A stretch of 63,668 nt of DNA, filler included, from Lenisia limosa (taxonomy: Eukaryota; Protista; Breviatea), in NCBI GenBank assembly GCA_001655205.1. It is 10 parts of 10 records of this genome, joined end to end, with 100 filler letters (N's around TTAATTAATTAA, not from the genome) between each part and the next. Parts side by side here need not be neighbours in the genome. Positions count along the whole stretch, not along the records: positions 1 to 24,175 come from LPNZ01010213.1; positions 24,276 to 27,221 come from LPNZ01000400.1; positions 27,322 to 28,878 come from LPNZ01005725.1; positions 28,979 to 33,078 come from LPNZ01001219.1; positions 33,179 to 34,325 come from LPNZ01001557.1; positions 34,426 to 36,029 come from LPNZ01009366.1; positions 36,130 to 37,973 come from LPNZ01004922.1; positions 38,074 to 39,653 come from LPNZ01004939.1; 2 more parts are not named here. The stretch is one strand, 5' to 3'. A program made the position numbers and the translations under genes. Numbering within the stretch: position 1 is the stretch's first letter; each line of letters opens with the position of its first letter. Shown here in pieces: positions 1 through 63,668 of the stretch. The notes below the pieces were generated by a model, which worked only from the letters and a program-made list of their open reading frames with translations, was not told the origin of the DNA and did no database searches.

Positions 1-9
1 GTTTTTACT

Positions 10-868
10 GTGATTTATGGGGGGGAAGTTATGCCATGGGCTATATTGTTGTGTTGGTTGATACCCTGTAACTCACCAATTAGTCCCCCACAAGCCCCGA
101 CACAACGACGCGTCTCAAATCGCAGGAAACTCCCCAATAAAAAACCCATCCCTTCCCCCCAAGCACAAAAAGCCTCCAAGAAGTCCCCCCTTCTCCTCTC
201 CACTTTTGCCAAGAAGCCGCCACGCAAATCCTCGCGTCAACGCCAGCTCTCTGACGATGACGATTTCGGCCCTCCTCTAGATAGTTTCAGGACCATTGAT
301 CGTCAGCCGTCCTCAGATTGTTTCGATATTAAAAGCGACGATAGTGACGACGAGATGATACTCCGCCGTAAACCAGGAAAAACGAAGACGCTTCCGCCCG
401 TTCGACGAAACCCTCAGAAACGGGCTACTCGACAAAAACCTGATGTTGTACCAGTGTTTTCAAGATTGCCTCGGTTTGTTATTATATGTTGGTTGTGTTT
501 TGTGGTGTTATTAAGACACTCGTTGCAGTTAGAATACTCTATAGCGTTAAATAGAATTAACTACTTGTTTCATTGACGGACCAATACCTGCTGTAAGATA
601 GTATAATTTATATCTTTTGCGTGATAATGTGGACGACTTGCCAGATACAACCTATTTTTTTTATTTCTCATTGCTATATACTATATTATATGATATATCA
701 TATATATTATGTACACCATATCATACGGCTTATATCACGTTCCCAGAACCACTAATACAAACAGGAGTGCTCGTCCACGTACCTCCTTCAAAAGCTTCTT
801 CTTCAATGATGATGACATTCAGGTCCCGTCACCCCCCGCAACGCCAGATGTTTTTTAATTTTGTTTGA
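10..868 (+). CDS. Fragment of a hypothetical Lys/Ser/Asp-rich multi-exon protein
   Basis: Open low-complexity frame (KKPPRKSSRQRQLSDDDDFGPP...) ending at a GT near 474, with further short candidate exons to about 860. No family motif recognised. Confidence 0.35.
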
Positions 869-1183
869 GGGGAGCTTTTGACTCATTCTTTACATTATCC
901 TATTCATATGAGTAACTTTTACAGGTATTCTGTTTTCCTTCGGTAATTGTATAGTATTGTTTTCTAGAAGTAGGGTGACTTGTTTCGTGTTGTGTTTATT
1001 GTATTGTGTATAGTTTAATGTACAATATTGTGATTATAAACCATATTTTTCGTATAATTAAAGAATGAAATAGTATCGTAAGGCATCATATAGAATGGAG
1101 ATAAGCAAATACACAACTTTTGAGTTTTTGTTTCTCTCCCTCTTAACACAGCTGAAGGTTCCTCTCATTCAACTAGAAATACA

Positions 1184-4100
1184 TCACTTAAATAGCACAT
1201 TATACAATCTTTTCACTGGTTCCATCTGAAAGGTGAAGGAAAGGACTCTCAATATAAGGATGAAAGCTACCCCCCNNNNNNNNNNNNNNNNNNNNNNNNN
1301 NNNNNNNNNNNNNNNNNNNNNNNNNNNNNNNNNNNNNNNNNNNNNNNNNNNNNNNNNNNNNNNNNNNNNNNNNNNNNNNNNNNNNNNNNNGTCAGAGTCG
1401 GCATTGATACAAGATGTAAACTCGTTAAATAAAGAGGAACAAATGTGATTTTCAAGCCCTCCACCCAAATACTTCATCCATGGACGAACCCTCCCCAACC
1501 TGTGACCCCCTTTATACTATTGTACCTTAAATCAAAAGCATATCCCATTACCGCCACTCACTGGGGGTTCCAGCCTCCACATCAGCCACGCTCAGGACCA
1601 TCAACTCCTCCACTCCGTCCCTCACGGCCTGGAACTGATATCCCTCGCGGACAAGTCTGCAGCCGTTAAGGAACGAAAAACAGAGCAAATAACAAAGTAT
1701 TAACGATTAGTAAAGGGCATTAAAGCGATTAACAAAGGACATTCAAGCGATTAACAAAGGTGTTCAGTGTGCACCCCCCCCCCCNNNNNNNNNNNNNNNN
1801 NNNNNNNNNNNNNNNNNNNNNNNNNNNNNNNNNNNNNNNNNNNNNNNNNNNNTGTGTCAGAGATGAAAGCGGTACGCTACTCTTTGCATTCTCACGAAAA
1901 AGGTAAAAAGCTGACATTAGCTCTAAAAGTCCTTGGTTTTCACATAGAAATCGAGAAATTCTAAAAAGAGTTGCCTCTTTACCTACCTTAGCCTCGAATA
2001 GAACCACCAATACACTCTTCGCGCTACTGTAACTTCCGTCTTAGACCCCAGGCGGAACTGTGGGGTTAGATGAACTCCTAAATCGATGTAGGGATTATTT
2101 GAACAAATTATGACGTAGCTACAATATCATAGATATATTTATTATACGAAGAAAGCTGTGTGCACAGAGTTGTGAGGCAAATGGTTGGGTGAATTTATAC
2201 AACTCTTATACAATCTCTATCAACGTGGATGGCTTCGGCCTGATACAACCTTCTTTTGTTTCTCATCACTCATGTATGATATTATACACTTGAAATGGAC
2301 ATTTATGTATTACATAGCAACATAGTATCTTCCCACTTCAGGCATTATTGCTTGTCCAGTTCTCTGGTTCCTGTAGAGAAGCATAACAACATCTTGGCCG
2401 GCAAAATGTCTGATAAGAACCTGTGGTAACTGGAGGGTGAGAACAAAACGGACGTATAGGATTACGATGGTGTTTCAAAAATAACAATATTAAAAGAAGA
2501 GTAATTCAAAATCAGTGATGTTTCTGCTTCGGTTCAAAAAGATAGCAAGTATCAATAATTGTCGAGATTTATCCACCAAGTTTTGCAATACATAACGGAC
2601 GTTCTTTCAATACCCACCCACTCTCGTCAACATGTCAATGGAATTGTCGAAGAGAAGGTCCGTAAACTTCGCCACCTTGAATGTCAAAAAGCTAGAAAAA
2701 AATTGTGGTACTCTTAAAAAACCCAGCTCGTTTGTAACATAAAGCTTGGATTCAGGTAAAAACGCTTTTTCAATGGTCAAAACGCTTTTTGCAAAAAGAG
2801 GCTCATTGAACGCCCCAACCCCTCAATTTTCAAAAACCCCATTCGCAACGAGGGTGCCCCACACCTTATCTTGGAGAGTCAAAGCGGAGGCAGAGAGGTC
2901 CATAAGGATGACCACTACAAACTGGCGGACCTTCCTGACAACCAACGAGTGCCACTGGCCGTTGATATAGATGGGACTGACTCGTTGATGTTGCGTCCCG
3001 AGAGGGCGGACTGAGAGGTAGTGCAAAATCTGCGAAGGTCAACATCTCCAAGACCCCTGAAGTGAACACACACAATACTCCTCACTAGTAGTAATGGCAA
3101 TGATGTTGATATTCTTGAGCAATCGAATAAGCTGATGATGACACTCATAAAGAATGGTTTTTTTAAGGGTTAAAAGGGCTTCAGCCAAAGCCATCATTTA
3201 TGGATATTGATACTACCTAAGTGATCACATCATCACGCTAAGAGATATTGGATAATATTGATTCACCCAATCATTTGCCTTACAACTCTGTGCACACAGC
3301 TTTCTGCGTGCCTCCCCAGCATACCTACAAGGATTAGATTCATGAATAAGGACAAGCCCCTGCGTAATAACCAGATTCAGGAGGTGCCAGAGAGTTATCA
3401 CAAATACTTATTTGAATATCCTACACTACGTATTCTCGTCTTTAGATTTTTTCAGTATACACCGGTTTACTGACCATTCGAGATGCGAGAACTGGAAGGC
3501 GGGAGTGGACAATGAAGGACTCCAGTAGCATGGCCGATGAAATGACATTTGGATGACGCTCAAGCTCCAAAAGGGCCTATTGTGTTACAACTAAATTTAA
3601 TGGGGTATCGACGTTTCATATTTCCCAGGTAATACACTATCAATACGGCTTCACTTCGGTTCAAAAAAAGACTGAATTTCTAATCCTCGAAAACTATCTA
3701 GAATTTACCTGTCTTTTTCGAACCGAAGTGAAGCCCTAACTATCAATGAATATTTATATGCTTTTGTGTGTGAATACGTTTTCACAAATGAAAAAGGAGT
3801 TATACATAATATATTGATGTTAAACTCTGATATGAACATATTACCAATTTTTGAGTACAACATGTACGAATAATAAGATGGTTCAGAGAATAGTTGAGGT
3901 TTATCTTCAGCATCACAAGTGCGGATATAATTAATCAATAACATCAAATGGCACCCACTTTGTCAACAACTTCCACCGATGATGAAGGGAGTGCAACCTA
4001 AGAGGTCAGAAACAAGGCCAATGGGCTTAACGAAATGTTCAGTTTTTGGTACGCTATGGAAAGATCAGGGAAATAAGAGGCAAATCATCGAGTAAGAGAG

Positions 4101-5420
4101 CTTCCAATAAATAACTGTATTTTCTTCGATATTCCATGTATTAAGATTAAAAGTATTGTAAGTTTATTTTTTAAACCTTCCCAAGCTTGAAGAGGCTATT
4201 AGGGGGGTTTCCCCATATATACCTCTTCAGCCCCCCTGACCTTGAAATCATTATTCTATATTCTATATCGANNNNNNNNNNNNNNNNNNNNNNNNNNNNN
4301 NNNNNNNNNNNNNNNNNNNNNNNNNNNNNNNNNNNNNNNNNNNNNNNNNNNNGACAAGCTCTTCCACAAAATCCTAAAGGCAATGAGGGAAATTCATTTT
4401 ACGACAGTACATAATAAACGGGAACAATAGTTGAAAAGTTCGATTTATTTCAAAAAAGAATGGAAAATAAATATTAATAACGAAGACAATTCAGTCAATT
4501 TGGTTGCCTCACCTCAAGACCATCAATACAAAAGATGCCAGGCTCCCCCCATTTGGATACTGGGCCAAAAAGCATAGTCAACATCGCCTCCACATCCTGT
4601 ACTATAAAGCAAAAAAAGGTAAAAGAGGTGGAATAAAATAAAAGATGGAAATGAAAATTGGAAAAAGGTGAACCTGGCCAAGCATTATACAGATAATATA
4701 CAGTACTATATACAAGTATAATATATCATATTATATCATCTATAAATATATTCGTACAGCCAAAACCAACTTCCCTTAAAATTCTCTATGTTGTTGGAGT
4801 ATCTTACTGAGGCTACAAAAACAGCACACCTCAAGGAACGCAGATGCCCAAGAGCTTGAAGTGTCTGATGGCATATGAACAACTGAAAAGTCAAAACATG
4901 GCATATAGTAGGAACAACAAAAAAATCAGAACATGGCATATGTTCAGAAAATATGTAGCAATAGAAAATGTAACTGATATTTCAAGAATATTTGATTATG
5001 ACTTGCAGTCCTTTCAGTACTCACCGATGATAAACGGTCCTTTGGTAGCTCGGAAAACAAGTCGACTTTTCTACAAGAGTAAATCCATAAAAACTGGGTT
5101 TCTGATTTATACTGAAAAGGAAGTGTAACAGTGGTACAAATCACCTATAAAACAAGCAAAAGAGAAGAGCGTACTTTGACAATCCAAACAACTCTACAAT
5201 TTGATATCCTTTGATGGTGGTGAGGGTGGGAGGGTGTCATAAATGGCAAATGGAAAATGGCACACAAGGCCCATACTATGAAGTCCTCCTGTTTCTGTCG
5301 TTTTCTGTCCCACCTCCATGTCAATAGAAACAAGGTCCTGGTCGAACAGGCTCTTGGTGAACGCCGTTAGTGATGAGTACATAGACGTCACTAGTTCAGG
5401 TTCGAGGGCCTTTCCTGCGT
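1184..5420 (-). CDS. Tri-longin-domain protein, Fuzzy/Mon1/HPS1-like (multi-exon, 5' end uncertain)
   Basis: Spliced exons read DAGKALEPELVTSMYSSLTAFTKSLFDQDLVSIDME, KSRLVFRATKGPFII, VQDVEAMLTMLFGPVSKW, ALLELERHPNVISSAMLLESFIVHSRLPVLASRM, ILHYLSVRPLGTQHQRVSPIYINGQWHSLVVRKVRQFVVVILMD, QVLIRHFAGQDVVMLLYRNQ and LVREGYQFQAVRDGVEELMVLS. Order and pattern resemble the three longin repeats of Fuzzy. Confidence 0.5.
3645..3738. mobile_element. MITE family C (about 95-110 bp palindrome, TIR TAGGGCTTCACTTCGGTTCGAAAAAGAC)
   Basis: Terminal inverted repeats visible. Copies at 10586-10684, 22119-22219, 26397 (half), 34466-34580, 36426-36522, 37774-37870, 39281-39379, 58912-59003 and 2520 (partial). Confidence 0.8.
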
Positions 5421-5573
5421 CTGCGGGGGGGAGGAGTAAAACTGGAAAATTTATGAATCAAAAAAAAGCCCAAAATCAACTCTGTTGGCTGACACCACGA
5501 GGTTTGATAACAACAACAAACAAAGCCCAGATCAGTCGCTTCTGCAACATCGCATCCCATCACTCCAGCGTAC
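5421..5573 (-). mobile_element. Intronic repeat family A, most complete copy (GTACGCTGGAGTGATGGG...CCCCCCGCAG, 153 nt, GT-AG bounded)
   Basis: Related copies or parts at about 12135, 20245, 21912, 24276/24500, 27481/27565, 28751, 35914, 38387, 38920, 39425 and 59156. Shared core GCAGAAGCGACTG..GGGCTTTGTTTG..GTCAGCCAACAGAGTTGATTT.GGC(T)n.TTTCATAAATTTTCCAATTTTAC(C)n. Confidence 0.8.
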
Positions 5574-6536
5574 GGGGGTGGGTGTCAAGTAAGGAGTGGA
5601 AAATAAGGGATACAGAGTAAGGTATAAATGGGAAAGATAAAGCAAGTTTAAGATACAAAATTACAAAAGATGATGTTGTGCGCTCTTGTGTCTCATTTGT
5701 TTGTGTTCTCATTCCTGATTATTTCCTGCTGACCAAAAACAGAAAAACTTATGCATTCTTATCCATTATCAAATTTTGTATAAAATCAATATTGCCTCAT
5801 ATTATCAGAGTGAAAGCAACGGCTGGAACATTATGATTTTGGACAGACTTACAGTTGTGGTTGTAAAGGCATGAATTTGTCTTCGTATTGATCAGAATTA
5901 AATTATACACCATTTTCGACTTTGCAATAAATAAGCAGAATTAAAGAGGGGAAAGAGAGCTCAGAAGCTCAGCCAACAACAAAAAGGGCTCTACTGGAGG
6001 GGCTAGATGGGTAGCATTTAATTGAGTTTTTGAAGCCCCAGAAAGGCCCTCTTACAGCTGAAACGATATATAAGTTTATAATAGCCAAATAACTGGAGAA
6101 GACGCCAAGATCCCTGTTCTTCCTGAACGGTCATATCAGATCACCCTTCATCCGAAACTTGGCAACCATTGTTCATAATCTTATCAAGTTCAAAATGTAG
6201 ACAATTTATCTTGCTGTACTTTCATGAGTAGCTTATTAGCATGTGAGTGGATATCTTTGTTCTTTGGTTGGTCATTGTCCTTTCGTTTTTTAATCAAGCC
6301 ACTGTAACTTGGCCTTTAAGTTCGTGGTAAAACAGTTCACATTGAACGATACTGATTGTACTTCGTGGGAAAAGTGCTATTTTATATCACAGAGTTTTGG
6401 TTGTTGTTTTTTTTTTGGCCTAATGGAATTCATATTGTTCTCTCTATTCAACCCCCCCTCCCGTTGTGCTTTGTTTTTTGCTCTTTTTTTTTTCTCTTCA
6501 AGTTTTAACATTGGTTGCTCATGTTTGTCACTGCTT

Positions 6537-6723
6537 TTTTTGGAGTTTCAGATGATTCGGTTCGTGATTGGTACCTTTACGCCAATATTCTTCATCGAAA
6601 GCGATTACTTCATCGAAATTTCCTTCGTTTCACCCCTCTTTAATGCCAATATTCTTCGATATTTCCTTCGTTTCACCCCCCTAGAATGCCAATATTCTTC
6701 GAAATTTCCTTCATTTCACCTAG
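6537..6723 (+). repeat. Intronic repeat family E, with three tandem acceptor-like tail units
   Basis: Core GGAGTTTCAGATTATTCGGTTCGTGATTAGTACCTTTACGCCAATATTCTTCATCGAAATTTCCTTCGTTTTAC(C)nAG. Also at about 7385, 20205, 20396, 24465, 27524, 27775, 37152, 39397, 39527 and 59240. Confidence 0.8.
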
Positions 6724-9190
6724 AATGGCACTGGTCTCGTCATACTGGGGCCGCGTGTCGTCGGCCGAAGATGGGCCGACAGTTCCGCCAAGCCTCGAGC
6801 CGACCTCCGACGACTTGCTGCTCCTGGGTGAGGGGGGGGGGGGGNNNNNNNNNNNNNNNNNNNNNNNNNNNNNNNNNNNNNNNNNNNNNNNNNNNNNNNN
6901 NNNNNNNNNNNNNNNNNNNNNNNNNNNNNNNNNNNNNNNNNNNNNNNNNNNNNNNNNNNNNNNNNNNNNNNNNNNNNNNNNNNNNNNNNNNNNNNNNNNN
7001 NNNNNNNNNNNNNNNNNNNNNNNNNNNNNNNNNNNNNNNNNNNNNNNNNNNNNNNNNNNNNNNNNNNNNNNNNNNGCAACAATAGGAGACCTTGATATCC
7101 ATCATTAACTGCAACAGGAGACCTTGATATCCCGGAGGATCGAACAGGCCTGTCTGGGGATGAGTATTCCTTCTCAATGTCGACGTTGTCGTCGTCTATG
7201 CCCACACACTCGAGACTCACACCGCAGTCCAAGTTGGAGGGCAGTAACAGTCGATGTGTTGGCTTTCGGTTGAGATAGTCAGTATATCATCAATGTGTTG
7301 TCTAACTTCCCACATTCCTCACTCCTTCCCCGTCTCTAGTAATATTTCACTTAGTTATTGTTTGTTTGTTTGTTTGTTTGTTTGTTTGTTTGTTTGTTTG
7401 GAATTTCAGATTATTCGGTTCGTGATTAGTAACTTGCGCAAATATTCTTCATCGAANNNNNNNNNNNNNNNNNNNNNNNNNNNNNNNNNNNNNNNNNNNN
7501 NNNNNNNNNNNNNNNNNNNNNNNNNNNNNNNNNNNNNNNNNNNNNNNNNNNNNNNNNNNNNNNNNNNNNNNNNNNNNGATTCCTGCCACAAAGCAACTCC
7601 AGCCCGGTCATCCCAGACTACGAGGCCGTTATGTACTCGAAACGGCCGCAGACGGCACGTGAACGCACCAGCCGCTCCGAGCATTCAGAGAAGAGGCCTA
7701 CAGGCACGCCAGCGCCACCGTCGCATCAACGCCCGTCTACAGCCGGGCCACGGTCGCGGAGGCCAAGTGCGGCTCTTTCGTGCTCAGTGTCCAGCGCAAT
7801 GACCCGCCCCGCGACCACCACCACGAGACAGCGAGGTGGCTGGGCTTGGAAGTTGTGGGGCTATAAAGGACTTCATATTGGTCTCACAGGATTATTTTGA
7901 TGAATTCTGATAAGTATGTAGCTTTTTGTTTTGCTTCGTCTTTTTCTGAAAGTGCAGCTTCTATTATATATAACGCTTAAACCGTTGCATTTGGGGTACA
8001 CATTATAATTAATATCCCTTAAAAAATTGCTGAATATTGAATGGTGGTGACATAGTAATGGCTCGAATGGTGACGATTAACGATTGTAGGGGCGTCTCTG
8101 TCATACCAGAAAACACCGAAACGCCCAAGTACAGCACCTGCTTCAAGATCCCGGGTTGGCACATGGGGGGCTTTGTTCAAGATCCCGGGTTGGCACATGG
8201 GAGGCTTTGCTCAGATCCCGGGTTGGCACATGGGCTTTGCTCAAGATCCCGGGTTGGCACATGGGGGANNNNNNNNNNNNNNNNNNNNNNNNNNNNNNNN
8301 NNNNNNNNNNNNNNNNNNNNNNNNNNNNNNNNNNNNNNNNGTTCAAGATCCCGGGTTGGCACATGAGGGGCTTTGCGCAAGATCCCGGGTTGGCACATGA
8401 GGGGCTTTGTTTTCAAGGGGTGCTGCAAGTCGATGATCTGATAATGTGGATTAGAATCATTTTACCAGGGCCTAGAAAATCATCATTAGAAAGTATCAAG
8501 ACAGCATATTGTTCCTCACCACTTAGGCTCAAAGTCTCTATGATACGTCCATTTTGACGGTTCCCCAATTAGACGAAACTCTCAAACAGTCCCTTTCAAA
8601 ACCTGTATGAAGGGATAACGTCAATTCAGTCCAAACTTACGTCTTTTTTCTAATGTGATGATATGACAATCACTGGGCTGGTCTTTTATTTCCGTTTCAC
8701 CTTGAATATGTCAATGATATCACAGAAAAAGAAACAAGATAATACTTTACTTACTATTATATGATATACCGACATATCGTTTTCAAGAGGACGATGTAGT
8801 ATTATCCAAGTGCAGCCTTATATTTTTCTCACCCTTCAGTCCACCCCGCCGTCGTCCACCTCATCCAAGAGACCAAGTAAGCATGGTTTATGTCTTTCTG
8901 CACCAAAGTTTGTCTTATACCCTCCCTCGTTTTAGGATTTATTTTGCAGTTCTACATATCATATAGAACATATGATATGCTCAGCAGTGCAAATGGGGCA
9001 GAACGAATTCACCCCTAAACCAATTCGTCGCTGGTGTCAGTTGCAGCAATAAAAAGATCAAGAAACGACGCAATACCTTGCAACAACATTTCCCCTCCTG
9101 CTCAGTGTCAGGTACCAGCGTTTTTCTGGAGATCTTGTTCGGCGTGAACTTGACAGAGGCACAACATCGGTTCGCACAAGAGGGAGGGTA
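6724..9190 (+). CDS. Low-complexity Ser/Pro/Arg-rich exons, possibly the N-terminal part of the downstream cNMP-binding gene
   Basis: GT-AG-bounded open segments near 6724-6828, 7120-7235, 7578-7830, 8839-8876 and 9112-9188. No recognisable domain, and connectivity is not established. Confidence 0.3.
7360..7398. repeat. (TTTG)n microsatellite leading into a family E copy
   Basis: About 10 TTTG units directly 5' of GGAATTTCAGATTATTCGG. Confidence 0.85.
8141..8410. repeat. Minisatellite, 30-35-bp unit TTCAAGATCCCGGGTTGGCACATGGGGGCTTTG (at least 6 copies, gap inside)
   Basis: Head-to-tail units with no spacers. Confidence 0.9.
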
Positions 9191-9659
9191 AAAGAGAGGT
9201 CGGACTACAGGAAGAAGGCGAGGGAATTCCGGAGTGAGCGGCTTAAGGCCCGGTGGAATTGAAGAGGAGCCTTTTTGGCGACTTTCACGTCATTGTTAAC
9301 TCGTCTTTCAAACCACTGCGAATCTGAAGAATAGGAACGCCCTAAAAAGTCATCGATGCCACTGCCATCTGTGCTATCATCTCATCAGTGAACACTTTAG
9401 CGTAGGCTCTTTCACTTCTCTGTGGCCATTGGTTGTCGACATCAGTATCAGTCCTATTAAAACCGCCTCATCCACATTTTGAATATACTCCTGAAAAAGA
9501 GGTAAACATTATGAAACCTGCGGAGGCCAGTGCAGATGGCCCCCTTTTAAGCTACGATGTGCATTTCACAACGTTCAAATTGGCCCCATCCGCAGAGATC
9601 ATGCGTGTCAACTAGGAATAAGTAAGATGAAGATGCTTGTTTACACAATAACGAATCCC

Positions 9660-12600
9660 CAAGCTTACAGAAGAGGTTCCTTTGGGGGAGTCTTTGTATA
9701 GCCATGAGGATACTGTCGAGGTCGCGGTACTCACTTATGCTGGTTGAGGTGATTGGCATAAAAGCAAATGTTTTGAGGTTAATCTTGCGCTTCTGTTTCC
9801 TCAAGCCAGCTCGGTTCGCAGCAGGGATTAGACTATTCAAAAAAAATCCCGTTCATGAAAACTATCCAAGACTGACAAGATGGTAATAAATGATATTTCG
9901 TGGAAAATAGCAACACACACAGAAAAAGGGAGGTCGAGACGATATATAGTACGTTTATTGTTGCTTTGTTTTATACTTTCCAATACATATAGCTATACTG
10001 TATTATTTCTCTACATATTGTTCATCCTTATTGATTAAATACCGTTTTTAACATTTTGCATTTCTCACCCCATATCTCACACCGTTTTAGACAACAAGAA
10101 GGTGTTCCCAAGAGCTACATTGGCAGACTTTGCAGAACTTCAAGCTGAAGCAGCACTATTGTATGCGGAATTTCAAAACGGCATCTTTTAAGGAGACGAA
10201 ATTCTTCTTTTCAAATCAATGTGAACGAAGCTGTATCATATTTTTTTTAGGATTGAAAAGGCCCAGGAGGCTGCAGATAGGGCCAAAATGCGGGATGGTG
10301 TGAGGTAGGACGGGGGAGGGGGAGATAAAGAAATAGCCCTAAAATACAGCCTATTATACATCATGTAGTCATTTTCACATCTTGTTTTGTTGTTGGCCTT
10401 ATGTTCTTTGATCATGATAATCCTGTGATCACAGATCAGCATTCCTGTTATCCTGATGATCATTTGATCTGAAGCTCTCTAGATCGGGGCTTTTCAAACG
10501 ACTGGAGGCCATGGGTGTAACTCGCAGAGTCCTTCAAGACCTAATACAGGTCTGATGCGTTCAATAGTGGCAATACCCCTTTTTCTAGGGACTCACTTCG
10601 CTCCGAAAATAGACTGAATTTCTCGATAACTCGTCGAAAACTATTGAGATTTTACGGGTCTTTTTCTGACCGAAGTGCAGTCCGACGTATAACCAATGCA
10701 GGTGGTATCTCCTCTCTTTTTTTACTCTGTATAACCTGTAATATAGCGTATCTGTTTTGGTAGAGTGGGCAGGAAAAGGGTGGGGGTGTAAAAATGGAAG
10801 GGATGGCTGGATAAGAATGGGGGAAGTTGGTGTTGTCGAATGTGATCTGTTCACTCTATTTACGCACTAATTTTAAGTGTTCCCTGTGTCTTCTACCCGT
10901 TTACCCCTGACCTGTTATCAGGTAATGAAGTTGCAGTCTTGGGATGATGGCGAAACATTGTTCAATCAGGGCGAGGAGGTAAGGTGCAATTCTATCAGGT
11001 TTTATTCGGTTCAATACAGTTATGATATCGTCATCGTCATATGGATTGAAGTGGAAACATAGTAACATGTGCAATAATGCTGTTATATTTGATGTAGTAT
11101 TTGTGAAACTATGTATGTGTGGAGGATGGATAGTTTTTTTTTTGTTTTAAACATTGAAATATTCCCGAGTAACATCGGAATAGCTTCTGCCTGAAGTGGA
11201 GCTCACATCAAAAGATGCTGTTGATTCCATTCACATCTATGTTTTGACCCCTTTAGGGTACGCACTTCTACGTCATTCTTCGAGGCTCTGTCAACATTTT
11301 CGTTTCTCCTGATGCAACGGATTTGTCGAAGGTTCGCATGAAGTCCCTTTTGTTTTGTAGTCAAGTCCATTAAAACTGGGACATTCAGATTAATAAAAAG
11401 CGGAGACAGAAAAAGGGACTTCACTGATAAAGCTGGTTGAAATCAGAAAAGAATCGGCTTCATGTTGGTGCTAAATATTTGGATAATCACATCATAGTCG
11501 TGACTGTGTACGGTGTTGGACACTCATATTACCGAAAAGCCGCCTTCAGTCTTCAACATCTTACCTCATTGACTTCTACTTCCCCTCATTTCTACCACCC
11601 GCTATCGTTCTTATCTGCTCATTTCATGGATAATCCTCACACCCAGTCCTTCCAAGTTGCCACATTGAACGCGGGTGACAGCTTCGGTGAAATTGCCCTT
11701 CAAAATGACTCAGCTCGAACGGTAAACAACTGGTGCTGTTTTGATATTTCTTTGACATACTAGTTAGTTCCATTGATGATGTCAAACTTATAATTGTATG
11801 TTTTAACTAATATGTTATCCTTTTTAAGGTTCTCAATCTTTTGATTATGAATTGAAGCGTCCCAATAATTTCCTAGGCAACAGTGAGGTCGAACGGAGGG
11901 ACGGTGTGCATGCTTCTGGGCAGGCATGATTTCGCTGGAGTCATACAGAAGGCCCATCTTAATGAGAAACAAAGGTTTGAGACCTTTTGAAACCGTTTAA
12001 CCTTGATAATATGACTAGATTATTATTGTAGCAAATATCACATACATAACTGGTGGTTTTTTCTGCTTCTCTTGACTTCTCATTTTACCGTGTTACATTA
12101 GCGTTTCCTGGGCTTTGTTTGTTGTTGGTTTTCAACCCTGGTGTGTGATATTTATAACCAAGAGAGTTGATTTTTGGCGTTTATTTTCAAAATGCCCTTT
12201 TTTACCACCCCCCCCCCCCCNNNNNNNNNNNNNNNNNNNNNNNNNNNNNNNNNNNNNNNNNNNNNNNNNNNNNNNNNNNNNNNNNNNNNNNNNNNNNNNN
12301 NNGTGGAAAAGCCTTGCAAAACGCCAGACACTTGGAGAAAAGGTCCATTTCAAGTACTACAACCAGGGAGAAGAGATTCAGCGTCAAGACAAAGTTGGCA
12401 AGGCTCTTTTGACTGAGACGTGAAAAAAGATGTATTGATTTCATTTTTTGGACCTTCAAGTGTTCCAAACTCTTTTTACTGATTTCAGTACCAACATGAA
12501 CCAATATCCCATTTCGCCCTTATTCACCCATTCAGTCTTCGATCGGAGTGGTTCTTGTCATTCAGGGCCATTGTCGTGTTGTGAGAAAGTAGGCAAAACA

Positions 12601-13860
12601 ATAGCCTAGGAGCTGGGGGCAGCAGATCATAGTTGAATCTGTTGTTTCTGACGATATTAATCATTATTCATACTACCGATAGCCACCATAATAATCAATA
12701 ATTTTCGAACGCTAAAGGGTTCGATATGGAAAAGCCTTCAATAGAAGAAACGATTGCTTTCTCTCACTCCCTCCAGATTCCAATGGATTGACCACGACCT
12801 GCTAGATCCAGACTCTCTTCGGTATGATTGGGAGGAATATGCAGCCTTCATATTTTATTGTTTAATTTTTGAGAGAAATGAAATATAAATAACTTAAATA
12901 CCTATGGATCCATTTAAACAAAACGCACTTCATTGAGATGAGTTATGAATATTTTCCAAGCCTAATTTTTACAGCTCCCCTGGTGACACACATTCGCCAA
13001 GTGTGGTATGCTTGGAAATCCAGAAACCATAAAAAAAAAAATAGATAATTCTCAAAGTGACCCTCCTTTTATATGTTGTTGATTCACCTCCACCTTTTTA
13101 TATTCCTCTCACACATCCCCCACATTGTTATATTTTCCTCTCACCCATCCCCCAGGAGCCAGATCGCGAACTTGAGATCTGCGTTCTTGGTCCGGGCCAA
13201 TGGACTGGTGCTAGGGAATTGATGAACATTTCGGTGTCGACTACGTCATTAGCGTCTATTGTGCCCTTATCAGCAACTGTTGAGGTGTGTCCCTTCCCTC
13301 ACTTCTCAAGTTGTGCTCTTTCATTTAGTAAACCATTCAAATCCATTATCGTGTTCACTCTTTCAGGTGGCTGTTGTTGACCTTCTGGCGTTCAGATTAC
13401 TTATTGATGATACAACTAAAGGTGAGGAAGGGGTATTTGGCGGAGTCTTTGACCAATCGAAACGGATATGCTCATTCTCTTTTTTCCTTAAAATAATTTT
13501 CCATGAGCATCTTTTGAATTGTTTGTATCCTACAGACCAAAAATCTTGAGCAATTTTGATATCAGTATCTGTGTCTAGTTGGAAATATAAACTTTGCTGC
13601 CAAAATTATACACACGCATCATGGTCCACTCTCACCACTTCAGCCGCCCTTTCAAACCAGTCTCCTGCAGTACCAAGCGATCGAGTCTGTGCCATTGAGT
13701 ACATTGAACAAGAGCGGTGAGGGGGATGGCTGTTGTAATACCCTCTCCCCGTAGCCCTCCCCCTTATTTCATGTTTTGGCTCTATTGATTAATTGTTCTT
13801 TAGGCTGATTCGGGTTCGAAAACGAGAAATGGAAAGAAATAGAACGCGAAAGAAGAAAAG
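9660..13860 (+). CDS. Protein with two cyclic-nucleotide-binding domains (multi-exon)
   Basis: Exons VMKLQSWDDGETLFNQGEE / GTHFYVILRGSVNIFVS / SFQVATLNAGDSFGEIALQNDSART / ATVRSNGGTVCMLLGRHDF form a canonical CNB domain. A second degenerate domain reads KVHFKYYNQGEEIQRQDK / SSIGVVLVIQGHCRVV / ELEICVLGPGQWTGARELMN. Confidence 0.8.
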
Positions 13861-14529
13861 GGGTATGTGCTGTGCTTTCTCTTCAAAGCCTATCATTTTG
13901 TAAAGGACTAATGAGTTGGGAAACAAGAGGGTGCTTCCGAATTATTGTTTCTTGTAGATTGACCTTATGAAATGTTTATGCACTTTTATATTCATTTTTA
14001 TTGACTTTCTCCTGCTCCCTCAAACCTGAATCATTTAAACAGAGCGCTCATATTACAATCGCGGCTGTCGATGTCAGGAGTGTGTTGATGCTCATGAAAT
14101 GGTGGATTAGAGGTTGGTTTTGTTTCGGGGAATGATGATTCACAACACACAACTTTCGCGGAATCGTGTAACGTTTTTAGGTTTGATGTGACATTCTCTG
14201 TTATGTTTCTTTTGTACGTGTATTTTAAATTAGGTGTGTATTTTAATGATGTTATGGGCTTAGAGTCCATTATGCTAGAGGAGGTGTTAACAATGTACTA
14301 CGTATGTATGTCCTGCAGACAGTGTCGGTTTTGGTTTTNNNNNNNNNNNNNNNNNNNNNNNNNNNNNNNNNNNNNNNNNNNNNNNNNNNNNNNNNNNNNN
14401 NNNNNNNNNNNNNNNNNTTCAAAGCATCAAACATGCATAATATAATTACCATATTATCCATAAAAAGCATCCAAAACAACGAAAACGTTTACTTCATAAA
14501 AGGCACGCAAATCTAGAGAGATAAGCAAT

Positions 14530-17500
14530 TTCTTTTGTGAATGCTACAGGGTATCACTTCCAAGCTTCGCGGTTCATCCATGATCTTACCAAAGAAAGCG
14601 CTTTACAATATTGCAGTACTGACAGTGAGGTAGAAAATACAGTACCTAGAATTGGTGAAAATATAAGACATTAGAGCTGCAATCCAAAATCTTGGGGGAT
14701 TCTGAGAGCTTGGTGCCCATCTGCATCATTCTTGCCCAAATTATTATGATATCACGCTGTTTACCCACAGTTCGGGTGGTATAGTCGAAGGAGGCCTAGT
14801 AAGGACTGTGATGATTCCGATACCCGCACACAACTAAGTCTTTTGGTGCTCATCTCCACGGCCTCCTAAATCCGTTAAGCCTGTCAGAATGACTGATATG
14901 GTTGGAGGCTATATCCAATTTATACTAAACAAAACAAGTTTTTGTACCATCATTTTCAGTTGTAAGTTTATAGCACGAATTGCACGTTGTCCTGTTTTCC
15001 ATCCCACCAAGAATGTTGAGGGGTACTCCAAACAAGAAGATGGCTCATGAACACTCTAAGAAATCAGAACTTGGGGGATCTTCAGTTCTTAAAAAATGGA
15101 AAAAGTCAAAACCAAAAATAAAGCGTTTATTGTTAAAAGGCTTGGTATGTCTTGAACACATATTGGTTGGAGATATATATGTTCTCTCTGCCAAAACAAT
15201 ATTCTCAATGAACATAATATCTTCATCCCTTGTCAATTTCCTACAAATTCAAAAGCGGATTCATGAGGACCTTCAAGGGAACTGAGAAGGGCATCTCCAA
15301 TGAAATTCCCTCCAAATAGAGACGCCACGTCCACAAGTATAACTTCAAGTTGAGCAACGCAAATCTGCGATGTAACAATAAAAAGCCGATGGAATCACAA
15401 GGATAATGTCAGAGCAGAGTTGTTTGTGAAGGTACTAATCATACTGAGCAAGTGAAAATTATTAAAGAATGACGGAAATGATCCAATATGACATTATTGA
15501 AATAAGAGTCCTCTCCTCTTGATGTCAGAAGTTGACAAGAGAGGATTATTTTTACCCAATCAACCCGCACCGGAGTGTCGTCAACAAAACTGGCAGTGGG
15601 GATGTGGTCACGAATTTCAACTTGATCTACTGAAGAAGGGAAAAGAGCCTAGAAAGTGACCAGGATTGTAAAGACGATATAGCTGATACAAATGATGAAT
15701 AAAAGACGAAAGAATCTCCCTTATGTTAGTTATTTAAGATCGACAGATACATAGATTAGCTAGTATAAAATCGTTTACCTTCGTCTGCTGAAGTTCAGGG
15801 ATTCTGCTCAACAGATTTGTCCAATGAGCCTCTTTGAAGTCTATTCAATCAGGAACAGGACAAAACGAGGATATAAAAATTTGGGATTGATTACAGCAAG
15901 CATTGTTGCAGACCTTGAAGAAAAACGGCTTGTTCAAACCCTGGGTTGTGGCATTCAACTACAGAATGATCTTCAATGATGACATGAATGTTAACAGTTG
16001 GTGGGAGTTCAAATCATTGACGAAGTATAATACAACATTCGAAGGTTTGCACCACGGATGGTAGCTTGACCGCGACATCCGATTCAATTACTTAAGAGGC
16101 CAACCATTGGGCTGGGATACAAAATGGAGATGAGTCATATTGGCAGATGTCCCATGAACATTGAGTACCTCTGTGTTCGAATCGAATGAAATAGTACTGA
16201 GCAGTTAACAAGAAGTGACGTGGTAGTTCAGTTCTGAATATTACAGCTATTTGGACATTTTCATCAGATTTCAAACAATATGAAACAAATTGGAGCACTT
16301 GACCTCCCTGCCGACGAGTGAGAGAGTTGACAGATGGAAACATGGGGATGTACCGCGCTGCACTTTACCACCCGATCACCAGCTTGCTCCTGTTTTATAA
16401 GATTTCTTGTTGCAATGCCGTATACCGAGGGGTTCACATCCTGGATCGCTGACACTGCCGAGTTGGAAAATGAAAAGTGAAGAAAATTCCAACAAGATGT
16501 TTGAGCAAGGCTCGGAAGGAAGATTGAAATAGAAGGATGTTAACAATCTTAATTGATTTTCCCCCTCCTCAGCCTACGAATGTATTAGTCAGGGGATGGA
16601 GAAGGCGTAGAAGAGAAAGCGGTTCATTTCTAAACGAATAAAAACAGACCAAAACTACAAACACGTTTTTGTACTCAAAGGGGCATGTTGACATTTTAAC
16701 GCAACGAACATAACAGTTAAAATTGCTTAAATAATCAAAGAAATCCTTTCTTCAAATGAAATTTTTATAATAATTTCAGGTACCCCATAGTTTTCAAAAA
16801 TAAATTTCGGATTAAAAAGCCACCTATGAAGTGCGGCTGAGATCATTGTCGACTCTTTCATTAGAATTGAGTTCATTTCTTGAAGTTCCATCACACGGCG
16901 ACGAAGGGATGACTCCCCAGCTAAGTAAAAATAAACAAAAAAATAACTTGGCTGGGCAGCCTAATTAATTGTAACTTGGCTGGGCAACACAACACCCAAT
17001 TAAGTATCAAATAAAAAAACCAATTATTATACTGTATTCCATATTCCTGTTTATTGCATCAAAAGTTTGTGATTTGGTGCAACTAGTTGCTTTAAATTCT
17101 TACCACANNNNNNNNNNNNNNNNNNNNNNNNNNNNNNNNNNNNNNNNNNNNNNNNNNNNNNNNNNNNNNNNNNNNNNNNNNNNNNNNNNNNNNNNNNNNN
17201 NNNNNNNNNNNNNNNNNNNNNNNNNNNNNNNNNNNNNNNNTTGTCCGAAGAACTGCGAAACTAAAGGGAATTATCGAGCTTACACATTGCTATCATTAGC
17301 CATTCATCACACATATAGGGATATTGATAGATAATACAAAAAAATAAAGATGGTTCATTGTTTTATTACAGGAAATAGCACAGCATTATGTAGTACTATA
17401 TGATATGATGTACTATATGCTAACTCTATTAGTACATATATTACGCCACAATTAAGGGTCGAGCGTGGTGAGGGCAAAACTGTCACTTTATGACACACAA

Positions 17501-17631
17501 TACACCTTGCTTTTCTCTTGCAATTTGCAAAGAAAAAGCCAACCAACCAGGAGCTGCAGGAGGAGAACGAAGACCACACCAAAGAGTAGCAAAACAACGA
17601 CACGTTGTGTCTGACTGTTGAGGGCGAACAT
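14530..17631 (-). CDS. Putative type II membrane protein (N-terminal TM, coiled stem); possibly glycosyltransferase-like
   Basis: First exon MFALNSQTQRVVVLLLFGVVFVLLLQLLVGWLFLCKLQEKSK, then AGESSLRRRVMELQEMNSILMKES and about 10 further GT-AG exons. No diagnostic motif. Confidence 0.35.
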
Positions 17632-18304
17632 TCCACTGGCCTTGGGCTTGGTTTCTTGGACAATGATTGACTGGTAAAAATCTACTGTGATGGGTGAAAA
17701 CGAAACAAAATACCACTCCAAAGAACGTTTAAGGACAATGGAGAGTAAAAACAATTGTAATTATGTTATTAGAATGTGACAAACATTTCCTTGGGTTATA
17801 CAAAGTCTACCCCCTCCCACTGAAAGAAGAAACGAAGCACTTCCCTATTGACCAGTATGATTCTCTCCTTCACACTAAGGGGTGCGAGGAGGTATAATTC
17901 GGCGTAGTTTTCAGATATATGCCTCCGAGAGAGATGTTTTCTCTGTTGTTGGAATTCAGAAGAAAAATGGTGGTGTTGCCTTACCTTACTTGTGGACCTG
18001 TCCTATGCACGTCCTATGCAATTATGTTGGTGGTGCCTAACATTTTTGTGATTGAGATTTGCTGACTGATGAGCTAGCTGATGCTCAGCTGAATACGCAG
18101 TAGGAAAGGCATTGGCAGCAGGAAACCACAAGCCACAGTACAGGGCGGAAGCAAGCGGCTCGGTCTTAGCCTTCAAATACTCCGATTCTGTCGTTTTTTG
18201 GTCTTTTGCGAGTTAATACGATCGTTTAATCAGTGTAGTCGTTTTATTCCAAATCTAGAGTTAATTAGGAAAGAAAACTGGGTTGGCCTTTCACCCCAGC
18301 CGTT

Positions 18305-21300
18305 ATGTTGCGCCTATGGGGCCTGTTAGGGGTAGTAACGTGGCTACTGATTGGAAGTGCCGTATCATATGAAGTCACAATTCTCCATTCAGGGTTAGAC
18401 GGGTGAATTTATTTGGGCACTTACGGTCGTGGTCTCCTCTGCCCTCTACATCCCCGTAAAAACATTTAAATGATCATATCAGTTGCTACCCCATCGGGAA
18501 TAACGCCTTGCAGGTTATCCTACGGTCATTTTCAGCCTGTAAGCAAGTACGGTTCCGATTGTGAGGCTACCGCTATTGCTGCTGGAAGCTGTTTGGGGGA
18601 CCAAAGTGGCTATTTTGGAGTTATAAATTGACTGTTGACCAGTATAATACATTGATGTAATTTTCATTTACGTCGTCACGCATATCATTTTCCCCCCCTC
18701 TAACAGCTTTTCCACTTCTGTTGCATATCATATCTTATCAAACATAAGTTTTAGTTACTTCCTGGGTTAAATGGGATATTTCCTTGTTTTGAATGTTCTT
18801 TTTTGATGGAGCACTGTGAGCCATTGATGCTCTGCTCCACATATCACATGATAGACGGACAGTTGTTAGTTGATTCCATCATTTCCTCCAACACTTGCCT
18901 TCAGAGTGGGAAGACAATTTATTGAGCCTCCAAGCGTGCGGATACGTATTATAATACATTTTAATACTGGGAGACAGCACCCCCATTGTTAAATGAAATC
19001 CGAGTATATATTCGCTTTTTTTTCTTTTGCAGTAGAACTCTGTCTTGTAGGATAATCAAGAAATTTCGTGTTTTTCAGGATTACAGGGAAGTTAAGGTCA
19101 CTTTAGTCATAAAAACAACTGAATATCAATCACTTCTCAATAAAAACATCTTTAACCGCCAATTCTGTCTCCAATTAAATGCCGGTTCAGTTATTCCAAT
19201 TCCCTTTTTTTTTGTAATATGTCGCTTCCCAGGCCATGGCGGGTTTGCGTATCGCGCGAAGGCGCTCCATGATGAGATTGCTGCTGCTGTTGGAACAGTC
19301 ACTGTCGTCTTGGATACAGGCAACACCATTGGCTCGGATAAAATGAATGTAAGTGGTTACGGGGCTATCATCGTTGCGCTCCTCCTGTTTCTCAGAAAAA
19401 AACCCAGCTGATATAGGGAAAGAAGATTTCATCTTTCTCTGCACCATTGTCTCTAACAACCAGGCATACCATCGAGGCAAAGAAGGCGCAATTTATGCTG
19501 CTTTTGGGTCAGTGTGGTCTATGAATGTCTTATCTTATATACATAATTACATATGATAAGGTATGATGCCTTGGTTTCAAAACCTGATATGCTAACACTG
19601 ATTTTTTTGATAAAACACTGATTTGTTTAATATGATCTGGGCTATGTGAAGCAACAAATTGTTCTTTTCATTTGGTGTGATTTTCAATGCTTCACGTTTG
19701 TCCTGAAAAGATGGGCAGATTAAGTCAATTATTTGCACCAATAAAGCTCCTTCTTTGACAGTGTTTAGGGCCTACAATGCATTTGGCCTGGGCGTAAGGG
19801 ACTTTGCAGACGCTGGGTATAGCATAGAGCGGTTTTCAAACTACTCTGGGGTGGGTGGGTCGGATTCGAGCGGTTTTCATGACATCACCTTTTGGGGATT
19901 TAAACATAGTATTGAAGTAATATACGATATGTTACAATGGTGATATCATTAATATGTTATTATCGCTATTAAGCCTGAGTGTGTGGAGGCCTCTGCCAGA
20001 TACACCTTGTTTTATTGAACATTTCTTCATTATCATTGTATTCAGGTTCCCTATGTTTCAACAAACGTGGATCCTTCCTCGAATAGTTACGTAAAAGAAA
20101 CCCTTATGCCGTACCATGTCTTTACGGTTGGGATGGCTACATGTTTTGATTCTTGTTGTTTGTCAGTTTTAGCGTTGGTTGCTCGTGTTACTGCTTGTTT
20201 TTTATTTGTTGTTTGTTTGGAGTTTCAGATTATTTGGTTCGTGATTAGCTTTTTTTTTTTGATTCATAAATTTTCCAATTTTACTCACCNNNNNNNNNNN
20301 NNNNNNNNNNNNNNNNNNNNNNNNNNNNNNNNNNNNNNNNNNNNNNNNNNNNNNNNNNNNNNNNNNNNNNNNNNNNNNNNNNNNNTAGTTCCTTCACACG
20401 AATATAATTCATCTATATTTCCTTCAGTTTACCCCCTCATGTGTTCCTCAAGTGTTTTGTCATCAGAGTTGTTCTTTTTTGTTTCGATGTTTCGTTTACC
20501 CACCCCCCCTAGAGTTCGGGTCATAGTGTTGCTGTCCTTGCTCTCACAGCGTCTTCGATCAATTCCCAGTCAACAGTCAAGAACTTGACGCTGTCGCTTT
20601 CAGCCATTGCTGTAGCGGAGGTACGAGTCTGGATCAATGTATTGCTCTTTTGTTTCATGAAAAACTAACGTTTTGTAATTTACGATTTCATAATAATTAC
20701 CATCCAATGTCATGTGGTTACATCCCGAGTGGAGATGAGACAGGCCTGACACTTTAGACCTGTGGAAAGGCGAGGGGCGAAGGCGCAGAAGTAGTGATAC
20801 TAATGTTCGGCTCTGATGTAAGTGGTGTTTTGTGATGTATTTCAAGCCGAATCCCTCAAGATTTGATTCTAGCTTTATGAACCACTTTATTATGGCAGTT
20901 TGTTTTGGATGAAGGGGAGGCCCTAATTATTGCCTATTTATTGCTCCTCTCACACCTCCAGGACTCAGACGTGATGCTTGATCCGAGTATCCTCTCCTCT
21001 GGCTCTCTACAGTGTATTTCAGCAGTCATTGGTATTAACCAAGAGTCTGTATGCTGGAGAGTGATTGGGTAAATCAATTTGTTGGAGATTTCGTTTTGTG
21101 TTTTTGTTTCGTTCATTAATTACAACCCTTCCAGAATCTTCAACTACTGGGCAGTATACCGTATTTCTCCTGTAGCGACTGTCCGTTTGGTCGCGGTTAT
21201 GGGTATGCTTGCTACCTCTTACTGTGATACAAGGTGTATGGTTTCAATATTCGGTTTTTGTTTTGTTTTAACCGAATTTGACTCCTTTTTACTGTTCCAT

Positions 21301-24070
21301 TTTAGCTTACCTTATCTAGAAAGTACACCTTTTCTGTTGATGGCGAAGGGAACGTTTTGAACGCCAACGCGACATCTATTCAAATACAGTGAGTCCCGGT
21401 CTTTACCGTATTTGCTTCTCTCTTCTCTCAAACAGTTTTGGGTTCGTGACCTTTACATCGGCATTATTCATTCTTCGTTTTGTTGCCCCCCCCCCNNNNN
21501 NNNNNNNNNNNNNNNNNNNNNNNNNNNNNNNNNNNNNNNNNNNNNNNNNNNNNNNNNNNNNNNNNNNNNNNNNNNNNNNNNNNNNNNNNNNNNNNNNNNN
21601 NNNGATAAATGTTCCATTTTATCACCCCCACCAGGCCGCAAAATATGACGGAAGATGCTGTGGCAGCCGCGGCTATTTTGGCCCATGAAGCGCCCCTTGC
21701 TGGTAGGAGGGGACGACGAGTGTTATGCGGGTTTTAGGTGATGGGTGGGTGGTTGGGGTATCATGGTGCTGAAGAGGAGGGTGATGGGTTGTTATGGGTG
21801 TGATGATTGATTATTATCGTCAAGGCATAAAAAGACTGCATTTATTGATATAACCCTGTCTTTTCACGTTTAGAAACTCTCACCTTCCCCCACCTATTTT
21901 CTATTTTTAATTGATGGGATGCGGCTGCAGAAGCGNNNNNNNNNNNNNNNNNNNNNNNNNNNNNNNNNNNNNNNNNNNNNNNNNNNNNNNNNNNNNNNNN
22001 NNNNNNNNNNNNNNNNNNNNNNNNNNNNNNNNNNNNNNNNNNNNNNNTTGACGGCATTCGCTACACCTCTACCGCCCTCGGTCACTATGTATGATATGGT
22101 ACTTTCATGTATTGTTAATAGGGCTTCACTACGGCCCAAAAAAGATTGGTAAAATATCGATATTTTTCGAGGATTTATTTAGAAATTCATAATTTTTTGG
22201 GGACCGAAGTGAAACCCTAATTGTTATGCGAGTTGTAAATGTTGGTTCTTCCCTGGGCTTTTTTTCAAATATGATGAGAGTAAAAATTGGTGTTAATATC
22301 GTATTATGTCTAAAGTGCTTCTCCATTTACCCCTGATCTTAAACGCTGTGTTGACTCTTGAAGATTTCAAAGGCTCTGCGGTACTCTGCTGAACTAGTGG
22401 AAGGTCCCGTGGACATAGCGGTTATAAACGGTTAGCATGGGGATAGCATCTTTTAAAAACAGTTTGGTAAACACCGAATACATAAGTTCGTACTCTAATG
22501 AGATAAATAAAGTCATACTCTGATGTAATTCCTAGTCTAGGGAGTGGTTGAGGTCTCCAAGTTTGCTCAGTCACACACATTATAGTGCTTATATTTATTT
22601 GCCTATTGAGAGATATATTAGATGTAATATGCATATTATATTGATATAGTTTTAATACACATATCATATACGAACTATTCACGTTGTACTGGATATGGTG
22701 ACTTATTTTCCAGCTGGCGGGATCAGAGCAGGCCTTGCAGGAAACGTCTCTGTCAGTGATATATGTTGGTCCAAGATATGGATTGGCTATATATATTTTT
22801 TCCGGTATTTTTCGATAAAGCCCTCTTACAGTGTAATGTTCAATAGCATTTGTTCCACTCTACCAATGGGAGGATAGGAAAATAGGAAATGATGAGATTA
22901 TGGGTTGTTGATTGACCTTGCAGCGGAATGCGTCCCTTATAACAATGCCATCTCAAGTGCAACTATTTCGTGGGGAGGGGAGGGGCTTGTCACAGTCCAT
23001 TTGCAACCCTTTGATCATTTCTCCAAATATTTAAGTCCAATTTAAATCCCCCAGTGTTACTCAACTAGTTTGCGCAATATAACTTCTCCAGGGGGGCTAC
23101 GGTTCTGAAGATGCTGCACAACTCAGTGAGCACTTTGACGACGGAGGGACTTGAGGACCTCACCGCATCGGGTACTGGAAGGTTCCTTCAGGTTGGGGGT
23201 TTAGGGCTGCTGATCGAAATCGATTCTTTCGTGTATTGAATTTTCAGTGTAATGGCGGTATGGCTTCAGCCAGATTCTCCCATTATTTTTCTTATTTCCA
23301 CGTATTCCATCTTTGACCAATACTCTAGGTGGATGGCTTGTCATTTANNNNNNNNNNNNNNNNNNNNNNNNNNNNNNNNNNNNNNNNNNNNNNNNNNNNN
23401 NNNNNNNNNNNNNNNNNNNNNNNNNNNNNNNNNNNNNNNNNNNNNNNNNNNNNNNNAAATTCTTTCCTCAGTTTTTATACAATTGGTATACGTATGGTGG
23501 GGAGGCACGCAGAAAGCTGTATTCACAGAGTTTTAAGGCACATGATTGGGTAACTATTTTACTATAATCCAATATCTCCTATAAGCGTGATGGTGTGGGT
23601 GGCTTCGGCCAGATACACCTTAGTTTTTATTTCTCATTGCTTTTTTCACGGAGTTACTCTTTATGAACCCACAAAAAAACTAACAACTAACCTCTACAGA
23701 TTGACGGGAAGGGGGACTTGGACCTTGCTGCAAAGTACCGTCTCGTGTGTCCTGATTTCATTTTGGGAGGGTACNNNNNNNNNNNNNNNNNNNNNNNNNN
23801 NNNNNNNNNNNNNNNNNNNNNNNNNNNNNNNNNNNNNNNNNNNNNNNNNNNNNNNNNNNNNNNNNNNNNNNNNNNNNNNNNNNNNNNNNNNNNNNNNNNN
23901 NNNNNNNNNNNNNNNNNNNNNNNNNNNNNNNNNNNNNNNNNNNNNNNNNNNNNNNNNNNNNNNNNNNNNNNNNNNNNNNNNNNNNNTTTTTACCTCCTTT
24001 TACCCCTCAGAGGCGACGGGTTCAGTATGCTTGCTGAGGAGGCTGAATACATGAACCTTGACGGACCCAT
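18305..24070 (+). CDS. Secreted or membrane 5'-nucleotidase/apyrase-family protein with degenerate metal-binding motifs (3' end cut by linker)
   Basis: Signal peptide MLRLWGLLGVVTWLLIGSA, then VTILHSG, HGGFAYRAKAL..VVLDTGN, YNAFGLGVRDF, VPYVSTNV..PYHVF. C-domain motifs DIAVIN/AGGIRAG..SVSDI, VPYNNAI, LKMLHNSVS..GRFLQ and YRLVCPDFILGG/GDGFSML. Confidence 0.85.
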
Positions 24071-24176
24071 GCTTAGGATAGGTTGGCGTGGTGCTGAGGA
24101 TGGGTTGGAGTGGTGATGGTGATTATGGATTTGGATTATCCGTCACAGACAAATTCCTTCCAACCCCCCCACCCCN

Positions 24177-24275
24177 NNNNNNNNNNNNNNNNNNNNNNNN
24201 NNNNNNNNNNNNNNNNNNNTTAATTAATTAANNNNNNNNNNNNNNNNNNNNNNNNNNNNNNNNNNNNNNNNNNNN
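24177..24275. other. Artificial contig linker N-TTAATTAATTAA-N (also at about 27222, 28879, 33079, 34326, 36030, 37974, 39654 and 56982)
   Basis: An identical 12-mer six-frame-stop sequence sits in the middle of about 100-bp N blocks, and genes are cut at these points. Confidence 0.92.
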
Positions 24276-24649
24276 CAAAACAAACAAAGCCCAGTCCTGC
24301 CGCACCACATCCCATCACTCCAGTGTAGTGAAATACAGTTTTTTTTGTTTGAAAACAAAAGAGGGAAACAAAACACTGATATCCCAAAGAATCAAACCGC
24401 GAGAAACAGTGAGAGGGAGGAGAGAACCAGTGAGAGGGGGAGGAGAGTAAAATTGTAAAACTAAGGTAATTTCGAGAAGAATATTGGCGTAAAGGTATCA
24501 CGAGTGAAAATAACTTATGAAGCAAAAAAGCCCAAATCAACTCTCAACCAACATTAGCATTTCTATGCACAGTACAGATTATGCATAATATCATTTAATA
24601 ATATATGATATACACAATAAACTTGCCACCTCCACTCAATCCATCCCCC

Positions 24650-26040
24650 ACAAACCTGAACTTTCTTACACGCAGGCAGGCAGAAGATGTCGAAGCGCTG
24701 GAGCGAAAAGCAAACAGGGGGGAATGCAAAGCTGGGCTGTTTCGGTTCATTTTTGGTCTGCTTCTTTGGCGAATCCATTCTAGGAACTCTACAGCGAAAG
24801 GTGAATTGAATTGTGCTGAAGGTCTGATGTACACCAGGACAGCGGGTTCAGGGAAGCTGGTAAGATACGAGATGCAACATGGTTACTGATAGTTGGTTTA
24901 TCAAACTTGTATATATTTATACCCCTAAAATTATCCTCTCACACCGGTGAGTCAAAACGGGATAGCTATCCTCCTCCCAGTCCACAAGCTATTTTACCCA
25001 AGAAGCCAAAGCCTACTTAGTCATGTATTAGTTCTGATGATCTTCCTCTCCTCTCTCTCCTCCTCTCCCTCTCACTACTGTGCGACACCAAAGGGGGATT
25101 GGAGCACACAAGAAGAGTCGTGTGCTACTATTGTGCTTACATTGCATCAATTGGCCTCAGAATCACGGAATTAAAGCCCGGGACGCATGCGGGGTAATAG
25201 ATCCTCCGATATCCCTCGAGCTACTGCAAGTCAGTTGTAAGTTGGTTGATTGGTTGTAAGTAAACACGGGACCTGGCAATGGCCTGGAGGAGAAAAACAA
25301 TCATTGCACCTTTGTACCTTGAAGGTATGGTATTTTTATTAAGACAGATGACATGCCTCCGATTGCACCATCACCAAGGCGGACCATCATTGGACCATCA
25401 CGCTGATATGACAATACCAATACACCATCCAGTCTCGCCGAGTGATGAAAAGTGGTGAAGATATGATTGATCATATTGCCAACTCGCGTGCATATTTGGT
25501 GCGAAGACCATCAGTGGAAAACCCATCAACCCCTTCAAGCATCCCTGCGTTCGAACTGACGTTTTCTTAATATGGTTAAATTCCAGATCCCAGCGATCTT
25601 TCACTCAAAACAATAAAGATAATATTAAAGAATAAAAAGAAATTCTAGAAGTGATAGCTACCTGGTGATGAAAAAAGATAAATAAAAAAAATTAAATACT
25701 AGAAGTAATGGGTGCCTGGAACGACGGCAAGCCAATTAACTCTCTCCATGACATTCTAAATCATATTATTTGTGTGAATCGAGAGTTACTATTTTATAAA
25801 CCAACAACTTTTATAAGCATGATCTGGTGAATTACTATTATATTCTATAATCCAATATCTCTTGTAGCATTATGGTATGGACGGCTTCAGCTAGATACAG
25901 CCTCATTTTTTATTTCTCATCTCTCTACACATGATAAACAGCTTACCGATGAAGGAACGTACGCACATTTTGCAGTGAATTGAGTGGGGGTGACAACAGA
26001 GTAGGCTGAAAGATATAAATACAACAACAACAACAACAGC

Positions 26041-26082
<42 letters not shown>

Positions 26083-26720
26083 AAACAAAATAACATAGAA
26101 ATAATAATATATCCGATAGAGCATATAACCCCCCACAGCAATGTGTCAGGCCACCACCCGAAGTCTCCTGGTTATGTATCATCACGACTGGGGTCTCGGG
26201 AAAAGCAGAGGGGAAAACAACAGTGAATTCAGCCTGATTTGGTAAGACGCGGTGTGAATGTGCAAAGATGATCACTAAGATGATCAAAATGTTCTGGTAT
26301 GAGGTGAGAATAAGTTGTTAAGGTAAGGAGTCTAGATGAATAATGAGCTGGTAAGATGGTGTGAATTGAGGTGGTCTAAATGCTTTGGTAAGAGGAGGGC
26401 TTCACTTCGGTTCGAAAAAGACTGAATTAACTCTCGATATTTTCTTGAATTTTCTGATAAGATGGTAGAAATAGGTGAATTGATGGGAAAGTTGATCAAT
26501 GAGCTGGTAAAAGGATCAAAATGGGCTGGTAAGATGAGGAGTGTGTAAGTAGCTCATACAACCCCCCTCCCCCCACGTTCATGACAACGTTCACGGTATC
26601 CTGGCCAATTTGTATAACTTCAGGATCGAGCGTGAGCGATGCAACGTCAAAGGCAATCCCCAATACATTATCGCAGGCTCTGGAGGGTGTCATTGCAACG
26701 AACATGATGTTTGTATTGGA
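24650..26720 (-). CDS. Hypothetical multi-exon protein fragment with beta-rich segments
   Basis: Open segments MFVAMTPSRACDNVLGIAFDVASLTLDPEVIQIGQD and QAEFTVVFPSAFPETPVVMIHNQET bounded by splice signals. The contig is linker-bounded. Confidence 0.3.
26022..26082. repeat. (CAA)n microsatellite
   Basis: About 20 CAA/CAG units in an intron. Confidence 0.9.
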
Positions 26721-27329
26721 CTTTATACGGTTTTGCGTACCCCATATGACAAATGGTAAGACATTTCCACATTTACACAGCCTTAGGTTCTCTTTTTTCT
26801 TGACATTACGGGCGCATGGACTACCCGATTCATGTTTCTTTGATTATGGTCCATTTTCAAACAAAATGAAGGTCTTGGATGCTCTCAAAAAGATTGCAAA
26901 GACGTAAATAAAGGTCATTTAAAATCACAATAGTACGGCCGCATCGACTGCCCGATTCATTTGTTCACTGTTTGTTCACACTCATAGGTGGGTGTGGGTG
27001 GATGTGGGTGGGTGACACCGGGTAATTTGCCTCTTCTTTAATAGAGTGCAAATGATATTTAGTTACACATTTACCAATTCTTGGGATCCTCTGATGTACT
27101 ATTATTTTGATAGTACGGCCGACTACCCGATTCCTAAACTACGTCTAGTCTGGACGATATTTTGCTCCCCAGTGAATTTTTGTTTGCTCTGACAGAAAGC
27201 CCCCGCCCCCCTACTCTCCAGNNNNNNNNNNNNNNNNNNNNNNNNNNNNNNNNNNNNNNNNNNNNTTAATTAATTAANNNNNNNNNNNNNNNNNNNNNNN
27301 NNNNNNNNNNNNNNNNNNNNNCCCCCCCC

Positions 27330-28586
27330 CCCCAGAACGCAGAAGGAAAGGACGCGGATATTGAGGCGCTCTGCCGGCACTTCGCCACCGAAACCGGCCC
27401 GTTCTCCAAAGTGGGGCGAGGGGTGTGATAAATATATTACATCTAAGAATATGATAGTATTATTCTGTTTATTCTCAAGGGTTTTTTTGTTTCATAAATT
27501 TTCCAATTTTTCTCCCCCGTAACAGTACCTTTACGTCAGTATTCTTCATCAAAATTTTCTTTCAACTCTCGTGTGTTGTCAGCCAATTGAGTTGATTTGG
27601 GCTTTTTTTTGTTTCATAAGTTTTCTAATTTACCCCCCCCCCCCTCNNNNNNNNNNNNNNNNNNNNNNNNNNNNNNNNNNNNNNNNNNNNNNNNNNNNNN
27701 NNNNNNNNNNNNNNNNNNNNNNNNNNNNNNNNNNNNNNNNNNNNNNNNNNNNNNNNNNNNNNNNNNNNNNNNNNTAGTACCTTTACGCCAATATTCTTCA
27801 TCGAAATTTCCTTCGTTTTACGTCCCCCACAGGTTCTCACTGCACTTCCGCCCTCCGCTTGGACTTCTCTTGACCTTGCAACCAACACCGCAACTAAGGT
27901 GGGGATAATATAAATAATCTTTATTTTATTTTACTATTAATTTGTAATTTATTCTTAATATTAATTTTATGTTTATATTTAGTATCAAATTATATACTAT
28001 AATATAGTAATACTTATATACTATTAGCTGACATCCCCACATACAGTCACACACTCCCCTCCTTTTTTATTATTTCTTTACCCCCAATAGTTATGCGACA
28101 CTGCAGCGCTCCGCTCCCGGGCACTCTCCCACGAATTTGTCACGAAAGTAGGGTAAAACGAAGCAAATCTGATGAAAATTGAATTCTCACGAGTTTGTAA
28201 CTAAAGCAGGCTTAATTGCCCCCCCTTTCTTTTTAATCTTTACACACACACACACACAGACATTCACTCACTCACACACTAACACAGAGTATTTGGAGTT
28301 ATTTGAATTTGCTTCCCTTTTCCGAAGATTTTGCACCCCCCCTTTCCACACGCACACAGGTTCCTCCCTATTTTTGTTTTTCCATAAAAGTTCCATTTTA
28401 CTCCAAAACAATTCATTTCACACCACAGATGAAGCCGGCCCAAAAAGCCATCCTATCCAAAGTAGTCAGTCGTCTCTGCCCCCGACCTATCACCCAGGAT
28501 GTTATGAAGGCTGTTGTGGACATTCTTCAGGCCTCTGTTGAGCCGGATGCTGTGTCCGCTGAGTCGTGCTCAAAGATACTAGGCGT
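27330..28586 (+). CDS. Internal fragment of a helical-repeat protein, possibly PDS5-like
   Basis: Exons NAEGKDADIEALCRHFATETGPFSK / VLTALPPSAWTSLDLATNTATK / MKPAQKAILSKVVSRLCPRPITQDVMKAVVDILQ. The last resembles the PDS5 L..R..P..I...+..L+ segment. Weak match. Confidence 0.3.
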
Positions 28587-29083
28587 GGGTCTTTTTATGA
28601 TATAGTATGTATTTTTTTTGTTCATGATATACAATGTATGTATCTTACATGTAATATGCCTTTTTTTTGTGTGTTTTTATTTTTTTATTTTGAAGAAACC
28701 CACTTTCTTATTTTAACAGTGGGCTGCTTTTTGTTTCAATTTACCATTTTTGATGGGATGCGGTGCTGCAGAAGCGACTGACCTGGGCTTTGTTTGTTTT
28801 ATTGTTATCAACCCTTGTGTGTTGTCAGCCAACAGAGTTTTTTTATTTCATAAATTTTCCAATTTTACCCCCCCCCCCNNNNNNNNNNNNNNNNNNNNNN
28901 NNNNNNNNNNNNNNNNNNNNNNTTAATTAATTAANNNNNNNNNNNNNNNNNNNNNNNNNNNNNNNNNNNNNNNNNNNNGACGGGGATATATAATTATTAT
29001 GACAATTCAAACAATGAGCACTCTTGTAATACAATATTGTAATAATATTTATCGAACAGACTGAGAACAATCCAACAACATAC

Positions 29084-30084
29084 GTGAGAGTAAGAGCCTG
29101 GGTCTTTTGACTGACTTGTAACTCCTGAACCATCCCGTGCCGCACTAGCTTCCTGCCCGAGCAGCGCTTCGGATCACATTGATCAAAGTCCTGGGGGAAT
29201 AATATTATATTATTTACAATGGAATTCAGATCCTTGAACACATGGGAATGTGCTAAGCACAAAAGCTGGAGAAACCATAAAAGTGGGTGTCTCTCATGAG
29301 CCACTATTGTGATAAGAATCCGTCTTTTTGAAGATTCAAAACAAAAAACACCACAATTTCCCAATGTGCCCAACATACCCACATCGCCAGCTTAATGCCT
29401 GACGTTGTCATTCCCTTCATTTTGCCCTCCATCATGTCCACACTGTAGTCGTTGGGGTCACGTGCTTGTCTCCCACCGCCGCCACCGCGCCCTCCTAATG
29501 GTTCGATCATTGTGGCGGNNNNNNNNNNNNNNNNNNNNNNNNNNNNNNNNNNNNNNNNNNNNNNNNNNNNNNTGGAGATATCACATTTTGAGAAGAAACC
29601 ATTTGAATGACAAAAAAAAAAGAACGTGATAGACAAGTGAAATATAAACTACTGATATTCGTCAAAAAGAGTATTTATGCCTATCCTATTCCATTTGATA
29701 TGAAAAAAATATTTGACATAGCAAATCAAAGCAGTTACCAAACCTCTTCGACCACGTCCACCACGTCCCCCTCGTCCCCCTCTTTCTAAAGTGTGAGGTG
29801 CTTAACTGAATGTAATATATATCATATCATATGTATTATATAATGGGAATAATAATAATAAAAAGGTTGCCATTCACAAAATCATGCTTATACGAGATGT
29901 TGGATTATTATATCATATTAATTCAACCAATCATTTATACTATTTGCCTTATGACTCTGCGCGCACAACTTTCTGCGTTCCTCCCTAGGTCTATGTAATA
30001 CTTTCATTTTCATTGTGATAATCCACACAAGTCATATCCATAAACGAGCCAAGTGCTGCAAGACAAACCTTTCCTTCCAGCCAT
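29084..30084 (-). CDS. TSR3: 18S rRNA aminocarboxypropyltransferase TSR3, 5' part (truncated at linker 28879-28978)
   Basis: Four phase-compatible exons give MAGRKERGGRGGRGGRGRRGGRGGGGGRQ...[27 protein letters not shown], the Tsr3 signature. Confidence 0.92.
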
Positions 30085-30749
30085 TATGAAGACGTACCTA
30101 CATTGTTAGAGCTATTTGTCTCAATATCAATTCAAAGCAGATGTAGCGAACATGAAACATGTATGTTATTATCGTTTGACCCATTGAAAAGGACTGTGTA
30201 ACCATTTTGTTTAAATACCCGCTTACGTGCTGACTTTATCCAATATTGAAAGGGGGTGTGAAAGCTCTGATTGAGAGTAGTTCAGTCTTGGTTTTTTTTA
30301 GCTTGGTGACGTGCTCTGTTGTAATATTATGATGTGCGTGAGTGCGTGATCAGCGTGATGTTGAGTGAAAGTCTCCTTATACATCAAAACGCGGGGTATT
30401 TATAACTACTATTTTTGGAAAATGAATGTTGAGACATTGTGTTCAGAGAAATTCTTCTTAAGAACTTTACAAAGATCCGTGTGGTCCGTGTGACCAACAT
30501 TTAGGAAAATGTTCAGAAAATGGAAAGAATTTTCTCGGTACGCCATCTTGCGCAAACTCTACGCCACTTTCTCGATCAGTATGACCAAGAGCTTAGCGGA
30601 GGAATTATGCCCGGTGCGTACCGGGAAAAAGTATTGAACTGACCACCTTGAGTTCCGAAAGCTAATAAGCTATTTCGTAGGGTTCAATGTACACTATGTT
30701 ACTTCAATCCCAATACATCTGACATTCAGAGAATCCGAGCGGAATTTGA

Positions 30750-32966
30750 ATGATGAATTCATCCCATCCGATTAAAGAAGATCATCTCAACCCTTGTGAA
30801 AACCTTGAAGTCAATGATGAAGCTTGGGGGGATCGAGATTCAACAGTCAGCCTTCCACATACCGCTGTTGGCGAAGTTGTCGATAAAGACTCCCTAAGCG
30901 CGGCTATCTACGTTGAGGCCCTTGAGGCTACGTTAGTTTTGATTGTGCTATGGGCGGTCCTCTCTTTCCTCGAGTTGGCCTTTTCTTCCCGAGAACAGGT
31001 AAGCATTTCGAGCAATCGGGATTTGTGTTACGTCTTTGATGACTGTGTATGATACCCAATCAATTAATGAACGCAAATGACTTGTCTCATTCTTTAGTAT
31101 TTGGAGCGGGTTTCTCCTCTTTTATTTTCATGCCTTGCGGTCCTCTCCTCGTTGCTCCTGAGACAGGTTGTCATTATTGTAAAGTCACCAGCGGCCCTCC
31201 GCTCAATGATGGCGCTCCTATGGATTCTACAGGTTTGTGTGGTTATCATAATCATCACATGTTTTGGCTTTTGTTACTCAGCCTAAAAATACGGTTGAAT
31301 ACAAAAACTGGGCTACATTGACGAACATGGTGTTTGTCTATGACAGTTATTTATTATTCCCTTACAAGACTGCCTTTACAACTTTGCCTCTAACTTTTCC
31401 GTTTGAATGAGGAGCGGAATTTCGGGAATTTTCGCAACCGTGGTTGTGCACTGCCTTCGGTTGAGTATTTGGTAATAGTCTTGAAGGAATAAAGCTTAAT
31501 AATGGGCATTTTTCAGATGTTAGGAGGGCCTTCTGGATGTGCAGTTGTGTGTTCTAGTCCTTCTCGATCTATAGCCTGTGTTCATGGGGCGCGCGGGGGT
31601 ACGTTATTGTTGATATATCTTCTCCATGTTGACAAGCTCATTAGCACACACATTTTTGTTAATAACCTTGTTTGGTATTCGATACGCTATTAAAGAAGAA
31701 GGTGTATTTTTACCTCCTTTAGTTTGCAATGGTGTTCTTTTTCTCCGACAAAAGCGACATCATCTCGCCGCCTGACTCGATGACGATCTCGATGATCCAC
31801 ATCATCCACATCGTTTCTGTTGCTCATGGAGGGCTAACGAGGAATATGGCCCTTGTTATTATTACTGTGGGCATTGGATTGTTGAAGAATCATGTCACCG
31901 AGTATTTTGGGACATAATTATCAGCCATGCTAATCTCTATCAGCCTTGCTTGGTCATATACGACGCATTCGCAGCACCATATACCCGTGACCCTTGGGGC
32001 TTCTTTGTTGCTGTATTAGTGGCGGTTGGCTGGGTGGTCTGGTACATTTCCGACGGTTTGGTTATTTTGTGCTGTCATTCACAACGCAGTTTACAGTCCT
32101 GGGAATGATTGCGCACGCGTTACGCTACACCAGAGTTAAAGCGTTGAAGTCTATTCAAGACCGCAAGGCACATGTGGGATGCTGGAAAATTTAAACTTAC
32201 ACGCAATTTGCAGTATCTCCGACGAGATGTTCAATGAATATGATTTTTTTTTTGTCTTTTTGAATTGAGGTGATCAATTAAATTCAAGTATTTTATTGAG
32301 CAATTCGGGGTGGTAAATATCACACATTTCCAACTCTGTAGATTGAGCAGCAGAATAAGAAGGCAGCTTCAGTTGTTGAGTCCATTCTTCCTCCCTTTGC
32401 GGTTACCAGATTATCTGAGGTGGGGAATTCTCTCTTGAAAGATCTACATTCTTTTGGATATTTGAAATATACATATTTTGTTGCATTAATTTTTCTCTAA
32501 CCGATAACTTTATCATTATTATTATAGTTATTGGGGGGAGAGGGCTGCGAGTCATCAGAAACAAACCCATATCGTAGAATACTCCAACCTTTATTTACCA
32601 TCAGGGCAACTCCACATACCTTGACACATATGCCATGACAACTGTGGTGTTTATCAGTGTCAACGGTGCCGACCCCCTTCAGAGGCAGCCGTCTCAGGTA
32701 TGACGCGCTGCCACCAGGCTTCACATTGCGAATTTCTCGATGAATCCTCGATTCATTCCCTTTTGTAGTTTCTGAGCCGCAATACTCAATTGTTGAAATG
32801 TGAAAATGCAAATTTGAATCAAGATCTTCCATAAAGACCTTCATCAACGATCTCTATTTTTTTTTTGCTTTGATGACACCTCATCGAAGCCCAATCCGAA
32901 GTTGACAGTCCTCTAGGTGCGACACAAGACGCGGATGTCCTCCAGCCGCATGACAGCCCTTGATCT
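30750..32966 (+). CDS. Multi-pass membrane class III nucleotide cyclase, N-terminal half (truncated by linker)
   Basis: Several hydrophobic exons, then IEQQNKKAASVVESILPPFAVTRLSE (helical SILP segment) and YLDTYAMTTVVFISVN (first cyclase strand, with Ser in place of the metal-binding Asp). Confidence 0.6.
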
Positions 32967-33909
32967 CACGCGCTCTGTGAGGGTGATTATTATAGAAGCA
33001 TATTACATGGAATATAAGGACATAATAATTCGTTTAAAATTAGTAAACATTCATTTAGTACACTGTGTATAGTGGAGGNNNNNNNNNNNNNNNNNNNNNN
33101 NNNNNNNNNNNNNNNNNNNNNNTTAATTAATTAANNNNNNNNNNNNNNNNNNNNNNNNNNNNNNNNNNNNNNNNNNNNCGGAAATCTTCGAAAGCTATCA
33201 AGATTGCCCAAATCATCAGAGCTTCAAATGTGATATAAACATGCTGAAATAGAGTTCTGAGGGCACGCAGATGTACATAGAGTTTTTGAATTCGTATCTA
33301 TAATTCCATATATCATATAAGCGATGGAGTGGACGGCTCAGATACAACTTTGTTTTATTTCTCATCTAGCTATATTTGGGAGTAACATCGTAGACATGCT
33401 GGCGTCGAGGGTATGCACCCCTTCGGTCACCGTCAAGTTGGCGAGCAACCTTCCTAGTAACGAGTTCGAATCGACTTACAAGCATTCCTTCCACTACGCT
33501 CCAGACCTGGTATGCCGGGAGGGCTTCTATGGTCCAAAAACACCTGTTAAATCCTTGGTAATTATGGATGTTTTCCGCGTTGGCAAGCCCAGTGAAACCC
33601 GTGATGTAGGCAAGCCATTGTTTTCCCGCAGGAGCTCTCTTGTCCAAAAACAAAACTATGAACCAATTTCAATAGAGACTTATGACCCCTTACGTATTTA
33701 TTTGTTTACCTGGATCATTATTTCCTCATTATTCTCTTCCTTATTTTTCACTTCCATTATCCACTTCGCCAGAAAATATTCATTTTTTACACCCATCATT
33801 TTTCATTTCCGTCATTTTTTCACACCCACGCAGAAAACAGTCTTCACTTCTCCAGAAAATATTCATTTTTCACTTACATTTTCTTTTCCTCATTTTTCAC
33901 TCCACGCAG

Positions 33910-33995
33910 AAAACGGTATTCATCCGAAGGGAGCGTGCATCCCCAGTTGGCGAGTTCGCCACCGTTCTGGTCCATGCTCTCTGCCACATCTCCGT
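33910..33995 (+). CDS. Exon of an uncharacterised large protein
   Basis: AG-GT-bounded exon KTVFIRRERASPVGEFATVLVHALCHIS, with an HExxH-like degenerate motif. Short linker-bounded contig. Confidence 0.35.
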
Positions 33996-34604
33996 GTCTA
34001 AGTCGTCAGGCAAGCGCTTCCAGTTTGCCGGGGTTCATAATCCGGTCTTGATTGCCAACAGATTTGATTTAGGCTTTTATTTTTTGTTGTTTGTTTCATA
34101 TTTGTTTTATTCTTCAGACGAAGACTCTTAGGTTAAGATGACATAACCACCACCTCTTTTACATCTCGTGGCATATACACTGACCGGGATAAACTTTGAC
34201 CGATTTGCTCTATGATTTTCCAAGGAAAATCGGTCAAAACTTTGCGGGTCACCTTATATAGTAATGTATACATAATTATATATTATATATATTGTATAAC
34301 CTCCCCAGACGCCGGCTCTTAGAAGNNNNNNNNNNNNNNNNNNNNNNNNNNNNNNNNNNNNNNNNNNNNTTAATTAATTAANNNNNNNNNNNNNNNNNNN
34401 NNNNNNNNNNNNNNNNNNNNNNNNNGATCAATTTGAGCCAGTAACGGTAGAAAAATACGATAAAGTAGGGCTTCACTTCAGTTCGAAAAAATACGGAAAG
34501 TCTCGAATAATCCTTGAAAACTAGCGCTTTCAACAGCTTCGAAGATATTTTACAGGGCTTTTCCGAACCGAAGTGAAACCGAAGCCCCGCAATAACCACA
34601 CAGC

Positions 34605-35822
34605 AACATCGTCTATGTCGGAAGCTGCAGTTCTTGGTCTTGCCGAACGTCTTGTTGGCGAGTTCCCTGTCCTCCAACCCGACCTTGTTATTGAGGCCGC
34701 CGTCAGGTGTGTGGGGGGGGGGGNNNNNNNNNNNNNNNNNNNNNNNNNNNNNNNNNNNNNNNNNNNNNNNNNNNNNNNNNNNNNNNNNNNNNNNNNNNNN
34801 NNNNNNNNNNNNNNNNNNNNNNNNNNNNNNNACAAAACACAAAAAGGCTCAGTCTGGAAATGGCAAAGATAAAAATATATTGACCAAAATTAAATGATTA
34901 AAATGAAAATAAAACGAATGGTTAAAATCGAATGATCGAATGGCTACCTGTATTTCCTTTCAATATGTCTAATGCCAAAATCAGGTTTCCTTGGCATTAT
35001 GATGATACCCTAAAAGCATAAACTGTTCTTATGCCACTAAACACCAGAGTGGAGGAAGTTGCTGAGACGGCAACCAGGCGAATGGTTCTCTTATTGGCAG
35101 CGTTCTGCAAAAACCTCAGCTTGGTAGGCCTCTTTATGGTGGATTTTTGACTTATGAGTCTTTTTTGCTGGCTCAATTTTCCAACCCATGTTATGACCCC
35201 CCCCCCCCNNNNNNNNNNNNNNNNNNNNNNNNNNNNNNNNNNNNNNNNNNNNNNNNNNNNNNNNNNNNNNNNNNNNNNNNNNNNNNNNNNNNNNNNNNNN
35301 NNNNNNNNNACAGTTTAGCGTTCGACTGGCGCGTATACGACTGTGAACTTCTCGAAGTCCCGTGCAGGTGAGTGATGGGTGGTTTCTCACCAAAACATTA
35401 ACAGAACTTGTCATACTGCAGTTGACATGCGATATACAGTGACCGCGATAAGTCTTGACCGATTTGCTGTGTGATTTCTCAAGGCAAATAGGTCCATACA
35501 AATCTTGGTCCTGTACATACATATTGGTCACTAGGATTCGTTAGTATTGATGTAGTAATTATACATGTACATATGATGTGTGTATATAAGCACTTGCTGC
35601 TGATGAACTCAACCTTAGAATCAAAATACCTCCCCCAGGTAGTTCCATATCATATATAACTTATTGTTTACTATGACAGACTACGCTAATGATATCATAT
35701 ATGATATCATTATTACCTGATGCATACTGCACTAATCCTCCAGGATCACACTACGCTTCCCTCAACGAGGAAGACGACCCGCTTACCCGAGGGGAACGCC
35801 CCCTTTCAGCACGGGGAGAACG
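34605..35822 (+). CDS. Hypothetical protein fragment (multi-exon)
   Basis: Exons TSSMSEAAVLGLAERLVGEFPVLQPDLVIEAAVR, RVEEVAETATRRMVLLLAAFCKNLSL, LAFDWRVYDCELLEVPC and GSHYASLNEEDDPLTRGER, each with GT-AG boundaries. Confidence 0.4.
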
Positions 35823-36721
35823 GTCGATTGTGCCCCCTCGAGTCTCTACTCCCGCAATTCCAGGTGGATGTTTGATATTGTTTTAGAACTGCCCCTTTTT
35901 TTTTTATTTTCAAATGCTGGAGTGATGGGATGCGGGGCTGCAGAAGTGATTGGCCTGGGCTTTGTTTGTTGGAGTGATGGGATGCGGGGCTGCAGAAGTG
36001 ATTGGCCTGGGCTTTGTTTGTTGGAGTGANNNNNNNNNNNNNNNNNNNNNNNNNNNNNNNNNNNNNNNNNNNNTTAATTAATTAANNNNNNNNNNNNNNN
36101 NNNNNNNNNNNNNNNNNNNNNNNNNNNNNACCTACGAAGATTTCCTCCGTACAGACCAGCCGAAACGCCAGAAAAAAGCCTAATCATTTATTGGGTAGGT
36201 TAACACACACATAATAGATGTACATACATACATACATACAGCAATGAGAAATAAAAAAAAACAGGAAGTATTAGGCCTTAGCCGTCAACACCATCGCGCG
36301 TATTAGAAATATTGAATTAATATGTACCATGATATGTTAACTCATATCTACAGGTGATATGATCATATGACCGACTTTCAAGTCGAAATAATGAACGAAG
36401 ATAACACGAGGGTTTATGTTATTACTAGGGATTCACTTTCGTTCGAAAAAGACTGGTAAAATCGATAGTTTTCGAGGATATATTGAGTAATTCCGTCTTT
36501 TTTTGAACCGAAGTGAAGCTGTAATTATTACATCTTTGTGAATCTTCGTAATCATTCTAGAGAGAGAGTCCCCCCTCCTGAATTCCCAGCAAATGTGATG
36601 AGGTCTTAAGTCGTGATGTTTGAAAATGTATTCTATTCTAGGTTTGAAAATATTTTTTAGTTTTGTTTTTTTTATTAGTTATTTTTTTTGTTGTTGTTAT
36701 TGAGCTATTGAAAATGATCAG

Positions 36722-36975
36722 AATCTCGTTTGTTCAAAAACGTTACAGACAAATAACATGACAAGACACTAGCCGAAATCGCACGGACCGAGCGTTTTGC
36801 TGGACCCCCCACCCCCCAGATTTATATGGATTAAGTGAAAGATTTCTTGAATCCTACTGGTAGGGTTGCGGTATCTGTTTCTTCTACACTAATTACAAAA
36901 CAATTTCAATTCACATTACTGTGGTCTATACCTCAGGTCAGGTTCTTAAGATTCGTGAACACCCCAAATTGGGGG
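36722..36975 (+). pseudogene. Kinesin motor-domain fragment with an in-frame TAA
   Basis: Phase-matched exons give IYMD*VKDFLNPT-GQVLKIREHPKLG (kinesin EIYNE.VRDLL..LRVREHP). Upstream ISFVQ lacks a proper GT donor. I found no P-loop or switch exons nearby. Confidence 0.55.
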
Positions 36976-38080
36976 TTATGAGGTTTGTTACTTCAAGTCC
37001 CCCCCACCACCCCCCGAAAGCTGGGTGCACAGAGTTGTCAGGCAAATGATTTGGTGAATTAATATTATACTATAATCCAATATCTCTTGTAAACGTGATG
37101 GTTTGGACTGCTTCGGCCAGATACAACCTAATTTTATATTTCTCAATGCTAAAGGGGGGAGTAAAACGAAGGAAACTTTGATGAAGAATATTGGCGTAAA
37201 GGTACTAATCATGAACCGAATAATCTGAAACTCCAAACAAACAAAAAACAAGCAACAAACATAAGCAACCAACGCTAAAACTTGACAAAAGCCAGATGAC
37301 AAAAACACAAAANNNNNNNNNNNNNNNNNNNNNNNNNNNNNNNNNNNNNNNNNNNNNNNNNNNNNNNNNNNNNNNNNNNNNNNNNNNNNNNNNNNNNNNN
37401 NNNNNNNNNNNNNNNNNNNNNNNNNNNNNNNNNNNNNNNNNNNNNNNNNNNNNNNNNNNNNNNNNNNNNNNNNNNNNNNNNNNNNNNNNTTAATCTAGGA
37501 AAATGAATATATTTCGATATCATATAATATAAGTATGTTACACTGTATTGATATCAGTCTTAAATGTAAGTAAAGAATTAGATGTGAATCAGTCAGACAA
37601 AGTTGTTATCAAAAAAAAACAAACAATGTATTTTGCAGCAAGAAATTAGAATACAATTTAGAATGAGGGCTCATCTTTATGGAAAACAGACACGTAGATC
37701 ACAAGGGTGCCGTACACCATAAAACCTGAAACAGTTAATTAAATAGGAGATAATAAATTATATTTTGAGTTTTGGGACCGAAAGTAAAACTTCACAATTA
37801 GTGCTTCCCTACAGTCCCAAAATAGACTGAGTTTTCCGATAAATCCTCGATAAATATCGATAATTTGAGGGAAGACCTTTTTCCAACAAAGCCAAAAAAC
37901 ACCCCTCTTCACCACAGGAATAAAACCCATTTTCCAACATCCCCGCCCTCTTACCTCCCAATAAGGAAAGCACNNNNNNNNNNNNNNNNNNNNNNNNNNN
38001 NNNNNNNNNNNNNNNNNTTAATTAATTAANNNNNNNNNNNNNNNNNNNNNNNNNNNNNNNNNNNNNNNNNNNNACCCCAG

Positions 38081-39652
38081 ATGACGACGCCACCAAGGCG
38101 GCCGACGAATCCCCCACACCCACACCCACACCTGGAACCCCGACGTCCCCGACGTCCCCGGGTACCCCCTCCAGCCCGGGGCCGCCTGACCAGGTCATGT
38201 CCGAGGCGAAACCGCTGCAGCACGCGAGCCGTGCAAAACCGAGGTTTGAAAATGGATATTTCATGAGTGTGAAAATGGATATTGGATCTGAAAACTGGAT
38301 AGGGTTAACTACATAGTATGAATAATTATATTTATTTTTTTGGCAAAATTGAGGTTTGAAAATGGATATTGAAGATGTGGGGTTGGAGGGATGTGGTGAC
38401 TGGCCTGGGCTTTGTTTCTCGTGTGTTATCAGTCAACAGAGTTGATTAAGGACTTTTTTTTTGTTTCATACTGTTTCCATTTTACTTCCCATAGGAAGAA
38501 AACCTCGCGACCCCCCACCCGTAGACNNNNNNNNNNNNNNNNNNNNNNNNNNNNNNNNNNNNNNNNNNNNNNNNNNNNNNNNNNNNNNNNNNNNNNNNNN
38601 NNNNNNNNNNNNNNNNNNNNNNNNNNNNNNNNNGTTAAAGAACAAGAATGCAATCAATTAATTGAGAGAGAGAAAAATACAAATAATCCCTTCTGTACAA
38701 AGGTTGTGTACATGTGTATTATGTGTCTCTATTATGTGTGGTGTGTATGTATGTATGTGTGTGTATACAGTGACCGGGATAAGTCTTGACCGATTTGCTA
38801 TGTGATTTCCCAAGGGATAGGTCAAGACGTATCCCGGTCACTGTACATATGTATGTATGGGAGAGAGTTGTCTGTGTATATGTAGATGTGATACAATTTT
38901 CATTTTTCCTCACCTCCCACAGCCAACATAGTTGATTTGTGCTTTTTTTGTTTCACAATTTTCCAATTTTACACCCCCAGGAAGAAGAAGAAATCCCAGT
39001 CATCAAGGAGGATCTAGGAGAGGAGGCGGAGGCAAGACTGCCACCCGGGGGCGAGGCAAATACCCCTGGAAGTAGAATGTCCATGCCGCCCGGTGCTATG
39101 CGTGGGGGGGGGGGGGNNNNNNNNNNNNNNNNNNNNNNNNNNNNNNNNNNNNNNNNNNNNNNNNNNNNNNNNNNNNNNNNNNNNNNNNNNNNNNNNNNNN
39201 NNNNNNNNNNNNNNNNNNNNNNNNNNNNNNNNNTTGGCTATGCGTGGGATGGGGGGATAGCGTGGTATATATTTTAATATAGTGATTCCCTACAGTCCGA
39301 AAAGACCGTTAAAATATCGATATTTATCGAGGGTTTATTGAGAATTTCTGTCTTTTTTGGGACCGTAGGGAAGCCCTATTACAATCGTTATTTAGTACCT
39401 TATCGCAAATATTCTTCAAAAACCCCTGCAGAAGCGACTGGCCTTAGTTTTGTGTCGTTGTTATAAACCCTCTTGTGTTAGTCAACAGACTTGATTTTGG
39501 GCTTTTTTTGTAAATTTTCCAATTTTCACGCCAATATTCTTAAACTTCCTTCGTTTTACTCCCTCCCCCTTCCCCCATCCTCACATTGTAGCCGGTATGG
39601 GCGCAATGGGCATGATGGCCGGAATGAACATGGCCGAATTACGCGCAAATAT
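38081..39652 (+). CDS. Pro/Thr- and Gly/Met-rich C-terminal region of a hypothetical protein
   Basis: Exons DDDATKAADESPTPTPTPGTPTSPTSPGTPSSPGPP, EEEEIPVIKEDLGEEAEARLPPGGE and GMGAMGMMAGMNMAELRANM. Confidence 0.4.
38768..38843. mobile_element. MITE family D (76 bp, TIR CAGTGACCGGGATAAGTCTTGACC, TA flanks; Tc1/mariner-like)
   Basis: TA|CAGTG...CACTG|TA at this copy. Related copies at 34178-34252, 35437-35513 and 63362-63433. Confidence 0.82.
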
Positions 39653-39803
39653 GNNNNNNNNNNNNNNNNNNNNNNNNNNNNNNNNNNNNNNNNNNNNTTA
39701 ATTAATTAANNNNNNNNNNNNNNNNNNNNNNNNNNNNNNNNNNNNNNNNNNNNCACCATGACACCAATCAAGCTGGGTGGAAAAATCGTTAATCATTCAA
39801 GAT

Positions 39804-41430
39804 ATCCACCCTGAGTGGAGGAATCAAAACAAATGGGATTGTTGAAGCTGAAGATTACAAGGTTGGTCATGGGGGTAAAAAAAAAAAAATAGCGTTTTCT
39901 AATCCAATACAAAGATAAACAAATTATTCCAATAAAGCACATTTTTATTTGTGACCAAATTTTTGCTCATGTTACAAATTATTAAAATTGAAAGTTTCAG
40001 TTTCACGAAATGAAGAAAAGTTTATACTCCATCTTCTAAAATGCGACTTTCATTATTGCCGAATATAGCTACCGTTTTCATGATTTCTTAGGATGTGGCC
40101 GGTAATACACTCACAACACTTGTGGATATTTNNNNNNNNNNNNNNNNNNNNNNNNNNNNNNNNNNNNNNNNNNNNNNNNNNNNNNNNNNNNNNNNNNNNN
40201 NNNNNNNNNNNNNNNNNNNNNNNNNNNNNNNNNNNNNNNNNNNNNNNNNNNNNNNNNNNNNNNNNNNNNNNGTGGAAATTATCGAGGAGAGCCTTGCACC
40301 AAGTAAGCACTATGTAATCTTGTTTGAGAACTACTTACTTTCCCTTATGCTTCAGTACCAAGTTGCAAATATTTCTCTGGGGCCTCAGGAACTACAGACA
40401 TCGTACTTGCTGATGGTTCTGTTACTACTGTTTATTGTGAAATGGTATGTTGGGGAGGCACGCAGAAAGCTGTGTGCACAGAGTTGTAAGGCAATGTGAT
40501 TGGGTGAATTAATGTTATACTATAATCCAATATCTCTTAAAAGCGTGATGGTGTGGACGTCTTCTGCCAGATACAAACTTATTTTTGTATTTCTCATTGC
40601 TTATTGTAAAATGGTATGACAGAATTATTGTGAAAGTGTGAGAGGGTTATTGTGAATGGTACGACAGGATGGTTATTGCCAGCCAGTTTGAAAATGACCG
40701 TTTAAGAGCCTTTTCGTTGGCAGGTGGACGGTTGTGGGAAGGGAGATCGCTTCCCCTGCTAACGTCTTATGGGACACTTACGGCCAGGTAAGGGGCTTTT
40801 TATGTGAGGGAGGAGAAAATAAAAGAAAAGACAGTCTCTCTTCCAGTCCTATTTCGCCGAGGTCACTTTTTTTATTTTTATTTATTTCTGCATTACCGAT
40901 TTAGGCATTTGTGTCCCCTGCAGCAACCCGCAAGCAATATGGTTTCGGCTTCTACCATTATGACAAATCTCTGATTACCGAGCGCGGTGTTTCGTATACC
41001 TGTTGCTGGGCCCTGGATCCTTCTCTTACTTGCATCAGCATTGGCATTCTAATTAACACTGTAGCATTTGATATGGGAAGCACACAGAGTGCGGGGGTAT
41101 AGGTTCATACCAGATGTTCTGCATGTATCGTGAGACCCTGAGGAGGGTGTCTTGCTGGCAACCCAGCAGATACTGGTGGGACTCCGTATATGAATTCTCC
41201 ATCGTATGTAGTAAGGGTTTCCCCTGGAAAGTTGAAGAGAGAGATGAAGTAATGTGTACACACTCGTTACTATTTTCATTTGTTGCTTTGCCAACGAATG
41301 CTCCTATCTTTTCTGCCTTCTAATACTGGCTAGACGCACAAACTCTAATTACTACTCGACTGACTCTTTCACGTCTGTCTCCACGGGGTCCCTCTTTCAA
41401 GGGACCATGGCGTATTGGGTGGCTTTTAGG
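39804..41430 (+). CDS. Hypothetical multi-exon protein fragment
   Basis: Chain of short AG-GT exons (ISTLSGGIKTNGIVEAEDYK; WTVVGREIASPANVLWDTYGQ; STGSLFQGTMAYWVAFR). No family recognised. Confidence 0.3.
40445..40600 (+). mobile_element. Intronic repeat family B (about 155 bp, SINE-like), reference copy
   Basis: GTATG.TGGGGAGGCACGCAGAAAGCTGTGTGCACAGAGTTGTAAGGC...ATAATCCAATATCTC...GGACGGCTTCGGCCAGATAC...TTTCTCATTGC. Full or partial copies at about 619, 2150, 3180(-), 19978, 23492, 25819, 29876(-), 33315, 37016 and 46038. Confidence 0.8.
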
Positions 41431-41665
41431 TAGTGTTATTATGATATATCTATCCAAGATTTCACCATGGCAAACTGGGTATAGGTCAGTTTAGATGTTT
41501 TAATGGAAATAATTACGAAACTTGGATAGTAGCGAAACTCTTTGGTAATAGCATACTATTTCATATCAATGATAATACAACTCATTTGTGAGAGAATCTT
41601 TATTTTGACCGTTCGTCAAATCCAAGCAGGTTACCACCAAACAACTTAAGAAGCTGAGCTGACAG

Positions 41666-43372
41666 TTAGCCACTCGGTCCGGTCCATTTCAAAACAGCAG
41701 TTGCACGATTTTTCGTTTCATCAACCTGCCAAAATCAGTGCTCACATTTTCTGTAGCTTGGGACTATGGAATAGATAAGATTCAGACCCAATAGTTCCAA
41801 ACTCACTTCATCTCCGTTCCTGGCATCCGACTCGTTTATCCTTATCCACGCCTGTTCCGTTGTGGGCTCTGAACAGTTAAAGGATGACACTGCAGATAGT
41901 AATGTCACTTAGCTTGAGCGGTTCCCCATCCGACCGACACCGGTGGCCACATGCCGTTTAACAAGCCTCCCGTTCGCCACCTCAGGAACGTCATCCAGGA
42001 ACACAACTGCATCAAAGCTTTCTCTGCAACTGGAGGGGAAGACGTTGTTATGTCACGAATCAACTTGAAAAGGCATACCAAAACTTGTGATATAGTAGCT
42101 TAAGATCACAAACAATTCCCTGCCTTACGTTTTCCAATGTCCTGTATCCATCAGCAAATACAGGCCTTCAACAATTACAAATCGATGGTAAGGCTCAATC
42201 AGGATTTTATTTTCTTCAGGGTCCTTTGCACTATAGTGTTAATAGAAAAAAACGGCCGATGATAAAACCAAACGGCTGCCCAAACGAATGCAAATGTCTG
42301 ACATCATGACTTAACACGACCCCCCCCCCCCCNNNNNNNNNNNNNNNNNNNNNNNNNNNNNNNNNNNNNNNNNNNNNNNNNNNNNNNNNNNNNNNNNNNN
42401 NNNNNNNNNNNNNNNNNNNAAACCAAGCTGTTCTATTTCCAACATACGCATGATCAAAATGGGGTGCTGCAATGGTTTGTCCACCAGACCGAAGGGATTT
42501 TAGCTTCTCGCTAAACACTACAAAATTACATTTGTTATCCATTGGTAAATGTGTTTAGAGCCGATATGGCTAACTGGTGCTGACTTTGGGAGTTGAACGT
42601 AAATGCAGCCCCTCTGCGCCGATGGGCTTCAGCAGGGTCCTAAACCCATCACGTTTGGAGGCTGACATCACCATCTTCATCAACCTATCATCTATCGTAT
42701 CCTTTTTGTGACATTTTCCTCGCAGTGGAATGATGCCTCATATCCACTTGTACGATATTGAAATTTGACCAACTAATCTCAATGATACCCTGATATACTT
42801 GAGATGAACCTCATTTCGACTCAAAAGCCGGTCATTTGATCATATCACGTGGAAATCATATGGGTTAACATATCATATATATTTGATATACATGTTTGAC
42901 AAAAGCATGTTAATTTCCATTTGGTGCTATTTTATCAATATATGAAAAAAAAAAGTTATATTCTTTATAAAGACAAGCAAACCTGCATTTGATCCAGCTC
43001 CGATCTATAGTAGTGGAATCCGTCCATAGGGAGCATCACTGCCACGTTCTGCCCTGCCCTACCACAGTAACACGACATAATTGGCAATTGTCATTCGGTT
43101 GTTCGGTTGCATAACCCAGGTCTCCTTACACTTTATTGAGGTGCCTCACTATCTCCAGCGCAGCAGTAGTTTTACCGCTTCCTGGTCTTCCAACAATACC
43201 AAAAACATAGCGCGGTGAACGGTCTGTCTTAGGTCAAAAATAAAAAAGAACACCAATCAAACATCACCATCCAAACACATTAGCCCCCACCAGCAGCCAA
43301 TATGGTCAGGGCGATCTGTTCTGAGGACACAACCTGCCCATTGAGTCGGGAAACTGCTGAGCTGAGCGTCAT
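41666..43372 (-). CDS. P-loop kinase of the uridine kinase/pantothenate kinase-like (Yfh7/YggC) family
   Basis: Exons YVFGIVGRPGSGKTT / VAVMLPMDGFHYYRSELDQM / DPAEAHRRRGAAFTFN / IAAPHFDHA / DPEENKILIEPYHRFVIVEGLYLL / FDAVVFLD..GRLVKRHVATG / AWIRINESDARNG / TKNRA..; stop TAA at 41666. The start may lie further upstream (about 43579). Confidence 0.85.
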
Positions 43373-43621
43373 GGGTATTCTTGTTCGCTGTTACAGTTTG
43401 GAGGTTTGAGGGGTGGTTGAGAAAACAAGATATCTGTAAGATATAAACAACAAGTTCAGTGTTGAGAAAATGAATTTTTTGGAATGAAAACACAAAGGCC
43501 TTTGTCGCCCGTGACGGAGAGGAGAGTGTGTCCAGCACGTTTCCAGGCGATGTTCAGGGGTCCAGACATTCCTTTGCATGTAAACTTCAAGTGACTGACC
43601 CTCCCTTCCCCTCTCTCTCTA

Positions 43622-46600
43622 ATGCAGCGCTTCACCCTTCTGGTCCTGGGTGTTCTGGTCTTCTTCTTCAATCCAGAGTGTAAGCACTCACACTCACTTG
43701 GATTTATTGTCACTGTGTTGTACCAGTACATTTACTTGGTGTCATCTAAGTATTTCAGTCATATGTATAGTTTTATGGTCTCCTTTACTCACTCTGCAGG
43801 TCTGGGGCTTTTTATTGACAGCAGGCCTCCAGCCGCCTTCGCAGGATGGGCTTTAAACCAGGAAAAAAGGGGTGGTCATATCATTGGTTGGTTTGGCTAT
43901 GAGCTATTTGACAATTTGGCACATGTTTGGTTTCTTGCTGCTTCCTCTGATTCGCTTGACTTCTGCTTTAGGCGCACAGTTGTTTTCTTCTGAATGGATA
44001 CATGCTCCACAGGATTTGGGTGAGGGGAAAATGGTTTTTTGAAACTTGTTATTAAATCGACTTAAACAAATCACGTTCAAGTTGCTCGGTTTCTGCCCCC
44101 TTCAACGCTGCCCCTTGAAGTGTATGGGTATAAAGAAGACAAGGGTGCTGTGGAGGTTAGCTTTCATCTTATTATAATACATCTGGGTTTATATAAATAA
44201 ATGATATGCATAGTATATCTCTGTCCACAAAACCGGTNNNNNNNNNNNNNNNNNNNNNNNNNNNNNNNNNNNNNNNNNNNNNNNNNNNNNNNNNNNNNNN
44301 NNNNNNNNNNNNNNNNNNNNNNNNNNNNNNNNNNNNNNNNNNNNNNNNNNNNNNNNNNNNNNNNNNNNNNNNNNNNNNNNNNNNNNNNNNNNNNNNNNNN
44401 GGGGATATATATCGATATATATTTGATTTATATTTATAGATGTGCACTTTGCGGAATACACATAGCAAATAAGTCAGCTGTAAGCAAATGAGACAAGTCT
44501 TCAATAAAATGCATGCATTGAGAGAGGGAACAACATAACTGTACAATGAACCTCAGCTGTCCATTTTGGGATTCCATGACCCTGTGTAGGTGGCAAACTT
44601 TCTAACGCTCCTGGGATACTCAGCTCAAGTGGCCAATTTCACGTTTGATGAAGTGTCTTCGGACACTGTAACCGTGAGTGAAGGGGATACTCAGGGCAAT
44701 TATTACCACTTAGGTTATCCGCAAATATCCGGGCTACAAAGCACTTGTTCACCAACAGTGGCTTTGCTCTGTTTTAGGTAAGTTTTTGGTATGCTGCAGT
44801 ATAATCTGAAAACGACTATCGATATTTGACGCGAATGTTTATCAGAACCGGAGAGAGATGCTCCACAATACTATGCCTCTTTTAATGAGATACTAGATGG
44901 GAATGTACCTGCTTCCGATCCGACTTTCAACGTGAGAGAAGCCCAACTGTTTCATGTCAGTTTCGGACCTTCGAAACACGTCATTCCAGGTATGGTATAA
45001 GGGCGAAGTCGAGTCTTCTTTCGTTTCTAATGAAGCACTTGATAAATATCTATTTCTGAATTAGACCTCTCAGGCACAACCGCAATGGACACTCAGAATT
45101 TCGAGGAACTGCCTCTTTGGTTGAGAAAAGGCCCAAGTGATCTCATGATCTCGCTCCGAAAGTACAACATCTCTTTAGACATGCCAATCGTGCTTGTTGG
45201 CGACAGCGTGATGGCAAGTACGCGCGTGGCGTCAGTTTTGGTGTCAATTGGCGGTCATGACGTCCGGGTGCTTGATGGTGGTATCGATGGTATGTGAAAA
45301 TGTGAGGTTGCACTTGTGCAAAAATGGCCACTCTGTTTTTAGTGCAAAAACGATGGTTTGACAGTTGTAGGTTTTTTGAAGGATGGATGTCGGCGTGTTA
45401 GGTCCGATGCTCTTCGTAGTTCGGAAACTGCTTCTATTGGGAATGTCACGACAGAACGTGTGTTTTATGACCTCCAAGATGTTGTACAATCTTTGAACTT
45501 CAGTAACTTCTCGTGAGTATGGGAGCCTGGAGGGGGATGAAGTGAGCTTGTTCATTGGTTTAGTTTGGTGTCTGTCCGTAGTGTTGACGAATACAACGGT
45601 TTAGTTTCAGGCTACTCCTATATCAGGGCTAAGGTAAGGACCAATGAGCGTTCTAAGGGCTATTAACAGTCGATCACAGCACCCGGTCATCTTGTAGGGT
45701 CATATTCCCGGTGCCCTCTCAGCACCCGGGGGAAGCAACAAGGACAGCATGATGGCGTATCGAGACCCCCAGGTTGGTGACATCAAAACACATTAATTGT
45801 GTTCTGATATCGACTTACCTTGTAAGGGTGGGATGGCTCCTGAAGCGTTCATTAAATCCCTTTTCAGCTCACATGGTGTTGACATTTCAAAGTATGTAAA
45901 CAGGGTCTATTGTGTTTTGATTGTAGTGATATTTCCCATCTTCTTCTTACCACTAGACCGCTAACGTTCTACTGCGGTACAGGATGGAGAGCATCTGAGG
46001 CATGGTTTTACGCAAGGGTTTTAGGTGCGACGGGTTTGGGTTGGACGGTTTCGGCCAGATAGAACCTTATTTTCCATTTCTCATTGCTATATATATGAAT
46101 CAAGTTTCCGTGCTATTATTTGAGAATTAATTTTTAATGAGCGGTATTGTACCAGGCACTCCTTTCAGACACTTTCATTCACCAATTTCCAAAATTTTAA
46201 AAGTCCAATTGAGAATGTACATTGTGAAATTAAATTGCCAACTCATTCAAGATAATTGGCATACCTATTGTTATGTCTTTGGATTTAGGAGTATTGAAAA
46301 TGGTCATATGGCCATTTAGAATGGTGTGAATTGTTTTGAAGCATTTTTGGGCAAAACCAATTACTCTATATTCCTATAAGTGTGAACGTTTACCTGCCCA
46401 GGTCTACCGCACCCATCTGTGTATGATGGTGGCTGGTTTGAATGGATCCACTACTTCCCCCCTCTGCCGAAGGGATGCACCTGGTAAGTTAGGTGATGTT
46501 GATCTTTTACCTCCATTCGCTCCTTATTTATTTCTTCAGACTCATCAATCTTTCTCACGTTTTCACGAGCTGATGGAGCGAGGACAAATGATATTATTCC

Positions 46601-46640
46601 CAGATCAAGCGATTTGATGTGTTCCCCTGGTGTTTGCTGA
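43622..46640 (+). CDS. ynjE: Three-domain rhodanese/thiosulfate sulfurtransferase, YnjE-like, with signal peptide and about a dozen introns
   Basis: MQRFTLLVLGVLVFFF signal; FIDSRPPAAFAGW..GGHI; ALVHQQWL; HVIPGTTAMDTQNFEELPLW; RVLDGG; LVSVRSVDEYNGLVSGYSYIRAKGHIPGA; LTFYCGTGWRASEAWFYARVLG; SVYDGGWFEW. CGTGWR (45973-45990) is the YnjE active-site loop. Confidence 0.88.
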
Positions 46641-46993
46641 GCGATATTGAACTAAGTCGAGTTTTGGTACTGCATAATGGATGTATCATATCATGTTGTC
46701 GTTGTCATTGTCGTTGTCGTCAAACAATTGCCGTCTGATTGCCATGTGACAATTGTGACAGAGCCCAGACAATTGTCAGAATCAGACAGAGGCATATGGC
46801 ATATGGGCTCAGATAAAAGAAGGGGGCGCGGGCGCGCGCTGGTGGCCGGCGAGTTCGCAAATTATGAATTATGCCGATCTTCGAACAAATCAGAGAGTAG
46901 TAAAAAAAAAATTGGAGATTTGGAGAGGGAGAGATTGAAGATTGATTGAGATTTGAAGAAAGAAAGTTGAGGAGTTGAGTAAGTTTTTAGAAT

Positions 46994-49471
46994 ATGGTTG
47001 GACAAGGAGGTAGACGAAGAGGTGGGCGCAGAGGAGGAGGAAGAAGACGAGGAGGTCACCACCACCATCATCATGTCCCACGAATTACTCATCATCACCA
47101 TCATACCCATCGTAGAAGAGGTGTTGGAGGAGGAGGAGGAATCAGATTTGGAGGAGGAGGAGGTGGCGGTGGAGGAGGTGGAGGAGGAGAGTGTTGCGAA
47201 GATTATGAAGCGTCCTCGAACTGCCTTGCCGCCACTACCTGTTTATGTACTTTTGTTAGCTTGGATTGCTATTTTGAAGGCGCAAAGTGATGTTGAAAGA
47301 CGCTCTCCTTTCAATCTTGATTTTATTATGTTCAGCTTTCGTTTACTCCAATAATTTCGCCGAGTAGCTGTCGGACAATCTTCTCTCACTCCTCCAGATA
47401 TCCTTCCTGTTCGCCTTTGCTGTCATAAATGGCGGAGTACATCTCTTTGTGGTGAGATATTGTTTCTTTTTATTGCTTGATTTTGAGCAGCATATAGATA
47501 TTGATATGTATTAAAGTCCTTTTGTTTGCTGATATCGTAGACAAATAATAGCGGATCAACAGACCTTGAAACTATGGGCTACCCTCATGTTCGTCTCGCT
47601 AACGTAGGATTCTTACCCTGTGTTATATGTCCTTCTTTCGCTTTCTTGGTTTTGTGTGTTCTTTATTTCTCATTTCTTAGACGGCTTCACTGCAGCTGGG
47701 TCTCAGCGGAGTATGGTGGTTTACTGACTTGGAAGGCGTTCCTTCTGACTACCTGATTGGTCAGATGGAGTCTCGCACTCTGTAAGCCCCATTTTTTTTG
47801 ACACATGATATATGAAAATATATCATATAAATATTTTCCATTTTATGACTTTTTGATGAGATGTTACCATCCTTTAACTGTAATAGTGATTCTGCACTGA
47901 GTGACTTTGACGGCGCGTATGATGATGCCAAATCAGGCATGACAAAGTCTCTGGTTCTTCTTGGTGGTGGGTATGGGGTACTGTTTAATGAAACAGAGAC
48001 GTTACTTTCATTTTTAGATTCTATAAATTAATTCAATTAAGAACTACTTTATTATTTCTTTTCTGCTTACACTGTAGCATCCATGGCGTGTCTCCTTGGC
48101 TACTTTATCATGACAGGTGTTAAGAAGCAGCCCTCACAGGGCATGTTCTGGGTTTGCTACCATTCCTGAGCCTTTTGGTTTACTTTTCAGTTATCAGCGT
48201 TAGTGCTCACAGTTGCTACGTACTTCACTTACGGCGCAATTTCATCGATCAACGTCGGAGGCAGTAAGAGGGCTCAGAGTAACTGGAGACTGAACGGTTT
48301 TCACGATGTAGATGAGATGGATCTTGCATGTATCGGGGGCTCGGCGTCTTGGGATAACCCCCTGCAGTTTGCTGCTTTCTGCCAAGAGTATGTTTTATTA
48401 ATTTCCCGGCGCTTTGTTTTTTTTTTTGTTTTTTATTGACCACTGTAGCAGCTACTATTTGAACCCAGATTCAATGACAGTATCAGGTCGTGACATTCCT
48501 GGTACGCCATGAACCTGTTGTTTTTTATCAAGTTCTTGACTGAAATACTGTTTCATTGAACATTACTCACCATCAGGAAACGACCAAGCAAAGGGCTTCC
48601 ACAGTGTCATGGTTATTTCATGCATCGTGTCCTCAATTTGTGGGTCAAAAGGGATTCTGGTGCGTTCACTTCCTTGTCCTTGCTGACCCCCAGGCGCCTG
48701 TCTCGGCAGCTGCTTTGCCAGTGAGGCCAACAACCGTCGTCGTCAAGCTGAAGAGGCTGCGGCGAATGCTCCTCCGGAAGAAGAAAGCTCGGATGCCGCT
48801 GCTGGGTGGGCTCTTGACTTATGCCCAGAGGATGGATTGAGACTTGAGGGCTTTTTGTACTGTGTTTTCTTGAATGGGGAGTAATCTAAGTTCAATTGCA
48901 AACACCCTGTGACCTTTCTAATGTACTAAAGACAGATGTTATGTAGTGTTATAACCGTTTCAGAACTTCGGACTCATCCAATCCCGAAGCCAACCTTCCC
49001 GAGTCGCCGGCAATTATCACTGTCGACAACGTTAACGCGCCGGCACCAATCCCACCGGTCGCGTCCGCACCGCCCAAGGTACGCTCCCTATCTTGGGGGG
49101 GATGGGTCTATCTTGTGTGTCTTTGGGAAGAGGAAAACATCCTGCTGACGGCTTTAGATGGAAGACGACCTTCCGGACTACAACGCTCTCGACAGCATGG
49201 CGTCGCCGTCGTCGCAGTATGGCGATACTTCATCGGAGTACGGCATGAGCTCACCCGGCCCGGCACCCGGCCCGTCGGCTCCTGCGTTTGATAGCGCTGA
49301 TGGCGATGGTATGATGGGATATTATTGTGTTTGCAAGTTTGTCAAAAGGAATGATGATCCATCATCGAACTATGCTCCTATGAAACAAATTCATTTTTTT
49401 GCTGCCAATGTACATCCGTCTTCTCATTCTTTTTAGAGCTTCCTGGTTATGATGAGATTTACACCAAGTAA
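46994..49471 (+). CDS. Multi-pass (about four TM, claudin/amastin-like topology) membrane protein with a Pro-rich tail
   Basis: Hydrophobic exons (ISFLFAFAVINGGVHLFV, LKLWATLMFVSL, SMACLLGYFIM, LSALVLTVATYFTYG, SVMVISCIVSSICGACLG), a Cys-containing loop, and a tail with LPDY and LPGY motifs; stop TAA at 49469. First-exon frame is ambiguous. Confidence 0.55.
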
Positions 49472-49604
49472 TTATGTGATTAGTAAATGTATGATTGTTT
49501 CAGTTTCACTCGGTTATATCGGCTATTATTGTACATAATCATAAAAACAAACAAAAAAACTAAAAAAAAAATATCAACAAGACCTCAAAAATACACAACC
49601 TTAA

Positions 49605-52600
49605 CTATAAAGCAGGGGTAAGAACGAAGGCATCTTCAACATTTGATGGGTTGAAATTAAAAACATTTCCGTATTTGTCTTCAAGATATGTTTTCACATT
49701 ACTACTGCAGAGAATCTAGACAATGAGACATGGAGGGGCATCAAAATTCCGCAAAAGGTGTCTCTACTCTTCAAATCCCCAATAGCAGAACCCCGTTTAC
49801 CATGCCTTCACCAGCAGATTGCTCCAATCGTTCGACCTCGTCCATGACCGGGCCCCACACCAGGTATCGCGGCTGTTTGACTGCACAGACCGCCGCCACC
49901 GCGAGGCCGTGACCGATACCTGAGAGCGTGACTTGTCTGGGTTAGAAAGTGCAGTACATGGGACACCATAGCCAACCAATGCGGATTGGGGCAGTGATGG
50001 AGTTCGGCGACCGACTGGCGCGCTACAAAGTCAGATATCATCATTTAACGATAGTAATGCAACGATATGGGTTAGATAGTCTTGGTAAAGCTCCTTGGTA
50101 AGAAGTGGCCTGTTATTGAGGCAATTGATCACCAAAGCACACTTACCGTGGCAATTTCAAACGTGGCAGTTTGAATGGCACATGCTGTATGAGCGATGGA
50201 TAGAATGGACTTGCTTGAAGTGTGCGCAATTCCAGCGATAGCCTGGATCAATGAGTGGGGGGGGGGGGGGGNNNNNNNNNNNNNNNNNNNNNNNNNNNNN
50301 NNNNNNNNNNNNNNNNNNNNNNNNNNNNNNNNNNNNNNNNNNNNNNNNNNNNNNNNNGGCTAGCAACACACAAGGGTTGAGGGTTGAGAACAGCAAAAAC
50401 AAAGCTCAAGCATCCCATCACACCAGAGTAAAGAAGTTGTCACAACCGTACCCCTGCCAACCACCCAGGCGTCCCCTATGGTATAGAGCTTGAAAACGTT
50501 ATTCTTGAGGGCTTCGGCATCACAACGAGCAAAGAAGGAGTTGAGGTACCGGAACATCACCTAAAACAGGGTTAATCGAAATAGAAGCGACAGTGATCAT
50601 TACACAAAACCTCCTTCAAAATGTTTAGTAATTCGAGAATATTCAATCAATAAGAAAAATTCCAAAACTAAGTGGTCTGGGCAGAGTAAATAAATACCTG
50701 GGGAGTCGTTGAGCTTGAAAGTGCAGTAAAGTTGACAATGTCCAGCTAAAACATGAATCCAACTTGAGCTGTTGTGGGTCTTACCTGTAGAACAGTGAGG
50801 TTTGGGAAGGTTTCGTGAAGATGAACCGCGGGGTCAGCGGATTTGAGAATGGCCTTGACCGCATGTCGGGGTAGCAACAAGTACAGGAATGCTGGACGGT
50901 TTAAACAAAAAATGTTTCTGTGGGAGTTTTTCTTTCTGTACCAGTCAAACGCCGGATCTCTATGATCCTAGTTTCAATAGACTAGACTGCAAAAAAGGAC
51001 GCCAACCTCTTGATTGCCTGTTACTTGCTTCGGAGGCGTTCTTAGCAAGGAATGTTCGTCGCGCAAGCTTTTCTTGGTATGCGGCTACCACTATCGACAA
51101 TGACACCAGCCAAAAGAATATGAGAACCTGCATTGTCAGGGACTACTACTAAGTTTCATAGGCAATACACTTTGAGAATCACCATGGCAATAATAATGTA
51201 CAGCTGCTGACATGGAATTGAAGGGCTTCATTACCAGGCTTGGCGGTGACCATGAAAGCAAAAAACTTGAGAGCAGAGAAACCGCAAATGGGAATTCTAA
51301 ACAATAATAAATTATGCAAGATAACAGCACACACAAACTTGTGGGATAAGGGGATTCTTGTGAAGAGAAACATGAAAACAACCGCAAAGAAGTAGCCTAA
51401 GCTGATAAGACAAGGTCTTCAAAATATTGACCAAAAGAGTCACAAGCCCACCTGGTGAGACATAGTCTGAGTTGTTGTAGTCGGAAGGGATGGGTCCTGT
51501 CACAAAGCAAACAACCACGAGGAGCACACGGAATGCAAATTGACGAATACTAAACGGTCAAAAGACGCCACGTCCTTACTTTTCATTTTGGGAGAAGAGC
51601 TGAATCAAGGTAGTTGGGATTGCCAAAGCAAGTTGGATGAAGAGGGGTACAACACGCAGCTACACTGTGAGAATTGATATTAGCCTACCTTGCTGTCATC
51701 GAACAGCTCCGGATTGATTTTGAGTGCGATGATCAAAGGCATTATCGTTGTCACTGCAATCAAAATCGACAGTGTCGTGTCTGCAGTCTGAATGATTAAT
51801 CATGGTAACTGTGGTCATAACCCTGTTGAAATGCTTCGCTAACTTTATTTGAACGCCCGTATCTGTAAATGAACTTCTTCTCCAAATGTGTGAGGTACTT
51901 TGAAATGGTCACATCCTACGATATGATATCATATTTCAAAAAAAAAAAACACTCACATCATATTCAAACTCGACCGAATGGACTATTTCATCTTTTCTTG
52001 AGAAAGCCCTAAAACTGTCAAACTACTTTACAAAGTGACGTAGCGGGAAATATAGGATATTGATACTCATCAAAATTTAATCGAAAAATTCGGTCAAATT
52101 TGAGAGCCCCAAGAGAAAAATTGTTACGCACAAAATACAAATAGTATGTACTATCAATTCTGATACCCACAGACGTTATAAAAAGGAAACGAACCCATCT
52201 TTAGACAAGTGCATACCTTGACGTTGGGATCGACAGACGACCCGAATAGCGACTATGTTCCGACAGGCGACCGGAGCTAAATTGTTAATAACGTCATGCG
52301 GTCGGACCCCCACGTTCTACTAAGGTTCGACTCTGTTTTGGTCATAGTATATGGACTCCCCAATTCATCAGCAGCCTCGCTCTCTTCGACATGTTTCAAT
52401 TGTTCGAACCGAAAGCCCAAAAACCCTGAGGAGTAAGTCATCGAATAAAACCCCAACCAAATGCGCGCCACGCAATCGTAACGCCCGAAAGCGCCTCAAG
52501 CATTGTCGATTTTTTTGATAACTTAAAGCGGCGGGAGGCGTGGATGGTGGACGTGGTCGACTCCATCGTTTCTGTGAAGTCAAAGGGGCCACAAGGACAT

Positions 52601-55600
52601 ACCTGATTGGATTGAGTGCATACTTGAAGAGAGGGCCATAACCTGAGAATTTTCCTTCTATAATCATGAGAACAGAATGGTGAAAATACAGTCATAGACA
52701 GTGATCCCTGACACATACATGCATAGTTTTGTTATGGAGGTTTGTGAAGGGTGGAAGCTCGGTGGTTGACGATAAGGACACTTCACTGTTCGACCTAAAC
52801 AATGAAGCGCAATGAAGGAGAAAATAACTTTCAAATCTAAACCAGTACCTGAGATAGTTGTGCTTAACCGTTGCATTTTGAGCCACCGCGTCAGGCTAGG
52901 TTATAAATCGGGCTTCAATTCGGTAGGTACATATCAAATATAAATACAGAATTTTGTAGATTCTATGATATAATAATATGGGCATTTTAACATTTTTTGC
53001 TTGGCTAAAAATACAATGGAGGTCGGGTGGTGAGTGCTTTACTTACCGAGGAAGACCGTATAGGGTTCAATGTCATCATTTGGACGTCTTCCTGATCCTT
53101 GTCAAGGTCACTTGTCACATCAACGTTATCCGAGTCTTCGGGGTAAGAATCTTGTCACTTCACATCACATCCAACAAAATTGAGTTGAACTATTTGTTAA
53201 AAATCAATTATTATGTTTTGGGAAGCGTAAACCCTACTTGTCACACCCTGTGTCACTCAACTCACCAAGAGCTGCACTTGTCCACTGAATACCCTTACGG
53301 GCGTTTTCAATGGCGTCTTCAACCTCGTCTGGAAGCGTTCCCTCCAATAGCGTAATCTGAAACGTTAGAAAACTTCACACTCGATCACACAATCATGAGA
53401 CTTTAAAGCAGCATACCGAATGGGCTTGAAGACCGTCAATGCCCTTGGCCGTTACGCTGCATTTGGGGTGTATGGCCCATCCGTCACTCAGCTCAAGAAC
53501 TGAATTGTTACAACCAATACTGGGTGTGGAGTATGCACTTCTGGACAAATGGAACCAAAACGGGATAGCCGCAAACCTGTCGTCAGAGATGTGCTTTGGG
53601 ACAGGGTTTTGGAACCTGGTAATTTAGAAAACTCAACAAGCTCTTAATTAACCAAAATACCACGTCCTCTTACCGTCGGAAGTGATGACAGAAAAGTATT
53701 CACTGGCTAAAAGGTCCAAAATAACAGGTACACTGACCAGAATGTTTGCTCTACAGAATAAAAACGAAATGACATATTCCTACCCTCTTTCTTTGTGATT
53801 AAACGCATAATACGACAGTCGGGCTGCAGTATTGAGGCAAGAGCCAACCTAATTAATGATGATTCTATCACTGCATGTACACACCATTGAGTAGTGAAGG
53901 GACGTCGTTCCAAGCACTCCAGTTGTGACAGGTCCACATGCAACACCAATGTCCACATACAATCCTGAGACCTGCGGTGTGAGATGGTCGAACACACGCA
54001 GCTTATAAACATACCACTGGGACTGCAATTATTCAATTTTACCCTAAGCCCACCAATGAGGCGACCCGCTGCATTGCAACCGCCAGTTTGAGCGCGTCAA
54101 CGACGGGGTTGGCCTGGCGTATGGGCGCGCCACATGCTGCCAAGTACGTGTCTCCGACTTGCTCAATTGTGTAACTATATGGTAAGATATAAACTCTGTG
54201 CCAAGTAGGCCTACCAGCTGTAGTGAGAGACTAAAATGTCAAACGCCTGTGTAGTGCGAGCAAATGCCTTTACGTACTAAGTACAGTCATAACATCAAAA
54301 TATAGGGGGTATTAGAGGTAAGTGTAATTTTTGTAGCGGAGAAACCGTTGTGAAAAGATTAGTTCAAAAGTTACATCTTATACGCCCCACATTTTTCAAT
54401 TGTTCAGGAGTTGATGATTCTCCTTCAATCGAAATCTGACAGGTGAGTGACACAAGTTGTAAAAAAAAGGTCGACTCAGCGTACTTTGACAAACACAACG
54501 GCGGTTCGATGGAATCGCTCCACAACCTGCGACTGACAATCATTCGTCAGCTTCTCAGCAACATGGGGTGGGATCAAAGACCTGGCTAGGTTATCTGGAT
54601 ATTGGTAAGTTGGACCGGGTCATTGCACTACCCACCCATTTTCTCGACATCATCATTGAGCGCAAATTGAGCCCGAATGTTTGCTCTGCGGTCTTTTATC
54701 TAAGTGGTTGAGTTGTTCGTTTCCAAAATATCTGACAGCACTAAATAGAAGAAAAGAACCGGTACTTTCAGAAGGAGACAGTACAAACCTCGGTCTTGTG
54801 AATTAACGTAGCACCAAGCATAGTCGCAATGAATATCTGGGATATGTGAGAAATAATTATATGCTATTGCCAAATGTGTGACAACAACAAATTCAACAAC
54901 CATTCATCACCCCCCTCCCCACAATGAAGGCAGGGACTAGCATGTTTCTCTCTCCGGTGACCGCGTTACTGACGTTGAATGTCAGCCATAAGCACATGGC
55001 AGATGCACGTGCCGAGAGGGGTGACCATGCCATTGCGGCTAGTGGGATAAAATGAATATATAATGTTGTCATCCAGCATTCAACATTAGCGATGGTATAA
55101 CGAGAAGATTAACTACTTGTTTATTAGGCGGATTATACAAAGCTAATTTATTTTCGTTTTCTGCCGACGAGTTACAAGTTGCCGTTTTTGAAAATCATTT
55201 TGCAATTCAGCCTGGTAAAGACTCTTTTCGTCGGATTTTTCAAGGAGGCCTGAAAACAACCTCAGGTTGACCTCATGTGATCGCTATAACGGGAGGAGGG
55301 CAGTTCACGCTGCCGTCCTATTAGAGAAAACAACTGCTTTGTTTTACAATGAACAACTTTAGTGATATAAAATAAGTGTTTAATTGATAACAAGCCTTTA
55401 GGTTCAAATCTTTAAAAGGGGACGGCAAATATGGGTTTGGAAAAAAATAAAAATAAATAAGATACTCCGGATGTATGGAATGACCTCTTCACTTTTTGGA
55501 GGTATTCAAGAGTGTTTTTGGAGCTCTTTGACATGCAACGCGGAGCGATGAAATCCGCCGTCGCGTTTTTACCCCTCAAAATGCGACAACAAGTCGGATT

Positions 55601-56520
55601 TCTGAAAATCTGACCAAAAAAGTGACGCCGAGTAAAAATAAATTTTACATTAGCCTATTTGTGTTTATCTCTCAACTTAGAAACCAAATCCCAAGAATAG
55701 GAGAGTGTGACAATTAGTTGATTCGGATGAAAGGTATGAACGGATGAACATTCCTCACCAGAAATTGCAGCAACAATGATGGCGACTCCATTTGGCAGCA
55801 GTATCTTGTCATCCATGATGCTATGTATGCTGATACACGTCCCAGTACTGGCTCCCGAGATGAAGATCAGGGCCATTAGGATGACTTTCTTGCTGAACCA
55901 AACAGATTGCAAAGCTCCGCTCTGGAAAATGTCAGCGGACCTGTGTCACTATCCATCTATATTTGTTACGCATATATAAAAACGACAAAAAATAAGCGGT
56001 AAAATAACCTCAGAGGATTCATGCAGGTAAGGTGATCAAAAACACGTCAGCACATAAGCTGCCAAGCCGCCAAAGTCAAATATTATCAGCTCCAAACATA
56101 CATCTTTGTCATCAAGAACTGATACTGGGGTTAATCGACAAGAACAGGTTTTCAGGCGGGAGTAGCCCTTCCAACAAAGAATCAGAAGCCCGTTTCCGCT
56201 CAGAAATCCAACAAAGCAGAATCGAAGAACACTATAAACTGTAAAAAAGAGTCCATTTCCCCGTATTAACCAGTCAGCAAACAGTGAACTTGGTGAGGAG
56301 CTCGTAAGTTCTATTGCGGCTAAACATGCCAGTAAAACTGAAAAAGCCGTCCCAAGGACAGTCACCCTGAAAAGCGAGAAGAAGGCATGGTCAAAGGATC
56401 CAAAATTGGATCTTTCTGATATTACGGCTTTGAATCCTTTCGCAATACTAGCAGAATCATGATGGTCAGCAGAAGAGGGGGCAACCACATTGCCAGAGAC
56501 CATACTGGTTCTGAAGAGCG
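49605..56520 (-). CDS. Membrane class III cyclase with two catalytic domains; guanylyl-cyclase-type with swapped C1/C2 roles
   Basis: C1: SLIPPHVAEKL, TAVVFVK, YTIEQVGDTYLAACG, DIGVACGPVTTGVLGTTSLHYSM-VGSCLNTAARLS. C2: LLLPRHAVK, TVLQ-LDIVNFT, FKLYTIGDAW, GIGHG..YLVWGPVMDEVERLE. Hydrophobic exon blocks precede each domain. 5' end uncertain. Confidence 0.82.
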
Positions 56521-57081
56521 GGCTACAGTTTACTGAAGAAGATTCACGGGAGTTTCATGAGACGTTCATTACTATATTACTATTTTATCATTTTATCATT
56601 ATAAATTAAAAACTCATCATGCCTCACCATGTCGGATTATTTTAAAAATGAAATGCCTGGCTCGGAAAGCCCGGAAATATACCGCTTTTCGGGTTGTGGA
56701 TCTAGGAGGTGTCCGCTACCAACAGTACCAGTACATCAGTACCAAGATACCAATAATCAATCCAATTATTTACAACCCAATACAGACAAGTCCTGACTTG
56801 GTCGAACAGTCACAAAAACAATATTCAAAAATATATCATATTATATATATATCACACCGTCCATATCTGTGAATTTTCCTCTATCTGTGCGAAAAATTTT
56901 TGCTAAAAATATGGCATATAGCTAAGAGAATTGTCATAACACTCTTGTTGCTAACAAAAATGACAATAACTTTTATTTGTTNNNNNNNNNNNNNNNNNNN
57001 NNNNNNNNNNNNNNNNNNNNNNNNNTTAATTAATTAANNNNNNNNNNNNNNNNNNNNNNNNNNNNNNNNNNNNNNNNNNNN

Positions 57082-58382
<1,301 letters not shown>

Positions 58383-59075
58383 GTNNNNNNNNNNNNNNNN
58401 NNNNNNNNNNNNNNNNNNNNNNNNNNNNNNNNNNNNNNNNNNNNNNNNNNNNNNNNNNNNNNNNNNNNNNNNNNNNNNNNNNNNNNNNNNNNNNNNNNNN
58501 NNNNNNNNNNNNNNNNNNNNNNNNNNNNNNNNNNNNNNNNNNNGGTTTCACGTCTATCTTCTCCACCCGGTACCTTCCAGGGGCTCCGAACGTGTCAAAC
58601 TCAAGGGGAGATTTTGGGGGGTCCAGAGTGCTTTTCCTCCATAATACAAGGATGTGTGATTATACCAAAGCGCATTCCGCCGTCCGCATGAGATGGCATG
58701 CTTCAGCCTTAGCCTGGAGTACCGCACATGTATGGAAGTAGGTAGTCGCTGTTGATATCGTAGTCGGTATGTTTTGCTGCGTCCTTGGACTATAAATAAT
58801 ACATCACACACGGTCAGAGGTCTAGTACATACAAGCCTTTGAAGAGTCTTCTTCTTCCAATTCACCACTCATCCTGAACCATTAATGGCGATGAAAAGAA
58901 ACATGACAGCTATGGCTTCACTTACGGTTCGAAAAATGTCTGAATTTCTCGATAAATCCAAACTATCGATGATAACCGGGGTTTTCGAACCGAATGTGAA
59001 GCATGACTCATGGGAAGAAAAAAATAGTGAAGTATTCATAGAAAATAAGATGCAGCCCAGGGCGAACGTTTGAAC

Positions 59076-61493
59076 TCAAAGAATGGAGCAACATCCTCCG
59101 CCCTTGCCAGCCTCCTTTTCTGCAGCCTCCAAAGTTTCTCCGGCGGTTGTTCGTCCTGGGGGAGAGTAAAATTGGAAAATTTATGGAGCAAAAAAAAAAG
59201 CCAAATCAACTCTGTTGGCTGACATCATTCCAGCGTACGTATACGAAGGAAATTTAGATACAAAAAACCCAAAATTAATTTGTTCAAACTCCAGCATACC
59301 ATAGCCATTTGCTCTCAACACTAGCAGAGGACTGTGTTGATTGTTGTCCTGATATGTTAAACCAGTGAGAAAAATAACAAAGGTGCCAATCAAAAACAGA
59401 GGCCAAGATTGGGAAAGTCTATCAGGACCCACTCTGATCATGGGGTCCGCGCCAAGCTCCAAAAGAACCTATAACTGTTAAGCGTTGTGCAATTTTTTTG
59501 CAATTTTACCCACAAAAAAAAAAATAACTCAAGCAGGATCTTAACCTTCAACACTCAGTTCCCCAAAAAGATTATGTGGTTCTATGGGAAGAAAAGTCCT
59601 CCCACCTGGACAGCAAAAGGTTCGCCCTTCGATGCTGCACAATGCAAGGCCGTGCGACCATTCTACACCGTCAAACAGAGGCTAAATATACACTGACTAA
59701 TGCCACAAATAGAGAGAAAAATATAATAATAGCAAAAAGTAGCCGCAAAAGGAACCTTTTAAAAATACACCGTGGCGGCATGCACAAAGCCCAACTTACG
59801 TTCATTTTCGAGTCAATTGGGATATAGTAATCCCGAACCGCAGCTCTGATCATTTCACCATGGCCTGCCAGTGCCGCTAAGTGAACCATTGTTCTCTTCT
59901 CCTTGTCCTGAAGGACATAAAAAATAACAACCAAACAAACATATCACACAAAGACTGTTAACACCATGAATCGACTGTCTAATGAAGGCAAATAGCTTCC
60001 CTAAATAGCGCCATGACACCAAGAGGGTATAATGGCCAATGCGAAAAATACCGTCCCCCCTTACACAAGACTCAACATTGACCTGAATCACGTCCTTCAG
60101 GAAGCCGACCATGTCAACCATGCCTTCTTTGGCACAGTAGAGCGCCGCATTTTCACCAAGAAGATTCTAGCGTGTAAGTAAACTGTTTTTTAAAAAGAAA
60201 ATGGGTTTAAATAAATTGCATGTATTGTGTACAAAAATGAGGAAATCACAATATTACACCGTAATACTTAATATGATGATATATTAACCAAAAAGATTGC
60301 CACCATTCTTAATATTAAGGAATTTCCTGGCTATATAGTACCTGCTCCCCTTCCCATCCCCAAACCTCAGCATTGATTTCACACTCCAGTTTGTTGGCGA
60401 GGAATCTAAAGTATGAGCCTTCACCCAATACAGTAAGGGCTTTAGAGAAATGTAGCAAATTATAAAAGTATGAAGGTATTTGTGAAGCTTAAAGCTGTTC
60501 ACTTCGTCCTTACAACTCTCCATCTACACCGTATGTAAGTAGATTGGTAAATTAGGCTACCGTAGCTGACAATAAAACTGGCTATTCCATCAGAGATATA
60601 AGTAATGCAGTATCCGTGTCGAAAGTTCCAACCTGCAGGTATTCTGGTTCTTGGCCATGGCAGCATGGTGCAAAGGGGTGTTGCCTTTATCATCCTACAG
60701 TTATTACTTGAAGAAAACGCAAGAGAAAAGAGTACTTTAAGGCTAATCAGTTGAAATACTGGTTGTTCTTTTTTTACAATAACACAAATGGAATACAATT
60801 TTCCTTTAATAGTGTTATCATTGGATGAGGCCTGTGGCAAGTAATACTGTATATGAAGGTGGGGGGAGCGGGATAGGGGATGAGATATAATATTTGAAAC
60901 AGAGATGAGAAAACACAACCAACCTCGAATGTTGGATCGACATTACACCTCTTTACAAGAATGTGGATCGTGTCATCCTGGTTCAGTAAACAATCTAAGG
61001 GAGGAAAACCCATATTTTAAATTCATAATGCCAAAAAAAAAAATAAAAAAAAATTCTCGTTTTCAGAGATTCCCCCAAACATGTCCATTTTGGGCTGCCA
61101 AGTGGATAGGCGATAAACCTTTCTTGTTCTAAAAGATCAGCTTGGAAAAAGTGGGAAAATACAACACCCAGCAAGACCCACCATTGTCAATGGGTTTGCT
61201 TTGTATTGGAGAACAAGAGCTTCTACCAGCTTGCTCCTGCCCTGAGGGGGTAAAAAAAAAATACGCAGAAGAACAAAGCGGGGAAAGCTCATCTTACCTT
61301 TTCGGCTGCAAGATGAAGTGGAGTATTACCGTCCACATCCTAAACAAGTAAGAGAAGGCAGGAGGGACGCTTCCATTACCTCAAGATCAGGATCAATCCT
61401 TCCGCGTTCCTCCACCCATTGATCTAGGTCATTGACGGAGTATTTTGAGGCAATATCAAACAAAGTTATAGAGTCTAACTCGATACCACTCAT
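59076..61493 (-). CDS. Ankyrin-repeat protein ending in a basic region plus CaaX (GGGCCSIL*)
   Basis: DVDGNTPLHLAAEK-GRSKLVEALV, DDKGNTPLHHAA, LLGENAALYCAKEG, DKEKRTMVHLAALAGH, NGRTALHCAASKG, VLLELGADP. Confidence 0.88.
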
Positions 61494-61922
61494 CTTAAGA
61501 GAAATTCACTCACAAACTGAGTGACTGTTTAATGATTTCCTATTTATTTTACGAGTATAATATATAAAATAAACTAATATCACACAATAAAGAGGCAAAA
61601 AATCTGCAAAAAATGCAAGTTTTTTCGTTTATATAGTTGTGGCCGCGCATTTAAGCCCGTATTAGTTTTTGGCCCCCGTTGCTTCCCTTTTGCCATATTC
61701 TTGTATAACTATTAGTATACGATTGATATATTGACATACGAGAGACATTCTGTTTTTAAGGAAATTGGTCAAGTTCTACCTCCCTACTCTCTTGGAATCT
61801 GGGAAACGGTGTTTGTTTCTAACTACTGCTGCCTATAGTTGTCCTCCTCCTTCTTTCCTATCCACTCAATTAATACCCCCTTTCAAAGCCTCATGTAACT
61901 CGGACAGCGATCTCTTGGAGCC

Positions 61923-63630
61923 ATGTCCCTTGAAATATCGAGGGTCATCACTGACCTCACTTCGTCTGTCATCGAGTGTGTGACACTCAACCCTACTCTT
62001 CACCGATACTATGCTGGATCACAAGGTTGGTTGCCATCTGGTACATTTCCCAGCCTGTATTTATCACAAAGGTGGCACAAAGCAAGTAAAATACACATAT
62101 CCATTGATATAAGACAACAATGAAGAAATCAATAAAAAGCATTAAGAACATAAACCCAACAATAAAAAGAATAAAAATAAGAAGATACACTGAAAAGTAT
62201 CCTTGTGTTTATTAATACTTTTATTTCTTTCTTCATTGTTGTCTTTTATCTATGGATATGTGTATTTTACTTGCTTCGTGCCACCTTTGTGATAAATACA
62301 GGCTCTTTAACGATACAAACTGACACCAACTCTCTCTCCTCTCTCTCTCTGCCCACCTCCCTATTACCCACTTACATCACACAGGTCCTACCTCTCTCTN
62401 NNNNNNNNNNNNNNNNNNNNNNNNNNNNNNNNNNNNNNNNNNNNNNNNNNNNNNNNNNNNNNNNNNNNNNNNNNNNNNNNNNNNNNNNNNNNNNNNNNNN
62501 NNNNNNNNNNNNNNNNNNNNNNNNNNNNNNNNNNNNNNNNNNNNNNNNNNNNNNNNNNNNNNNNNNNNNNNNNNNNNNNNNNNNNNNNNNNNNNNNNNNN
62601 NNNNNNNNNNNNNNNNNNNNNNNACAGACTCGAATTCCGCAGTACACATATGACGATACAGATGGTACGATAGTCTCATGGGACACCGAAAGCGGCCGGC
62701 TTGTCAAGTCCATTACACTGCACACGGGATGGATCAATGACATCATTGTTATACCGTACCGGGGGGGGGGGGNNNNNNNNNNNNNNNNNNNNNNNNNNNN
62801 NNNNNNNNNNNNNNNNNNNNNNNNNNNNNNNNNNNNNNNNNNNNNNNNNNNNNNNNNNNNNNNNNNNNNNNNNNNNNNNNNNNNNNNNNNNNNNNNNNNN
62901 NNNNNNNNNNNNNNNNNNNNNNNNNNNNNNNNNNNNNNNNNNNNNNNNNNNNNNNNNNNNNNNNNNNNNNNNNNNNNNNNNGGTTGTTTCTTGCGGAGTG
63001 GACGGGCAAATAATTGTGTGGTCTGTATCCCCTACTGACGCTTGGATTCCTCTTCAAATCCTCGAGGTTTGTTGGGGCTGTTTTGAAATGAAAATGAAAA
63101 TCGAAAAAAATCTGATTGGGATGGGGGAGGAGAGGTATTTTAAAAAAGGAAATTAAAGTGAGGCTGTGGGGGGTAGTGGACGCTCTCATTAAATGGTATG
63201 TGTCACCGTGTTTCAGTCAGCATATATTAATTAGTGACAATCCTATACTTAAAAACATGACACATTTCACCTGTTCAGCTGAAACGGCCGATCTACAAAC
63301 TAGCCTGGAACCCGGCACGGCACCTCCTTGTTGCTGGTGGGGGGGGGGTAATATATGTATACAGTGACCAGGATAAGTCTTGACTGATTTGCTATGTGAT
63401 TTCCGAAGGAAAAAAGACTTATCCCGGTCACTGCATATGTATTTTATATCATATGTTATCAAATAGATGTTTTTCTGTTGTTGGTGGGGATGTATTGTTG
63501 CTGTGGAGGACGGGGTTAGATTAATGACGCCTTTTCACGACCTCAACCCCAGGAATGAATAAAGAAGTCCGAGTGTTCTCAGTGGTCCAAGACGACTCTT
63601 CAGTGTCGGCTCCCTCACCGTCCATTTCAG
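61923..63630 (+). CDS. WD40-repeat protein (runs off the window end)
   Basis: YYAGSQ-DGTIVSWDTESGRLVKSITLHTGWINDI, VVSCGVDGQIIVWS, IYKLAWNPARHLLVAG. Confidence 0.85.
62052..62304. mobile_element. Foldback element with about 93-bp inverted arms inside a WD40-gene intron
   Basis: 62052-62145 (AGCCTGTATTTATCACAAAGGTGGCACAAAGCAAGTAAAATACACATATCC...) is a near-perfect reverse complement of 62212-62304. Confidence 0.85.
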
Positions 63631-63668
63631 CAGGACTTGGTAGGTATACTCTATCGTTACATACATAA

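Follow-up and report, generated by a model that had tools for sequence, protein, structure and literature searches.

Sense-oriented, intron-shaped repeats in the breviate Lenisia limosa and their placement at existing intron 3' ends

Introners and related systems

In Micromonas, introner elements are described as short, non-coding, repeated GT..AG introns inserted in sense orientation only and at unique new positions, with nested or merged copies reported as well and buried remnants in older introns counted in tens (Verhelst et al., 2013, PMC3879977; Simmons et al., 2015, PMC4540971), namely 32 buried cases (PMC3879977). Broader surveys reported that introners carry their splice sites or co-opt them from the target and that some families have neither terminal inverted repeats (TIRs) nor target-site duplications (TSDs), both surveys demanding similarity to both intron ends and discarding secondary insertions in existing introns (Gozashti et al., 2022, bioRxiv 10.1101/2022.06.06.494994; Gozashti et al., 2025, PMC12130899); Lenisia is unnamed in the main texts of the two and in the 12 of 14 supplements of PMC12130899 that were covered. 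Fungal introner-like elements are repeated whole introns at new positions that decay to ordinary ones (Collemare et al., 2015, PMC4457414), again with no TIRs or TSDs (per Gozashti et al., 2022, 10.1101/2022.06.06.494994). Regarding RNA-level reactions, linear group II introns, which are ribozymes with their own reverse transcriptase, retrohome with the RNA joined 3' end first and an error-prone 5' junction (PMC3280974), and intron-lariat spliceosome circles join trimmed intron tails to the 5' splice site in yeast and human cells as a side reaction (PMC10996645); both offer precedents for such joining of intron RNA, and neither is known to target existing acceptors.

The window analysed here is a stretch of 63,668 nucleotides of Lenisia limosa DNA; the host is an intron-rich single-celled protist, kin of animals and fungi. 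A profile search places two repeat families, A (about 155 nt) and E (about 140 nt), at 17 host loci in this window. Both are short, non-coding and intron-shaped, and they lie in sense orientation, head to tail, where existing introns end. The traits listed for Micromonas elements, from small size and repetition to GT..AG shape, sense strand and nested or merged copies, are shared by A and E, which differ in that 16/17 loci add to a longer intron, predominantly at its 3' end, and are often 5'-short and stacked. The initial annotation had opposed these repeats to classic introners; the contrast stands insofar as most loci add to existing introns, but it is not absolute, as one RNA-confirmed intron is wholly A-like and as Micromonas introners are sense-only too and also found buried in older introns (PMC3879977). 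A and E have in common with the surveyed introners that they are repeated intron sequence with splice sites either carried along or taken from the target, and, like some of those families, they have no TIRs or fixed TSDs. Yet similarity at both intron boundaries is found at 1/17 window loci (59156-59299); most loci would thus drop out of surveys that demand similarity at both ends and filter secondary insertions.

Non-autonomous retrocopies that arise by target-primed reverse transcription, SINEs among them, have a constant 3' end and variable 5' truncation, together with junction microhomology, variable short duplications and no coding capacity. While A and E share all of these features, they differ from SINEs in having no tRNA-, 5S- or 7SL-like head (Rfam) and no poly(A), as well as in their intron-like ends and host-gene orientation. 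They also differ from MITE/TIR DNA transposons, as they have neither terminal inverted repeats nor a fixed-length target-site duplication.

The copies and their detection

The copies in the window are as follows (coordinates, strand, description):
5421..5573 (-): full-length A, GTACGC...CAG, taking up the final 153 nt of an intron that measures 432 nt from its probable donor at 5852, and spanning HMM positions 2-153 of 155; an RNA piece ends at 5420
5574..5682 (-): AG-free stretch of 109 nt with TTGAC, its last 80 nt 78% pyrimidine
6498..6723 (+): E copy with its final ~43 nt in triplicate, the last TAG being the acceptor; RNA begins at 6724
7368..7456 (+): E copy entering an assembly gap; RNA pieces 6724-6826 and 7117-7232 give the host strand
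12092..12220 (+): A copy (profile match), 5'-short, C-run end at a gap
20159..20512 (+): stack of E 5' part, A tail, gap, E 3' module and degenerate A tail; TAG acceptor called from an open frame
21903..21935 (+): A 5' part entering a 112-nt gap ahead of the next exon
24277..24545 (-): A tail and E 3' module (24545-24454), separated by 130 nt of unlike sequence from an A 5' part that enters a linker gap
27479..27832 (+): stack of A tail, E 3' module, A 3' half, gap and E 3' module; CAG acceptor
28720..28878 (+): old A tail, then A from position 12; C-run end at a gap
34050..34117 (+): diverged A 3' half, which takes up most of its 85-nt host intron
35914..36029 (+): A 5' part as tandem 53-nt copies, entering a linker gap
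37154..37289 (-): most complete E copy, its tail facing that of a family B copy
38384..38494 (+): A copy that has lost an internal segment; acceptor TAG, called from an open frame
38919..38980 (+): A 3' half that follows directly on an older CCCACAG, itself intact; the new acceptor is CAG
39392..39591 (+): stack of E fragment, A and E tail, with TAG coming after a further 25 nt that are not repeat
50243..50429 (-): A copy with gap; after the C-run, 15 nt with a branch-like motif and CAG
59156..59299 (-): entire intron of 144 nt, composed of two A-like units that begin GTATGCTGGAG (59299, the donor in use) and GTACGCTGG (59238); RNA joint of GT..AG type

With 17 profile matches for A (E<1e-3) and 12 for E (E<=0.0013) in the window, the earlier view that A (about 12 sites) and E (about 11) are real repeats lying in introns is borne out. 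In leave-one-out retests, 16/16 training copies of A and 10/10 of E were found again in the expected orientation (the weakest at E 0.017); no A or E match at E<=0.002 arose in 20 local Markov resamples. Identity to consensus is 74-97%, so many copies are old. Each window locus was matched by the profiles on one strand only, i.e. A and E have no terminal inverted repeats. Exact-pattern scans returned no A and no E in metagenome contigs, and no A in viral contigs. At the Rfam gathering score there were no matches in the window, including no tRNA, 5S or 7SL-like head, a search that diverged heads could escape. Fungal introner-like elements have a stable RNA fold; A, E and the whole intron 59156-59299 have no such stable fold (z 0.32, 0.57 and -1.15, respectively), whereas families C and D do fold (z -9.4 and -8.6).

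Full-length A opens with GTAYGCTGG in four copies whose upstream flanks are unrelated to one another, and GTAC at the same A start is also present in one DNA-contig joint from another genome site; another DNA-contig joint, 5546 to 5443, was rejected as a GTAC start since it is a variant of an internal A motif. In sequence, family E resembles an older tail joined to a GTAC..AG unit of 55 nt. At 5421, both parts of the arrangement described in the initial annotation were found, namely the 153-nt GTACGC...CAG unit (5573-5421) and, ahead of it, the AG-free pyrimidine stretch with TTGAC, which is probably a displaced older intron end. The donor of this intron we infer at 5852 from frame and depth arithmetic, and it keeps that standing because protein searches for the exons at 28432, 38981 and 5314 returned only DNA-called open frames (P0121, P0122, P0123).

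Orientation, acceptors and 3' anchoring

In the window, 16/17 loci follow the sense strand of the host gene (binomial p 3e-5), as had been claimed earlier along with one ambiguous E copy; the locus left over is 37154, which may be antisense to a kinesin-like fragment, and scoring it as antisense gives p = 2.7e-4. Host strand was taken from RNA contigs for the genes containing 5421, 6723, 7371, 12107 and 59156, from a weak Pfam cyclase match at 50243, and from our reading of open exon frames at the remaining window loci. A flank-only strand classifier concurs at 13/16 loci, 3 of which share a gene with its training set, and dissents weakly at three loci in the Pro-rich gene 38074-39653. In mis-binned contigs outside the window (G001), which took no part in profile training, 9/10 loci are sense, none is antisense and one is without strand call, so that the pooled count is 25/25 assignable loci in sense (p 6e-8), with two further loci without strand call. 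For one 24-aa exon of an outside contig (L001), which we take to be galactokinase, PDB and Pfam searches gave no match. Family B was rejected as a neutral control because it is sense-biased too (9 sense vs. 3 antisense, own calls) and its difference from A/E is not significant (Fisher p 0.07).

It had been foreseen that RNA could show the repeat AG to be unused as an acceptor; instead, the AG directly behind the repeat is the acceptor at 3/3 RNA-covered sites (5421, 6723 and 59156; RNA contigs of one run), and the copies are removed by splicing at 3/3 sites with RNA cover. Three of the six acceptors named at the outset thus have RNA behind them; the others, at 27832, 38494 and 38980, were called from open frames. 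A branch-like motif lies 7-13 nt before the end in 14/14 RNA-confirmed introns, and A's own at 12 nt. The repeat was also said usually to supply both pyrimidine tract and terminal AG: the former holds, the latter does not as a rule. The branch-like motif and the pyrimidine tail come from the repeat, while the AG belongs to the element in some copies and to the host in others. Repeat end and AG are separated by <=5 nt in 15/19 resolved ends and by <=50 nt in 19/19 (seven MITE copies, for comparison, stand ~37-238 nt from AG), the four remaining ends having 15-50 nt of foreign sequence in between, e.g. 15 nt at 50243 and 25 nt at 39591. At L023:3837, in a contig outside the window, a second A unit follows, ending at the AG at 3916. 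An older acceptor is intact upstream at 38920 and at L023:5849, which fits acceptor take-over, and both sites have the same AG|CCAAC 5' junction, a short homology.

The copies are anchored at their 3' end, frequently 5'-short, and arranged in head-to-tail stacks, which recur at one intron end at 20159, 27479, 39392 and L023:3756-3916. Of 19 gap-free 3' ends, 17 extend into the final 25 positions of the model, and of 27 5' ends, 10 extend into the first 12 (p 6e-4), a tally that takes in one transposon-split unit and one with internal deletion; summed DNA-contig depth is 20,923 near the 3' end of A and 12,301 in its middle. This polarity could also reflect selection keeping a functional tail while the 5' part decays. 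Resolved introns other than 59156-59299, which is A-like throughout, donor included, hold 17-290 nt of unrelated 5' sequence. Flanking duplications are absent or of 6-14 nt (14 nt at L023:100-228, p 0.003; 6-7 nt at 5421 and 38920), vary by copy, have no fixed length, and are patchy and in low-complexity sequence; an ACTC duplication at 50243 was dropped, as ACTC trails the C-run in other copies too. No fixed trimmed-tail length of the kind found in lariat circles was seen among A/E copies.

RNA copying and its alternatives

Taken jointly, we read these observations as the work of an introner-like RNA that is copied into acceptor regions already present, beginning with its 3' end, a reading to which we give a probability of about one half. 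Spliced-out intron RNA would be copied into DNA at the pyrimidine- and C-rich end of another intron, the C-rich 3' end of the RNA pairing with a nicked template strand at the host acceptor region. From there, a reverse transcriptase provided in trans would extend the copy in the direction of the RNA's 5' end, frequently halting early, and the new end would be sealed through short homology. By delivering a branch-like TTTTAC about 12 nt from AG and a pyrimidine tail, such a copy would keep the intron spliceable and displace the older branch region upstream; it could then be excised in the sense direction and seed the next round, a full copy seldom making an entire intron. No reverse transcriptase was found in the 145 scanned of 198 gap-free window ORFs. 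Weighing against RNA copying, too, are the patchy flanking duplications, the selection that could account for the 3' polarity, the possible antisense position of 37154, the strand bias of family B and the RNA cover of three acceptors in one run, as well as the composite 24545-24454, which is not at an intron end, since ~130 nt separate it from the next A copy downstream. Regarding the earlier proposal of insertion at 3' splice sites with acceptor take-over, sense orientation, position and AG use stand, in contigs outside the window as well, the AG is sometimes the host's, and targeting we can only infer, because untargeted sense insertion followed by selection could yield part of the pattern. 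For the same reason, the within-intron position test (Fisher p 1.4e-4) is no argument for targeting, as selection predicts the same result.

Such selection is the core of a rather unlikely alternative, according to which a sense-only introner of the Micromonas type lands anywhere in transcribed DNA, e.g. by reverse splicing, and only intron-end copies and rare whole introns survive, since short copies in exons disrupt the gene, while a copy in mid-intron sets up a rival acceptor. The mid-intron composite at 24545-24454, the GT..AG shape of A and the one whole intron it makes speak for it, as do the sense-only, buried or merged elements of Micromonas (PMC3879977, PMC4540971) and the exact 3' and sloppy 5' junctions left by partial reverse splicing of linear group II introns (PMC3280974). 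Yet AG-less copies should then be tolerable mid-intron, and all four stand 15-50 nt from an AG; recurrent stacking at one intron end rather suggests a favoured site, and whole introns amount to 1/17 window loci only. That breaks at C-rich intron ends are repaired off other intron ends with similar pyrimidine and C-run tails, templated repair or gene conversion spreading the repeats with no RNA involved, appears quite improbable. While it predicts sense strand, 3' anchoring, varied 5' length, junction homologies and A/E hybrids, all of which are observed, and assembly gaps do gather at the C-runs of repeats, where they conceal 6 of the 17 intron ends, such copying should overrun the unit start into the donor flank, whereas four copies stop at GTAYG with differing flanks. 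Besides, outside the repeats, sense G-runs of at least 6 nt (19) match C-runs (17) in number, and no clear antisense copy is found there. Very little credit is given to the view that A and E are old classic introners whose host introns began as whole copies, the 5' parts having since decayed or been replaced: the low identity of many copies and the whole A-like intron agree with it, but at 5421 and L023:100 a longer intron encloses the GTAYG start, which is intact, the probable donor at 5421 is 279 nt further up in unrelated sequence, and the older acceptors persist upstream at 38920 and L023:5849.

Beyond RNA copying as such, it is a tentative and rather doubtful thought that parasitic intron RNAs home to existing 3' splice sites, each excised tail being copied back next to a further acceptor, swap the branch region and over time rebuild intron ends from stacked modules, with about one in ten introns having a mobile 3' end unseen by introner surveys. 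For introners devoid of transposon hallmarks, the RNA routes of movement proposed so far rest chiefly on sense-only orientation. The truncated, stacked and AG-less copies of A and E keep junction detail that is absent from whole-intron families, so that RNA copying, reverse splicing and DNA repair give distinct, countable predictions in one assembly. The present case suggests that filters on secondary insertions may hide a class of elements by which branch sites and acceptors are reshaped while no intron is gained. With Lenisia limosa, a breviate joins the lineages with introner-like repeats and, if RNA copy-back is true, it would display a route of intron spreading that present surveys filter out.

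Occurrence and strand of families A and E

Self-BLAST of the window gathered 22 intervals into a single A/E group, and profile models of 155 nt for A and 142 nt for E returned 17 (E<1e-3) and 12 (E<=0.0013) window matches, respectively, which together amount to 17 host loci. All training copies were regained by leave-one-out (16/16 for A, 10/10 for E), the profiles gave zero matches on 20 resampled windows, and copies are 74-97% (A) or 78-98% (E) identical to their consensus. The read data used were contigs of a DNA run (X1) and of a poly(A) RNA run (X2). Summed X1 contig depth reaches 20,923 at 5458 vs. about 33 in unique DNA; this depth, which by the tool's own warning is not a copy number, suggests hundreds of close copies or more. 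The window contains 48 N runs, nine 44N-TTAATTAATTAA-44N linkers among them, and therefore probably consists of several pieces joined together. Its exon 58116-58244 matches at 100% a transcriptome protein whose accession is labelled Lenisia limosa, a breviate protist. In many window introns, a G-run follows the donor and a C-run precedes the acceptor; the majority of the assembly gaps begin at such runs.

As proposed in the initial annotation, A and E follow the sense strand of their host genes, namely at 16 of the 17 window loci (p 3e-5), with strand called from RNA contigs at five loci, a weak cyclase match at one and open exon frames at the rest. A classifier reading the flanks only agreed at 13 of 16 loci, three of which have a gene in common with its training set; its three disagreements, all in one Pro-rich gene, were weak. 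Locus 37154, counted as unassigned, lies between a plus-strand fragment, presumably kinesin-like from its motif, and the end of what is probably a gene on the minus strand. Outside the window, a pattern scan located the A motif in contig L001 of the bacterial genome bin G001, and 5 of the 16 G001 contigs scanned have A or E matches. Ten loci in outside contigs, none used in profile building, comprise nine in sense by open exon frames and one unassigned, so that every one of the 25 loci with an assigned strand is in sense (p 6e-8).

Intron ends, donors and anatomy of the units

Where both intron ends are readable, the AG lies 3-5 nt past the repeat in 8 of 10 window introns and 15 and 25 nt past it in the other two; in outside contigs, the distance is at most 5 nt at 7 of 9 ends, and 19 and 50 nt at the other two. 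By comparison, it is about 37-238 nt for seven MITE copies and their acceptors. Six window A/E loci run into assembly gaps, and the composite at 24545-24454 is an exception to the intron-end position, since 130 nt of other sequence and a further A copy come after it. The AG behind the repeat had been claimed as the acceptor at six sites, and RNA contigs back it at the three they cover (5421, 6723 and 59156): one RNA piece stops at 5420 and a second begins at 6724, both belonging to records that continue at other positions, and an RNA GT..AG joint spans 59156-59299. At 27832, 38494 and 38980, the claim has its basis in open frames only.

At 5421, the GT of A itself is apparently unused. Because the frame stays open when the exon that ends at 5853 is joined, and the depth is accounted for (in bin 5675-6335, 1670 expected from the remaining 82 nt of the RNA record vs. 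1672 seen), A would make up the last 153 nt of a 432-nt intron with a putative donor. The search for a whole-intron GT-AG copy, advised at the outset, yielded one: the intron 59156-59299 consists throughout of two A-like units, the donor used, GTATGCTGGAG, matches the start of A at 10 of 11 positions (chance about 1e-4), and the ankyrin protein spliced across it is in frame and ends in CCSIL. Four A units with unrelated upstream flanks start with GTAYGCTGG (5573, 59299, 59238 and L023:100, L023 being a G001 contig). The both-ends introner test failed at 16 of the 17 window loci.

Gap-free 3' ends are near-constant (17/19 reach the final 25 positions of the model) and 5' ends variable (10/27 within the first 12 model positions). 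Head-to-tail stacking of units (A on A, A on E, E on A) is seen in the window, in L023 and, among the X1 joints listed, in joints from other loci. Family E has a composite look: the final 55 nt begin with GTACC, frequently directly after an AG, and two extra bases separate the E parts in L025. Branch-like motifs in window introns lie close to the end, at a distance of just 7-13 nt, a loose form being found there in 14/14 RNA-confirmed introns; since the TTTAC of A, at 12 nt, fits this range, the repeat is a plausible source of the branch site, as predicted from a loose motif. An older acceptor survives unbroken upstream at both 38920 and L023:5849, the join being at the same AG|CCAAC homology in each case. 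Flank duplications, which the initial annotation advised looking for as target site duplications, measure 14 nt at L023:100-228 (p 0.003) and 6-7 nt at both 5421 and 38920; none is evident at the remaining A/E loci. A and E have neither inverted ends nor a fold, and Rfam gave no family match for the window. The partner transposase or reverse transcriptase also sought was absent from the 145 of 198 window ORFs covered.

Other repeats and gene structures

Families C and D form hairpins of the usual MITE-like kind (z about -9) and are mainly mid-intron. Family B is without inverted ends, present in both orientations, starts with GTATG at apparent donors 3323 and 40445 and ends at acceptor 33369, with a 17-nt flank duplication around the 40445 copy; it is possibly an older introner family.

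Further repeat families in the window
Family B (about 156 nt): 596-675, 2146-2269, 3226-3323, 19961-20015, 23494-23641, 25818-25923, 29859-29987, 33261-33369, 36240-36327, 37013-37150, 40445-40601, 46037-46088
Family C (about 100 nt): 3644-3738, 10586-10683, 22119-22219, 26396-26449, 34466-34581, 36426-36522, 37800-37886, 39281-39378, 58911-59003
Family D (about 90 nt, TA flanks): 34172-34259, 35432-35519, 38763-38849, 63357-63439

Other observations in the window
8142-8411: 34-nt unit in tandem repeat across a gap
28979-29391 (-): exon with a Fer4_RLI match, which we take to be Tsr3-like
36329-36389 and 42813-42876: two-copy repeat, about 62 nt, opposite orientations
36820-36985 (+): two small exons resembling, by their motif, a kinesin motor stretch; one reading contains an in-frame TAA, and this may be a fragment of a pseudogene
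38233-38260/38343-38370 and 39095-39105/39236-39246: exon-intron donor junctions duplicated deeper within the same A-bearing introns
58874-59067: RNA-confirmed intron past the stop codon of the ankyrin gene, holding a family C copy; the CCSIL ending of this gene's protein is CaaX-like
62052-62304: near-perfect foldback of 253 nt, present just once in the window

At least six G001 contigs (L001, L023-L027) carry A-E-type eukaryotic repeats and intron-like gene structure; the bin appears contaminated, and these contigs are read as mis-binned DNA of Lenisia limosa or a close relative. An A copy in L023 is split by a 2.3-kb element (1420-3755) that has inverted ends and transposase-like frames without a Pfam match; the A copy is therefore older than this insertion. 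Tc1-type transposase pieces (HTH_Tnp_Tc3_2 and DDE_3) at L025:701-1563 make a possible candidate mover of the TA-flanked family D.

Mode of spread and relation to known introners

Micromonas elements are described in passages of PMC3879977 as sense-only, with 32 remnants buried in conserved introns as well as nested and merged cases, and part of PMC4540971 proposes reverse splicing into R-loop DNA for them. Two large introner surveys (bioRxiv 10.1101/2022.06.06.494994; PMC12130899) remove secondary insertions that fall within existing introns; Lenisia is in neither main text nor in 12 of the 14 PMC12130899 supplements, and the bioRxiv supplements could list it. A search of the literature on Lenisia or breviate intron repeats and on 3'-end-targeted elements, with most subscription papers outside its reach, returned no description of such a system.

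Spread of A and E by RNA-templated, 3'-first copying into acceptor regions is given about an even chance (roughly 0.5), and we infer every step of this movement. Intron RNA would be the template, as the discrete GT start of A suggests, and copying may be primed at the repeat tail, as suggested by the 3' anchoring and the junction homologies. Copies devoid of AG still lie near acceptors, which disfavours an always exact reverse-splicing junction and speaks against position by selection alone. A sense-only introner that inserts without a target, with selection as the filter, is a tentative second choice. Counting against the RNA-copy reading are the lack of an enzyme, the patchy duplications, the one mid-intron composite, locus 37154 with no assigned strand, and the orientation of family B (9 sense, 3 antisense and 1 unassigned by our own calls), which is not significantly different from that of A/E. 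DNA-templated repair is regarded as unlikely, and the decay of whole-intron introners as very improbable. The A/E repeat system is genuine and has a strong sense bias; it makes up the 3' ends of introns and behaves as an introner does.
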